From: Tubulanus polymorphus
Taxonomy: Eukaryota; Animalia; Nemertea
Assembly: GCF_964204645.1 (NCBI RefSeq)
Contig: NC_134026.1
Span: 16,092,150-16,156,149, forward strand
Length of the DNA stretch: 64,000 bases
Direction: 5' to 3'
The translations under genes were made by a program, and so were the position numbers. The notes under the pieces were generated by a model. The model saw only the letters and a program-made list of their open reading frames with translations. It did not search any database and was not told the origin of the DNA. This document shows, piece after piece, positions 1 through 64,000 of this stretch (the first letter of the stretch is position 1; every line of letters begins with the position of its first letter).

Positions 1-2479
1 CTATAGTTCTCGTGTGCTTACAGACGTATGTACACACTCCCAGTCAAGAACACGCCGACACGTGTCATTTTTGGGAAAACTGAAACTCGTTTTTGAAAAC
101 ATAGTTCCGTGCCACATGCTTAGAATAATGCTTAGTAGCCAGTTAGACCCGGTCGAACCTCTAACTCCATATAAACACGAAACGAATAGAACGCTGAGAC
201 TTTCTCAAAAATACAACTCAGTCAGCCATACTCGAATGAGACCGGGAATTAGGCTCGACATCGCACACCAGGTAGGGTGAAAATACTGCATACCGCCCCA
301 AAAATGTACTTAAAACGTGTCCCCATTAATTATCAGAAGCTGACGATCATGTTCAAATTGTATGTATTTAACCAATCATTGGGCCCACCTGACTTGCTTT
401 TTTTTCATTAAGAAAAATAGCATATTTTCGTTGAAGTGTCCTGCGATCATTTCAGGGGAAATGGGAGCTCGGTACCCTTTCAAGCTAAAATATGCAATAT
501 CTTCAAGGATGTCTCTTACCCACTATTTCTGGATTAAATTTTGTTTATCATTATTCGAATTTTCAAACATCTCTTGTATTACTTTCTTATGAGCAAAAGG
601 AAACCTTTTTTTCTGAATAACAAATCTGAATCTGAATCTGAATCTGAATGTAGAGGCTACAGTCGGCAAATATAATGAATATACATAAAATCCATGACGC
701 CAATCTAGGCGATTTAGGCATTTGACATCAATTGCAAAAGTTTTGGAAATCAAACAATTTTGTGCTATCGCGCGGTTCATTGTTGAGTGCCACACGCGCC
801 TTCTCGTCCGTTGGTCACAAGTGAAATAAATGTACATAATCAATGGCGACATATGAAGTAGAAAGCCAATATATATAATACAAAAGTCCACATCAGTTGA
901 AAATTACAAATTTAATATACAATTTAGTTTGGTCATTTGACAATTAATTACATATGAAATTATGAATGAAATAGGCATTTTGATATCATGTCCCATATAA
1001 TCGATTGTTAGTGTGCGAATTAATGTTCTCTCAACAATAAGAGTTATAGGGAAACCCCAATAAAACCGCTTGTGGAATGTACGTAATACACACCTGTTGA
1101 CCCACAGATGTCGTAACATCTACGCCAACGGTAAGGTGATGTTACGTAAGAGCATACGCAACTATCATTTTCCTCTCTGTTTGACAAAGTTTGGAATCGG
1201 ATGCAGATATAGGGTCTGATACATCGAGGAATGCACCCAGATTAGGGATTAGAATTAAAAGGACACGTAACCGCACATCGGAAACATCAATTTGAAATAT
1301 CTAATCGGAAACACAAAGAACAAGCTTTCAACGTAATTTCAGTGTTTTAGGGAATCAGTTTGATATCTTTTATTTTTGAAGTATGTGTTCATTCATTTCA
1401 AATGAATGCAGATTTAGCAGAAGGGTACCCGGAACGTCCGATTAATCAACATTTGTTATTAATCTCCAATATTGTCAGTCTGTTTTCTTCTGGTAGGCTT
1501 GTTTCTTCTGGTCTTGTTTCTGTCTTGTCACGCGTGTTTGTAAAAGCCGCGATCACGCATAATTAGAGACCGCTTTCATGCGCAAACCACTCACTCGATA
1601 TCAAACAAAGCTAGGTGCGAGTCACTTCCACAATCGATAGGCATTCACACGGAATTATATCTGACCCGTGCCAAAATTTGGCACGAGCCGAGTCCGATAT
1701 TTTTCGTCAGGGACTCAAGTGATAGCAAGTTATAGATCACAGGCTATTTTCACTGCCTCACGTACGTATAACCATGGACTATAAATCAAAGAGTCCATGG
1801 TTATACAGAATTGTGAGACAGCAGACATCAGGGACTCAGTTAATTACTCATCGATCCGTCAATTACGCATCAACCGTTACAATAACGCCGCTAACAATTC
1901 TTTTGATTAAATCTGACCATTCAGCTAATTTTTGCATCAATTTCCAGTACAGTCCAGTCAAATCTAATGGACCTCAATATGTATCGAAACGGAATGAGCA
2001 TATATGTTTTTTACGTTGCTGATTCAGTGATTTATATATGCAATTATCATACGTATAATGATTATAATGATTGCAAACTTATAATGATTATTTTTAGGTT
2101 TATTATCGTGATCCAATTTCGTGTTTTTGGTTAAGGTTAGGTCATTGAAGTTTTGAAATCGCTAGTAAATGCTACATTTCTTCATGATTTTGTGCACAAT
2201 GTCCAAGATATAGAATTAGGAAAATAAATTGTTAACTAGCTAACTCGCATATATCAAACTTATCAAAAATCATTTTCATGCACATACAAGTATATAGTCT
2301 TTCGCTTATATAGCCCTGATTTGTAATAAGGATGAGCCCCCCAAACTTGTGCGATATGATTCAATCGTATATTGCACGTGTACATTCATTCATATGCTAA
2401 TTCGACCTGCCCTATGACGCTGTATTGTCTTGTCATCTAAAAGTGCGGTGATGCTGATTATCATTTATATGGGAAGCAG

Positions 2480-2660
2480 CGGGTGGGGGCCAATTAAAAC
2501 AAACGAAAGAATACTTTATTCACCTGCCTCCTGTCGGGAGCGGAGGTGGGACCGGTATAAATACGACCGACTGCGGAACCAATGGCAAGAAGGTTTGAGG
2601 GCTTTAAGGTACAACAGTGTCAGAAGTGACTGGAATATCATAATCAATCGCAAGCTGAAG
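2480..2660 (+). promoter_or_regulatory. Putative gcm core promoter and non-coding exon 1
   Basis: CCAAT (~2491), GC-box-like gggagcggaggtggg, TATAAATA at 2556-2563 and donor GAAG|GTATAT at 2660/2661. Acceptor TAG at 3487 lies just upstream of the ATG at 3510. Confidence 0.5.
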
Positions 2661-3509
2661 GTATATATTTTTTTATTCATTAATGCGTACAAATGTAAAA
2701 TGATTGGACTTACAAACCTCTTGGTGTTTATAGTCAGGCGTATTCGATAAGGCAACATGTTATATTAACCTGAAACTAACTTCATGTATGTCAATGGAAA
2801 ATAGTTATTACTTTTCCTTATAATTCCGTTACAAGACACGAAAAGGTATGGAATCAGTATTTTTCGAGAATCGAGCAGCCAACCACATTTGTCACTAAGG
2901 AATTAGCTACTAAGAAAATAGATGCAATTATTTGCCAAGACGTATCAAATGTAATTATGCTTATGTATTATCATTTACCCGCTGACTTTAGTGAACAGGT
3001 GAATAAGTCGCCAGACAAACAATATTGGCGGAGAGTCACTTGGACAATGGAATTTTGTAGTTGTGACCCAAAGAAGTTTCTTAACACAACAATAGGTCTT
3101 GAGCCAATACATTGAAAATCGTGGTCAGCAACACGATGCTCTGTGATGGACTTTTCTCATATAATTCTAATTACTTCGAGTCAATTGAAATGTAAAATTT
3201 GACATCCATTTGCTAATAATCTGCAATTGGCCTATTGCGCACATCGACAGCGCATTTCTTACCAGGCGCATCCCAGTTAATATGAATACCACTATTTTAT
3301 GAAATGCATTATTTACGAAGTCGGTCTTTGCATAATTTGTGAGCCGACCCGTGCCTACCAAGTGTGACACATGGGCGTAATATAGCGATCATCACAAACC
3401 TCCCTGCAAAACCATTAACAAACCAACCAGGATGTGCAACGCTTTGAAAATTGTTTAACTGCACATAATATATCTATCATTCTATAGTCAATCTGGTTAA
3501 ATAACTTGA

Positions 3510-6500
3510 ATGATGACTCTCCACGAGGAAGCAGCCGCATACTTACAGGAAGAAAAGTTGCAGAGTGATGTTGAAAAATCTACATTGAAAATGTGGGATA
3601 TAAATGATACGAATCTTCCGCAGGTAAGCCTCTTTTGTTGTTTTGTCTGAAGCTTCTGATAAGTATAGTCCCATATCTTCATGGGGGAAATACAAAATAT
3701 TAGCGCACTTTAGGTATACATAAATATATTACGTCAAAATAAAGTTGTAAATGAAATTAGAAAAATAAATTCATAATCCAGCTTACATAGAACGATCGTA
3801 TAATCAATATAAGATAATTATTAATACATTCATAACTACGAGTGATAATAATGAAATAAATATACAAAATATATTTTGTAGCCGTTTGAAACTGAACGTT
3901 TCCGTGATTGGCCAAATGGCCATTGTCGGTATATTTACTCCGAAGAAGAATCTGAGGACGCTCGTCGACATTGCAGTGGTTGGGCGATGCGAAACACCAA
4001 TAATCACAACGTAAATATTCTAAAAAAATCGTGCTTAGGTGTGTTGATTTGCTCAATGCGCTGTGTGTTCGACGATGGCAGTAATGTCCATTTCAGGCCA
4101 GCTATATGTGATAAAGCCAGGAAGAAACAAATAGGTAAGTTAAATTTTCTGATCAACATCACGTTTTGATATTTCCATCGAAGACGTTGAGTAAACTAGC
4201 AATTGAATATCTCATCAACATCTAGTAGTATACATGGCCGTGCCCAGTGTACTTAGATTTACTAATATTGTCTGTCACTGTTCTCAGCTCTGATAGCCGC
4301 AATCATAATTTTATTTGATTGGCAACAAGACTTCGTCGAAATTAAATGACGGATAGAATCATAAGTTCTTCGTACTCAGATCAGTTAGTGAAAATTCATG
4401 TATAGAAAGATTGCTGGGTTATTTTCGTCATTATATTATATAGTTTCATTTATCAAAAATTCATATGTACACCTGAAGCCCAATTTCGTGTCTCGTGCCT
4501 AATTTGAAACGAATGGCATTTGTTTATATTACCACTGGCCAAAATTTCTACCTAGAAACAGAATGGTGCTCTTCATTTTGTATTTACACGGACGTTGCCG
4601 TTAATAATCCCGAATGGCTTCAGGGGCGCTTTAAAATTAAAGCTCTTTATCATATACGTATTATCATTATTCGGTTAGTAGAAATGGCATTTATGGATAA
4701 CAATTTATGATGACTATAGGCTGGTAGACGATCGACTCCCTAGATACACGCATGCCGTGAAAAGCCCATAATTCTATGGATATGGAATCCATAGAGCACT
4801 TAACATTGTCACGCACTCTGAATGACGTGGTCTTAATAGTCTCAATTAATCAAAAGATTTACTTGAAAACTAGGGAATCGTAAAATGTAAGTGCATTTGA
4901 CGTTTCCAAAGTTTAAGAAAATACTGAAATTGGCAACCACTCTGCCTATGGGTCTTTTTTAAATATGAACAATAGTAAGTAGTTTTTTTTAGTTATATAT
5001 GGTATGTTGACGTGAAACATACAATGCGCGCATTAGTTAAACAGAATACAAAACGCCTCATTTTCAATGAACGAATACTGAGCTTTTCATATTTCCTGTG
5101 TTGAAAGATGGAATGTGTTAATTACGTTTTGCGAATTAGTGGGGTAGGGACGAATCCTGAACTCACAATGTAATATGAAACTATTCCATGAATTACTCCG
5201 CAATTTTGTTATTTCAGGTCGCCCGTGTCCAAACGAAAGATGTCCCGGTAGACTTGAACTACAACCTTGTCGGGGGCACTGCGGTTATCCTGTAACTCAC
5301 TTCTGGAGGCATTTGGATGGTTATATATTTTTCCAAGCGAAAGGCACGCACGATCATCCATTCCCGGAAGCAAAAACGTCTGCTGACACGAGACGACATA
5401 GCACGCGTCGCACAATAGCTAAACAGCATAAAATGAAGGTACGAGTATAAACGAGTATATATGACGACGATGTGTGTTCGTTTCATGATTTGTAGATTCT
5501 GTAGCCACAGTAAATTCAACCCTGGTGTTAAAATTTACACATATAACTATGAGCAAAAATGATAAACCAAGGATATAATTTATGCTTGAAGGTTTTCTTC
5601 GTATTACGCTAGTGCATTAATACCATTCTGTTCGATTTCCTCATACAGGCGATTGATGTTTCAAAGTCTGGGAAACGATTATCAAGTGATGCAATGCGCC
5701 TGCGCTACAAAGTTCCAAAACTAGGAGTTTCAGGTAAGGATACAAGATTGGAATAAAAGATAGCATTTTGTGATAACGTAATTCTGTTTCCTTCAAAACT
5801 TCTGATATTTATTGATTTAAATCGTAAACCATATTTCGCATCAAAAGCAATTGTCATTGGATGGCGTTTCGCGTCCTACTGAATCAATGTATGTTTCTAC
5901 CAGGAAGTAAAAATGTGTGTAGTACTGGTGGTATATTATTCTTTGTATCATAAGTTATTAGAATTGTCTTATCATAAGTTATTAGAATTGTCTTTATTGC
6001 TTTCAGAATCAGACGTTATTTGTTCATGTCCCCCGTTCGAGTGTCTTTGTCCACCACAGTCTCATCAAATCAATCGCACTCCGGGATACGGTAGTAGCTT
6101 TGATCACTTAGATGGAAACATATATTCGGATTTCATGCCACCAGCCAGACAGGAACCAAACGGAATTTTTGGCCCATCCGTATATTCTATGGATTATAAT
6201 GAAGATAAAAGCCAAATTTATATACATTCCGCTTATGATGGAAGGAGCTTTGCAATGAATAGACATTCACCGTCACCCCCTAGTTCTAGACACTCGTATA
6301 TTCCAGCTGAGACCAATTGCAGTATGATGTTTACCGCCGAAACGGAGAATAGTTCTACCCAAATGGCAAAAAACGTCATAGACATGACGGATTTTAATTC
6401 AAAAAAGGATTCAACTCTGCCCACAGATTTCGCGATCAAAGTTGAATGCAATGATGATCTTACACAGGCAACAAACTCTCAGAGACATACACACAAACAA

Positions 6501-6881
6501 TCAGCGTCGCCTGTATTACTTACAGAACTCACGACTGTACACAAACAATCGGTGAATGATATGAGTTGCTCGTCTTCGTATCGACTGGCAGATGAGTATG
6601 TGCCGACATCGGATGCGCTTTCACAGAAATTTCCTCCTTCCCCCGATTATTTCACTACGTGCCAACATAACTATCCGCGAAAGCCGCCAACAGCATCTGC
6701 AAAAGTTCATACCAATGGAGGAAATATAACCGATTTCTTTTCAAATGCAAACTATAGTTATGCATATGAAAATATTCGTTACCAGCCATCTGCAGAAAAT
6801 AGTAATCTAACCCATTATCTTCATGATAGCAATGCGGCAACGATAAATATTACCCTTGGGGTCGCTTATAGCCAATTATAG
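3510..6881 (+). CDS. gcm: Glial cells missing (GCM-domain) transcription factor; coding exons 3510-3623, 3882-4134, 5218-5438, 5649-5733, 6007-6881 (~515 aa)
   Basis: Hand-spliced at GT-AG sites with consistent phases (0,1,0,1). Translation contains the GCM signatures [63 protein letters not shown] and [16 protein letters not shown], followed by [10 protein letters not shown] and a Ser/Pro-rich C-terminus; no lesions. Confidence 0.96.
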
Positions 6882-9800
6882 CAAAGAGTGCTCATTAACG
6901 TCTATTAGAACCGTTTATATTGAACAATGCTACGTATAGAATCGGTCAATATACACAAATGTTTAACAGTAAGAATCTTGCAAGTCGATGAAAATTTGAT
7001 GTTTCGCGTGGTTGTTTTTCATTTTCAGAATCATCGTCAATGAAGCATTTACGAGGTTTATCATTCAAATAGGTTTGACTGCATTTAATGTTCGATATGT
7101 GAAGAATTATTTTTCTACATGTGATGGATGTGTTTTCATGTGTGCCCTAATTCCTGTCCATTATTTTCATTCAGAGCATTGACATTTGAGAGTGTTTTAA
7201 ATAGTTATGATAATCGTGTACAATGGATAAGTTGATATTACATTCCAGAATGATAGTTTTTACCGATTGATTGAAAGAGGATTTAAATGATATAACTCTG
7301 TGACGATGATTATTACGATTACGTTAAATCAACAGAAATCTATCTTATTTGATGTGGTTATTTTTGGATCAAAGGTGTTGATTTTCAAACCATTTTCACA
7401 GAAGAAAATAAAGAATATTTGTAATATAATGGAACTTCTTGGTAATTCTTCAAATCTTTGAGTATAGCTAGGTTCGCACCATCGTTTTGTAACCGAACGA
7501 CTTCAGTCGTGCCAAAGCCCGTAAATAAAACGTGTCCTTTTCGACTATTCGGAGTCGATGGAAATCAGACCCGCCCACCAACAACGCTGACTTCATTTCT
7601 TTGTCTTTATTTGACTTTTGACCATTAGCTACGTACGTAGGTAGTATAAGTGGATGGAATGGGTCTACACTGGACATGCGTTTTCAATGAAATTTCATCA
7701 CAATATAAAACCAATTAAATCTTCCGAAAACTTTGTATCACAGGGAATAATTTTAAAATAAATCTATGGTTAACTTAGAATCTAACCAATTGGCCTTGGC
7801 TAAACTTCACGGCGCGATTGCGTTTTCAATGTCGGTAAAGGTCTGACAGAGTAAATCAATAGTCTTACAGTCGTTATATAAAATTTGGATGGAAGAGTGA
7901 CCAACCTGACAAGTCGACAGTATGCTTTATCCCGCGCAGAGATATCCTTTTTTCTTATACAAGCAAAATCGTGCGCGAATCAACCCCCGACGCAACGAGG
8001 AAAGCATTTAAATGCACCCGAATAAACAATTCAAGATCATATTTTTAAAGGATAGAAATCCAAAATCTGCAATAGTGATTAATATTTTCCAGTCGTTTTT
8101 ATTTTGTCCGCTCCCCGTAACATCCCGATATTTTTCTACATAATTTGCATGATATCTTTATCTTTAGCCGTTTTCTAAGAGCAAGAAAGAAATCAAAATG
8201 GTCCATTACCTAGATATATACACACTTAGATGCACGCACACACGTGCAAAAAATCGACCAAAACCCCATAACAAAATGCAGACACACTTAGATGCATGCA
8301 CACACGTGCAAAAAAATTGACGAAACCCCCAAAACGCAGGCTATGCGCTCCGGCGCACATCACGGAGATTAAAATCCTAACTATACGTAATATCAGACCC
8401 TGAAATTGTACAAATCTTATGCCGATCACCTAATACCGATAATTTAGTAATAGTACTAATATCGCAACCAGTAGACGATTAATAAACAACTTGAGTTAGA
8501 GATTAACTATCGATCAAATAAGAATGTAACCAATCATAATTATTGAACCGTTTAAACAGAACAAATACCCATTTTCGGATGCAAGCTAACAAACTAAATC
8601 GAAATACAATCGACGACAATCCGCGCTGAAATGTAAACATATAGACCAAAGAACCTCCAGGGGTAAATCTATTCAAATTGCCGACGTAAAAACATTCTAT
8701 CAGCACGAATCCATCACATTACTAATGCTACAAGTACTTTTTCAGAGTTTGAACAAAAGAAGAAATTCGTCGAGTGAAATAAACCGATTGGTCGGATCAG
8801 GATTGTTTGCAGTTTCCACAACGACTGTATGAACGTATCCCTTCTGGTCAGGTCTCGTTCCGACGACTTTACTGTGAGGCTTCAACGGTCTCCAGGCTCC
8901 ACTAACAGGACTATATCGCCGACACGTGCATTTGGGGTTTGCCATTTATGGCGCGTCTCAGGGGCGGATCAAGGGCCCAATTTTGACTGCCTCACCAATG
9001 AAAAAGGGCACCTTTTCAAAAAGGGGCGTATTATAGGAATCAAATAATTTTCAACCATGCATTTTTGTTGTTGGTTTTATAGGAAACCGGACTACAGCAT
9101 AAATTCATTTTTGATTATTGTTTTATAGGAAACCGGACTACAACATAATGCCATTTGAATTTTACTTTAAATGTACCTTTTAAAAACATGCCTGTCACCA
9201 GGATTTCTACAGGATAGGGCACAACCTTTGCCAGAAAGGGGCACATTCTTGAGTGAAAAACTAAGCTAAAAACAGATCTAAGCCCTTTTCTGCAGTAAAA
9301 TCAATTTACAATAGAAATAAGATTCAGTTTTATTTCAGCATATGTTCAAAGTGCCCTTCTAGGAAAGAAAATTCTAAAGGTTTTTGAAATATTCTTACTT
9401 TCCTGCATATGAATGAATATTCAAAACACCATTTAGGACCACAAGGGAACAATTGTTTGAGGCACACCCTAAGGAAATTTGCCTGATAAGACATTTCAAA
9501 TTCATTTCAAATTTTTCTTGCCTTTGAAAAGATTTTTTGCCACGCTGTACATAGGATCACTCGCTTTAGATGATTCAAAGCGTGGTCTGTCGCTGATCTT
9601 CAGTTGTAGCAGCAATATTCCTCTACGGGTCGTGCAAATAAAATTGTAGTTTGGCCACCAACGACTTGATGTTCACGGAATACTCGAATACTTTAACGTC
9701 GTCAATGTGCCTCACTGCGTGGAAGCATCAGGCAGATTGAGAACTTTTCGAGTTCCTTCGGTTTGTTCTGGTCGGATGTTCGGCCAATTCAAGGCGCGAT

Positions 9801-10260
9801 TAATAAACGCAAAAGCAATCCCCGATTTTCTCAAATTCCTGGCACAGAGCATTTAAACGACTGTAAGACATCATGTATCCCCTATATACACACAAAAAGT
9901 AATTTTCCCGTTTTCCCGGTAGGTTGAAATAACATGCCTACGAATACAAGTCCGTTGTTTTGAGAATGTCATGGTTTGAATATATTTTGTTTGAATTAAT
10001 ACCTGGAGAAGGATATTCTCGATGGTTGGGGGGGGAGGGGGGTCATAATTTTAGAAGGTTTAACTACATCAGCAATCAAGCTGAAAATGGAGATGATAAG
10101 TCAAATGAATATTATTATTGGCCAAATCTTGCCGATCTCACTAGCTCCACCTTTAAATTGATATGCTGATATAATATGTTACTCAGATCTTATGTTACTG
10201 GACGATGGAATAGGATTCAAAATTTATTCATTTTTATTGGCAAATTAATATAAGTCAATT

Positions 10261-10388
10261 TCATTCATGGCGCTTTGACGTGAGAAGCTTTTCAAGAACA
10301 TTCTGAATTCTTAATAGTTTTCCATTTCTTTCGCTTCCCGCTCGTGTAGACTCAAAATGGCTACAGCCGTCGTCACTACGACAAGACG
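10261..10388 (-). CDS. Oxytocin/vasopressin-family precursor, last exon (neurophysin C-terminus plus copeptin-like tail)
   Basis: Acceptor ttcttccag|, phase 1. Encodes (T)SCRSDDGCSHFESTRAGSERNGKLLRIQNVLEKLLTSKRHE*, supplying the last two neurophysin Cys; AATAAA signals at ~10223-10238 on -. Confidence 0.88.
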
Positions 10389-10509
10389 CTGGAAGAAATA
10401 TAAACATACATCAAATATATTATTTCAAACATGTATGTCGATAAAGCTCTCATAACAAAACATAAATCTAAAGTATATTCTTATCACAATGTGAATGCCA
10501 TACGTGAAC

Positions 10510-11369
10510 GGGGTCCCTACCTGTGTTCCCCAGGTTCTATATTCCCTGGGACCTATGTTCCCCTAAGGGAAATTATACATGAAGGGGTTCTATATTCACC
10601 GAGTCCGATGTTCCCGGGTTCTATATTCCCCTGGTTATTTATTACCTCATGGAAAATTATAGAAAATGTACGTCATTTGTTCCCATGGCCACACACACAC
10701 TACATTTCGGCGCTGGGAATTCAGAGCATGATAAAGGGGCAGGCTGCCGAACCTGAAATGCAACCAATGTTAGGGGGCATCCATTAAAATCTTTTGTGGA
10801 CAAGGGGGAGGGGATTCGTCTGATATGGAAGTCCATCTTGAAAGGGAGGGGGTCACTAGTTTAGGGACATCTTTTTGTGGATAAATGTATACGGTAAGTA
10901 AAATCACTCTATCCTCCAATGAATAGTTACCAGTAACAAGTTATGATTATAATTCCAGGTTAAGGGAATAAATGTAGATACGTTAATCAAAGTTTTTTTT
11001 ATGCTGCATCAAATCTTTATCAAGTGTGAAATTTAAGCTCCATTATCCGTTGGAAAAGGGGAGAGGGGGTCAAGCTGATATGAATTTTATGTGGACATGG
11101 GGGGGGGAGGTCAGATTTTCTATATCTTGTGTGGATGTCTTTTATGGACAGCCCCTAAGTCGATGTGGGAAATCGGCACTTTCTTTTTTCTCTAAGGTGA
11201 TATCGAAACGGCGTGTTATTAAATGTTAAAATTGATGGAATATTATTAAAACGCATAGGGTATGGACCCCTGCGGTCGACCTTTTTATCATTTGGCGAAT
11301 ATGGAACTCTTTTTATATTATTTCCCATGGGGAATATACGTAGAACCTGGGGAATTTAGGGATGACCCC
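10510..11369. mobile_element. Non-autonomous DNA transposon (MITE) in the last intron of the neuropeptide gene
   Basis: GGGGT...ACCCC ends with inverted ccccaggttcta/tagaacctgggg; flanking direct repeat CGTGAAC (10503-10509, 11370-11376). Confidence 0.7.
10773..11155. mobile_element. PIF/Harbinger-type MITE nested in the previous element
   Basis: Ends ggggcatccattaaa / tttatggacagcccc, flanked by TTA and TAA. Confidence 0.55.
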
Positions 11370-11583
11370 CGTGAACGAATCGACTTCAAAGATAAAATAC
11401 CGCAGTAAAGTTGTCATATGAGGTTATGTCCACACATTAACATTTGAGCGGGTATCATTTGTAGGTACAAGGTAAAGAAATCATTAAGACATCAGATATC
11501 GGAAATTTGAGATTATGGCCAGGTAACTCTAAAACATTTGACATATTAATACATAAACTATATCTGCTTGAGTAGCTACTTAC

Positions 11584-11782
11584 TTCGATCACAACAGATT
11601 CTGTCAGCATAGCACCTTCCCATTTCACCACAACTTGCGAATTCCCCTTCCAGTCGACATGGAATGGGATTATTTGCTTCCAGGCGACAGATTTTCGTAG
11701 CATCGGATCCCATAATACAACCAAAGCTTCCGCAGCATGCATCGACTCCAACACAGTAACCATCGCCCATGCAGCGCATACA
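11584..11782 (-). CDS. Oxytocin/vasopressin-family precursor, neurophysin core exon
   Basis: tttag| ... |gtaagt, 199 nt, phase 0/1 as in the canonical neurophysin exon. CMRCMGDGYCVGVDACCGSFGCIMGSDATKICRLEANNPIPCRLEGEFASCGEMGRCYADRICCDR has 12 Cys, giving 14 with the last exon. Confidence 0.93.
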
Positions 11783-14700
11783 CTAAAATCAGAAATTGAT
11801 AAAATCGAGTGTTACCTTCATAAACAGTGGACTCCGACCAAGTCAGGAGTTTAATCTCCCCACGGGACAATCAAAGGTCCATCTCGAACTTCGATTGTTT
11901 GTGGTTGCTCTGAGAATATATCTAAGCAGTGTAATTGGACGGGGGGAGGGGTAGGGGGTCGTCATAACTATGGAAACTGTATCGGAAGTTGAATATTGTT
12001 TAACAATGTGTGGTGCAATTTGATCCATGATATAGCAAACGCCTTTTAAGCAGCAATTCGAAAAGCTGGTGATGGAATATTTTGACGGTAGTTTTACGAC
12101 GGCTCAATTACGTTTCCTGTAACTTAGGGCTAGACGTATTGGCCCCACTCCGCGCGGTTGCAGCAGAAATCAACATGGCCACCTTTTGAATGTTTAGTAT
12201 TATAAATTGTACATGAATTTCAATTATTTCAGCTCCTAGGGTTTCAAGGCACAATATAACTACATGATGTGATATGGCGATGTTAACAAATGATAATGCA
12301 ATCTCAGTCTATCTGCGCGCAATGGTGACTGGAAGGTTGCCTCTTGACTTCGGTCTCATTACAAAGCTACCAAAAACCTAATCGTGACAATGTAAATAGA
12401 ACCCGATCAAGACTGTATATATGTAAATGTACAAACATGTATTCAATATTCACGTGTCTGTGCCGCTTTCTTACTGACGGTCTATCAATGCGCATAGCAC
12501 TCTCCGTTTAATTACGATACATTCACGGACCTAACTATATGCACTGTACATTAGAAACACAAAACTGCACCCAGTGTAAAACTTTTACTTTTAGGCAAAT
12601 TCAGCACCAGATATGTGAAGTACCAACTGCGCACCCATTGACGGAGAAACCCATCCTCACCGGAGCTGCACCGTCGATGTCATACAACTACACTTCGGAT
12701 ACCTCAGGGCCATACTCTCATCTGGAAAATTTGCGTTTCGAAATGTGCTTTCTTCCTATCTAGTCAACACGCGGGATCATCAACTTAAAGGACTTCTACA
12801 TCAACATCTACCCGAGAAAATAAATGCAATAAACTATCGGACTATTTACATGTAGAAAATGACCAAAGAATATAAAAATTGACAAAATGATCTTCAACCT
12901 TGTAATATTGCTATTTCCAAAATCTCGATGTATTAGATTAGGCAGCCAAGAAAATTCACCCCAATCAGTTGCTTGCCGGTTCAGACTGAATGGAAGATTG
13001 TTTGAATGAACCGGAACCGAATTTCCAATTATGTACTTCGATAAAAAAAGATTCTATTAACTCGACCGCCGATGATACAACTATATTTGTACTTCGATTT
13101 CCGATTTCAAAATCAAATGTTTCGCTCCCGGCAGGTGTGGTGGGTCTGTAAGGGACGCTCAATCAAAAAATCAAACGAAATTTACCAGCCAAAAAGATAA
13201 CAGGAAAATCCCTATTTTGAGATCAAAAATGAATGATAATGCCGCAGTGAAGCTAGTCACAAACTGTCCCGATTGAGTGTACAGTGGTCAAAACATATAA
13301 ATTTGCGTAGTTACATAACTATTTGCAGTGAATTGCAGACGAAACATGAAGCCTTAATGGCCGTTACCAAAAACATTATAGCAATCACAATTGAAAGATA
13401 ATAACGATATGCAACTAATAATGATATACAACTAAAATTATATCATAATTTGTAGTCAGTGCGGAATGTTTGGTTTTGGAAAAATAATGAGGGGTGTTAG
13501 GTATTCATTCAATTCAAGTCATGATTTACCATATGTTACTTCCGTGTTGTTGAAAATCTCGCGAGAATGGTGCAACATTGAAACTGGCACTATATTTTTT
13601 TGTAAATATTCATAACTTATCCGCTATAAAGTGCCGATAAACAACAAACAGTATGTTTGGCCGCCATGGTTGCCTGGGACGCGATTTTTTTCCACAAGAG
13701 AGTTTCCGCCATCTTGTTTGCAAGTTCATGTTCAAGTTCAAGTTCAAATTTATTTCACAGAAAGCATGACAGGCTATGTACACATGTTGAGAGAAAACAA
13801 ACAATAAAATTTACAATTTTTCAAACAAAGCACAATTATAAAAAGAGAGAGAGAGAACAGTGCGCATGCTCCTTATTCAGTTTGTTAACACAATCCACAC
13901 GTGTGCACTACACTCGCTGTATCAGCGTTCGCGGCTCTCACCTACAAACAAAACAGCGTCAAATAGCCTGCCGGAACCCGCCAACCTGGGCACCTTTTCC
14001 ACGATTTTACATCTACATGATTAAATCAATTTCTGACAGCGTTTTCGCATTCTTTATTCGTGTATCTAGTGTTTCAACGTGTTTATCAGCATACAATGTG
14101 TTTATCAGCATACCCTGTCAGACCCGTGGTTAAGATGGATCTTTGAACATATGAAAATATTTATGTTTTGCCACGAATGTCATTCATATATTTCAACTTT
14201 TGGAAGATTTAAGAAATTGAGAAATAGTCGTAAAGCCTTCAAATGATCGCACATGCGGTCGGCCGCCCCGCTTGTGCTTGAAATAGAAAATTCGTATCTT
14301 GTACGATGGTGAGTGATCGAAAATAAAACATGAAATCTAAATAATTCGATTCTTTCAAAATGCGTTGGAAATATGTGGTTTGGAAATAAACTGCATTTTC
14401 TACTATCTCATTTCACATGTTGCCTCTCCATATAAACGTATTAACACTAACTATGATCGTTGTGATCTGTGTGCTGGCCACAAATGCATACAGATCACAC
14501 TACACTAACCATTCAACACCCAACTACTCACAGCTTTGATAAAATCCTAGTATCTAGTGTGTTTCTCCCTGGGCGGTAAAATGTAATCAATCAACATGTT
14601 TGATTATTCTACATCATCTTCAACGAGTCCCGAACGGTTAACGGCGACGTTTGCACCACCATTTTATAAAGGTCAAGCGACGACTCATTTTCAGCAAAAC

Positions 14701-15961
14701 GTCTTTATTTTATCATAAAATATCCGAATTTTCCCATTTACAATTTCGCTCCACAACGAAATCGAGATGCAACTTTCCTTAAACACAACTTCAACCCACG
14801 TCTTCTGATACGTATGGTTGACAATATTATATATATTTATGTAAGATTAATAAGAGAATAAACGATAGTAAATAGCGGGCGAATGGGCATTCGAGCTAAT
14901 ATAAAATTCCGAAGCACATTTTGAAATCAAGCATGTGTTTCTATAGTTAACATAGCTAAAGATATAGCCACAAGGCAGCAATAACGGGTTGTGGCTTCAT
15001 ATTCTAACTGAAGGGAATTTGATAGAAATCAAGAAAATAATTCAACGTCGAGAATTCAAAAGGTAAGATCATAACTTGTATCCATATTGATGCCCAAGCG
15101 GTTAACGTTTCCTCATATCCACCCTGTTTTCACTCATAAATTACGTAACAAAGTTGTTGGTCTACGCCCGATATTCTACGGCATTTGTACTCGAGCTCAT
15201 AACATTGTTGGTCCGTAGACCTGCGACATGCCGGTGGGTGATATTGAATAAGTTCCGACGACCTCTATGCTTGTGAATAATTTATAACGCTAAGGTTGAA
15301 TTTGGTTTAAGTAATAATTGTATCAAATGACTTGTTTCTTTAACGTATGTTTACTCGGAGCCATCCTTCCTTCGACTCACAAATGACAGCACAAAAACGC
15401 TCGGGATAAAATATACAATACCATATGCACAATCCGAGCTTAGAAGTAAGTTTACGTTTAATATGAAGGACCGATGGTCCAGTGGCTCACCATAACAGCG
15501 TGAAGTAAAAATGTGAGGCTGTAGCCAAAAAATCATTTGATTGAAAATCAAACAAGAAAAAATTAACTTGATTCTTGTCAGTGTCAACTTTGATGAAACT
15601 GACTTATATCAGAAGGATAGTTCTCGAATGACATTTTGAAAGATTGATTATGGGAACTTAAGAATAAAGAATTGTTTATAATTTCAATAGATCCTGAGGG
15701 AGAATGACACAAAATAACTAAAACTTGCAGAAACAGCTCACGATTTGTGACCCGGTACAATACGGTACGTCTCATCGGAGGTTTTTCATTAAGCATACGG
15801 ACGATAAGAAATCAGGAACTCCAAGTTCTACAAGTCTTAAATCCAGGGCCGGTAACTGACGAATCCTAAGTTTATCGTCTGACGTGCCTTTTAATAGTTT
15901 CACAGTAGGATATTTTTAAAGAAGGCCTTAAGTTAGCTTAGAAAATGTGACTTATGCTAAC

Positions 15962-16568
15962 GTCTATTTATTTCGGATTGTCAACGATCTTTTTGGGATA
16001 TTTCGCTTAATTTTTGGTGTGCATACCTCAAATAGGTCTTAATCGAATCAGCAGTGTTGTTCAGTCCAGATAAATCATCGTTTTTATATCCATTTTACAC
16101 TGTTTTGAAGGATTAATGAATATTCTCGAAAATTGAGCTTTAAATCGGCGAGAAAGACCGCCATTTTGTTCGTATTTGTTTATTTCTTTATGCAAATGAG
16201 CTATTGCACACGTGCGCAATGAGGCGAGGATGCCTCAATTATATCATGGATGAAGCAGCTTCTTGTCGCCAAGAGTCAATAAACGACTCACAATATTACC
16301 CTAAAGCTGTTTAGTAAATAAACAGGGCTTTGTCAAAGCTATCAAAACAAGGCGTATTGGCAATAATTTAGGCCTACGATAGCGCAACCACATTGCGGCC
16401 GTGCCCGCGCAGTGAAACACGTGCGAGCAATGTACTCTCCCCATAAAAGATAAACTTACCCAGATCACATGGTACACACTGCTCATTAGCATAAAGAAGT
16501 AATCAAACTGGAACAAAATGGCGGTCTTTCTTGCCGATTCAAAGCTCAGTTTTCGAGAATATTCATCA
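15962..16568. mobile_element. Long-TIR non-autonomous DNA element, copy A
   Basis: Internal inverted repeats (gaatattctcgaaaattgagctttaaatcggc...gccgattcaaagctcagttttcgagaatattc); homologous to 24148-24760. Confidence 0.7.
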
Positions 16569-16574
16569 TATATA

Positions 16575-16730
16575 TAATCAGGTTTCTGATTGCCGATTGC
16601 CAATTGTCGACTCGAGAAATGGTCGACAATCAGGTTTCTATTTGCCGATTGCCGACCCGAGAAATGGTCGACAATCAGGTTCTGATTGCCGATTGCCGAC
16701 CCGAGAAATGGTCGACAATCAGGTTTCTGG
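16575..16730. repeat. 44-45 bp minisatellite (~3.5 units)
   Basis: Unit gattgccgattgccgacccgagaaatggtcgacaatcaggtttct; cgagaaat recurs at 16613, 16658 and 16702. Confidence 0.85.
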
Positions 16731-17424
16731 CGGCAATTTGAAACCGAACCACTCCCCTCATTTAAGAAAACCCTGCACGATGGAACTATTTTGACCTATT
16801 CTGGAGTTGCACCGGGTCGAGTCCCGGAGAATAACGCGCGCGCGCCGTCCGCGTGTTACAAAATGACCGACCCGCTCCACACAAGTACTGAATAATTAAC
16901 TCGCCAAAAATTTTCCAATCCCTGGGAGTAAAATGCCGTGCGTTTTTTAACATATCTTATCTTGATGTGTCTTTCACTCCCGTTTTTCAAACGTTATACC
17001 CCTTTTCCGTTTCGAGTAAAATTCGTATACGTTATAATCCGTATTTAAAATACCGTTGTTCCATCAATTCCGTACCCATGCAACCCGTTGTAATACTTAG
17101 GAACAAATCTTTAGTGTAAAACACATACAACTATTGAAGCCATGCGATTTAATGTAGAAATCTGACGTTTTTTAACTACAGAAAAATTAATTTTCGTGTA
17201 ATCGATAAAACAATAGGATCTCAATATGTAATCAACATTCCCAAACTCTCTCGTTGTTTTTTCGCAGAAAATGATTTTTTTTCTTTTTTAATCACGGGTC
17301 CCTTAATTCGCTCGAAGATCTATCATATCTTGGGTGATTTTCTTTGGTCACGCCACCGGGTGCCTTCCTTCACAAAACCTACATTTTTTACAATATAGAA
17401 CTTGGGAACAAATTTCTTGTGTAA

Positions 17425-17535
<111 letters not shown>

Positions 17536-18659
17536 TTTTGTTGAATTCTATATGAGTTGGGAAGGGCACTCGCCTCTATTTATTCATTAAAACTTAAGAC
17601 TGGCTGTGCGCTTCACCAAGTTTCGACTTCGACATATTAAGCGCACAGAGAGCGCCGAAGGCGCGAGCTGGAATCTCCTTACGTTAATCGCGCGTAATTA
17701 GGCAAAATCAAATTATCTGTATTTCTCCATACCGTCCATCTCAAAAAGTGTAGTTTACATCCGGGACACATGGGCGTTGGCTAAATCGCGGCAACGAAAA
17801 TGACGGTCACGGACGGACTTTCGTCGAAACTTGCGGGCCGCGTCGCGCGGGTAGTTCAAATACGTGAATGAAGGATAACAAAATGATCAATTATGAAACA
17901 GTTTTCGCCCCACGATCCAATGAATTGTGAGTGTTCCATATTAATACGTGTGCTTAAGAACTGTACAGGGACCGGTACAGGGACCGGTCTCTGCTCGACT
18001 CGACTAATTAAAGATTTCGTTTCTTTTACAGCAACAGTAGGATAGCGCGTATTAGTGAGTTCTACGTGTACACACTGCGGCCGGCAACAGAATGGCAACT
18101 GTAGAATAAAATAAACTTTAGTTAAACCTAACCAATTATTGTTTAATAAACTTAAATTTTAAGTACACTGTATGTAAATTGTAAGTCATCGGGCAACCAG
18201 TTATCGTTCGTCTTTTAGATTTCGTTTCCATATTTTTCAATGTCCGTTAGTATTCGTTTGCACACATCTCCATTAGACAAACCGTATTGGGTCAAGTCCA
18301 GACATTTAGGATTGTAAACATTGTCGACGAGTAATCATTGACTTAACGTGCTAACCCTTCAGTCCAATATTCGCGGATTAATTTGAAATACCATACCAGT
18401 CTGATGTGATTAGTCTCTACTGGAACTATTTAATATTGCATACACTCATTTTTCTACTGACAAACCGACATACCTACAAATTGGTATATAACAAAATAAA
18501 TTTTTTCAAATGTCGATTGGAAATTCATAATAAGGCACCCATAACTACAAGTTGTTATCAATAGATGGCAGCCAATTGAGTTAGATTGCATATATCGGTG
18601 GTTAATGTGTATCTTTGGGTTTTCACACGTCTTGATTGATCAGTTGATTTTCACAAACA

Positions 18660-18990
18660 TGATTATAGACATTGTCGACGAGTAAAATCGGTCGACAATC
18701 GGGGTTGTAGACATAGTCGATGAGTAGAATCGGTCGACAATCGGGGTTGTAGAAATTGTCGACGTGTAGAATCGGACGACAATCAGGGTTGTAGACATTG
18801 TCGACGAGTATAATTGGTCGACAATCAGATTGTAGACATTGTCGACGAGTACAATTGGTCGACAATCAGATTGTAGACATAGTCAACGAGTACAATTGGT
18901 CGACAATCAGATTGTAGACATTGTCGACGAGTAGAACCGGCCGACATTTAGGATTGTAGACATTGTCGACGAGTAAAATCGGTCGACCAT
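18660..18990. repeat. 41-42 bp minisatellite (~8 units)
   Basis: Unit gattgtagacattgtcgacgagtagaatcggtcgacaatca(g); an extra partial unit lies at ~18305-18335. Confidence 0.9.
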
Positions 18991-19877
18991 TAGAATCAGT
19001 CGAATATAGTCCAGGTGGATTAATTTCAAACACCAGTCCGATGTGATTAGATTCTGCGCAGATCTACTTTTACCTGTTCTGGAGTTGAGCCCATAACGCT
19101 ATAATCCGTATTTCAGAGCCGTGGAAGGAATTTTTCAGTGGCGAGGCTTATTTCTGAAGGGTGGTCTGGGGGTCCTCCCCTAGAAAAATTTGAAAATTCA
19201 ATCGGCGGAGATGCGTTTTGGGGCCATTTCACGGTCTCATTCACAGAAGCATGAGAAGTCGTGAGCCAACCACCTAGTACAGAGAACGACGAGCTGCTAC
19301 GAAAAAATTTTTGTTAAGCAAAAAAGTGGGGCCTTCGGAAATGAAAATTAAATGCCGGGGATTCGAACCAGACATAACTGGAGAAAATAAAGGCGCCACT
19401 GAAGCGAACAGGTGTAGAGATGGTTTGGTTATTTTCGGAGCATTCCTCTTTTTGACGTGTTAACGGGTAAATGTGCATTCAATCTCAATTTCAATTTATT
19501 TCATAAGAAAGCATGTTATAAGAATATTTACAAACAGAACAAATATGAAATTAAGAAGGCTTTGTTATGAAGGCCAAGGAAAAGCCAAAAGGTCGCTATA
19601 GCAAGCTTGAAAAGCTAAAAAGAAGAATAGAAAATGCGATGAAAAATAATGAAGAGGAGATACGCAAAGAGAGTGATTTAGGAACAATTTTAACAGTTGG
19701 GGTTATCGCAGAGATGGGAATTAGAGTAGCTGGAGGTGAGAATGTATTTTGTTTTGCGTCTATGATTACATTGACTGGTTGCAAATGAATTGCTTGGGGG
19801 TTGTAGATTTTGCCAAATTTCTATTTGAGATTCTTAGAAATATTAGATTTAGAGTCGATGTCGGGTACATTTTGTTT

Positions 19878-20810
19878 GGGTACTTCTAAAGTACGAAACT
19901 ACGAAATTAAGAAATATGCAACGAAATTACGAAATGCAAAACGAAATTAAGAAATGCTAAAGTACCTAACGAAATACTATACGAAATGCTAAACTATGAA
20001 ACGAAATGGTCATTTTTTCGCGGGTCCTTCTAAAGTATAAAATGAAATACGAAACGAAAATTTTGTAATTTTTTGCGCTATAGCAGCGGATTCGTGGAGC
20101 TGGCTTAAACATGCGCACCCGGTCTAGTGTGGCAGGGTTCCGTGCCGCGACTGAGTTTAGCGATGCCATCAGGGAGAATGATCTGCGCATGCTCATATAC
20201 AAATGGAAGGTAGCGATTAATAAATTACGGGTTAGAGAACGAAGTGTGCCTTAAAATATATCCTGCAGTGTTTAGGCTAAAAAATTGATACCTCGTTTCT
20301 CCTCTGCTGAGGAGCTTAAAAGTCTGGATTCTGCAAGGGATGCGGATTCGAAAAGAAAATTCACGGCCGGAATTTTTTTCAAATTGCTCGTCACTACGCT
20401 GTTAAGTGGTAAAAGATCGTCATGTAGTCCATGTGTAGGGCCTATCATTTCACTATGCTTTACCGCGTCTGAGTTCGTGGAAATGGCGCAGCGTATTCAT
20501 TATTTGTTTTTGAGAACATCCTACAAGTTTCTACTAATTGTAGACGTTCTTAAAACCCTCCAGTTTAAGAAAATAAATTCTTGAATATGGTACTTTCAAA
20601 AGATCATTTACATGCATCGCCGAGATTTTTACAGTCCCGTAGCGTTATAACGAGCTTTGACCATAGTATGGGCGTGTGTTTGAAATGTGACCATTTCGTT
20701 TCGTATTTCGGTTCGTATTTCAGCACTACTGGCAAAAAAATTTCCATTTCGTATTTCGTAATTTCGCTCCATATTTCGTAATTTCGTAGTTTCGTACTTT
20801 AGCAGGACCC
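19878..20810. mobile_element. Non-autonomous TIR DNA transposon with acgaaat subterminal repeats
   Basis: TIRs gggtacttctaaagtacgaaactacgaaatta / taatttcgtagtttcgtactttagcaggaccc; flanking repeat (A)TTTTGTT on both sides (7-9 bp TSD, ambiguous). Confidence 0.75.
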
Positions 20811-21014
20811 ATTTTGTTATGATAGTGATGAATAAGTGTGATCAAGCTGGATGTGTCTTTGTGAAGTTGAACGTGTACTTAGGAATACAGGAGTTAGGTA
20901 TGCAGGAGTACTGTAGTCGCTCAAACAACCGTTAGAGGAACCGTTAGCTAACGACTGTTTAGGAACTTTAACGAGTCGTTAAAGTTCCTTAACCAGTCGT
21001 TAGTTGATTCCAAG

Positions 21015-21469
21015 ATGGCTACCGCTTCAAACTTAAGTGAGAATGCTCCCAATAATATGTGCTTTAAAAGGACTAATTTCTCATCACAAGAGATCACACT
21101 ATTGTGCAATTTGGTTGAAGAAAATTATCACACCATTCACAGTGGCTTTAATAACAAATAAGACCACAAAAAGAAGATCAAAATATGGAAAGAAATCAGC
21201 AGTAAGGTATCAGCGTTGGGTGTGGAGGTGAGGTCAGTGGAGGAAGTTAGAGAGAAGTGGCGACAGTTAAATACAAACGCTAAGCTGGAGAAATCGGGAT
21301 ACAAATTAATAGGGCATCAAGAAAACTGGTGGACGTCCCCCACCACAAGAAATCTCGGAAATTAGCCAAGCAATCTTGAAGATCCAAGATGGAAACCCTT
21401 CTTTCACTGGGATTGAAGGAACAATTAATTTAGACTCTTTTCAACTTGAAGATGGTATCAATGATGAGA
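21015..21469 (+). pseudogene. Harbinger Myb/SANT-like (trihelix) DNA-binding protein, frameshifted
   Basis: Fragments KIWKEISSKVSALGVEVRSVEEVREKWRQL...ETGGRPPPQEISEISQAIL...GNPSFTGIEG. Confidence 0.75.
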
Positions 21470-21806
21470 GTATGTATATTTTCAATTCAACAAGAGAATT
21501 TTGATTTCTAAACGATGTATTGCATTCAGACCATAAACATGATTTTTCGGTTCGGTTAGTTGAACCGTCTGCTTTTGTTTACATTTGGTGGGATTCCTTA
21601 CAAATGATGTCATAGGTCAGGGTCAAACTAATGAATACTTAATGAGATTAGATCCCGTAGAGTAGTCCTTGAATTGGAGCTTAATCCCACCATGTCAACA
21701 CTGTTTACAATACGGGTCACCTTATTCAAATACATTTTCATCCCGGTGCAGTGTTAAAACTCTTGGGAGGAATATTCAAAATGCAGTTAGGCCTTGTTGA
21801 ACTATA

Positions 21807-22594
21807 CGGGATATCGACAAATTCAAGTTCTCGAATTACTCGTTTGATGGCGCTAGTCAGAACCGGAAATTGGAACCTATATCCGCCATGCTCTAGTTCA
21901 TTTGCAATGAAAATTTCTCGCTTCAAGTTTTCAATGAGCGATATTTTTACTTACTATATATCGTCACGCATAATGATCCTTTAAATGTGATATCCTACCA
22001 CTACGTTGGATATGATAAAATCTCACTGCAAAGGCTAGAAATCACTATAAATGTCCTACAATTATCAAAAAACATTTTGCAACGGCTGACGATGCAAAGA
22101 CTGGTTGCCAAGTGTCACATGGTGGCAGCACTTGACGGCCCAATTTTGATTGTTGGTTCTGGTACTTTTCATATTTTTATTATGAATCTACGAGTTTAGT
22201 CCTTCTAAAATCAATTTTATTTCATAATATTATTTAATATTTATCAGTGTAGCCTGCAATAAATTTAGTGATGACACCCGGCACCAGTCATTACTTCCGT
22301 TAGCTGCTTCGAGCGTCATCGCTAAATTTGTTATTTTTGGTAGTTTTTTTAAATTTCTAGTAATCTTTAGCGTTCAAAGTTGGGTTTTATCGAATTCAAC
22401 ACATTGTCAGGATATCATACTTAGAGGATAATGCGTACCGTTGTATAGTAAGTAAAATATCGCTAACTAAAAACTTGAAGCGAGAGATTTTTATTGCAAA
22501 TGAACTAGAACATGGCGGATTTAGGTTCCAATTTCCGGTTCTGACTAGCACCATCAAACGAGTAATTCAAGAACTTGAATTTGTCGATATCCCG
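21807..22594. mobile_element. MITE with ~155-bp TIRs and TA target site, nested in the Harbinger
   Basis: TA|cgggatatcgacaaattcaagttc... and ...gaacttgaatttgtcgatatcccg|TA. Confidence 0.85.
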
Positions 22595-22976
22595 TATTGA
22601 AGTATTTCATCGCCCGTGTATACCAGGCTACATCGCTCCACAAAAAGCTCTAAACCTGGAAAGCTAATTACCAGTACCGAAAGTTTGGAACATGAGGCCA
22701 ACCGACGGGTTCGGGCCGCCATCGGCGGGTCGGATGGTTCATCTTATCGCCCTTTACCACATGGCCTATTTCGGAAAAGCTCAATTGTTTTCAGAAATCC
22801 CCTTGACCTGGCTGGTCATCTTATTTTCTTGTATTTTTTCTCATTAGAAATTTCATTTAAGACTGGGTAGGCCTACTAGTCGCGTTTTACAGACCCAAGA
22901 GGAGGAAATAATCAAACTTTTACAGTTTCAGCTGAAGGCACCAGTAAGTTTTCCCACATATTAATTACGGGTACTA

Positions 22977-23514
22977 TCACATATTCCTTGCACATTCAAA
23001 CTGTGGAAATTTTTTCTGTTCACATATGTTCATTTGGGCCTCCGTGACTGGAGATTCGAACATGTGTGCAATCAACCACTCTGATGACTCTGGGAAACCC
23101 AGCCATCTGGTAAAATCCATCCCTCGACTTTTCTTCTCTTCCTCAGTCATTGGCCAACGAATAAATCTAGACATTATCTCCTGACTTAGTTCACAAAATT
23201 GGTGAATACATCTAGATACTGTCGACTTGTGAACTTTAAATGTATCTCCGATCACCGCCATAAATGCCCCACTCGCTAGAAAGCGCAGCGATATTAAGAC
23301 GATTTTCTTGGGCACTCAGTGCTTGATTTCTTTTTGTTTCCCTTTGCAAGCCATCTTCAATTAACGCCGTTATATATTCGATTCCCTGTCTGCCGAATCG
23401 ATATTTTTTTCGCAGTTCCTCATCTGCCAGCTCAAGCTCGAGTATAGGTAGCCATTGTCTACGATTCAAAACTAAATTATCATAATGTTCACCCAAAAAA
23501 AGTTGTCGCGCCAT
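22977..23514 (-). pseudogene. HARBI1-like Harbinger transposase, 5' part, frameshifted and truncated
   Basis: ELRKKYRFGRQGIEYI...LRFLASGAFMAVIGDTFKVHKSTVSRCIHQF...FIRWP, followed by a frameshifted GFP..DCTH-like region. Confidence 0.85.
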
Positions 23515-24147
23515 TTTCTACTGAAGTTAACGGTCACGTTAAGCAGTTAACGTGGCTACAGGAGGTTGTTTAAATTTAACGACTGGTTAAGGATATTTAA
23601 CGACACGATAACTTTTGAGCAACCGAACTTATCGTGTCGTTAAGAAATAACGACACGATAAGTGATTTAACGACACGTTAGGAGTTAACCAACTTTTGAG
23701 CAAGCGGCCCCATGTGTTTGATATGCGTATACCGGTGTGTATCTATTTTGGGTTGGCACAATACCTGCACTTCAAACCGGCCTATGACTACTTCTGTATG
23801 ATTGTGTTTAAGTGGGTTCAATTCTAACTTGAATAGATTAATTTGCAAATAACCTCACAGCATAATTTTGATTTTGAAACGTGAAATGACCAATGAATGA
23901 AATAATATTCATTATTCAGTGGTAACTGTAGAGAGTTGACAACTTCTAACAACGCGCACCCACGAAAAACAGGAATGGTCTTCGCCCAGAAAAGTTTGAA
24001 AATGTACTGCTTTTTGACCCAAGCATTAAATTAAGTCCTGGCGACGACTGGGTGTGGGTAAATATTTCTTAAGGGGGCAAATTGGTGTCCCGGGGTTTTT
24101 GTCAGCCAGGAATTGCACCTTGGTGACGATATTGAAAAGGGGCTTAA

Positions 24148-24760
24148 GTCTATCTATTTCAGATTGTCCACGATCTTTTTGGGATATTTCGCTTAATTTT
24201 GGGTGTGCATACCTCAAATAGGTCTTAATCAGTAGGACTTAATCTCGAATCAGTAGGGTTGTGCAGTCCAGACAAATCATCGTTTTTATATACATTTTGT
24301 ACCGAGTTGAAGGATTGATGAATATTCTCGAAAATTGAGCTTTAAATCGGCAAGGGAGACCGTCATTTTGTTCCAGTTTGTTTACTTCTTTATGCAAATG
24401 AGCAGTGTGTATCATGTGATCTGGGTAAGTTTATTTTTTTTATGGGGAGAGTACGTTGCTCGCACGTTTCACTACGCGGGTACGGCCGCAATGGTTGCGC
24501 TATTATAGGCCTAAATCATTTCCAAACCGCATTGTTTTGATAGCTTTGACAAAGCCATGTTTATTTACTAAAACAGCTTTCTAGGGTAATATTGTGAGTC
24601 GTTGATTGGTCTTTTGGCGACAAGAAGCTGCTTCATCCCCCATGATATACTTGACGCATCCCCACCTCATTGCGCATGTGAACAATGCCTCATTTGCATA
24701 AAGAGATAAGCAAAAACGAACAAAATGGCGGTCTTTCTCGCCGATTTAAAGCTCAATTTT
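24148..24760. mobile_element. Long-TIR non-autonomous DNA element, copy B (core inverted relative to copy A)
   Basis: First ~240 bp match 15962-16200 directly, while the core (24390-24700) is the reverse complement of 16200-16500. Confidence 0.7.
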
Positions 24761-25366
24761 CATATTTTCAATTTTCATAGTCATATTGCGATGAACTGCT
24801 GCGCTGTTGTCAAACATCAACTCAGTTATTTTCAGATATGTTGTTTATTAAACTTCTTTGATATGGGTATAAGGTTCAAGGGCCCCACGCATATTCTACC
24901 TGAGACGCGTCAACGTGTATTATCTTTTCTCTGATTAATCTATTCGCACAATCGAAGCGTTGGAGTATAGAAGCGTCGGAGAATCGGGTATGCCACGTAT
25001 CGACTTATACACTTTAACATATTTTACGTTCTGGCCGGTGTGTATTCAGAAAAAGTTACAATACGGGATCAGTGCGTTGGCAGCGCGTTTGATAACTACT
25101 GCCAATGGCCGATGCTGCGATTTAAAAATTCAGCCATCCTATTTCTGATGTCACACACAAACGATAAACGTTCTCTCCATTACGGCATTATAGTCAATAA
25201 GTGCGCCAATCCGTGTTTTTCTAATAAGTAACCGGTTTTGATACACCTGCTGTAAATATACACAAAATCTGACCTTTGCTTATGGATTGTCATTTTTCTC
25301 TCGGCGTTTGGCAATAGCGCTGGAAAAAGTTACGATGTAACCACTAATAAACTCTTGGCGATTTAC

Positions 25367-25509
25367 CTCTTTGGTGGGCTCCTGATTAATAACTGATGCT
25401 CGTTTACCAGCGCGAGGACAGGTTCTGATAACACACGCGTTCGTTCCAAGAAGTAATAAATGTGTTGTCAACACGACCGTGATTAGAATAGTGATTCGAC
25501 AGATGTCCC
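25367..25509 (-). CDS. Oxytocin/vasopressin-family precursor, signal peptide plus nonapeptide exon (CVIRTCPRA-GKR)
   Basis: Acceptor tttccag| and donor gag|gtaaat. Encodes xDICRITILITVVLTTHLLLLGTNA-CVIRTCPRA-GKR-ASVINQEPTKE and ends in phase 0, joining the neurophysin exon across a 13.6-kb intron. It has no ATG, so an upstream phase-1 exon is required. Confidence 0.9.
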
Positions 25510-26038
25510 CTGGAAATAGAAATAAAAATAAACACGTGTATCTTTTTCAGTGAATTCAATTCCACAGCATTTGAATAATATACCTTTCTTTTGATAAAGA
25601 GATTTGAGTGTCCAAGTACACAAATCAAATCAACCTCTTGGTTGCTAAAATGTTTCGTATGATACGGTACCAAAACAATTTCATAGGGTAAAGAACCGTG
25701 TTAAATACATTAGGAAATCAAACACTGAACCAGCAGAATACCAGCGCCGCGCCCGAATCCAATGTCCCAGATAGACTTTGTTTGAAGGGGATTGGGATCC
25801 ACACCCAAAATATGTAATAAGATTAAAATCCACTTTATTCGAATTTAAAAGAAAAGAAATAAAATCTATTCACCCAGAATTAAAATCAAGATCTAGAAGG
25901 TACGACAGTTTGGGATTCTCTCTAGAATTTATCGATGTTGACGATGGCTCCGAGACGCACTTTTCGTAAGTTAAGTTTCGACAACGTCGAGCTTTTCACC
26001 CGTAAACTCTCGAAGTTTTACTGGGAATAGTTTATCCT

Positions 26039-26131
26039 AGTATTAGGAAAATGGCGCTTTCAGGTCAGAGGTCGAGAGGTCGAGACACCACTCATCACCA
26101 CAAGTAATTTGTTTTCCTAATAAATGGGAGA
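26039..26131 (+). repeat. Polinton left terminal inverted repeat (93 bp)
   Basis: Reverse complement of 48619-48711 with 3 mismatches; includes the PolB ATG. Confidence 0.95.
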
Positions 26132-29100
26132 GAGTGAACAATACACAGAACGAATTGATGTTAATGAAAATAAATATTATTGTACATATTGTAAAAAATA
26201 CATTGATAAATCTAAAAAATCACGTCATGAAAAATCTACAAATCAGATGAAAAATGTAATAGATTTTGAAACTCCAGAAAATTCCAATGAAAGAAAAGAA
26301 CGATTAGATGATATGAAAAAAGATGAAAATTAATGTATTGTTTGTAATGAATTTATAGTAAAAAGGAATTATAAAAGACATCTCGAATCACATAAACACA
26401 AACAAAATTTAAATAAAAATGTTTTAGGATCAGAATATTTTTATGATAAACCTCATCAAGTAGAAAAATCAACTTCAAAAACTAAATCCATTTCAAATAA
26501 ACCTTACATGGAAAATGTTAGAAATTATATCGATTCACTAGAAATAATGGATACAATTGAAATTTTAGAAACATTACATAGTAAAATTGGTCATGCAGCC
26601 ATTATATTTAGATTTTTTAAAGGTACAACAATAGAAGATTATAGTAAATTTATTGAAATCATGGAAAAAATACTAGATTTGGTAACAGATGTTGAATATC
26701 CAAAAATTAGTACTTCTGGGAAAGTAAGTTTTTTAAAGTCAGAAGATAAAATGGATTATGATATTCAAACACATTCTGAAGAAATAATTTCAAAAACGCA
26801 AATAAAAGAGAAGTTAGAAAAAATATTTAATGAATTTAAACGACATATTGAAGAAAGATATTTTGAGGGTTCTAGTTTAACATTGATTGAAATTATATTT
26901 TTAGATTTAAATGTTTATAATACAAAAATGATTAAAACATCAAAAAGTAAAACAATGTTTAAAAATGATTCAAACTTTATATCAGAAAAGGATATTAAAG
27001 CATCAAGTTATATCAAATTACCATTTACAACAAAAGCAGTAATAAATATTCAAAATGAAGATAATAAATGTTTTCTATGGTCAATTATTAGTCGCTTACA
27101 CCCAACTCAGGAAAATGTTTATAGAACAACAAATTACCAGGAATATGAAACAAAATATAAAATTGATCAATATCCAGTAACTATAAAAATAATTCCTAAA
27201 ACAGAAAAAGATAATGATTTAAAAATAAATGTATTCGAATTAATACAATTACCAAAGACAAAAGGTGAAAATATTAAAGATTATACATTAAAGCTTTATA
27301 TTTAACAGAATATTATGATGATGAAAAAGTTATAGATTTGTTATATTACAAAAAAGATGAAAATGAACATTATATGTGGTTAAAACAAATTGATTTATTC
27401 TTTAGAACAGAAAGTGATTTCAACAGTCATCATAAAATTTATCTGTGTAGAAAATGTTTATCTAAAGTTAGAACTGAGAATACATTATTAAAACATAAAG
27501 AATTATGTGATAATAAAGATTTTTACATATTAATAATGCCAACAGAAAAAGATTATAAATTGAAATTTACTAATCATAAATTTAAAAATATTGTTCCATT
27601 TGTAATTTATGGGGATTTTGAATCGTTGAATAAAGAATTTACTAATCAAGATAGAAAAGAAATATATAATAAAAAGCAAATTTTTAAATCAATGGATAAA
27701 GGAAATGAAATAAATGAAGATATAATTCAAGATCCACCAATTATAAACACAATTAAAAAAGTTCATCAAAGAGCTGCTGCTTATGGCATTTATATAAAAT
27801 CAAATTATCCTGAATTATATCAAAATCAATATATTCCTTTTAGAGGTGAAGATGTAGTTAATAATTTTTGTAACAAAATAATTGATTTAGAAAGTGATTT
27901 TGCAAAATTATTAAACAAAAATAAAAGAATAGTTATGACAAAAGAAGATGAAATTGATTTTAATTACTCAACTCATTGTTGTTACTGTGAAAAACGTTTT
28001 CATTCATTTGATAAAAAAGTTAGAGATCATGATCATTTAAATTCAAAATATCGTCGAGCTGCTCATGAAGATTGTAATTTACAAGCTAAGAAAGTTAATT
28101 TCGTACCAATATTATTTCATAATTTATCGGGTTATGATACCCATCTATTTATAAAACAGTTATCAGGAAAATTGGGCACAATTAATCAAGAAATAGAAGA
28201 ATATAATGCTATGAATGGTATAAATGTAAGAAAATATGATTTTAAATTATTAGCTAAGACATCTGAAAATTATATTTAATTTCAATTTGATTGCATTAGA
28301 TTTTTAGATTCTTATAGATTTCTAGCAAGTTCATTAGATAATTTAGCAAAAAGTTTAGTTGATAATGATTTTGTAATAACTCGACATTATTACCCAAATG
28401 AACAAGATTTTAAATTATTGAGATATCAAGGCGCAATTCCTTATTCATTTTATAAAACACATGATGATTTTAATGTAACAGAATTATTAAAAGAACAATT
28501 TTATGATCAATTAAAAGAGGAGTATGTGAAAGATGAAGTGTTTAATAGAACATTAAATATTTGGAATCACTTTAAGATAAAAAATCATGGTGAATTACTA
28601 GATTTGTATTTAAAATCAGATGTTATGATATTGGCTGACATATTTGAAAAATTAATAGAAGTTAATTTGAATCATTTTAATGTTGATCCTTGTTATTGTT
28701 ATTCAAGTCCCGGTTTAACCTGGCAATGCGGTTTAAAATATACAAATGTAGAAATAGATTTATTAAAAGAACCAGACATGGTTTTATTATTTGAAAAATC
28801 AATTAGAGGTGGAATTAGTGGTGTTATGGGAGACATTTTAAAGCAAATGATGAATATAAATTAGTATATATTGACGCCAATTATTTATATGGTTGGGCAA
28901 TGATGCAACCTCAACCATACAATAATTTAATATTAGCAGAAGTTGAAAATTATGATAAAACTGATTGGGAAAGCGCAATTGCGAGTTTAAAAGATGAAGC
29001 ACCAATTGGTTATTTCTTTGTAGTTGATTTGGAATATCCTGATAACATAAGATTTAAAACAAGAAACTTACCTTATTGCCCAGAACATTTAACTGTAGAT

Positions 29101-30692
29101 GATAGTTATTTAGGTGAATACCAGAAGAAAACAAAACCGAAAGATCATGTTTTTACAGAAAAATTGATATTAACACAAAATAATAAATATAATTATATTG
29201 TTCATTATAGGATGTTAAAATTTTATTTAAAACAAGGAATGAAATTAAAGAAAGTACATAGATATATTGAATTTAATCAATCGAAGTGGTTAGAAAAATA
29301 TATAGATTTTAATACACAACAGAGAACCATATCAAAAACAGATTTTGAAAAAGATTTCTTCAAATTAATGAATAATAGTTTTTATGGTAAAACATGTGAA
29401 AATATTAGAAATAGAAGTGATATTGAATTAGTAAATAATTCTGAACGATTGAGACATTTACAATCAAATCCTAGACATTTAGGAAATAAAAGATTTGAAG
29501 ATTATTTAACAGCGGTTAAATTAAAAAGAACGTCAATGAAATTTAATAAACCTATATTCATTGGTTCAACTGTTTTAGAAGTATCAAAATTATTAATGTA
29601 TGATTTTTATTATAATGTTTTACAACCACTTTTTGGGGAAAAGCATATTGAAATATTATATTTTGATTCTGTAACAGCTGACACCCCAATATTATTAAAA
29701 TGTAATAATAAAATATTGGTAAGAAGAATTTCAGAAATAATTCCAAAACAAAATGAATGTTATATTTCATATGATGAAAAAGAATTAATACAAATAAATG
29801 AATTAATGGATGTTTGGACAAGAAATGGATGGAAAATATTAAAGAATATTATTAGGCATAAAACAAATAAGAAAATCTATAGAGTTAGAACTAAATTAGG
29901 GTTTGTAGATGTTACAGAAGATCATAGTTTAATTAAACGAAATGGTGATGAAATAAAACCAACTGATATAAAAATTGGAGATGAATTATTACATAAAAGA
30001 TTTTTCCAAAGAATGAATCATATATCATTTGATGAAATAATTGATAATATGTATAATATAGAATCCGAAACATTAGAAGAAAAAGAATATTTTATCAAAG
30101 GATTTTTTTATGGGAGATGGTTCAGCAGGTGTGTATAATTATGTTAGTGGAACTAAATATTCTTGGTATTTATGACTTGAAATTATTAGAAAGAATTAAG
30201 AAATTCGGTGAAGAAGTTTACTCAAATAAAACATTTAGAATCGTGGATCATATGAAATCATCGGCAGTTTATAGAATACTCGTTAATAACCCTAAAGATT
30301 TTGCAATTAAATATAATGATGAATTCTATATTCATGCAATAGTTAAAAGTAATACTTCAACAAAAGAAAAGATAGTTCCAGATTATGTATTAAATGCAAA
30401 AAATAATTTAAGAAAATGGTTCTTCATTGGATTCTATGCTGCAGATGGTTCAAAAAGTTTCAAAAACCACAAAACAATATCTTTAGCTCTAAAAGGAAAA
30501 GTTGCTATATCAGGATTGAATATATTATGTAATTCATTAGGTTTTAATATGAATATTGGATTGATTAAATCTAAACCAAATTGCTTTAATTTAAGCCATG
30601 TAGAAAATGAGTTAACTGAAGAAGATTTATTCGAAATATATAACCCAACAGATTATGTTTATGATTTATCAACTGAAGATGGCACATTATAA
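26124..30692 (+). pseudogene. polB: Protein-primed family B DNA polymerase with N-terminal C2H2 fingers, EndoVII-like insert and an intein; several stops/frameshifts, 3' truncated
   Basis: CTYCKK..H and CIVCNE..HLESHKH fingers, NKCFLWSII, ExoI YGDFES, DHDHLNSKYRRAAHEDCNL, ExoII FHNLSGYD, ExoIII YLKSDVMILADIF, motif A YIDANYLYGWAM (~28861), motif B KLMNNSFYGK, and motif C YFD interrupted at 29667. Confidence 0.93.
29668..30689 (+). mobile_element. Intein with LAGLIDADG homing endonuclease at PolB motif C (pol-c site); C-terminus deleted
   Basis: Block A SVTADTPILL directly after YFD; block B VDVTEDHSLI (TxxH). LAGLIDADG motifs FIKGFFMGDGS (restored by removing one T at ~30105) and FFIGFYAADGS; block F DYVYDLSTEDGT; terminal HN/TDS missing. 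Confidence 0.9.
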
Positions 30693-31485
30693 AACATAAA
30701 ATCAATATCATCAAACTTGAAATCACTATTGGTTTCTTCTTTTTCATTTAATTGTTTTTGTATAATTTGTTTAGGTTCTTCCATTTCATTTTTCTCATTT
30801 AAATAAAGTTCTATCTTGTACCACATTTCATCTCGATGTTTCTAATATCGATGTTTAAAAAATTTACAATCTTATTTAAAAAGAATAAATAATTAATTGA
30901 ATCTGTTATTCTATTATCCACATAATATTTTGATATGTTTGTGAATGTTTCTTTTATATTTTCCATATCTCCTTCTGTTAATTTAGGTTTTTTATAATAA
31001 TCGTTAAATAATAGATATAAATACATTTTCTTTTCTTGTGTGTTAAATGTTGACGGAATAATTGTTTTTATAATATCTTTTTTAGTTATTTCACCATTTT
31101 TATTTTCTATTATTTTCATTTTCTCAAGCCATTGCTTATATTCTGGTGTATGATTTTCCATAGAAAAGATATTAAATATTTCATCTAGATATTTTAATTT
31201 TGGTTCTATAAGAATATCTCTAGTTTTTTCATCATCCCATAAATTCTTTTGCCATCCACATTCATTACAAAATATCACAGGACCTTCTTGAATTAAATAC
31301 CTATAAATACATTGTGGGCAATTTGTTCTATCATAGCTTGGTAATAGATCATCATTGAGCTCTTGGTATTTTCTTACGTTTTCTTTAAGTTTTATTGTTC
31401 TATTATGTAGATTTAAATTTCTTGTTGTAATGATCAATTTACAATATTTACAATAATATGTTATTTTTACTTATTCATTATATTG

Positions 31486-31632
31486 TGTTTCATCTCATCA
31501 ATCGCAGGAATATAATATTAGAGAGAAATATCCAGTAGAACTTCAAAAACGGAGCCAACTATTAGAGTACGGTTTCAGAATATATTCTCCATAACTGTCT
31601 ACACTAAAACACGGACCGCCAACGACGGAACA
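31486..31632 (-). repeat. BEL 3' LTR (147 bp)
   Basis: Adjacent to the PPT; matches 37626-37769. Confidence 0.95.
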
Positions 31633-31969
31633 TCCTCCCCTTCTGAACCCTTATGGGGTTCACAATTAACTAAACTAAACACACAATCTTAATTACCTAA
31701 ATTAAGCTAATGTAAAGAATCTATTATTGGCATCTTAACTAAATTACTAATTAACTAGTGTATTAAATCGTTTCTCGCAAGATCTTCACGACCTTGCAAG
31801 GAGGGCGCTAGGCTCACCTCCACAATCTATCACTAAATAACTGAACGCGTTAAGCGTATATACATGTACAATGTTTCTCCACGAAAGAACGCACGAACTG
31901 TTTTTATAAATTTACGAACTGTTTATGAATTTAAACGCGGTATTACACTACTAGAGTTTATTATACGAA

Positions 31970-34900
31970 TTACACATAGTCTCTGTCACAGTTCAAATGA
32001 CACAGTTTATTCACCGCGCGAACATATTCCTTTCCCCGACATCGTACACGAGCTACACGAACGAGTTCATCCTCTCCGGGATAAACACCGACGACCTTCG
32101 CAAGTGGCCATCGTCCACGAGGATTTTCTTCGTCTTTCAACATGACGATATCGTTCACCTTCAAGTTCTGTCGCACTCGCACCCACTTGGGGAATGTGTT
32201 CAATGGAGTGAGATATTCCGACGACCACCGTCTCCAAACCTTCTTTACCAGACTTTGCACGTACCGCCATCTATTTCTAGGATTGAACGCTACTTCATCT
32301 GTTATGCTTTGTGCCAAATTACCGCCGACTTGGCCGTGTATGAAGTGATTAGGCGTCAACACTTCTTCATCATCAGGGTCATCAGAAACGTACGTCAATG
32401 GTCTTGAGTTTAACAGACCTTCAGTTTCGACGATTGCAGATAGTAATTCTTCATCAGTTAATTTTGCGTTGCCAAGTATCGATTTCACAGCTTTCTTGGC
32501 TTGTTTGATCATAGACTCAAAAACCCCACCATGATGTGGCGCAGCGGGTGGGTTGAACTTCCACTTGATGCCCTGAGAAGCACCCTTCATTTTGATCTCA
32601 TCTTTATCGAGCATCTGCACCAACTGCCTAAGTTCTTTCTCGCCTGCTGTAAAATTCGTTCCGTTGTCACTGGTCATAACGCTAGGTTTTCCTCTCCTAG
32701 CTACCATTCTGGAAAAGGCTAGAAGAAAACCAGCTGTGTCAAGGGAATATGCCATTTCCAGATGGACAGCCCTTGTCGCCATACATGTAAATAGACACAA
32801 GTATCTCTTTGCAGTGCATCGTCTAGTGATCTTCGTTGTAAACGGACCGCCATAATCCACCGCACAAGAAAAGAAACATCGTAGACTGACCAGCAGACGT
32901 GAACGTGGTAGCGGTGCTACTTTCTGATTTATGCCGAGTTCTTTTCTAGTATGACACAGTTTGCAGTTAATTTTGCAACGTTTTACTTCTTCCCGGCCAT
33001 CTATCACCCAATATTTTTGCCGCAGGTCAGCCAAGACTGCATTTGTACCACGGAAATGACCACCGAATCTGTGTCTGTCTTTAACAAGCAGCCTTGTGAT
33101 CTCATTTTTCTTAGGTAAGATTATTGGGAATCTCGTGTCATACGGCAAATCTGCTTTCTCCAACTCTCAAAATCCCTTCTGTATCCAGTATTGGTAATAA
33201 CTGCCTAAGCTGACTTTTCTTAGGCAAATCTTTACCCTTTGTCAACAAAGTAATCTCTTCACCAAATGCCTCCATCTGACAACACTCGAACAAGTTATTC
33301 TCAGCTTTTTCAAGTTCTTCAACTTCCAATACCACTTTATTTGAATCTTTGGGTTCTACCGTTTTTTTGTTTTTCAATATCTTGTAGTATCGAAACACTA
33401 GAGCTACGACTGCTTTCAACTTCGTAAAACTAGTGAATCATCTGACATCAACTACCAATTGTTGCGGCTTCTCAGCCGTAACAGTCTGAAAGACGGACAG
33501 CATCTTGCCAACTTCATTTTCAGCTTCCAGGCTCAGACCTTTACCGAGGGTTTTCTGTGGCCAAGAATTCTCCCCTTCATACAGGAACCTGGGACCACAA
33601 AACCATCTATGCTTCATGGTCATGTCTTCGACTTTCAGTCCCCGTGTCGCATCATCAGCTGGGTTCTGTTGACCGGGAACATGGTTCCATTGAACAGGCT
33701 TGGTAACTTCTTGGATTCTCGACACCCGATTTGCAACAAACGTCTTATACGTCCTGGATTGTCCATGAATCCACTGTATAACGTCCATACTGTCACTCCA
33801 AAATCGGTGCGATTCAACAGGTATATCTAATGCTTTTGCAACTACTTCAGCTAGCTTAACGCCTACTACAGCCGCCATCAGTTCCAATCGTGGCACACTA
33901 GTACACTTCAGCGGTGCTACTTTTGCTTTCGCACCAACCAGAGCAACCTGAACTTCATTATCTTTGAGTTCATATCGAACATATGCACATGATCCATACG
34001 CCAATGTCGAAGCATCAGTGAACACATGTATTTCTGTAGTTTTTACATCATCAGCTGGTCTCGAACGATAACATCTCGGAATCTGTACTGAATCAATGTT
34101 CTCCAACTCAGCCAACCAATTATTGAAACTCTGTTTAATATCATCTGGTAATGCTTGATCCCAAGTAATACCACGTAACCACGTCTCCTGGAACATCATT
34201 TTTCCTCGTATAACAACTGGTGCCAAATACTGCAGTGGATCAAAGAGTGTGGCAATACAACTCAACAGACTACGCTTTGTCGGGACTCCACTCCTACCGC
34301 AACTAGCCGGAGTTGAGTACGTCAAGTAATCTCCCACTGCAAACCATCGTACACCCAAAGTCTTCATATTTGCATTGTCTTTGTCAACTATCTTCAAGCA
34401 ATCCTCAATATCTCCAAGAGGTAAGCCATCTAAAACAGCCATAACATTACTACACCATCGTCTTACATCAAATCCTGCAGCAGATAATACAGATGATAAC
34501 TCGCTTCTTAGAGTGGTCGCATCCACAACATTCTCCACTGATGTAATTAAATCGTCCATATAGGTTTGCTTGTGAATAACTTCAGACACTCTTGGGTTTT
34601 CTTCACTGCAGTTTACATGATGTCTAAAAACAAACTGTGCCAGAAATGGCGAAGCCTTGTCCCCAAACATCAATCTAGTTGCTTCATAAGTTTCAACTGG
34701 CGAGTGTGTATCATCACGCCATAACAATCGATGGTACCTTCGATCATCTTCAAACATTTGGACCTGAGAAAACATCTCCTTAATATCCCCTACCAATGCC
34801 ACCGGTTTTGTTCGGAACATAATCAATATTTCTACTATGTTATTCTGTAGATTAGGGCCATTCATCATAACATCATTCAAACTCATATTTCCAGTTTTGG

Positions 34901-37214
34901 CAGCAGAATCATGTACAATGCGAACTTTTGTTGTTGTCTTATCTTCACGAACGACTGGGAAGTGTGGTAGAAACCAGCTACTATTTTTCTCTAAATCAAC
35001 ATCTGACACTTTCTGCAAATAACCTTTCTCTACGTTCGCCATAAACACATCTCTGTATCGTCGAGCAAGCTCCTCGTCTTTGAAAAACCGTTTTTCCAGC
35101 ATCATCAGGCGTTTACTAGCATCTTCAAAATTATTCGGTAAATACCTCTTCTCCTCTTTCCAGGGAATTTGGACTTCATATCTATCTCCGACTTTTTTAA
35201 TGGAGGTTTCCGCAATCTCCAATGCAGCCTTCTCTTCAGATGTGTACTTTAGGTCATCCTGATCTTGGAATCCAATTAGATCCTGATCCCAGATCTTTCT
35301 CAAGCAATCATCAGTTCTTATATCGAAGGACCTAACTTCAGTTCTATACGCATGAGTTGTCGTAAAACTCTGGTTTTCACTAAATCCATTTGAAACTTTT
35401 CCAATCACTGTCCAGCCCAGTGGGGTTTTCCGGGCCACTGGACCCCCTACATCACCACGACGTTCTTCAATGGCCGCCATCAATTCTGGTTGATCTGCAC
35501 CTATCAACATGTCTACTTCAGTAGACGGTAGTTTTGGAAATTCAATATCCTTCATATGTCCCCAATCAGCCTGGTGTCGCCTCCAATCAATTGGTTTGAT
35601 ACCCTTACACATAGAGTCCATCACCCATGGTTGAAGCAGTACATCAACCTTCCCATCCAAACTTTTCAGTTTCACACTGACTTTTCGACTTTTCAATTCA
35701 CTCGCACCAGCCAGAGTATTCATTGTTATATGGCGTTCTGACTCCCGTTCCAACTCCATAGCAATTGCTACATCATCAGATATATAGCATGAGTCAGATC
35801 CGTCATCCAGGAAGGCGTTGATGATTATTTCTTGATCTCGAGCGCCAACCAATCTAACCGGCACTATTCTCAAAGCTACTCGCCCCGGAGGACATCTACC
35901 TCTTTGATGTGTTGCATGAGGGTTCACCTCCTGAGGGTTCAGCTCTTCATTTGCATTATGTTTAGATTCCTTAGGGTGATGAAGGTGTGTATGGTGTCGC
36001 TTATTATCCTGACAACCTTCAATTCTGCATCCAGAGAATCTGGTTTCTCTACACTGACCACTTCTATGTCCTTTATTTAGACATTTAAAACACAGACCAT
36101 ACATTTTTGCACGTTCCCATCGATCACCTACAGCCATTTTCGTCCAGTTATCACATTCCGTCAACTTGTGGTTCTTTCCGCATATGTAACAACCTTGTTT
36201 TCTCATAAGACCAGTACTGAAAGACCGTCTTTTTTCTCTGGGAATTCTAGTACTAGACCCTTTTGTTTCTTCAGCTTCAAGTAAATATGCTACCTCTTCT
36301 GCCAGCCAATTCGAAAATTCCTGGAGGTCATCCGATTTTCCAGAACTCTTAACATGACGATGAAAGTCCACCAACATTTTTTCTGGTACTTTCTTTTGAA
36401 CTTGAATATATAAGGCACTGTCAGTTTCGAACTCCACTCCACTCCCTTTCAAGGATAATTTGGTGACCATGTCACATAGTCTATCTGAAAATATTTCCAA
36501 TGCCTTATTATTCCCTTCTGTAATTGAGCTTGTTTCCATTAATCTATCTAAGTGCTGTCTAATGAGACGTTTTTCACCACCGAATTTCAGCTCCAATTTC
36601 TTCAAGGCTGCTTCATATTCTGTTTTTGTGTAACCAAGGTTACCAATGATTTTCAATGCTTTCCCCTTTAAACAGTTTTTTAACATCATCATCTTCGTTT
36701 TTGAGGGTAGCTTTGTGTTCCCTACAAAAACATCAAATTGGTTTCGCCAGTCATGGTAGTATTCCTTTTGACCATCGAATGTAGATAATTCTGGTTTTTT
36801 CAAACCCTGAAAAACATTACGTCGTGGTTTATCATCTTCTGCTTCCGTTGAAGTATCGGAATGACGTTTCTCGTCGCTTTCTTCATCTGAGGTCGATTCT
36901 ACTTGTCGATGTGGTCTTCTTGTCTTGTCCTGGCTCTTGTCAATACCTGCCGGCCTTTTTTCTCGCTGTTCTAAAATCTGTTTAAGGTTGAATATAAAGA
37001 GGGACAATTCTTCTAAATATTCATCAGATTCTAACACAAATTTGTTGTACTCCACTTCATCGATCTCCAGAATAATTTCAGATGTCTCAGTATCTAATTC
37101 TGAGATTGCTTTAAATGCATCAGCTAATTCCCCTAATGCCCATCTGCATTTTTGTAATTCCTTCTCATCTAATTTCTTCTGATCTAACAATTTTTCATCA
37201 ATTTTGGACTTCAC
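31970..37214 (-). pseudogene. BEL/Pao gag-pol polyprotein (gag CCHC, protease, RT, RNase H, integrase); one in-frame stop (33440-33438) and one frameshift (~33160)
   Basis: LCFKCLNKGH, AFLDDGSD, TPLGW, YMDD, FTDAS, VPRLEL, HVPGQQNPADDATRG, VDYGGP, SDNGTNF, WPLAKV. Confidence 0.93.
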
Positions 37215-37625
37215 TCTTGTGATTTTTGCTTTGAGTGGTGTCCTTTTTCGTTTTCTAAGTTCAAAATCTCTTCTCTGTTCAGCGTTATGGTCAATTACGA
37301 AATTTTGTATCTTTCTGGTCGGTATATTCCAATCTCGATCGTCTTCTTTCGGTAATTAGCAATCCATCAAATTTTCATCAGCACCCTGCTTTATTTTTCT
37401 CGAAACTGACTTTTTAAGATTAATACTACAAGCACACAATTTTTCGACAGTATTAATTCGTATTCAAGTCAATTCTGCATCAATAGTTAGATTTTTATCA
37501 ATTCTTCGTTTCATCAGAAATTAACACGACGTCGACTCACGTGTTTTCGCTTAAACATCAAATTTTGGTCATCTGTAGTCATCCAATCATCAAATCTTTA
37601 CATCATCCGCCTCCGAGGGACCATA

Positions 37626-37769
37626 TGTTTCATCTCATCAATCGCAGGAATATAATAGAGAGAAATATCCAGTAGAACTTCAAAAACGGAGCCAACTATT
37701 AGAGTACGGTTTCAGAATATATTCTCCATAACTGTCTACACTAAAACACGGACCGCCAACGACGGAACA
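37626..37769 (-). repeat. BEL 5' LTR (144 bp)
   Basis: Adjacent to the PBS; matches 31486-31632. Confidence 0.95.
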
Positions 37770-38338
37770 TATTGTTTATCTAACTTTTCAACTGTTTCTT
37801 TATTATCTGGTAACGTTTTCTCATATTTTATTTTTTCTAATAAACTATTTTTCTTTCATTGAATTCTGTTACAAATTTATTAGAATTTTTATCTATATGT
37901 ACTTTACGAAATTGATGATTCTCCCAATCTTCTATATTTTCAGGGCTATATTTTATTCGACAATGCTCACAGAAATGATCTTTTATATTATCCTTATCAT
38001 AGAATAAGAAAGGTCTTTTCGAAATAATTTCAGGTTCAGTTTCAACAGAATTACTATTACTTTCGTTACTATCAACATTAACCGTTGTGTCATTAATTTT
38101 ACACTTCTCTGAATGTTTTTTTAACATAATTTCTTGAGAATAATTCATTACAATTTGGGCAGTTTAGTTTAGGGGGTTTATAATTTTTATCGTGTTTTTT
38201 TCATATGTCGAGCCATATTACTTTTTCTTAGAAGTTCACCACAAATTTCACATGCTATCTTCTCATCCATTTATTTAGGAAAAATTTTATTGAAATTAAT
38301 TTTTAGTGATGAGCGGTAATTTCTTTATGTTATAAATA

Positions 38339-39095
38339 ATGGTAGAATTAAAAGAATACAGAATATTTGTTGATTCTAGAAAACTTACAAATTACAAATC
38401 ACATAATTTACTAATACAATTAGATAGAGAATTTAAGAATTGTGTAGATTTGAAATTAGTTTAATGTAAATTTATGTAATTCTTTTCATAATATATCGAA
38501 TAAAAGTCTTGATCATTTAGCTTTTGAAATTCATGTTAGAAATTTGAATAAATGGTTTCATCTTTATCTAAAACCAGGATTATATAATTTAGAAACATTA
38601 GCGCAAGAAATAAATAGAAGAGCTCGTTTAAAAATGGGTGCAGCTGCTAGATTTGAAATTAAATTTATTAAAAGTGATAGTTCGAATAAAGTAAGCATAA
38701 AGTTAACTAATGAACAACATAGATTTCTAGTAAGAAAACCTTTAGCTAAACTGTTTGGAATTCTTCCAGATAGAGATTATTCAAGTATCGAAACTTATAC
38801 AAATTTAATGACTTTTACACACTTTTATATTTATTGCAATTTAATTGATCCTACAAAAACATTTGAAGCAACTAAAGATACAATTTGTAATTCTAGTATA
38901 TTAAATATTATACCATTAAAAAATGTTAAACAATTTGGAACACAAATAAATTATAATTTAGCTGAATGTGATTTTAAACCTTGTATTCCACATTTCAATA
39001 ATTTCAAATTAGAAGTAAGAAATCACAATGGATACTTAATTGATTTGAATAACTTTCCTGTAATTTATGAATTAGTTATAAGATGTAAAGAGTAA
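38339..39095 (+). pseudogene. Minor capsid protein (penton), frameshifted near 38462
   Basis: NSFHNI..LKPGLYNLETLAQEIN...FYIYCNLID...LEVRNHNGYLIDLNNFPVIYELVIR matches the Polinton single jelly-roll penton pattern. Confidence 0.75.
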
Positions 39096-39111
39096 TTTTT
39101 TTGATATATAA

Positions 39112-39459
39112 ATGAATATAACTGTTGGACCGAGCATATGTTTTGGATTTAATTTTGAGAAAGAAATGAAATTTAACATTACTGATGTAATAACACATAT
39201 CAAAAATATTGTATTTTCTAATGAAACAACATTTGAGTATGAAAAAACAATAGATAAAGAAACTTTAAATGTAGAAAAGATTACTTATTTAATTAGAGAA
39301 TCTTTAAGATTTTATGAATTAGATGAAGATTTTATTATCGATGATATTAAAAAAATAATAATTGAAATATATACAAATGAAACTAGTAATGAAATAAATG
39401 TTGAAATAATCATCACTAAGATAACTAAATATTTTGAAGATGGTAATTTTTTTGATTAA
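39112..39459 (+). CDS. Polinton hypothetical protein (115 aa, acidic)
   Basis: Intact ORF with TAAATG start, tightly packed with its neighbours. Confidence 0.6.
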   Translation: MNITVGPSICFGFNFEKEMKFNITDVITHIKNIVFSNETTFEYEKTIDKETLNVEKITYLIRESLRFYELDEDFIIDDIKKIIIEIYTNETSNEINVEIIITKITKYFEDGNFFD

Positions 39460-39462
39460 TAA

Positions 39463-39684
39463 ATGAGTGATAATAAGTGGATAATAACTGGATTATATAA
39501 TGGAGCCTTACTATCCGTTGGAACTGTTGGTTATTCAATGGTATTAAAAAAAGTATTTAAAATGGGAAGTGTTAATGTTGATAGATTTGATATAAATGAT
39601 ATTTTAAAATTAACATTAGCAGTTACTTTATCTAATTTAACTATTGATTATTTGGAAAAACAAAAATATATTCCTCCTATATAA
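39463..39684 (+). CDS. Small hydrophobic Polinton protein (73 aa)
   Basis: TAAATG start; two hydrophobic segments; ends DYLEKQKYIPPI. Confidence 0.65.
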   Translation: MSDNKWIITGLYNGALLSVGTVGYSMVLKKVFKMGSVNVDRFDINDILKLTLAVTLSNLTIDYLEKQKYIPPI

Positions 39685-39708
39685 ATGCGTAATTATTTTA
39701 CTAAATAA

Positions 39709-40131
39709 ATGGCATCTGCAATTATAACTATTATAGGATCGGCAATTGTTAACGCTTTAGCATTTACTGGTGGTGGATATTTATTTAAGCATATTGATAA
39801 AAATGGTTCATTATCAGAACAAAAAAGACATAACTTAGCATTAGAAAAATATAATAAAGCTGCAGAAGAATATACAGAAAAAATACAAAACTATATGGAT
39901 TACATCAATAAAGAATTATATGATCAGAAGATTTCACATAGAGATTTTCAATCAGTCGATGATGCAATGAGTTTATATAACGCGGTAACCAATAAAGAAA
40001 AATTACATCTATACAAACCTAAATTATCAGATTATTATACACCAAGTAAAGAACAACAGAAATATGAAATAATTTGGATTTTAGGCGGAACTGTTATTGT
40101 TATATTTGTAGCATATAAATTTACTAATTAG
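39709..40131 (+). CDS. Polinton membrane/coiled-coil protein (140 aa)
   Basis: TAAATG start; N-terminal hydrophobic GSAIVNALAFTGGGYLF, EQKRHNLALEK coiled coil and C-terminal TM segment. Confidence 0.7.
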   Translation: MASAIITIIGSAIVNALAFTGGGYLFKHIDKNGSLSEQKRHNLALEKYNKAAEEYTEKIQNYMDYINKELYDQKISHRDFQSVDDAMSLYNAVTNKEKLHLYKPKLSDYYTPSKEQQKYEIIWILGGTVIVIFVAYKFTN

Positions 40132-40151
40132 TAATTTATTTTGCTAAATAA

Positions 40152-40588
40152 ATGGATGATAAAGTTGATAATATTGATATTATTCCTCATGATATAAATA
40201 AAACTAAATTAAATACATATTTAGAAAACCAAATATTAGAATTTGAAAGTGACTTAAAGATAAAAAAGAAAAAATATTTAAAAAGTAAAATTATATATTA
40301 TCTTATTATCAGTGGTTCAGTTACAATTAGTTCTGTTTATAAAATTTCTAGCAATATTCAGTCCATTAACACCTTTAGCTATATCAATTGGTGTGCTAGG
40401 ATTAAGTTCAAGTGTTTTAACTGGTATAAGTTCAAAATTAAATATAAAAAGTAATAAAAAAAAAAATTAAAACTAATATAAAAGAAATTAATAAATTGAA
40501 GAATACACTAGATTATATAATAAGTTTAAATAGCCATATAACAGTTGAAGAACAAGATAAATTATTAAAAGAATTAATAAATTATTAA
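40152..40588 (+). pseudogene. Polinton coiled-coil/TM protein, frameshifted
   Basis: TAAATG start; the hydrophobic segment continues in an alternate frame after ~40340. Confidence 0.5.
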
Positions 40589-40603
40589 TTTTTTATTATA
40601 TAA

Positions 40604-41880
40604 ATGGCAATTAGTTTTCCAAAAGCTTTTCAATATAATAAATCAATTAAATATAATATTCCAGCAATAGATTTTAATAAAGATATTACATATAGAAATA
40701 AAGTTTTAGATTCATTAACTAATTTAGAAATTTATATTACTGAAACTAATAATTTTAATGGAAAGATGGGAAATATATTTCATGTATATTTAATTAATTT
40801 TAAAAAATTGAAAGATGAAAAACAATGGTTATTAAAATCTAATATGAAGTATTGGCAGAACCAATTAAATTTTGCAGTTTATTGTGCAACAACAGGATGT
40901 GGAATAAGTTTGAATGATCATTTGAATAATTCTAAATATAAATTGATTCAAAGTTTATTTAGATTTCATACATACTTTCAAATAAGATTAATATTAAATG
41001 AATTAGAGACCCCTTTACCAGGATCTAGGTATTTTAAAGAGTTAGATAATAATATAAATTTATCAAAGTTTTTAAAATGTATCAAAATGTTGCAGCATAT
41101 TGTACACTTCCCATACCATCTAATACTTTTTATAATATCTATAATAATAACTTAGGTTATGGTAAAATAGAAACTAAAGATTTAGAAACATTAAATTTCA
41201 ATAAATTACCGAAATTCAATGATAATTTAAAACAAGAAAACAAAAACGGTTGGGTTTATTTTATTTTAGAAAATAGTGAAGGATTTACTAAAGCTGGTAT
41301 ACAAAGAATAAATCAATCAATTAGAACTTATTTGATATGTATTTTAGGTGCGCAAGTTGAAACAAGATCCCCAATAATTGGAAATTTAAATACATCATTT
41401 GATACACAGAAACAATTCAAAGTATTATTTGAAGATTCAATTCATAATGACAAAAATAGATCGATTGCAGAAAACATTGTCAGATATCAAAATTATTTAG
41501 ATAAATCACATATAAGATTAAATTATTGTATAGGCCCTAATCTATTAATTATGTCTAATGATTTAGGATTAAAGATGGGAAACATAATTGGTTACAATAA
41601 TCTGATAAAACTGCAACAATAAATAATTCATTTGGATTAAATGAAATAAATAAAAAGATTATTACTGCTCCAAAACTAATGGAAGGCGAAAAAAATTAAA
41701 AAAAACATATTCAATCAACAGAAACTAAAACTAAGAATATTTAATTAAATAATGATTATAAAATAAAAGATTACAATACTTCACACGGTGATATTCAACA
41801 TGATATAATTAAAACTGATAATGATAATAAATCCCATGAAAATGCTAAATTAGCTATAACTTGTATAGGAATTGTAATCG
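40604..41880 (+). pseudogene. Conserved-looking Polinton protein (YWQNQLNFAVYCATTGCGIS), frameshifted
   Basis: ORFs 40604-41155 and 41077-41622 overlap in different frames; KAGIQRINQSIRTYLICILGAQVETRSPI. Confidence 0.65.
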
Positions 41881-41883
41881 GAA

Positions 41884-43312
41884 ATGACAGAAGGTGTAGA
41901 AGATATTCCAATGGAAGACATGGGAAATAATAATGATGATAATAATGATGATGATAATAATGTTGTAACTAATAATGATAATGATGATGAAACAGCGTTT
42001 AATTCTTATTTAGGAAATAGTGGTTCTAATGCCCCATCAACAGATGAATATGATAGAAGAACTAGATCGAGAATAGATCCTGAAAATGAAAATTCAGATT
42101 TAGTAAGACAAAATTTAGAATATAATGAATATATTCATCATTTCCAACCTGTATGATCTGGATATAATATCAATGATAGAGGTGCTAGACTTTTAGTACA
42201 AGAATTAAAATTTTTAGATGGTGAACTTTATTATCGTTTGAAAGATGATTATTATATTGATATCTCTTATAAAAAACAAAACAAAATATTAGCAGAATCA
42301 ACTTTGCTTGAGTTAGACCTATCTAGAATTAAAAGAATAAGAAATAGTAATGAAAGAGAAACTGTTACCAGCACAGAAATTATTAAAAATGAAAGAGTAT
42401 TTAAACAAAGAATTAACGACTTATTTGAAACAATCAATAATAATTTAGAACCAGAAACAACTTCTGGTAAACTTAAATCAAATAAAGTTCCAATTGAAAA
42501 ACTTTTACCAAATGGATTACTTGATGCAACAGATCAAGAATTAGAAGATTTATATATATTTTCTGATAAAGCAATAAGAGTATATTAGTATAAGACTTGC
42601 ATCTGATAAAATTGCGCATGATAAAAGTATAAGAGATTTTAAAATTAGAACTTTGGAAAAAGATAGAACTGATAAAATTAAAGAAATAGAACACCTAAAA
42701 TTAGATAGAGATAATAAAGTTATTGAAGAAATTGAATTTAAAAAAAGAAATGCATATTTAGGAAAAGACAAAGATTATTTAGAATATAACATAGAATTTC
42801 AGAAAGAATAAATTAAATTATTATTAAAATCATTTGATTATAATATTAATAGATTAAAAGTTATTTTTAAAGATTTGTTGATAAAACCAAATTCTGAAAT
42901 ATCATAGAAAGACAGAATAAAATTATTATTTAAATTAGAAGGTATAACAATTCTTTCAATTCTAACAGCTGTAACTATGGTATTCACAACAATAGGTTTA
43001 GCTATATCAAATTCATTGAAATCTACTCCTACTCCCAATAAACCAGATAAACCCCCGAATGATAATAATTCTATACAAGATAAAGTTAAGGATGGTTTAA
43101 AAATATTAGCAAAATATTTATGGGAACTATCTAAAAAATCTGCTGCAGCTTTACCCGGAGTTATTGCATCAATTGTTGGTTTTATATTGAAATCTGCTTG
43201 GAATATTCTTAACTTTGCTGCTGAACATATTATTTTATTTTTAATTACAGTTGTAAGTGCAATTATTTTTGGATTAGTGAATATGATATCAAAAAATATC
43301 AAGAAAACATAA
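41884..43312 (+). pseudogene. Polinton acidic/coiled-coil protein with C-terminal TM helices, frameshifted
   Basis: Fragments 41884-42156, 42238-42588 and 42977-43312 (KSAAALPGVIASIVGFILK...IILFLITVV). Confidence 0.6.
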
Positions 43313-43362
43313 TAGAAAATAAACATGATTAAAAATAAATAATTAATTTTTTTGTTAAATAA

Positions 43363-44608
43363 ATGAATGGGAGTTATATAAGTCCTTCTGAGAATTCTAG
43401 AATATCTAATGCTATTAAAGCAGAAAGATCACATCATATAATTACTCATAATCCTTCTAATATTAATCCTGATGAAACTTTATATGTTAGAATCCCTAGA
43501 TTAACACAAAATACTTTTTATGTTCCAAATAGTATTTATTAATCAGCTGATATAAAAGTAACCGGTAATAATGATAATTATGTTATTGATAATGTTGGAA
43601 GATATTTGATTAAAAATTTAACTACGAAGATTGGTCCAGAAACGGTTTTCTCATTAGATGATTATAATTTATTTATGCTTTATAAAGATTTATGGTTAAC
43701 AAAAGAAAATAGAAATAATATGATATTTCAAGGGATCCAATCAGAAAACCAAAATAAATTAAGATCAGAAGCTAATAATGCAGTAGTAACTAATGATGTA
43801 GATAATTTGATTAAAAAGATTTATGGAAGCAAATAAAATTCCATTAGACTTTGAATTGATGAATAATAATGCACCTTTATATGAATACGCAATTCAAGAA
43901 GATGTTATATTCGAAATAACATTTGCTCCTGTAAATGAAATTGTATTATATAGCGTTGTTAAAGATATGGGTTATAAATTATCGAATATATGTTTAGAAT
44001 ATGATACAGTAACTGATGAAAATATTGCTAACTCAATTCAAACTCAATACAATCAAGGATTTTCATTATTATATGATTATATTGATAAATTTAAAACTGT
44101 AACTATTAATGCAAATGATGAAATAATTAATGAGAATATTAACTTCCCAAGAAGATCTATTAAAGGTATATTAATATTTTTTACCATTGCAACATATTCT
44201 AATGGCGCAATAAATGTTGATAATTATTATAATCCTGAGATAACAAAAGTAGAAATAACTATCGAAGGAATAGCAAATAAAATATTTTGTCAAGGAATGA
44301 GAATGATAGATCAATGGCCAGAAATTAGAAAACATTTTATGAATGAAAAAGTAAAATCATCTGAAAATTGTAATAGTAATCAAATTGAATATTATACCAG
44401 CAATAAATATGCATTATGGTTAGATTGCAGAACAACTGAAGATAATTTTTTACATGGTTCTGGGAAAAAACTACAGAACACTAAAGATGTAATACAATTA
44501 TTCATGAAAAAGAAGAAAGGAAGCTTAAATTTCAAAATGCACATTTATATTATATCTGACGCGCAATTAAATATTATGAATTCTCAATTAGAAAGTATTC
44601 AATATTAG
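43363..44608 (+). pseudogene. Major capsid protein (double jelly-roll); one stop (~43540) and one frameshift (~43830)
   Basis: MNGSYISPSE..IKAERSHHIITHNPSNINPDETLYVRIPRL..NVGRYLIK..YKLSNICLEYD..NINFPRRSIKGIL..YYNPEITKVEITIEG..KYALWLD.RT.EDNFLHGSG..YIISDAQLNI; ~415 codons. Pattern recognised from invertebrate Polinton MCPs. Confidence 0.8.
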
Positions 44609-44638
44609 AAATATTAAGTTAAAATTAACGATATATAA

Positions 44639-45639
44639 ATGGGTGGTAAAAAACTCCTAATACTAAAGAACATTATTTAAGAAATCTATATTACAACCCT
44701 GAGAGTTCGGTTGCTTATTCTTCTGTAAAAAATATATGGCGCCAAATAAAACAAGATAAATTTGATAAGATAATCCCACAAAATTTTGTTAAATATAAAG
44801 ATATAAATGATTTTATGTTAGAGCAACCAACATATACAACGCATAAAAAAATTGTTAGAAAATATAAAACTCGTAAAACTAAGTTATGTAGATCAACAGT
44901 GGCAAGGAGATTTAATTGATATGAAAAATGTTAAGAAAGATAATGATGATTATTGGTTGATCTTAAACATAATTGATATTTTTAGTCGTTATGTACGGAG
45001 CTTCCCACTTTATAGAAAAGATGCCCAAACATCACATGTTTTAAGAAAATTTCTTTCAGGTGGTAAACTAAAGCCAGAAAAAATTCAATTTGATGATGGA
45101 AAAGAATTTGATAATTCATCTGTTTATGAACTCTTAAATGTTCATAATATTAAATATTTTTCAACAAAATCGGTTAAAAAAGCAGCAGTTGTTGAACGAT
45201 TTAATAGAACATTGAGAACAAGAATATCAAAATATTTCACTATTGGAATGAAACCTATTGATGCTAGAAAACCTGAAATTGTTTGGAATAATTTATATGG
45301 GGCATTTCTTGTAGATGATTTTGGTGAACCTAAATTTAAAGTTGGTCAAAATGTTAGAATTTCTAAATATAAAAAGATATTCGATAAAGGATACGATCGA
45401 AATTTTACTAGGGAAATATACAAAATAAAAAAGGTAATAACAACAAAACCATATGTCTATAAATTAGAAGATTTAGATGGTGAAGAAGTTGATAGGTATT
45501 TTTATGAAGAAGAATTGAGTTTAACTACTGAAAGACTAGAACAAGAATATAAAATTGAAAAAGTATTTAAATAAAAACTGTTAAAAGAAAAAAATATTCT
45601 TTAGTAAAATGGGTTGGATGGCCAGATAAATTTAAGTAA
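44639..45639 (+). pseudogene. Retroviral-type (RVE) integrase with C-terminal chromodomain, frameshifted
   Basis: LYYNPESSVAYSS, QWQGDLIDM, IDIFSRY, IQFDDGKEF, KAAVVERFNRTL, PKFKVGQNVRISK, FYEEEL, YKIEKV...LVKWVGWPDKF. Confidence 0.92.
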
Positions 45640-45667
45640 GTAATCAAGTAAAATTAAAAATATATAA

Positions 45668-46275
45668 ATGAATAAGGAATCATTTATATTTGAACCTCAT
45701 AATATGTTAATTTCTGGCGTAACAAATTGTGGAAAAACTTATTTTATATTAAATTTATTAGAAACTATTTATAAAACTATTTTGATAATATAGTATCATT
45801 TTGTCCAACGTATGAATTTAATCAAACTTATGATAGAAATATTACTAGAAATAATAAATTCATTATATTAGATCCTAAAACAGTTAAAGAAAATTTAGAT
45901 AATTGTATTAAAATAGCAATTGATATTTATAAAGGATCAAATACATTATTCATTATAGATGATTGTGCTTATCTACATGATTCAAAAATTAGAGAGAGTG
46001 AGTTATGCTATTTAGCTTTCTCTGGGAGACATTTTGGGATAACAACATGGGTTTTAAATCAAAAATATAATTCAATTGTTAAAGATTTTAGGGAGAATAT
46101 AAGATTTCTAGTTTTATTTTATAACAAAGATAGAAAATCGATGAAAAATGCACTTGAGGAAAATGATATTATTCCACATGATTTACATAATGAATATATG
46201 GATAAATTGAAAAATAATAAAAGATCAAAATTACTATTTCGATTACAACACCCATTTAAATATGAATTTATTTAA
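45668..46275 (+). pseudogene. A32/FtsK-like genome packaging ATPase (absent from ORF track; 1-nt frameshift at ~45775)
   Basis: Walker A ISGVTNCGKT, Walker B LFIIDDC, SGRHFGITTWVLNQKY, FRENIRFLVLF. Confidence 0.9.
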
Positions 46276-46277
46276 AT

Positions 46278-46450
46278 TCAACTGGCTTGTTAATCTAGTT
46301 GAATTCTAGTTACATTCTAGTTGAATTCTAGTTATTGGTAGTTGGAACAAAATCAACTAGATTTAACAAGAAATAAATAAAAACAACAATATATCAACTA
46401 GCTTGATAATCTAGTTGAATTCTAGTTACATTCTAGTTGAATTCTAGTTG
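46278..46450. repeat. Duplicated ~55-bp block of 11-nt TTCTAGTT(GAA/ACA) units with hairpins, intergenic in the Polinton
   Basis: tcaactrgcttgwtaatctagttgaattctagttacattctagttgaattctagtt at ~46278 and ~46394. Confidence 0.85.
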
Positions 46451-46481
46451 CAACAATACAACTAATTTGTTTGTTATATAA

Positions 46482-47074
46482 ATGGGAGGTGAAAAGAAAA
46501 TAAAATCTAAAAATGGTGATGTTCCACTTGAAAAAACTTTAGATGATTTAGGAATAACAGAAACAAAATTAACTCCAGATGATGGTGCTTTAAATAATGT
46601 TACAACACAAATAATAATTATGAATATTATCTTTATTGCAAACATCAATTAGAAATATTAATAGCGTCTGGAAAATGTAAAAATTTTATCGGTAAAAATT
46701 TAACTTATAATGAATTAGATACAATGAAATCAGATGAAATTATTAGATTATTTAAGATTTATGAAACCGCGAGAACAGCTAGAATTAATGATGCGATATC
46801 AGAAAATGTAGTAAAAGGTTATAGTAAATTATGTAATCATATGCTGCCAATTCAAGATGAAAATAGATTATATGCTGATTTAAAAAATGATTATTTAGTT
46901 ATGACTGAATTAAATAAATGGATTGGATATTTATCATTTCAATTAGGTGGATTTATGACATTATTATCAACTGGAGTTATAACATTTTCAAATATTGAAA
47001 GTAAAAATATTTCTATAATAAATGAACAAGGTGGAAGAAGTGAAGAAAAAACCGAGAAGTCCGAAACAAATTGA
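46482..47074 (+). pseudogene. Polinton hypothetical protein, frameshifted
   Basis: TAAATG start; LIASGKCKNFIGKNLTYNELDTMKSDEIIRLFKIYE...LYADLKNDYLV. Confidence 0.6.
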
Positions 47075-47399
47075 ATGGTCTCGGCAATTAGGAATTAAAT
47101 CACAACAATATAAAAAAGCTGTAAAAGAAAAAATAAGTAATAGAAATGGTGAAAATATTGTTATTTCTACTCCATCTAATAAAAGATTATTTGATAAATA
47201 TCTATATTTTACAGCTGGATTTGTAATTGTATTCATTTTGATTGGGTGTAGTTGGTATAAGAAATCAAATAAAATTCATGATATTAATAATTCCGAAACA
47301 ACTGAAATTAAAATCGAAAATACTTCTGAAATTCCAAAATTGACAATAAAAAAATGGATTAATATTTTAGAAAAAAGCAAAAAAAATAGTTTTTTTTAA
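47022..47399 (+). CDS. Polinton basic protein with one TM helix (125 aa)
   Basis: TAAATG start; KKKPRSPKQIEWSRQLG; TM YLYFTAGFVIVFILIGCSWY. Confidence 0.6.
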   Translation: MNKVEEVKKKPRSPKQIEWSRQLGIKSQQYKKAVKEKISNRNGENIVISTPSNKRLFDKYLYFTAGFVIVFILIGCSWYKKSNKIHDINNSETTEIKIENTSEIPKLTIKKWINILEKSKKNSFF

Positions 47400-48299
47400 A
47401 TTGATTGAATATCACCTTGATATTAAACCTAATTAATAGTTAGTTAAGTTGTTTCTTATTTTGAAGCTTTTACTTGAATATTGTATTACAGTCGTTTCTT
47501 ATTATTAGTTTTTTCTTAAATTGAAAGATGGCAGCACTGGGTGTGATGCTGAAATGAATATTTGAATTTGAATTTGTTAATCAATTACCATGGATAATTT
47601 GATTAAAAATTAGATCATAATTAAGTTAAAAATCCATAATTCATTTATCAGTTTTCATTCTTATATTCTTTTCATTCGGAATAATTTGTAATTTCAAATA
47701 ACGTAAATACCGTTTATATTGACTTTTGAGTGTTTTAGCTAAGTATATAAGGCAATTCATTCCACCACTGGAGTGCCGCCGGGCTTGGCTTGCAGGGGCA
47801 TTTCGAAAATGCACCTTTGTCCACCCTCCGTGGTTCTCCTTCAGTTTCGACTTTCGATCCTCCTTTCGGGGGTAAGGGGTTGATAGGAAATGCATTAGGC
47901 GCCTTTATTGTAATGTGTTTCCTGTCAACCATTGAAGGAGAATTGGTGAGGCGTGGGTCGCAGGGGTGTAATTAGAAATGTTGGGAGATAGGTATCTCGT
48001 GGCTCCTCAAGTCAAGTCGGGTGGTTTTGCTAAAACTTACCTTGAAAACTGAATTCCTTTTAATCACGAGAGAGAATGTATCCTGTGTGTTGTATGTACT
48101 GCGTGCTTATTATATAACTGCTAGCTATCCAATATAACTACAACGTTTGAATTGCAACACCTGTTTGATCGATCATTATTCAAATGAAGTACTCTCTTAT
48201 AATAACATGTAACAGATGTTTGGCTGGCATGATTATAGTTGTTCGTAAAACGACTAAGGTCATATTGGATTCTAGATATTCATTATTTTTATTTTTCAT

Positions 48300-48626
48300 T
48301 TAATCAACAATTTCTAAATCATGATGACCGTCTTCATTTTTTCCATGATAGATTATTTTAAATCCTTCCAAATCTTTTAATTCCTCTGTACTCAATGAAA
48401 CCCATTTATCAGGTAAAAATACTTTAAATTCTCGCGATGTACTAACATTACAGTAGCTTAAATTCGCTGATACTTCCTCTTCATATTTAGTTTTTATCTT
48501 TTCTAATTTCAATATTTTATGTTCGATTTCTTTTGTAACATCAACTAACTTTTTTATTTCAAATTGTTTTTTTGCTGGTTTTATTCTGTTATTTATTGTT
48601 GCTAAGAATGCTTTTCTATCTCCCAT
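48300..48626 (-). CDS. Polinton right-terminal small protein (108 aa), possibly OB-fold/ssDNA-binding
   Basis: Intact ORF whose TAAATG lies in the right TIR; KILKLEKIKTKY...FKVFLPDKW...IIYHG. The fold assignment is a guess. Confidence 0.65.
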   Translation of the reverse strand: MGDRKAFLATINNRIKPAKKQFEIKKLVDVTKEIEHKILKLEKIKTKYEEEVSANLSYCNVSTSREFKVFLPDKWVSLSTEELKDLEGFKIIYHGKNEDGHHDLEIVD

Positions 48627-48711
48627 TTATTAGGAAAAAAAATTACTTGTGGTGATGAGTGGTGTCTCGACCTCTCGACCTCTGATCTGAAAGCACCATT
48701 TTCCTAATACT
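48619..48711 (-). repeat. Polinton right terminal inverted repeat (93 bp)
   Basis: Matches the left TIR; includes the ATG of the 48626-48300 gene. Confidence 0.95.
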
Positions 48712-49094
48712 TATCCTACTAGCTAAAGCCACCAGGGGCGGATCCATACCCAAATTTAAGCGGTAGCAATCATTCAATTGCCATGGGCACCTTCCCGAAT
48801 TTCTCGAACGACGAGGAAGAGAGCACCGAAGTTGCGAAGCCATCCCGGGTTGTTTGGGGTTCTCCCGCAAGAAATTGCTTGTTAAAATTTGAAGCACTAT
48901 CATCCCATTTGAGGCATCAACCAATCACACTGAGATTCGTGGAAAGTCACCACCAATGTTTTTTTTAAATGTTTGCCGCCAAATATCAAGAAAGCATTAT
49001 AGATATAAGGTCATTAAGCTATACGTATTAATCTACTCATCCCTGCTGAGATGTTAGAGACAGTTGTCTGAAGAGAAAACTTCACTAACCTGCG

Positions 49095-49800
49095 ATGAAG
49101 AAACTGATGCCTATAAAGATGTTTTTTATGTATCGACTGATGAAACTCATTGAAAGTATAGATTACAAAATACACAAGGAAAATCAAATTTACATGATCA
49201 AAAGAAACTGCAATGCCGGTACAGTGCCAGTTCCAAGACACGACATCACCCACTGTAACTGGTATTCTATCGGGAAAATTATGAACTATGGATGGCATTT
49301 CTATTTACCAATCGAGATTGCACGATCGTTTTCCGAGTTATGTTTCCTGGGAAACGAGGCATCGGTAATCGACTTGGCCGTACACGATTTTCTGCATTAT
49401 TTGCCACTTGTAGACAAAGAAGTGCTCGAACAAGCTCAAAATGGTGTATTTGACGCCGATGAAGTGACCGAGGTCATAACGAGCTATCATCTGAAGACAT
49501 TCCCAATGGTTAAAAACATGAATCGTCTTATCCCAGAGCTCGCGAGAAAAAAAGTCTTGCATGAGCCCAGTTAATTTTGTGAAGGGTTACTGGGTAGAAA
49601 AGTGATGTGACTGTCGGTTTGACATGATGATGGATTCGGAAGAAATGTACAGTTAGCTAGCCCAAACGAGGAAGAAATCGCTAAATTTCTGAAAAGATTA
49701 ATTGAAGGCTTAAACTTAGACATCTTGGAAAAATTCACGTGATTCTGTAGCGGGTCAGGTGTAATGGGTCTCAATGTTGATGGAACGTATTTCAAGATAA
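49095..49800 (+). pseudogene. HECT/G2E3-like accessory protein of the IS3EU-like element
   Basis: WYSIGKIMNYGWHFYLPIEIARSFSELCFLG...FLHYL..DKEVLEQA...LIPELARKKVLHEP, followed by a KFLKRLIEGL..LEKF..FCSG-like fragment. Confidence 0.5.
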
Positions 49801-50049
49801 GCGTACGGTTCATGATCTGACCGGAGCTAGTCGTGCGAGTATTGGAACATCTGCGCGAGTATGATAACTTAGATATTGGGTCGGAGTTCACGGCAATACT
49901 TACATCTAACCATGGACGTATAAACTAGATTTATACGTCTAGTTTATACATCCATTATCTAACGTATGTATTGTATTGGTAATGGATTTTGCATAATGCA
50001 ATTGATTTATTTGAGGTCTTAAGTACAGTCTCATAGGTATTTTCGAACG

Positions 50050-50720
50050 TTTATAGCGTAAAGGACTCACTCGACATGCAAGAGTAGAAGATACTCTTAC
50101 CTGAATTACACGCATTCATGAAACAAAACTGGAGAAGGCTCTTCTCACCCAGTGTAAAAGCCATTTTCTTGTAGCCGTCTAAATAGATCGAACCAAAAGT
50201 AAAAGCTCTCTTTCCGTGGAATACCCCACGCATCTCCATCCTCTGGTTTGCAGTGCTACTGCCCCTCAGATAACTGTGAATATCGATCGTTGTGATCGCT
50301 TCTGAGAAATATTTACATTTGCTTCAGTATTGTATTCTCTGTTCCACCACCTGCCCTTTATCTAGATGGGCAACAACCTTTGGACTCTACTGCCCCTAAG
50401 AAATACCCAGAGATGATACGGGGATCGTTGTTCGTTGTCCAAACATCTTGAGAATCCATCACAAAAACCAAACAGTTTAACTTGTCATATCCGTCGAGAT
50501 GCCAAATTGCGTTAGGCCCAGGAATTTCATACAAACGCCGCTGGAGTCGATTTACTGTCTTTGCGTCACTCCTTCTGGGCCTGATATGCCGAGCAGTAGT
50601 CGCAGCACATTCTGTGGAATTCTCATGCCATGTTCGATACACTTCAAAAACGTCCATCGATATCCATGCAGATGGCCCGATTTATCTAACTGATGTGTTA
50701 TAAACAGAGCTATGTCAATG
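50050..50720 (-). pseudogene. IS3/integrase-core DDE transposase fragments
   Basis: RLQRRLYEIPGPNAIWHLDGYDKL, TNNDPRIISGYFL, CPSR*RAGGGTEN, GSSTANQRME. Confidence 0.8.
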
Positions 50721-51246
50721 ATATTTGAGTAATTCAGCGAAACACGCCCAACTGAGCTCCTATCAGTCGCAATACGGTTACCAATTTTGATATCAAATAC
50801 ACACACAGTTTTCTGAGTTGCTGAAACCTAGTATATTCCTAAAGACTTATTGGCGATCCATTGCAGTAAATACTACGAAATAGGTACAACGCCTCCTCTT
50901 TCTCTTAATATAACAACTCGAAAAGACGATTGAGCAACTCGAAAGGTCGAGTTTTTTAAGTCGAAAGCTCGACTTTTTAAAGGAAGACTTATTAACCCGA
51001 GAGGTCGACTTGATAACAGGAAAAGTCGACTGCTTGAACAAGAAATTAAATGTTGTTGGCCACATTGTGTTTCCGTATTTTTCGAATACCGGAGCGCACA
51101 ATATTGATTCGATAAGTTGCACTGTTCAGAATTGGAACTGACAAACTTAAGAGCGATTTTGCGTTCATTTAAGAATTTGTCTATTTGTATGGATAGCCTG
51201 TTGCCCTTGCTTTCCTATTATAGCATATGGAATAAGTTAATTAGTT

Positions 51247-51628
51247 CAAGGTTCCTACAATTCCTGGTATCCAGAATTCAAGGACTTTTCAAGGAATTTT
51301 CAAGGAGTAATTTTTAAAATTCAAGGAGGTTTTCGCGGTCATATATAAGGAAAAAAGTCGAAAATTCAAGTTTTGGTTTTACATGTTTAAATGTTTTAAA
51401 TCTCAAAGTGAAACAACTTTCACTCACAAGTCACACAATGAAGAATAATAGAATACACTGTCTTCTGAAAAGGACCTTTTGAAAATTTTTAATAGGACAT
51501 TCCCAGAATTTAAGGAGTTTCAAGGAGTTCATGGATATTTCTCAAAATTAAAGGACTTTCAAGGACCTTGAAAAATATATTCAAAAATCAAGGAGTTTTC
51601 AAGGATTCAAGGAGTTGTAGGGACCTTG
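51247..51628. mobile_element. MITE with ttcaagga internal repeats
   Basis: TIRs caaggttcctacaa / ttgtagggaccttg; TAGTT on both flanks. Confidence 0.7.
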
Positions 51629-51779
51629 TAGTTTGAGATTCAGGGGAATGTTTATTCGTTGATGCAAACGGTTTACAGTGAACAATTAATTCTGTAAATA
51701 TGTTACTTGTAATTTGTATATTATCAAAAAATATTTTGTTACTTGAAATCATTCCATTATAATTCCGTAAAAACAACAA

Positions 51780-54700
51780 TTTTTGTCTCAACAGCCTTCT
51801 AGACAACAATAGTGAACTTTTTATCTATAACAGTCAAATCTTGAATTAGACGAACTGGGTGATAGTATAGATGTTAAAAAAGATAATCTCAATATAATCT
51901 CAACTAAATATTCATAGTCTTAATAACAAATTGGATGAACTGATCAGAAATTACTAATTGAAAAACTAAAATCTCAAAATATCTCTTTCGATATTATCAT
52001 GTTACGTGAAACTTTCTTGACAGATCATAACGTATCACTATGTAGAATACCGGGCTATCAACTAAAAGAAAATCATCGTGTTAAAAAACAACGTGTAGGG
52101 GTGGCACTGATATCAGTAATAATTTTTCCTGTAGAAAGCGTTCGGACCTAGATGTTTTTATAGTGGGTAATTTTGAGTCTTGTTTTGTTGAAGTTGAAAT
52201 TGAACATCTTTCGAGTAAAAAGATTATCATTTGGAGAACTCTCCCGTGTTCCTGGTACTAGCGACAATGAATTTCTTTGTGTATATGAAAACCTGTTGCA
52301 GAAGATTAGAAGTGAAAACAACTGTGAATTGATCATTGGAACCGATCGAAACATAGATTACATGAAAATAAATGATCATAAGAACACCTCAAAATTTCTT
52401 GATATCAATCTATCAAACAATCTTTATCGAACTATTTTACGCCTTACTAGAATTACACACACAACAGCTACATTGATTGGCAATATTTATCTTTCCGCTA
52501 CATTAGCAACTGACCATCAAAGTGCAATACGTCTTATTACACACTTGTCCGATCACCTGCCTTGTCTCGTGACAGTGACATGTAAACGTAAACTTCCAAA
52601 AGAAAGCAACTATTATACTCGGAATTTCAACGCCAAGAATATTGAATTGATAAATTATAAGCTCTCAACACTAGACTGGCCGCCTGTCGAAAGTCTTGAC
52701 TGAAATAGAAGTTATGAATTTATCATTTCTAATATTTATCCTGTAATCGATGAGGTCTCCATTAGTAAAGGTGACGAAAAAATTAGTAAACAAGAACCTT
52801 GGATGTCGAAATCAATATTAAAATGTTACAAATGTTAAAAAAAGTTTTAAAATTAGATAGATCTGATCAACGCTATAAAGACTATATCCTTTATAGTAAC
52901 GATTCAAATTACGTTTTGAGAGGCGACAGAAAAAAACTTATTACGCAAATAGAATTGAATCATTATCCAAAAACAGTCGTAAACTTTGGCAATTTTTGAA
53001 ACAATCGACTGGGAAATTTAATGACGAAAGTCTTTTCCTAGTATATTCATTGTGGATGGAAAAATTGTGGATGATCCTTAATTTAGGCCAACAATTCAGC
53101 AACTTTTTTTCATCTATTGGCAGTAGATGCCCCTGGTCAAGTAATAATTTCAGTTACTACTTACCTGAAGGAAATCAACATTCAATTTTCTTAAATCCCA
53201 TCGAAAGGGAGGAAATATTCAAAATTATTGATAACCTCACCCCAAAATAGACGACTGGTGGTAATGATCTACTCAGTAATAAATAACTCAAACGCATATC
53301 GACTAGCATAATACAGCCTTTAACCAAACTGTGTAACAAATCTCTCCAAGAGGGTTTAATCCCGGATAGCACGAAAATCTCGAAGGTAATTCCTCTATTC
53401 AAAACCGGAAGTAAGCAGTTGCTTAACAATTAGAGACCTATCTCCTTACTCCCAGTATTATCAAAAATACTTGAAAAATTAGTACACAATAGACTCTATT
53501 AATTTTTAAGTATGCATAAAATTCTGAATATCAGTCAGTACAGATTTAGATCGAATCATTCTACTAGCCATGCCAACATAATACAAAATCTGGAAAAGGG
53601 TGTTAGCTCCCTCGCACTTTTCTTAGACTTGTCGAAGGCTTTTGACTCCCTTGATATTGATATATTACTATAAAAATTATCGCACGATGGTATCAGAGGT
53701 CATGCTTACAATTGGTTTAGATCATACGTCACTAATCGTAAAATGTTTGTTAAATATGACGATGAACATTCTACTGATAAAGGAAGTTAAATTCGGTGTA
53801 CCTCAAGGATCGGTCTTTGGACCTTTGCTTTTTTAATCTACGTTAATGATCTTCACTGTAATCTACGTTATGCTAAAGCTATTTCCTTTGCAGATGACTC
53901 AAACTTATTAATTTCCAACAAAAATATCAACTCACTAATATATAATACCAAATATTAACTAAACATTGTTAGTGATTGGTTCAACGCTAACAAGCTTACC
54001 CTTAAAATCGATAAAACAAAATGTCTATTATTTTTAAGACAAAACAAATGTGAAATCAAAATTGCAGAGTTGTTTCGGCAGTGAAATTCTTGAATTGGAT
54101 AAATCGTCAAAATTTCATGGATTATGGATTGACGACAGTTTAAATTGGGAGCATCATGTTAAACAGTTGATTAACAAAAATTTACATTCATTGAAATGCT
54201 TGAAAAATCTTATTCCAAGTTGGTCGAAAAGATTATTTATTGTACATCAGTTATATTCAAACACACCTTACCTACGCACTAATTATACGGGGTCCCATGT
54301 TGTCGTCCAGACAATATAAAACCATATTCACAATTCAGAAAAAAGCAATACCACTTATAGATAACGCTACATATAACGCCCCCACATATCCTATTTTTTA
54401 GAAAATATACAATCCTTTAATTTCAAGAACTAATTAACTTAGCGATTATAAAACTTGGACATCAATACACTATCATCAAGCTCCCAATTGCATTACAAAA
54501 TATGTTTCAGCAGAACTCTAACTTCCATCATCACAACACAAGACAACTAAGGGAGCATCTCAAAATTTCGATAGTTACTTCAATTAGAATAACTCGCGGA
54601 AGGGGATGGGGTTAAGGCCTCCTGCGGGTTCATCATGACTGCCGAACTATCGATTTATTGCGGTGCAAGATAACATTGAATTGAATTGCAGTTTCAAATT

Positions 54701-55070
54701 ACACACAGTTGATTTAACCGTCTCTCTTTTAGATGCTGTTGGTATTTTAGATATATTTGACTTTGTTCATAAAGTCTATTGGAGTTTAATAGGTTTTCCA
54801 CTTGTAATTTTGCTATTTAATTTTTCAATTAAAAGTTGTGATCAAAATACACTCGTGAAATACACTCGTGAGATGTCTTATCTCTGTCTGTGGTCTCTCA
54901 TTAGAAAATAAGTAGTTCCAACTTTAGCATGTGTCTAATCAAGGGGGGGGGGGGTTAAAACCAATTAGACAGTTATTCTAATTCACGGAACTATAGACAT
55001 TTTAAGATGCTCCCTAAACGATCCCAGAGCTGCTTTTCATAAATACAAACATTATAACAAATAATTCTTT
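51780..55070 (+). mobile_element. Degenerate CR1/L2-type LINE ORF2 (APE endonuclease plus RT), interrupted by a MITE
   Basis: LNILQLNIHSL, LSDHLP, RPISLLPVLSKILEKLV, FLDLSKAFD, GVPQGSVFGPLLF, FADD, HNTRQ; many stops and frameshifts. Confidence 0.9.
54551..55014. mobile_element. PIF/Harbinger-type MITE in the LINE 3' end
   Basis: ~44-bp TIRs gggagcatct...attagaataact; TSD TAA; the LINE frame HNTRQL|NDPR resumes after it. Confidence 0.85.
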
Positions 55071-56704
55071 GCTCAGATGCCACGCACCACTGCCCACTGT
55101 CTTCGTACGTCATCCATCATCAAATCTCTTTCGTATTATTCAAGAAACAAGCCTTGGATAACTACATTTAATAACAAAGAGAAACTTCGATAGAAATATC
55201 AGCAATTCCCTCATCACTGTCTTTCTCGAAAAAGATTCATTGTTGTTCACTATGTACTACTACTGATTATGATGATTAGGGTTTTCTGTTACATCACAGA
55301 AAACCCTATTGAGATTCGCGTGTTTCTTCTCATTATTATTTTATGTCACACTATTTTCACTAAAAGAACTAAGGCTTTGTTACCTTGCCGCTGTTGTCGA
55401 TACAATCCGTATGACATCCTTCAGCTCACTGAGATCTACAAATACTCCGCGTGTTTTTTCACGAATCATCGTTACAAAAGCACTGTCGGGCCGTAAACAT
55501 CGAAAATTTAGCCCCATTCAATGGGGCGACATGTTTTTCGAGTCGTCATCCCGAAATCAACCCGCAGGCCGATTGTCACTTCGATTATCAATTCAACTAT
55601 AAATGAACTAATTTATTGCCGCAGACTTCACATTCAGCCGCGGTCTTCAAACAGTAATTTTAACAATAGCCCATTTTCCTCATCAAATCATATTGCCGAT
55701 ACACAGGAAATTTACTACTTTAGATTTTAAAAGCACCGTCGAGCCGTAAACATCGACGAATCGACGTGTATCACTACATCGTCGTTCCAGGGATCAGCTG
55801 CGAGTTTCTCCTCCTCATGAGAATCAAATCGAGTACAAATTAATTTATTACTACCAGTGATTTTGGCTGCGGGCTTCAAGGAGTTAGTTTAACAATACCT
55901 ATTTTTCTTTACCAAAATAACCGCGTATTTACTAAGATAAATCTTTAGTGTACCGGGGAGTCGTAGGCCTAAACTAAACACGCCGAAGAGATATAGCGGA
56001 GAAAAGCTGTTATGTCAACGAGGTATCAAAATAAAAGAATATTTTACTTTGTTCGGCCGCGGGCTTCAACCTCTATATCAATACCATCAATACTCTATAT
56101 TTCCTACAGTACATACCGATCATTGTCAAATGCATAAGGTATTTACTAAATACAAGTATATAACACACTTCTATCCGTATGCTTGACTCACACTTGACAT
56201 TCGGAGTAAGCGTTCGCTGTGGGGGAAAGGAGATCGTTCGCTGTGTCGCTTGAAGATTTTATCGAGTTTTACGCGACCTTAAGGCTTTAGGCCTACCGGT
56301 ACGGAGCTTTACTGTCTCAAACAAACACAATATAATTGTTGCGTTTATTAACGGACTCATTGGATTGGACTTCAAAACAAAATTTACGATATTTAGGAGG
56401 GTTGTTATTCAATAGGCCTACGACCAATATGTCCGGATGTTAGGCCTACATATATACATAGGCCTACATAGGCTAGTAGCCTCTACTAGGTTAAAGCTAA
56501 GTTCACTGTCAAGGAGGAATCAGATTTATTAAAATGCATGTTAATTAGTGATTGACTGGTTCTGAGTTGCAACGATCAATCACAATTATCAATTATATTG
56601 GCAAATTATATTGTCTGAGCAGACATCTTTATAAGCCAGACTTTTCATCTGAGTTTTTTTTCATCATAAATGAAACTGGTATTTCATTAATTGCTAATGA
56701 CTTC

Positions 56705-57020
56705 GAGCGAGCGGTGTGGGCGAGTGGTTAGAGCGTTCGACTCTGGGAAGCCAGGTCGTGTGTTCGAACTCCGTACATTACCGTAGTGTCCTCGGGCAAG
56801 ACACTTATCCTCAGCCTCTCTCCACCCGGGGGTAAAATGGGTAGATGACTCCTGAGCGCCTAGTAGCCGCTCGGATGTTACTTCTCCCTAAGGAGAGATG
56901 ACTGATACATGAATAGAGTTAAAGGCTGGGGGTAATAATACCAAAAATTTGGAGCGCATTTGAACAGACTAGGTTTGGATACCTGCGCTATATAAATGAC
57001 AGTTATTATTATTATTATTA
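56705..57020 (+). mobile_element. tRNA-derived SINE
   Basis: A box tgggcgagtgg, B box gttcgaact, body gtgtcctcgggcaagacactta...ctctccacccggg, LINE-like tail gcgctatataaatgacag(tta)n. Confidence 0.85.
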
Positions 57021-57024
57021 CTTA

Positions 57025-57354
57025 AGCCGGACGAAGGTCGGCTTTGCGACGGCTTGTGACTCACTGCGATGCCATTCACTGCGACTGCCAGCGACGATTG
57101 TGTCGCAATGACTCTTCGACCTACGCTCCCTTGCGACGGGTTGCGACTGTCAGCAACGCCAGTCACAAGGAGTCGCATGTGTTCGACTTTCTTCGATGCG
57201 ACACGACTGTGACAACTGACCTACGCGCTCTTGCAACTAGCAGAAACTATAGTCGCAATTAGTTGCTGACAATCGTATCGCAACCGACTTGCACCGAAAC
57301 TTGCGATGCAACGCAATGATCGCATCGCGTCGCATGGCCAACCTACGTCCGGCT
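57025..57354. mobile_element. PIF/Harbinger-type MITE (tgcga-rich)
   Basis: TTA|agccggacgaaggtcggc ... gccaacctacgtccggct|TTA. Confidence 0.75.
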
Positions 57355-57371
57355 TTAAGTTACTGCGGAGC

Positions 57372-57920
57372 CCCAGAAATATCTTTTTTTCGTTCAAAAG
57401 ACCTTTCGCTTGAAAATTCTTTCGTCGGAACAAAATTTATTTCGTTCGAACTAATGATATTCTGTTCGATTGAACCAATTTGAAACAATCGTTAGAACAA
57501 AGCTGAACAAACTTTTTTTTGGTGTCCAAACGAAAGATTTTCGTTCGAACAATCGTTCGATCGAACAGGATCGTTTTAATTTTAACAGAATTTTCTTGTC
57601 AGTTTTTCGTTCGAACAAGTATATTGTAAAAAGTTTCTGAACCAAGAGTATTAAGTATTTCGTTCAATCGAACAAAATTGTTTTCATTCAAAAATTCGTT
57701 CGAAATTGTTTTCGCTCAACCAAATTTTTTTCCGTGACAAAAAGTTTTTCATTTCAACAAAAACATAGCTTTTTATTGGAACATATTTTATGTCAGAATG
57801 AAGAAAAGTTTTGGTTCAAACAAAAAGTGTATTGCTCGATCAAACAGAATTGTTTGCATTCGAGCAAGATTTTCTTGTCGAAACATTAAGTTTTTTGGTC
57901 GAACGGTGTGTTCTGGGTTT
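57372..57920. repeat. ttcgttcgaac-rich repeat element (probable MITE)
   Basis: Recurrent ttcgttcgaac/tcgaac motifs bounded by cccagaa...ttctggg. Confidence 0.5.
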
Positions 57921-58249
57921 TGGAAATTTACTCGGTCTGGTATATTTCATTTGTCAGGATATTAAACAAAAGATGACTTAGGATACTACCTTGCGTGACT
58001 CCACTAGTTAGACCGACTTATTCCAAGATGAGGCGGTTCGTTGATTTCGGCTACAAGTTTTCGTTCAGAGATAACTGCTGAGCCATTTGAGCGACCTATC
58101 ATTGATACTGTTTCCTAATAGCCTGTTTAGTAATGGCTGATGTTGTGCCTTATCAAATGCTTTGTCGAAATCCACCGTTGAACAGGATTCTAAGACTGTG
58201 CAGAAAACCCGTTATCGCTGCTTTGCAGCTATATTTATGTTTGTTATTA

Positions 58250-58625
58250 CCATTAATATGGACATTAGACATTATTATTATCATTAGTTTTACTGTCATC
58301 ATTACTTTTACTGTTATTATTATTATTATTATTGTTATTATTATTATTATTATTAATATTATTATTAATATTAATATTATTATTAATATTAATATTAATA
58401 TTAATATCAATATTAATTATTGTTATTTATATTGTTATTGTTATTATTATTAACATTAATGTTAATGTTAATCAATATTCAAAATACTAATATTAATGTT
58501 ATCGTTATAGTTATCGTTATCGTCATCATCATTATTATTATCATTATCATTATCATTATTTTCTATTATCATTATTAATACTATTATTATTACTTTTACT
58601 TCATTATTATAGTATTCATTACTAT
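58250..58625. repeat. (ATT)n/(ATTAAT)n low-complexity tract
   Basis: Direct inspection. Confidence 0.95.
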
Positions 58626-58735
58626 GTAATAGTTACAGGGCATATCCCCTTATGGTAAAGCCCCCGGCTTGGAGATGTCCTTTTCTAGAATTGCATTTAT
58701 GTGTGTATATTAATTATTTGTTATTAGAGAGAATA

Positions 58736-58802
58736 AATCATTCATTCATTCATTCATTCATTTATTCATTCACTCATTCATTCATTCATTCACTCATTCA
58801 TT
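58736..58802. repeat. (TTCA)n microsatellite
   Basis: Direct inspection. Confidence 0.95.
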
Positions 58803-61800
58803 TTTTATTCCCTCAGATACCATCCGCGAGGGGTTTTGAAGTATATAAAACTGAATTGAATTACAATGCATTCATATTGTAAACCTGTTCCTGGGGTATG
58901 GGATGCTCCAGGTTGTGACGTTACCGGGGTATTCCATATTGGCAGATATAAAATCTGATCAATTGACCGTGAGTAGGAAAATCATCCATGGGATCCAAAA
59001 ATACCCGTAGATATTTACATACAAAAACCTTCTTTTCACCCATGCACTAAGAGACTAACATCACTGCACCCGCTAAAATTTGAATACTGTATTATCGGCA
59101 AACCATAAAGAAGCTACGAAAAAGTGACCTTTTTGTATAGAAATGCCATAGGTTGACTACATTGTTTCCGAGTAACCTTATTTTTCGTGTGAACATGTGC
59201 TGTAGGGATCCACATACACACTAAATTGCTGGACCATTGCAAAAAGCATCTTCAAAATATCCATGAAAACATCATAAATGTGCCGAGTGTCGATTTTAAC
59301 GGGCAACAATGGCCGACAACTTGCCAGCGTGATTTGTTTTGGGCTGCAGGTGTGTCTAGATTTAGAAAAAAACGGTATCAAGATGATCCATGAAATTATC
59401 TTCTGCAAAACATCTACTCGTAGAACTACTGGATTCCGTCTACACGAACGGACGGCGGACGAAATGTGAATGCAATAGCCTGCTGGGACAATTGACACCC
59501 CTAGTAGGCCTAATGAACATCAGGATTTAGGAATACTCGAGTTCCGACGAATCTGTCATTTTTTATAGTTTACATTGGCAACAACGTAGCAAGGTGCAAA
59601 CATGTTTAATTGTAGTAATCATCCGCTAGGAAGTTGTTGTTCAGTGATGGGTAAACACGCAAAGATTGTTAATTCATGACAAGTTTTGTTATTCCATTAG
59701 CTGTACATTTTCATTAGAAAAAACATTCTTCCCATGAACGACGAATGCACGCACGCGTTCGAATATTTTCCAGGAACATTTCCTAACAATAATGCAACTA
59801 TGATTGCAAATTAATGAGATGTAAAGTTCTGGTCGGAAGCAATGCGTTATTTTCATACGACATATCTCTGGGCATGTAATGAAATATGAAATGGTCTGAA
59901 GGGCTGCGGTAGGCTATGCAGCTAATTAGTGAGGACAGCCTTCAAATCAAAAACACTTCCGCACGCATGGTTTCTGAACTTTGCGGATTCTCCGGATTGT
60001 ATGGAATTCTCGGATTATAGAAGGGATTCCCCAATTGTATTCCAAAATTGCGTATTATCTACGACATAATGAGAGTAAATGCTAAAACCGGACAATGCTT
60101 AAATTTTATTCGACATTTATGAAATTAATTGACGGCGTCATTATTGGTTATACTGAAAATGCAATGCCACTCAGTCCGCAGATTTTTTACGGGTTTAAAA
60201 TGGAAAATGCAGCACACTCGATTACCCATCGCTGGCTTATCGGCCCCGGGGTAAAACATAGTCTAAAATTTTCTATTTTTTATTACTTTTCCGATCCGAT
60301 ATTGCAGTATATATCATGATAGATAGAATTTAAAATAAACCACCGATAGCAAACGTAACCATTAAAGAATAACAAAAAGACACTGATTTATATTACAAAA
60401 ATTATAATCACTTTATTTCAAAATGTGCAATATTCTGGTATTTAACTCCACCTTCCACCTTCCACACGCGTTAATAACATGGAAAATTGGCCAACTTTTA
60501 ACGCCTCCACACACGAAAACTTATATACTTTATCCCTAACATGAAGTTTACAATAAGTATACATATTTACCGACAAATTAGTGTCAACAAAATATTGAAT
60601 TGAACTGTCCACTCGCGATGTGAGACCTTTAACCAAGAATCCGGGAATTATGGGTAAATTCCGGGATTTAAAAAAATCCGGGAATTCCGGATAATCCGGT
60701 TTCTTCACGGTCGCAACTCGGTTGATACTGTGGCAGGAGAGCATTCGGTAGTGAAGTGGTTGCCATTCTGACTCAAGGTCATTAACGCCTTAATTTACCT
60801 CATATAAAAATAAAAGAAAGTCGCCATCGTAATTTTTGGAATTTGGAATTGTTCTTCTGCTTCTAATACTTATTTTTGTTTTGTTAATGAATCGATGGGA
60901 TGAATTCTGGATTTTGATGAATTACGGAAAACTTATTCAAAAATCGCTGCTGCCTGAAACCAGTGTATTCGATTCTATGAATATGACCAATCACAAGAAC
61001 CCGGAAATATTTCCTTTAGCTTAAAGAAAGCTTCACGTTGCCAGCTATTTTAACCCGTAGCTTAGAACCATCATTTCAGTTGAAAATGATATAAGGCTAA
61101 ATTACAGTATTCATTTTGTATTTCTTATTGTACAATCAACATGAATACAATTCAGCCATGAAAGTAACAATGTTACCAATTCAGTTTTCAGACTAAGAAC
61201 ATTTTGTGTTTGGTCCTATTAAGGACACCACGATGCTGTAGGAGTACGTTATTTACGTGCTGTCCCTGGTTTATCGATCCTTTTAATCCAAAAAAATCTT
61301 GAGAAATTTTGAGAATCTCCATGAAAATAGCGTATTCTGCGTATGCAGAAAATCAACGGTCAACCACTCACGTGCGCTTTGCGCATGACTCAGCCGGTGG
61401 CCACGCGCGTTTCTATGGAGATATTTTTACGAATGCAGTATCAACAAAATCCACAGATAAAACTTCATCTTCAGTGAAAAGTTCTTAATTGTATCTCAAA
61501 AAATTTAAGTTTTAGCCAATGACACAAAATTATCAATTCTTTTGAGGCACCTTCCTAGAAGTGATGTATATCTTTTAAACTGTAACTGGATTCGATTGTT
61601 GCAGCCGAGAAAAATAAAATAAACACCATCAGAAAATAGAAATTGTCACCTTTCTAACGATTCATGAGTTTAAATTTTGTGCCAAGAGAGGGATAGAAAA
61701 ATGTTAAAGTATGTCCAACAATGCGGGACCCGCGGGACCCGCCTGGAAACTGGAAACTTCCCTATTGATAATCCGTAAAAGCTGGTATCAACATCGACGT

Positions 61801-64000
61801 AAGACCTGAATCTTATTCAATTCGCAATCTATTGATTTAGTGTTGTTTGCCATCCCCGATCTATATACAACTTACTGATATTCAAGTATTTCAATAAAAC
61901 ATTTTATTTCTTAAATCGAATAAAATATACATAAGTATTGCATTTTATCCCTGTTACTTTGTTCAGCGTATCTACACACGTACCAGATTACGTCATTGCA
62001 AGCAGATCCAATTCTGTAGCGAAGTGATAATGATCAGGTTTGAATGTTAAAATAAATTCCGACGGGTGAAATCAATTCTTATTTATCGAGCATACCTGAT
62101 AAAGTCTGGTTTCAACGCTGAATCACATTGTCTGCCTATTGCTGCGATATTAGTTTCGAATCCCGAAAATGCTATAATCTATTTTTCTATAACACCCTGC
62201 GTGGCTGCACAGAAAATCTGTTATCACTGCTTTGCAATTATATTCTTATTTTCCCAGACGTGTTAATTGTCATCTATGATATGGATCTTCGTTAACCTAT
62301 TAGCATCATGACATTTTCTGCCACATCCAACCCAAAAACAACTACGCACAATAAAACGTGTCTGATTTTTTATTTCAACCCATCAATTCCCTCTGAAATT
62401 GTTTCTTTCCGAATTCATCCTTTTCCAATTTCACACCTTTTCACACCCCCTTCCATCTCGCCTGTCATTCCCATTTCAAACCCTCAAAATTTCACTCATC
62501 ATCTTTTATCGTTATGGGCAATTTCATTTTTTTCAGAATCCATCGAGTCGATGGATTCCCTGTCGGACATGGAAACCATCCAAAATTATATATCTTATAT
62601 ATAGTAGATAATAACAGGGCGGTTTGAAATTGTTGTATTCGGATGATTCGACTTTGACGAGGGGGTTAATCACGGTCAAATCCTAAAATAATTCCTTTTG
62701 ATGAAATGATTCCTGAAAATGCATTCTGACCTTAGCCCGAAGTACTTTGCGATGTGCTTTCTACTAGATATATAAATGAAGTGCGAAAAGCACATACCCT
62801 TATCTCAGGCTGTCAGTGCTTAAGAGAGCACGTGCTGCAAAATTTCTTTAGCGTGTAGACAGTGTATACATGAATTTAAGCAATAGACAACCCATACGCC
62901 ATCTATCCAATCAGACAGGGCTAACGCTTTCGAGTGGCACACATCATCCTCTACATAACTACATGTCATACATGTTCTCGTGAAAAGGGTTAAAAGTGAT
63001 TCAAGTACATCGTATTCCTGGAACCTGCAGCCTTTAAACTTCAAGGAACTATATTCACAGTCTTTTGCCAAAGGTAATCACAGAACAGTACTTGCATTGA
63101 GAGTCACTATATTTCACCATTTCTTAACGAATAAAACTTCTGGACTATAAAATGTAGAAAAAGGGGCAAATAGAAGGAGGTCAAAATCGGAAAGGATTGA
63201 GATGGAACCGAATAAAGGGGAAGGGGCAAAATGGACAACGGTAAAATGGGAAAACGTTGATCAGGGAAAGAGACGGGATAGAATTAAGGTGGGAAGTTGG
63301 AAGGGGTGAAATGGGAATGAAAGAAATCGGAATAAACCCAAGAGAAATGTTATTAATACCCCATATCCATGATAGCGCTGTAATAGAATAAGGACGAACG
63401 TATCCCATCGATTTTAAGGGCCTACGTCTTAGCCTCCCACAACGCTTCTAATGGACGAGAAAATGATTCACGAATAATCCACATATTAAAGGCCGGGTGC
63501 AGGCAAACCACCTGGCGAATAAAGCTGATTAACCGTAACTAGAAAATAAACCGATTTTTGGATTTGACGTCGTTTGGATGGTACCGGTATGAGATTAATA
63601 TTTCCATATTGATTTCAACAACCAGAAAAGGTAAAACCTCCCTTGTGTAACCAATGATCGAAAAATTCGAGGAAAAGGAAGGTATATTAGCCATGGTTGC
63701 GCGCGACAAGAATGTGAAAAAAACGATTATATCATAACAACCGCTTCAGTGGTGGGATGGGCTAAAGAACGGCGATAAAGACCACCGCACTCCCACGATT
63801 TCGTCGGATCGCCAGGTTTCAAGGAGGTATTATGCTGATAAAAGTCACTTGCCACTATATCATTGTTGTCGTCAAACTCAATTCAAGCGGATCGTAAAAT
63901 GACTTAAAGAATTAAACATTGCAACTTAAATGCCACCAGTGTATGTATATGTCCAAGTAGAAACTTGGTGAAGCGCACACAGCCGAAAAATCCCATTTTC

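Follow-up and report, generated by a model that had tools for sequence, protein, structure and literature searches.

A decayed Polinton and its genes

The window, that is, the whole 64,000-nucleotide stretch of Tubulanus polymorphus contig NC_134026.1 analysed here, carries in this animal genome a Polinton of 22.7 kb, whose terminal inverted repeats (TIRs) have their outer ends at 26039 and 48711 and which is bordered by a 6-bp target-site duplication (TSD). Its features are the following.

26033..26038, no strand: left TSD (6 bp, identical to 48712-48717)
26039..26130, +: left TIR with AG end; carries pPolB's putative TAAATG promoter, and a 20-nt core that the relative L004 shares without change
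26124..30689, +: DNA polymerase B of the protein-primed type (pPolB), with stops and frameshifts and lacking its 3' end; TAAATG start (52-85% identical to intact relatives by tblastn)
29671..30689, +: truncated intein, at pPolB's YxD/TDS site, bearing a LAGLIDADG remnant (weak Pfam match; 65% to the intein-bearing relative P0012)
30811..31485, -: VLTF3-like gene, 3' part, zinc ribbon and helical domain (44% to the L004 protein)
31486..37769, -: Bel/Pao LTR retrotransposon inside the VLTF3-like gene, foreign to the Polinton; 5-bp TSD, LTRs ~99% alike
37770..38270, -: VLTF3-like gene, 5' part, zinc fingers, frameshifted; TAAATG start, A-rich core
38339..39095, +: penton (minor capsid), broken; TAAAT 3 nt further upstream, core shifted alike (profile of 5 Polinton pentons, E 4e-4)
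39112..41880, +: five small to medium genes (39112, 39463, 39709, 40152, 40604), each with TAAATG and T-rich core, several with hydrophobic stretches
41884..43312, +: broken coiled-coil-like gene, the sole start lacking the motif; start putative
43363..44608, +: major capsid protein (MCP), double jelly roll (DJR) type, broken; TAAATG start (68-70% to P0122)
44639..45620, +: RVE integrase, frameshifted; TAAATG start, A-rich core (54% and 40% to relatives)
45668..46280, +: frameshifted gene of an A32-like packaging ATPase; TAAATG start, A-rich core
46482..47399, +: two genes without assigned function (46482, 47022); L006 orthologues likewise TAAATG-started
48300..48626, -: 108-aa gene, predicted to be expressed from the right TIR; L005 and L007 orthologues likewise TAAATG-started
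48620..48711, -: right TIR
48712..48717, no strand: right TSD

The AG...CT ends and the 6-bp TSD are those of Polintons/Mavericks (Polintoviricetes), and so are the protein-primed PolB, the RVE integrase, and the set of DJR major capsid, penton and A32-like ATPase. The two TIR copies differ by 3 mismatches in 92 nt and contain AGGTCR repeats that are conserved in L004. An MCP family profile aligned with Polinton-type MCPs (HHalign 92.6%, E 4.5e-7), and Capsid_N was found in six of 20 relatives; the MCP had no sequence match in the PDB, and capsid queries retrieved no relatives from the viral contigs. The integrase matched Pfam rve at E 5e-4, below the cut-off, and its relative in L003 at E 2e-14. 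A profile of six relatives' capsid maturation proteases found no match in this decayed copy; a protease occurs in most, not all, members of the Polintoviricetes. The intein occupies the same site as in large-virus PolB, and its relatives lie in algal-virus-like and other large-virus PolB without TAAATG enrichment; the intein therefore does not identify a helper. The element had no Rfam match, and a bacterial promoter scan gave nothing informative.

The first-pass annotation overlooked the decay and the insertion: most core genes contain stops or frameshifts, pPolB has lost its 3' end, and the 6.3-kb Bel/Pao retrotransposon splits the gene starting at 38270; its empty insertion site is spanned by 94 DNA reads, and the element without this insert is ~16 kb. 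The present copy is a decayed, integrated Polinton, split by a retrotransposon, and it cannot make particles unaided because its core genes are broken. As the first-pass annotation had observed, the DNA is much more AT-rich than the host (GC 24% against 38% in the flanks) and the genes abut, with gaps of 3-50 nt in the six gene pairs measured; that they are also intronless has indirect support, from uninterrupted ORFs in relatives.

A two-part signal at gene starts

TAAATG stands at 13 of 15 gene starts. All 13 sites that the first-pass annotation had counted as 13 genes are in the sequence, as are the two exceptions it named, the penton (TAAATAATG at 38339) and 41884 (GAAATG), but 26124 and 48626 are two copies of one TIR sequence, and the independent count is therefore 12 of 14. 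Elsewhere in the element TAA precedes 37 of 632 ATGs (5.9%; binomial p 1.3e-13) or, under the stricter null of the first ATG after a stop, 37 of 435 (p 1e-11). For pPolB, the 38270 gene, MCP, integrase, 47022 and 48626 the start was checked by homology, the N-termini aligning within ~15 codons of the relatives' starts; the remaining starts, about half, were placed by ORF position alone.

Could the pattern be a by-product of AT richness or of motif-guided start choice? The element is 76% AT, and homology vouches for only about half of its starts. Nevertheless, the excess of TAAATG at starts holds against the element's own ATGs (p 1e-11 to 1e-13) and recurs in relatives, whose starts were called mechanically: in L003 all seven starts are TAAATG at 38% GC, whereas other AT-rich loci have the motif at 8 of 111. 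These controls refute the by-product explanation, to which we give practically no weight. More broadly, the motif occurs at 13 of 20 ORFs from nine loci of the supported pPolB clade; several of the misses there are ATGs inside a pPolB that is cut or frameshifted. Two distant lineages, L003 and L096 (5 of 11), have it as well. With 14 of 412 starts in 86 other loci, it is kept in the closest relatives and in these two lineages, and rare beyond them.

A second, separate signal lies upstream. An AT-rich core begins 15-17 nt before every TAAAT (14 of 14 sites), with TAA beginning 16 nt ahead of TAAAT at 11 of 14 and T standing 10 nt ahead of it at 10 of 14, a position at which T is conserved in vaccinia late promoters (PMC11980589). 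In leave-one-out scores of this core, 13 starts exceeded 37 internal TAAATG (Mann-Whitney p 3e-6). The spacing is fixed to TAAAT and not to ATG; at the penton TAAAT and core are both shifted 3 nt from the ATG, a joint shift that fits a transcription signal. The AT-rich core is A-rich at the VLTF3-like, integrase and ATPase genes and T-rich at most others. At the level of sequence, this two-part start signal matches the poxvirus intermediate/late promoter, with TAAAT overlapping ATG and a T-rich core ~10 nt upstream (PMC11980589).

We also considered that host Pol II transcribes the element from other promoters and that the motif acts at the RNA level, be it as the upstream gene's poly(A) signal, in coupling stop to start, as a splice acceptor or as context for translation. 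The start is overlapped by AATAAA at eight of 15 sites and by TATAAA at five, which speaks for such a role. However, the two TIRs carry the motif too, as does the divergent pair of VLTF3 and penton, and none of these has an upstream gene on the same strand. None of the motif-bearing starts has an AG within 20 nt, and in the six gene pairs the upstream stop ends 3-50 nt ahead of the ATG, so that it cannot supply the TAA in TAAATG. With a TATA box at -7, transcription would start downstream of the ATG. Finally, base -3 is T at 12 of the 13 starts; TAAATG-type relatives have T there in 19 of 22 long ORFs, and other loci, where A dominates, in 42 of 196. T at this position would be poor for scanning unless it is not in the mRNA. 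We therefore hold an RNA-level role to be quite improbable.

A late factor, a missing polymerase and a possible helper

What transcribes these genes? The element encodes a VLTF3-like late transcription factor, with the zinc ribbon and helical domain of the VLTF3 (poxvirus A2) family. In the ESM Atlas, Pox_VLTF3 accounted for 29 of 30 matches to the 30811..31485 part and for 27 of 30 in a further search. A mediocre model (pLDDT 62) of the L004 domain retrieved, with Foldseek, entomopox and cowpox VLTF3 at ranks 2-4 (E 8e-4 to 2e-3); the top match is unnamed, so that poxvirus VLTF3 are the best named structural matches, in a rank order that is not a phylogeny. Neither Pfam nor a profile built from two Megaviricetes-type VLTF3 detected it, homologue searches returned nothing or the query itself, a single-sequence model (pLDDT 49) had no significant fold match, and no solved structure matched. 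Among TAAATG-type loci, VLTF3 was seen beside pPolB only in the window and in L004, most of the others being too short to tell.

No RNA polymerase family was recognised in the 26 ORFs, and no polymerase motif of the NADFDGD type is present in six frames. There is no room for an RNA polymerase in 16 kb, and the element, like a virophage, has none of its own. The two-part pox-late signal at nearly all genes, together with the pox-like late factor, therefore suggests that the family borrows the RNA polymerase of a large virus. We propose, at a probability of roughly 60%, that this Polinton family depends, virophage-like, on an RNA polymerase supplied by a co-infecting large DNA virus. As long as no helper with post-replicative transcription of the pox type has infected the cell, the provirus would stay silent; upon infection, the VLTF3 that the element itself encodes would assist in drawing the helper's polymerase to the element's promoters. 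The TAAAT signal would serve as the transcription initiator, RNA starting within AAA and slippage adding a 5' poly(A) leader directly ahead of the AUG. As in mavirus, replication, particles and new insertions would then follow from pPolB, the capsid genes and the integrase.

The helper may be pox-like or another nucleocytovirus, and need not be a poxvirus. A non-pox large virus, L185, has TAAATG at 13 of 23 starts; such starts are not pox-specific, which counts against the proposal, and "poxvirus" is too narrow a term. In viral contigs, a pattern scan picked out 64 loci, each with a single match, and no helper candidate tied to the host, and whole-record motif counts in nine viral records were 0-4, similar to controls, likewise without a candidate. 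The reading first put forward, transcription by a pox-like/NCLDV polymerase, gains from the two-part promoter layout, the spacing fixed to TAAAT, T at -3, conservation in relatives, VLTF3 and the lack of a polymerase; it loses in that its poxvirus wording is too narrow and neither a helper nor a transcript was found. A sequencing run presumed to be RNA gave no reads on the left half of the element, which speaks for neither side. Nothing in the analysis speaks for the suggested reactivation on infection or for an antiviral effect. A bolder version, which we rate as rather unlikely, makes an animal Polinton lineage obligate satellites of a pox-like virus that infects marine invertebrates and is still to be discovered. 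Having acquired a pox-type VLTF3, they would use the helper's polymerase in two steps, with A-rich cores at VLTF3, integrase and ATPase and T-rich ones at most other genes.

Alternatively, the element could be an autonomous nuclear virus. Host Pol II would begin by transcribing VLTF3 and pPolB from sites of the host type, after which the element's VLTF3 would steer Pol II to the TAAAT promoters. Besides carrying VLTF3, the element has AGGTCR repeats in its TIRs, conserved in L004, and an 8-mer, CTCATCAC, found only upstream of pPolB, the right-TIR gene and the VLTF3-like gene, which may be where a host factor binds; L004-L008 lack this 8-mer, and CTCATCA is not conserved in close relatives. 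The high copy number in the host also fits: DNA reads indicate ~30-45 diverged copies, and germline copies must have reached the nucleus, which counts against helper dependence. Mriyaviruses, too, speak for this alternative and against helper dependence: they keep VLTF2/3 without an RNA polymerase and probably replicate in the host nucleus (PMC11253617). On the other hand, VLTF3 and pPolB share the TAAATG promoter with the capsid genes, which leaves the cycle without a plain early gene of the host type to begin from. Moreover, a Pfam search recognised no VLTF2, TBP or TFIIB gene, and in vaccinia it is the viral polymerase itself that reads TAAA (PMC12917281). Abundant AATAAA (17-24 in each pPolB gene of the relatives, and 50 in the 9-kb capsid block on its sense strand) would burden Pol II, a test of little power: across 44 pPolB genes AATAAA is not depleted in close relatives (L004, 24 against 24.5 expected) nor clearly in any lineage, so the test does not discriminate. 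On balance, we consider an autonomous nuclear virus possible but doubtful.

A promoter code tied to viral polymerases, together with an own late factor, makes it directly testable whether animal Polintons are autonomous viruses or satellites. The motif is lineage-specific, which suggests that both lifestyles occur among related elements, and it offers a tag in the sequence by which Polintons can be sorted by lifestyle and unknown large DNA viruses of invertebrates can be tracked down. If the satellite reading is true, integrated copies form a provirophage reservoir in the animal germline, with the promoter as a tag for the helper.

Comparison with known systems

What is new, as read from the sequence, is a Polinton with a VLTF3-like gene, no RNA polymerase, and VLTF3 and pPolB behind the same putative pox-type promoter. 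Our literature search, which covered the main texts of freely accessible papers, found no report of pox-type promoters in Polintons. Vaccinia intermediate/late promoters likewise have TAAAT over the ATG and a T-rich run centred ~10 nt upstream, or an A-rich variant 15-19 nt upstream (PMC11980589, PMC5294985 and PMC12917281). Here, by contrast, the signal, with predicted promoter activity, lies on a 16-kb integrating element without RNA polymerase and also precedes the DNA polymerase and integrase genes, whereas vaccinia E9L is an early gene. Yeast pGKL1/2 are linear pPolB-bearing elements with a TAAAN initiator and slippage-made 5' poly(A), but they have their own pox-like polymerase and capping enzyme, no capsid and no integration (PMC6211774). 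Mriyaviruses similarly combine VLTF3 with the lack of an RNA polymerase; unlike this element, they have 35-45 kb, VLTF2, an HUH endonuclease and no pPolB, in a paper without promoter discussion (PMC11253617).

Animal Mavericks/Polintons (Polintoviricetes) share with the element pPolB, an RVE integrase and an ATPase, genes for major and minor capsid proteins, TIRs and the 6-bp TSD, and VLTF3 is known in a Polinton subgroup that includes coral polintoviruses (PMC11131425). Unlike most of them, the element has no detected protease, and its pox-type promoter is rare in other pPolB loci (14/412). Polinton-like viruses do occur with entomopoxviruses: AHEV_PLV1/2 and CBEV_PLV1 are animal viruses of this kind, proposed as poxvirus parasites, and differ, in a comparison by description only, in having ~12 kb, a protease and no RVE integrase (PMC11296320); the words promoter, motif, transcription and VLTF are all absent from the main text of that paper. 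Virophages, in single-celled hosts, borrow a large-virus polymerase in the way proposed here. All mavirus genes carry the late promoter of CroV, and mavirus and Sputnik, like the element, have a single late-type motif ahead of all or most genes, replication genes included; mavirus also has pPolB, an RVE integrase and host integration (PMC6723459). In contrast to both, the element has an animal host, a capsid of Polinton type by profile alignment and its own VLTF3-like gene, and it bears TAAATG where theirs is TCTA or the mimivirus motif.

The element and its copies

The Polinton has a GC content of 24%, against 38% in its flanks, in keeping with the first-pass annotation that its DNA is far AT-richer than the host's. 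Its gene set comprises pPolB, an RVE integrase, an A32-like ATPase, and major and minor capsid proteins. The window copy is decayed: stops or frameshifts interrupt the core genes, the 3' end of pPolB is absent, and no protease was found among its genes.

Features of the element (window coordinates)
26039-48711: Polinton, with TIRs and a 6-bp target duplication
26062-26084 and 48673-48690: tandem AGGTCR words in the TIRs, resembling nuclear-receptor half-sites
26091, 38313(-) and 48659(-): CTCATCAC, upstream of pPolB, the VLTF3-like gene and the right-TIR gene, respectively, and nowhere else
29671-30689: intein in pPolB at the YxD/TDS site, as in inteins of large-virus PolB
31486-37769: Bel/Pao retrotransposon, splitting a minus-strand gene whose ATG is at 38270
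46278-46449: non-coding array of 11-nt repeats, between the ATPase gene and gene 46482

The TIRs show 3 differences across 92 positions, and a 20-nt TIR stretch is identical in L004, a close relative; the tandem AGGTCR words might just as well serve as sites for the origin or the integrase. A different repeat array lies upstream of the 46482 orthologue in L006. In a DNA run under the same species label, 94 reads cross the retrotransposon site in its empty state; depth is ~300-500 over most of the element's left part, where reads are mostly 85-99% alike, and ~10 on the flank, which indicates about 30-45 diverged copies. The intein matches those of large-virus PolB at 39-48% over the N-terminal 107-116 aa, is closer to those of other Polinton pPolB (P0012, 65%; P0090, 50%), and is absent from intact close relatives such as L004; a passage in PMC11071308 mentions inteins invading Polinton pPolB.

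We also note that the retrotransposon is young (long, open pol frames; near-identical LTRs), with a read depth ~2x that of the flank. The ~900 nt at 47400-48300, preceding the right-TIR gene, contain no clear gene and are GC-richer in the middle. CpG observed/expected is 0.61 in the element (26039-48711), 1.10 in the flanks and 0.31 in L005. Exons of a host glial-cells-missing (GCM) transcription factor lie at 5148-6881; the exon at 5148-5447 encodes the GCM domain (Pfam E 7e-26), a domain of animal type that marks the host as an animal.

TAAATG and an upstream core at gene starts

The TAAATG pattern at the Polinton starts is a real feature. The motif was said to supply the ATG of 13 genes, and 13 of the 15 starts in that list indeed carry it; because two of these are the same TIR sequence, the independent count is 12/14. 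It occurs at 37/632 other ATGs of the element (p 1.3e-13) and, against the stricter background of first-ATGs, at 37/435 (p 1e-11). Six starts are consistent with the N-termini of relatives. Interpretation of the motif as a poly(A) signal, splice acceptor, stop-start coupling or TATA box fits poorly.

Upstream, all 14 sites have a further element, in which TAA leads into a run rich in T or in A; it begins 16 nt before TAAAT in 11 sites and 15-17 nt before it in every one. This core distinguishes 13 starts (41884 and the right TIR copy excluded) from the 37 internal TAAATG (p 3e-6). In the penton gene TAAAT lies 3 nt farther from the ATG and the core shifts with it, hence the lowest score (-10) in an ATG-anchored core test. 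Four cores (VLTF3, integrase, ATPase and 47022) are A-rich and the remaining ten T-rich, a weaker, after-the-fact pattern. The L004 and L006 orthologues share these core types, with the exception of pPolB, where the type is mixed. In vaccinia, A2L and A32L belong to the intermediate class, but the capsid homologue D13L does too.

Among 97 loci with a related pPolB, nine close loci carry TAAATG at 13/20 mechanically called ORF starts, and several of the misses are ATGs inside truncated or frameshifted pPolB. In a 60-row pPolB tree, from which loci with <3 ORFs or short matches were mostly excluded, six of the nine (L004-L008, L010), together with L017, group with the window in a clade whose support is at least 98/91; L006-L008, being near-identical, count as one. 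Elsewhere in the tree, L003 has TAAATG at 7/7 starts (38% GC) and L096 at 5/11. The remaining 86 loci have it at 14/412 starts, and their 31 AT-rich loci at 8/111. Repeated on related Polintons, the comparison thus shows the signal to be lineage-specific, conserved and not caused by composition. In another supported pPolB clade (L085, L087, L091), TAAAA(A)ATG-like runs mark most gene starts and may be a further form of the initiator.

A VLTF3-like gene

The retrotransposon-split gene (38270) is orthologous to a 697-aa protein of L004 (44%), which also starts at TAAATG. For the middle domain, Pox_VLTF3 clusters make up 29/30 ESM Atlas matches from the window (up to 0.94) and 27/30 from L004 (0.93). 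A structural search with the L004 domain as modelled by AlphaFold (pLDDT 62) ranks an unnamed protein first (E 9e-5); next come two entomopoxvirus VLTF3 and that of cowpox (E 8e-4 to 2e-3), then other VLTF3. Since Pfam and a profile built from two Megaviricetes-type VLTF3 both miss the gene, its predicted product is divergent. The same profile detects VLTF3 adjoining pPolB in L020 (4313-5134) and L021, two loci whose starts are TATA-like and lack TAAATG. VLTF3 has been described before in a polintovirus subgroup (PMC11131425).

Proposed transcription by a helper virus polymerase

We propose, with a probability of about 0.6, that the element's expression depends on the polymerase of a putative helper virus. 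The proposal draws on the promoter match to poxviruses, the lack of an RNA polymerase gene in the element, and the placement of pPolB and VLTF3 under the same promoter type as the capsid genes. In vaccinia, TAAA is directly read by the viral polymerase (PMC12917281), whose slippage on it yields 5' poly(A) leaders (PMC6211774). Element mRNA would similarly begin within the AAA of TAAATG, which fits the T at -3 in 12/13 starts where other loci favour A. We consider it unlikely, though worth retaining, that the element is autonomous and uses host Pol II: mriyaviruses, which have VLTF3 but lack a polymerase, probably rely on the nucleus (PMC11253617), and CTCATCAC is confined to three upstream regions of the element and absent from L004-L008.

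Transcription by a pox-like/NCLDV polymerase, as first suggested, agrees with the promoter layout and the missing polymerase, but the motif is not diagnostic of a poxvirus. The large virus L185 has TAAATG at 13/23 starts in a 20-kb stretch chosen by motif match, and its RNase III, NIF phosphatase and TFIIB genes form a set we take to be iridovirus-like. Contigs of this type (also L098, L129, L143 and L146) span 131-263 kb, and several genes are preceded by a TTTAAAA-like run.

Protist virophages sharing promoters with their helper are already known, and Polinton-like viruses have been described in entomopoxvirus occlusion bodies, in a paper whose main text carries no promoter analysis (PMC11296320). 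Searches of openly available main texts gave no earlier account of pox-type promoters throughout an animal Polinton. Vaccinia late promoters consist of TAAAT, usually running into the start codon's G, with a T conserved 10 nt upstream amid other T; intermediate promoters pair TAAA with AT-rich DNA 15-19 nt upstream (PMC11980589). Like the late promoters, 10 of the 14 element sites have the T 10 nt upstream. Likewise, mavirus bears the CroV late promoter on all of its genes (PMC6723459), and the element has one promoter type for pPolB, VLTF3 and capsid genes.

Follow-up and report, generated by a model that had tools for sequence, protein, structure and literature searches.

A decayed LAGLIDADG intein in a Tubulanus polymorphus Polinton and its relatives in protein-primed DNA polymerases

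The protein-primed PolB (pPolB) gene of a Polinton in the genome of the nemertean Tubulanus polymorphus is interrupted at motif C by a decayed intein. The analysis covered a 64,000-nucleotide stretch of contig NC_134026.1 (positions 16,092,150 to 16,156,149, forward strand), called the window here, whose own numbering is used for all coordinates. Very probably, the insert is a decayed copy of a LAGLIDADG intein family that is specific to Polintons and occupies the pol-c site; intact members of this family are predicted to splice and have likely spread by homing. The intein is of a known type in a new type of host, with a Polinton-specific clade in protein-primed polymerases, a homing footprint and a presence in an animal genome. 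The polymerase and its insert comprise the following features.

26160..29667, + strand: N-extein of the protein-primed PolB, ending at motif-C YFD (PF03175, E 3e-5, one piece; tblastn of intact pPolBs)
29668..30689, + strand: intein with LAGLIDADG homing endonuclease, with two frame breaks and without block G (TIGR01445, 33.1 bits)
29668..29697, + strand: block A with Ser1 (SVTADTPILL), read from the sequence directly after motif-C YFD
29914..29925, + strand: block B, TEDH, read from the sequence and conserved in the alignment
30091..30124, + strand: LAGLIDADG motif 1, split by a frame break
30420..30452, + strand: LAGLIDADG motif 2 (FFIGFYAADGS), from sequence and alignment
30651..30686, + strand: block F (DYVYDLSTEDGT), at the end of which homology stops; the C-extein is missing

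An earlier, sequence-only reading had called a Ser-start intein here, and the sequence agrees with its placement of block A, TEDH, both LAGLIDADG motifs and block F, as well as with its two frame breaks, one inside LAGLIDADG motif 1 (near 30,103) and one near 30,170. The call also passed the profile check, the N-terminal 144 aa matching TIGR01445 intein_Nterm at 33.1 bits (E 8e-8; cut-off 24.5 bits). Pfam Intein_splicing matched at E 5e-4, under its cut-off, and Pfam LAGLIDADG_3 only weakly (E 0.045); both LAGLIDADG motifs are present with their acidic residues, and intact relatives exceed the Pfam LAGLIDADG_3 and Hom_end cut-offs. A Hedgehog/Hint origin of the insert was ruled out, because the insert has a LAGLIDADG domain and its matches are viral inteins.

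The pol-c intein site has been described as YGD/TDS (PMC549080). In the three polymerases closest to that of the window (P0269, P0270 and P0272; 66–68% identity), all of them intein-free, motif C reads KHIEIM-YFD/TDS without a break, which fixes the insertion point of the window intein between the motif-C D and TDS, the pol-c allele that had been proposed for it. On sequence criteria, the insert is confirmed as a canonical Ser-start LAGLIDADG intein at the pol-c site of a protein-primed Polinton PolB. The N-extein is itself broken at three further places (near 27,290, 28,277 and 28,830). Block G with its terminal Asn, the +1 Thr and the entire C-extein are gone; when intact polymerases were compared with the 64-kb window by tblastn, no match to these parts appeared at E ≤ 1e-3. 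Because block G and the C-extein are deleted, the window copy is a decayed remnant and not a working intein, and would neither splice nor replicate.

The element that carries the polymerase, and its host locus, comprise the following features.

5148..5450, + strand: host gcm exon with GCM domain (PF03615, E 7e-26), about 20 kb from the Polinton
26033..26038, + strand: left target-site duplication, TATCCT
26039..48711, no strand assigned: Polinton/Maverick, AT-rich and decayed (TIRs, 6-bp duplication, matches to pPolB, integrase and ATPase)
26039..26155, + strand: left TIR, 117 nt, 88% complementary to the right TIR
31486..37770, - strand: BEL/Pao LTR retrotransposon inside the Polinton (Peptidase_A17, RVT_1, DUF1759, DUF5641)
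44822..45574, + strand: retroviral-type integrase of the Polinton (PF00665, E 2e-6; tblastn, viral contig L135, E 6e-40)
45775..46275, + strand: A32-like packaging ATPase (PF04665, 27.4 bits, above cut-off)
48595..48711, - strand: right TIR
48712..48717, + strand: right target-site duplication, TATCCT

The TIRs, the TATCCT duplication and the GCM exon show that the Polinton is truly integrated in an animal chromosome, as the sequence-only reading had held; to our knowledge GCM is animal-specific, and GCM and BEL/Pao serve here as animal markers. Without the inserted retrotransposon the Polinton is ~16.4 kb long, and its GC content is 0.21–0.27 versus ~0.38 in the flanks. A Pfam scan of 21 ORFs gave no match to a capsid or a protease. 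It is vanishingly improbable that the Polinton stems from contamination or faulty assembly and has no true link to the animal locus. The AT-rich segment is indeed unlike its flanks, and a Logan contig that spans 25,500–26,094 across the host junction, with zero differences from the window, may derive from the assembly's own source run. The perfect 6-bp duplication nevertheless refutes this reading, and the TIRs, the inserted BEL/Pao element and the multi-copy depth in a second study's run with the same species label also stand against it.

That run (X5, raw reads) showed a depth of 152–294 over the intein and 7–19 over the flanks, the first intein bin (294) being close to the preceding extein bin (338). 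From this ratio of intein to flank depth, the species holds roughly 10–40 related intein-bearing copies. Most family reads were 85–95% identical to the window copy and carried common alleles that it lacks (26,039–31,485); at the break near 30,103, 171 of 238 reads differed from it. Within this family the window copy is an old and decayed member. At 30,688, four contigs of run X1 part from the window, as they would if the missing end survives in other copies.

Intact relatives of the window intein were found in other Polinton polymerases. The best match of its N-part was P0001, an intact 1,693-aa pPolB with a complete intein (66%), and the two inteins are 58% identical over 345 aa when the window intein is read with X at its breaks. 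A search with the P0001 intein returned intact pPolB carriers in 5 of the 120 best matches (P0001, P0005, P0123, P0133 and P0134). These match the Intein, LAGLIDADG_3 and Hom_end profiles, and their inteins all run from Ser1 to a terminal N/TDS, with a penultimate His in three and Ser or Lys in two. Broken or partial carriers were P0003, P0004, P0006, P0015, P0357 and L055 (one record with P0300). Carriers are uncommon, with 3/120 nearest pPolBs identified by Pfam label and two more by motif. A search of 50% representatives brought in 131 new proteins (119 RNA-primed PolBs, 3 topoisomerase II and 9 unassigned), none of them a new Polinton carrier, and no pPolB extein occurred in these top matches; intein-free cluster representatives probably hide further Polinton carriers in this set. 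A weak search, the GTDB scan with P0015, gave 206 pattern matches and no confirmed relative, and the phage collection gave one record at 30%. An animal host is demonstrated for the window copy only. One Polinton-type pPolB of the window's clade, P0271, has the UniRef label Sulfurimonas sp. and is probably a mis-binned eukaryotic element.

Compared with 363 inteins, the window intein had Polinton pPolB inteins as all of its 11 best matches (58–43%), followed by RNA-primed viral (giant-virus-type) PolB inteins at 38–41%; no match was labelled Mimiviridae. In an intein tree (LG+C20; rows thinned from 202 by length, 300–400 aa, and by identity; the long row P0103 left out), all eight Polinton rows formed one clade versus 46 others with an SH-aLRT of 100; all tree support values given here are SH-type. 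Within this Polinton-only clade the window intein pairs with P0001. Support for the clade was 100 without the last 12 residues, 98 in a Hint-only tree and 99 in an endonuclease-only tree. It was 71–76 once long phage-type rows were included, and the clade was absent from a tree of the 107-column Hint N-part alone.

These relationships bear on the earlier proposal of a giant-virus-style intein that this Polinton had acquired straight from a giant virus. The likeness to giant viruses stands for the nearest kin outside Polintons, but the closest relatives are other Polinton inteins. Since the nearest relatives are intact inteins of other Polintons, and the window intein nests among them in one clade (SH-aLRT 100), the proposed jump is unsupported. 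Nesting among inteins already common in Polinton pPolBs was what the sequence-only reading itself had named as grounds against a giant-virus origin. The Polinton inteins among which it nests are, however, not common, and none was found in print; the novelty therefore shifts from the window copy to the family.

The distribution of the intein among Polinton polymerases is patchy. In an extein tree of 127 rows, 10 are intein-bearing and 102 empty, which needs 8 changes with the 15 rows of unknown state excluded; its well-supported branches force at least 6 changes (8 rows labelled). P0005 belongs to another pPolB class, its extein being 24–25% identical to the rest and its intein 42–49%. The 90% cluster of P0123 has 136 members. 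Of the 15 that were listed, whose contigs measure 57 kb to 1 Mb, 7 are filled, 6 are empty and 2 do not reach the site. Inteins of this cluster are 346–348 aa long and form a precise in-frame insert (1,537 aa less 346 aa equals the 1,191 aa of empty alleles). P0123 (filled) and P0235 (empty) are 99% identical at residues 700–1029, 79% at 1030–1090 and 96% beyond. All 10 columns (of 1,191) that are diagnostic of filled versus empty alleles lie at 1035–1085, that is, from -7 to +44 around the site after residue 1041. Over 33 residues, the C-side of the tract is nearer to the carrier P0015 (76%) than to the empty allele (64%).

Local co-conversion is expected when a break made by a homing endonuclease is repaired from a diverged donor. 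The tract in the P0123 cluster reads as co-conversion of the kind typical of homing; the same tract would result from a single recombination event whose product then expanded clonally. It is likely that the scattered Polinton inteins reflect copying by their own homing endonuclease. That the intein is instead ancestral in Polintons, inherited vertically and precisely lost many times with no homing, appears improbable. The window polymerase and P0001 are adjacent in both the intein and extein trees, and three pairs have much the same identity in intein and extein (47–50%), both as vertical descent would have it; yet dozens of precise losses would be required (102 empty versus 10 filled), and neither the local co-conversion tract nor the presence of this intein in a polymerase class of 25% identity would be explained.

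Motif C varies among empty alleles. Of the 32 empty sites resolved in the P0123 clade, 20 have CDS or TDA in place of TDS, and in the P0123 cluster all five resolved empty alleles deviate from TDS. A pPolB clade in which no intein was seen has TDS in 39 of 40 sites (28 of them FTD/TDS); the rows behind these counts (P0264–P0380 and the P0123 cluster) are not independent. The variants may represent escape from the endonuclease. A broader scenario, in which the intein homes among Polinton copies in animal nuclei as a transposon-virus gene drive, has crossed between 25%-identical classes and drives motif-C escape (CDS, TDA, TDC), is put forward tentatively, as a possibility that we regard with some doubt.

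Homing of a splicing-competent intein would proceed as follows. The roles of the intein blocks have been described (PMC7765530), and by canonical intein chemistry the insert of ~350 aa would be removed through Ser1, the Thr and His of block B, the C-terminal Asn and Thr+1, which would leave the polymerase with a rejoined D-TD catalytic motif. Since the insert splits this catalytic motif, the polymerase would need splicing. Once freed, the endonuclease would cleave the motif-C site of an empty Polinton that shares the cell; the break would be mended on the template of the filled copy, and the cut allele would acquire the intein and neighbouring codons with it. Of these steps, the conversion tract itself is observed. 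Most likely, the family entered Polintons once, long ago, and then moved among Polinton lineages, one of which would have brought the intein into the animal germline as a multi-copy family. The intein may also benefit its carrier when viruses that infect one cell compete, a role put forward for Bodo saltans virus (PMC5871332).

As to where the Polinton family came from, a moderately probable source is the stock of pol-c inteins in giant-virus PolBs. In RNA-primed viral PolBs the family has 964 representatives at E ≤ 1e-30. A block-G motif, FN[CS]GFPLI, occurs in 7/7 complete Polinton intein ends and in 37/192 other inteins, and 15 of the 16 viral-collection loci with this motif are GVMAG-labelled. 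A Hint tree grouped the Polinton inteins with the FNxGFPLI giant-virus inteins (support 98), but the grouping vanished without the last 12 residues; it was discounted, because it depends on the very motif that defines the group. A direct jump of the intein from a co-infecting giant virus (Mimiviridae) into the window's own Polinton lineage would accord with the 38–41% identity of giant-virus-type PolB inteins at the same site and with the distribution of the block-G motif. It is highly improbable all the same, given that Polinton pPolBs supply all 11 best matches of the window intein and that it sits with P0001 in a Polinton-only clade. Direct homing between distant PolBs has been judged implausible (PMC549080), and relaxed viral endonucleases have been suggested to permit non-allelic spread (PMC10710043).

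A further alternative, which concerns origin only, is that a phage or prokaryote supplied the Polinton clade, which would then be either the sister group or the source of the giant-virus pol-c inteins. The long prokaryote/phage-type outgroups P0103 and L214 attach to the Polinton branch (support 97), as this alternative would predict, and loss of the giant-virus grouping with the last 12 residues also favours it. The branches of these outgroups are very long, however (2.3–2.9, a long-branch warning), both lack the shared block-G motif, and a tree that nests the Polinton clade in giant-virus inteins was not rejected (p-AU 0.31). The family is, moreover, vast in RNA-primed PolBs and rare in Polintons. 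On balance a phage or prokaryote origin is somewhat unlikely, and the trees lend the giant-virus-to-Polinton direction of the sequence-only reading mixed support, the outgroups speaking against it and the unrejected nested tree leaving room for it. Under the same alternative an animal-infecting iridovirus is a candidate donor, Iridoviridae being listed with DNA polymerase inteins (PMC5784728). Separately, the same intein family was observed in viral topoisomerase II (P0002, P0024, P0035, P0041, P0048, P0060 and others), at a QD/S...N/TDG-like site that represents another non-allelic jump.

Among known systems, the PolB pol-c inteins of giant viruses (Mimivirus, PMC549080; NCLDV DdDP, PMC5784728) share the insertion at motif-C D/TDS, Ser1, a terminal Asn, Thr+1, two LAGLIDADG motifs and a length of ~350 aa, and Polinton inteins are 38–48% identical to unnamed RNA-primed viral PolB inteins. 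In contrast, Polinton inteins make up a clade of their own, carried by integrating elements whose PolB is protein-primed (22–26% extein identity to NCLDV-type PolB). Among solved structures, the Polinton intein profile matched PI-PkoII best (PDB 2cw7, an archaeal PolB intein endonuclease; E 3e-7), over both the Hint and LAGLIDADG parts; this is a distant, archaeal protein of 537 aa. The closest precedent comes from Klebsormidium, Tetrabaena and a labyrinthulomycete, whose nuclear scaffolds contain intein-bearing polymerases of viral-like type (PMC10710043); there, too, an endogenous virus brought an intein to a eukaryotic chromosome. Those cases concern algae and a protist and were discussed with respect to large DNA viruses, whereas the present host is an animal, and its multi-copy transposon-virus has relatives with both filled and empty alleles. 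HNH/VSR nuclease inserts reported in the Polinton pPolB2 of nematodes, oomycetes and molluscs (PMC10748475) also place a nuclease inside a Polinton pPolB; the main text of that report has no occurrence of 'intein', 'Hint' or 'LAGLIDADG', whereas the Polinton inteins described here have splicing blocks and a catalytic-site insertion. A later paper that cites it (PMC11161782) speculates that such polinton pPolB nuclease inserts are 'intein invasions'.

Surveys assign the nuclear inteins of eukaryotes to fungi, algae and protists, and those of viruses to large DNA viruses (PMC5784728, PMC10710043, PMC7765530), with one naming fungi for nuclear inteins and NCLDV families including iridoviruses for viral ones (PMC5784728). 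The word 'intein' does not occur in PMC8502044 or PMC7544198, and PMC12220804 mentions inteins in general terms only. Searches of openly accessible papers yielded no Hint-bearing intein in a Polinton, a protein-primed polymerase or an animal chromosome; a prior mention of a Polinton intein may exist elsewhere. The family is a route by which inteins reach animal germlines, in this case within a selfish element and not a host gene, and as a dead copy in the window. Because homing needs two elements per cell, filled and empty alleles and conversion tracts record contacts between Polinton lineages. The tracts possibly record giant-virus contacts too, and such contacts bear on the question of whether animal Polintons travel as viruses. 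The intact members may also serve as a source of new natural inteins and endonucleases, whose predicted target is a polymerase active-site codon run.

Other sequences at the locus were also noted. The BEL/Pao insertion has LTR segments that are 99–100% identical and long ORFs of 1,305 and 398 aa, and is probably young. Fragments at 23,236–23,517 and 22,977–23,315 (- strand) may belong to a Harbinger/PIF-type transposase, to which they look similar. Within the Polinton, a 28-nt motif ending TAAATGAAT[AG] occurs four times between 39,091 and 45,674 (at 39,091, 39,442, 43,342 and 45,647); its first copy overlaps the ATG of the ORF at 39,112, and the repeated motif is possibly a shared expression signal.
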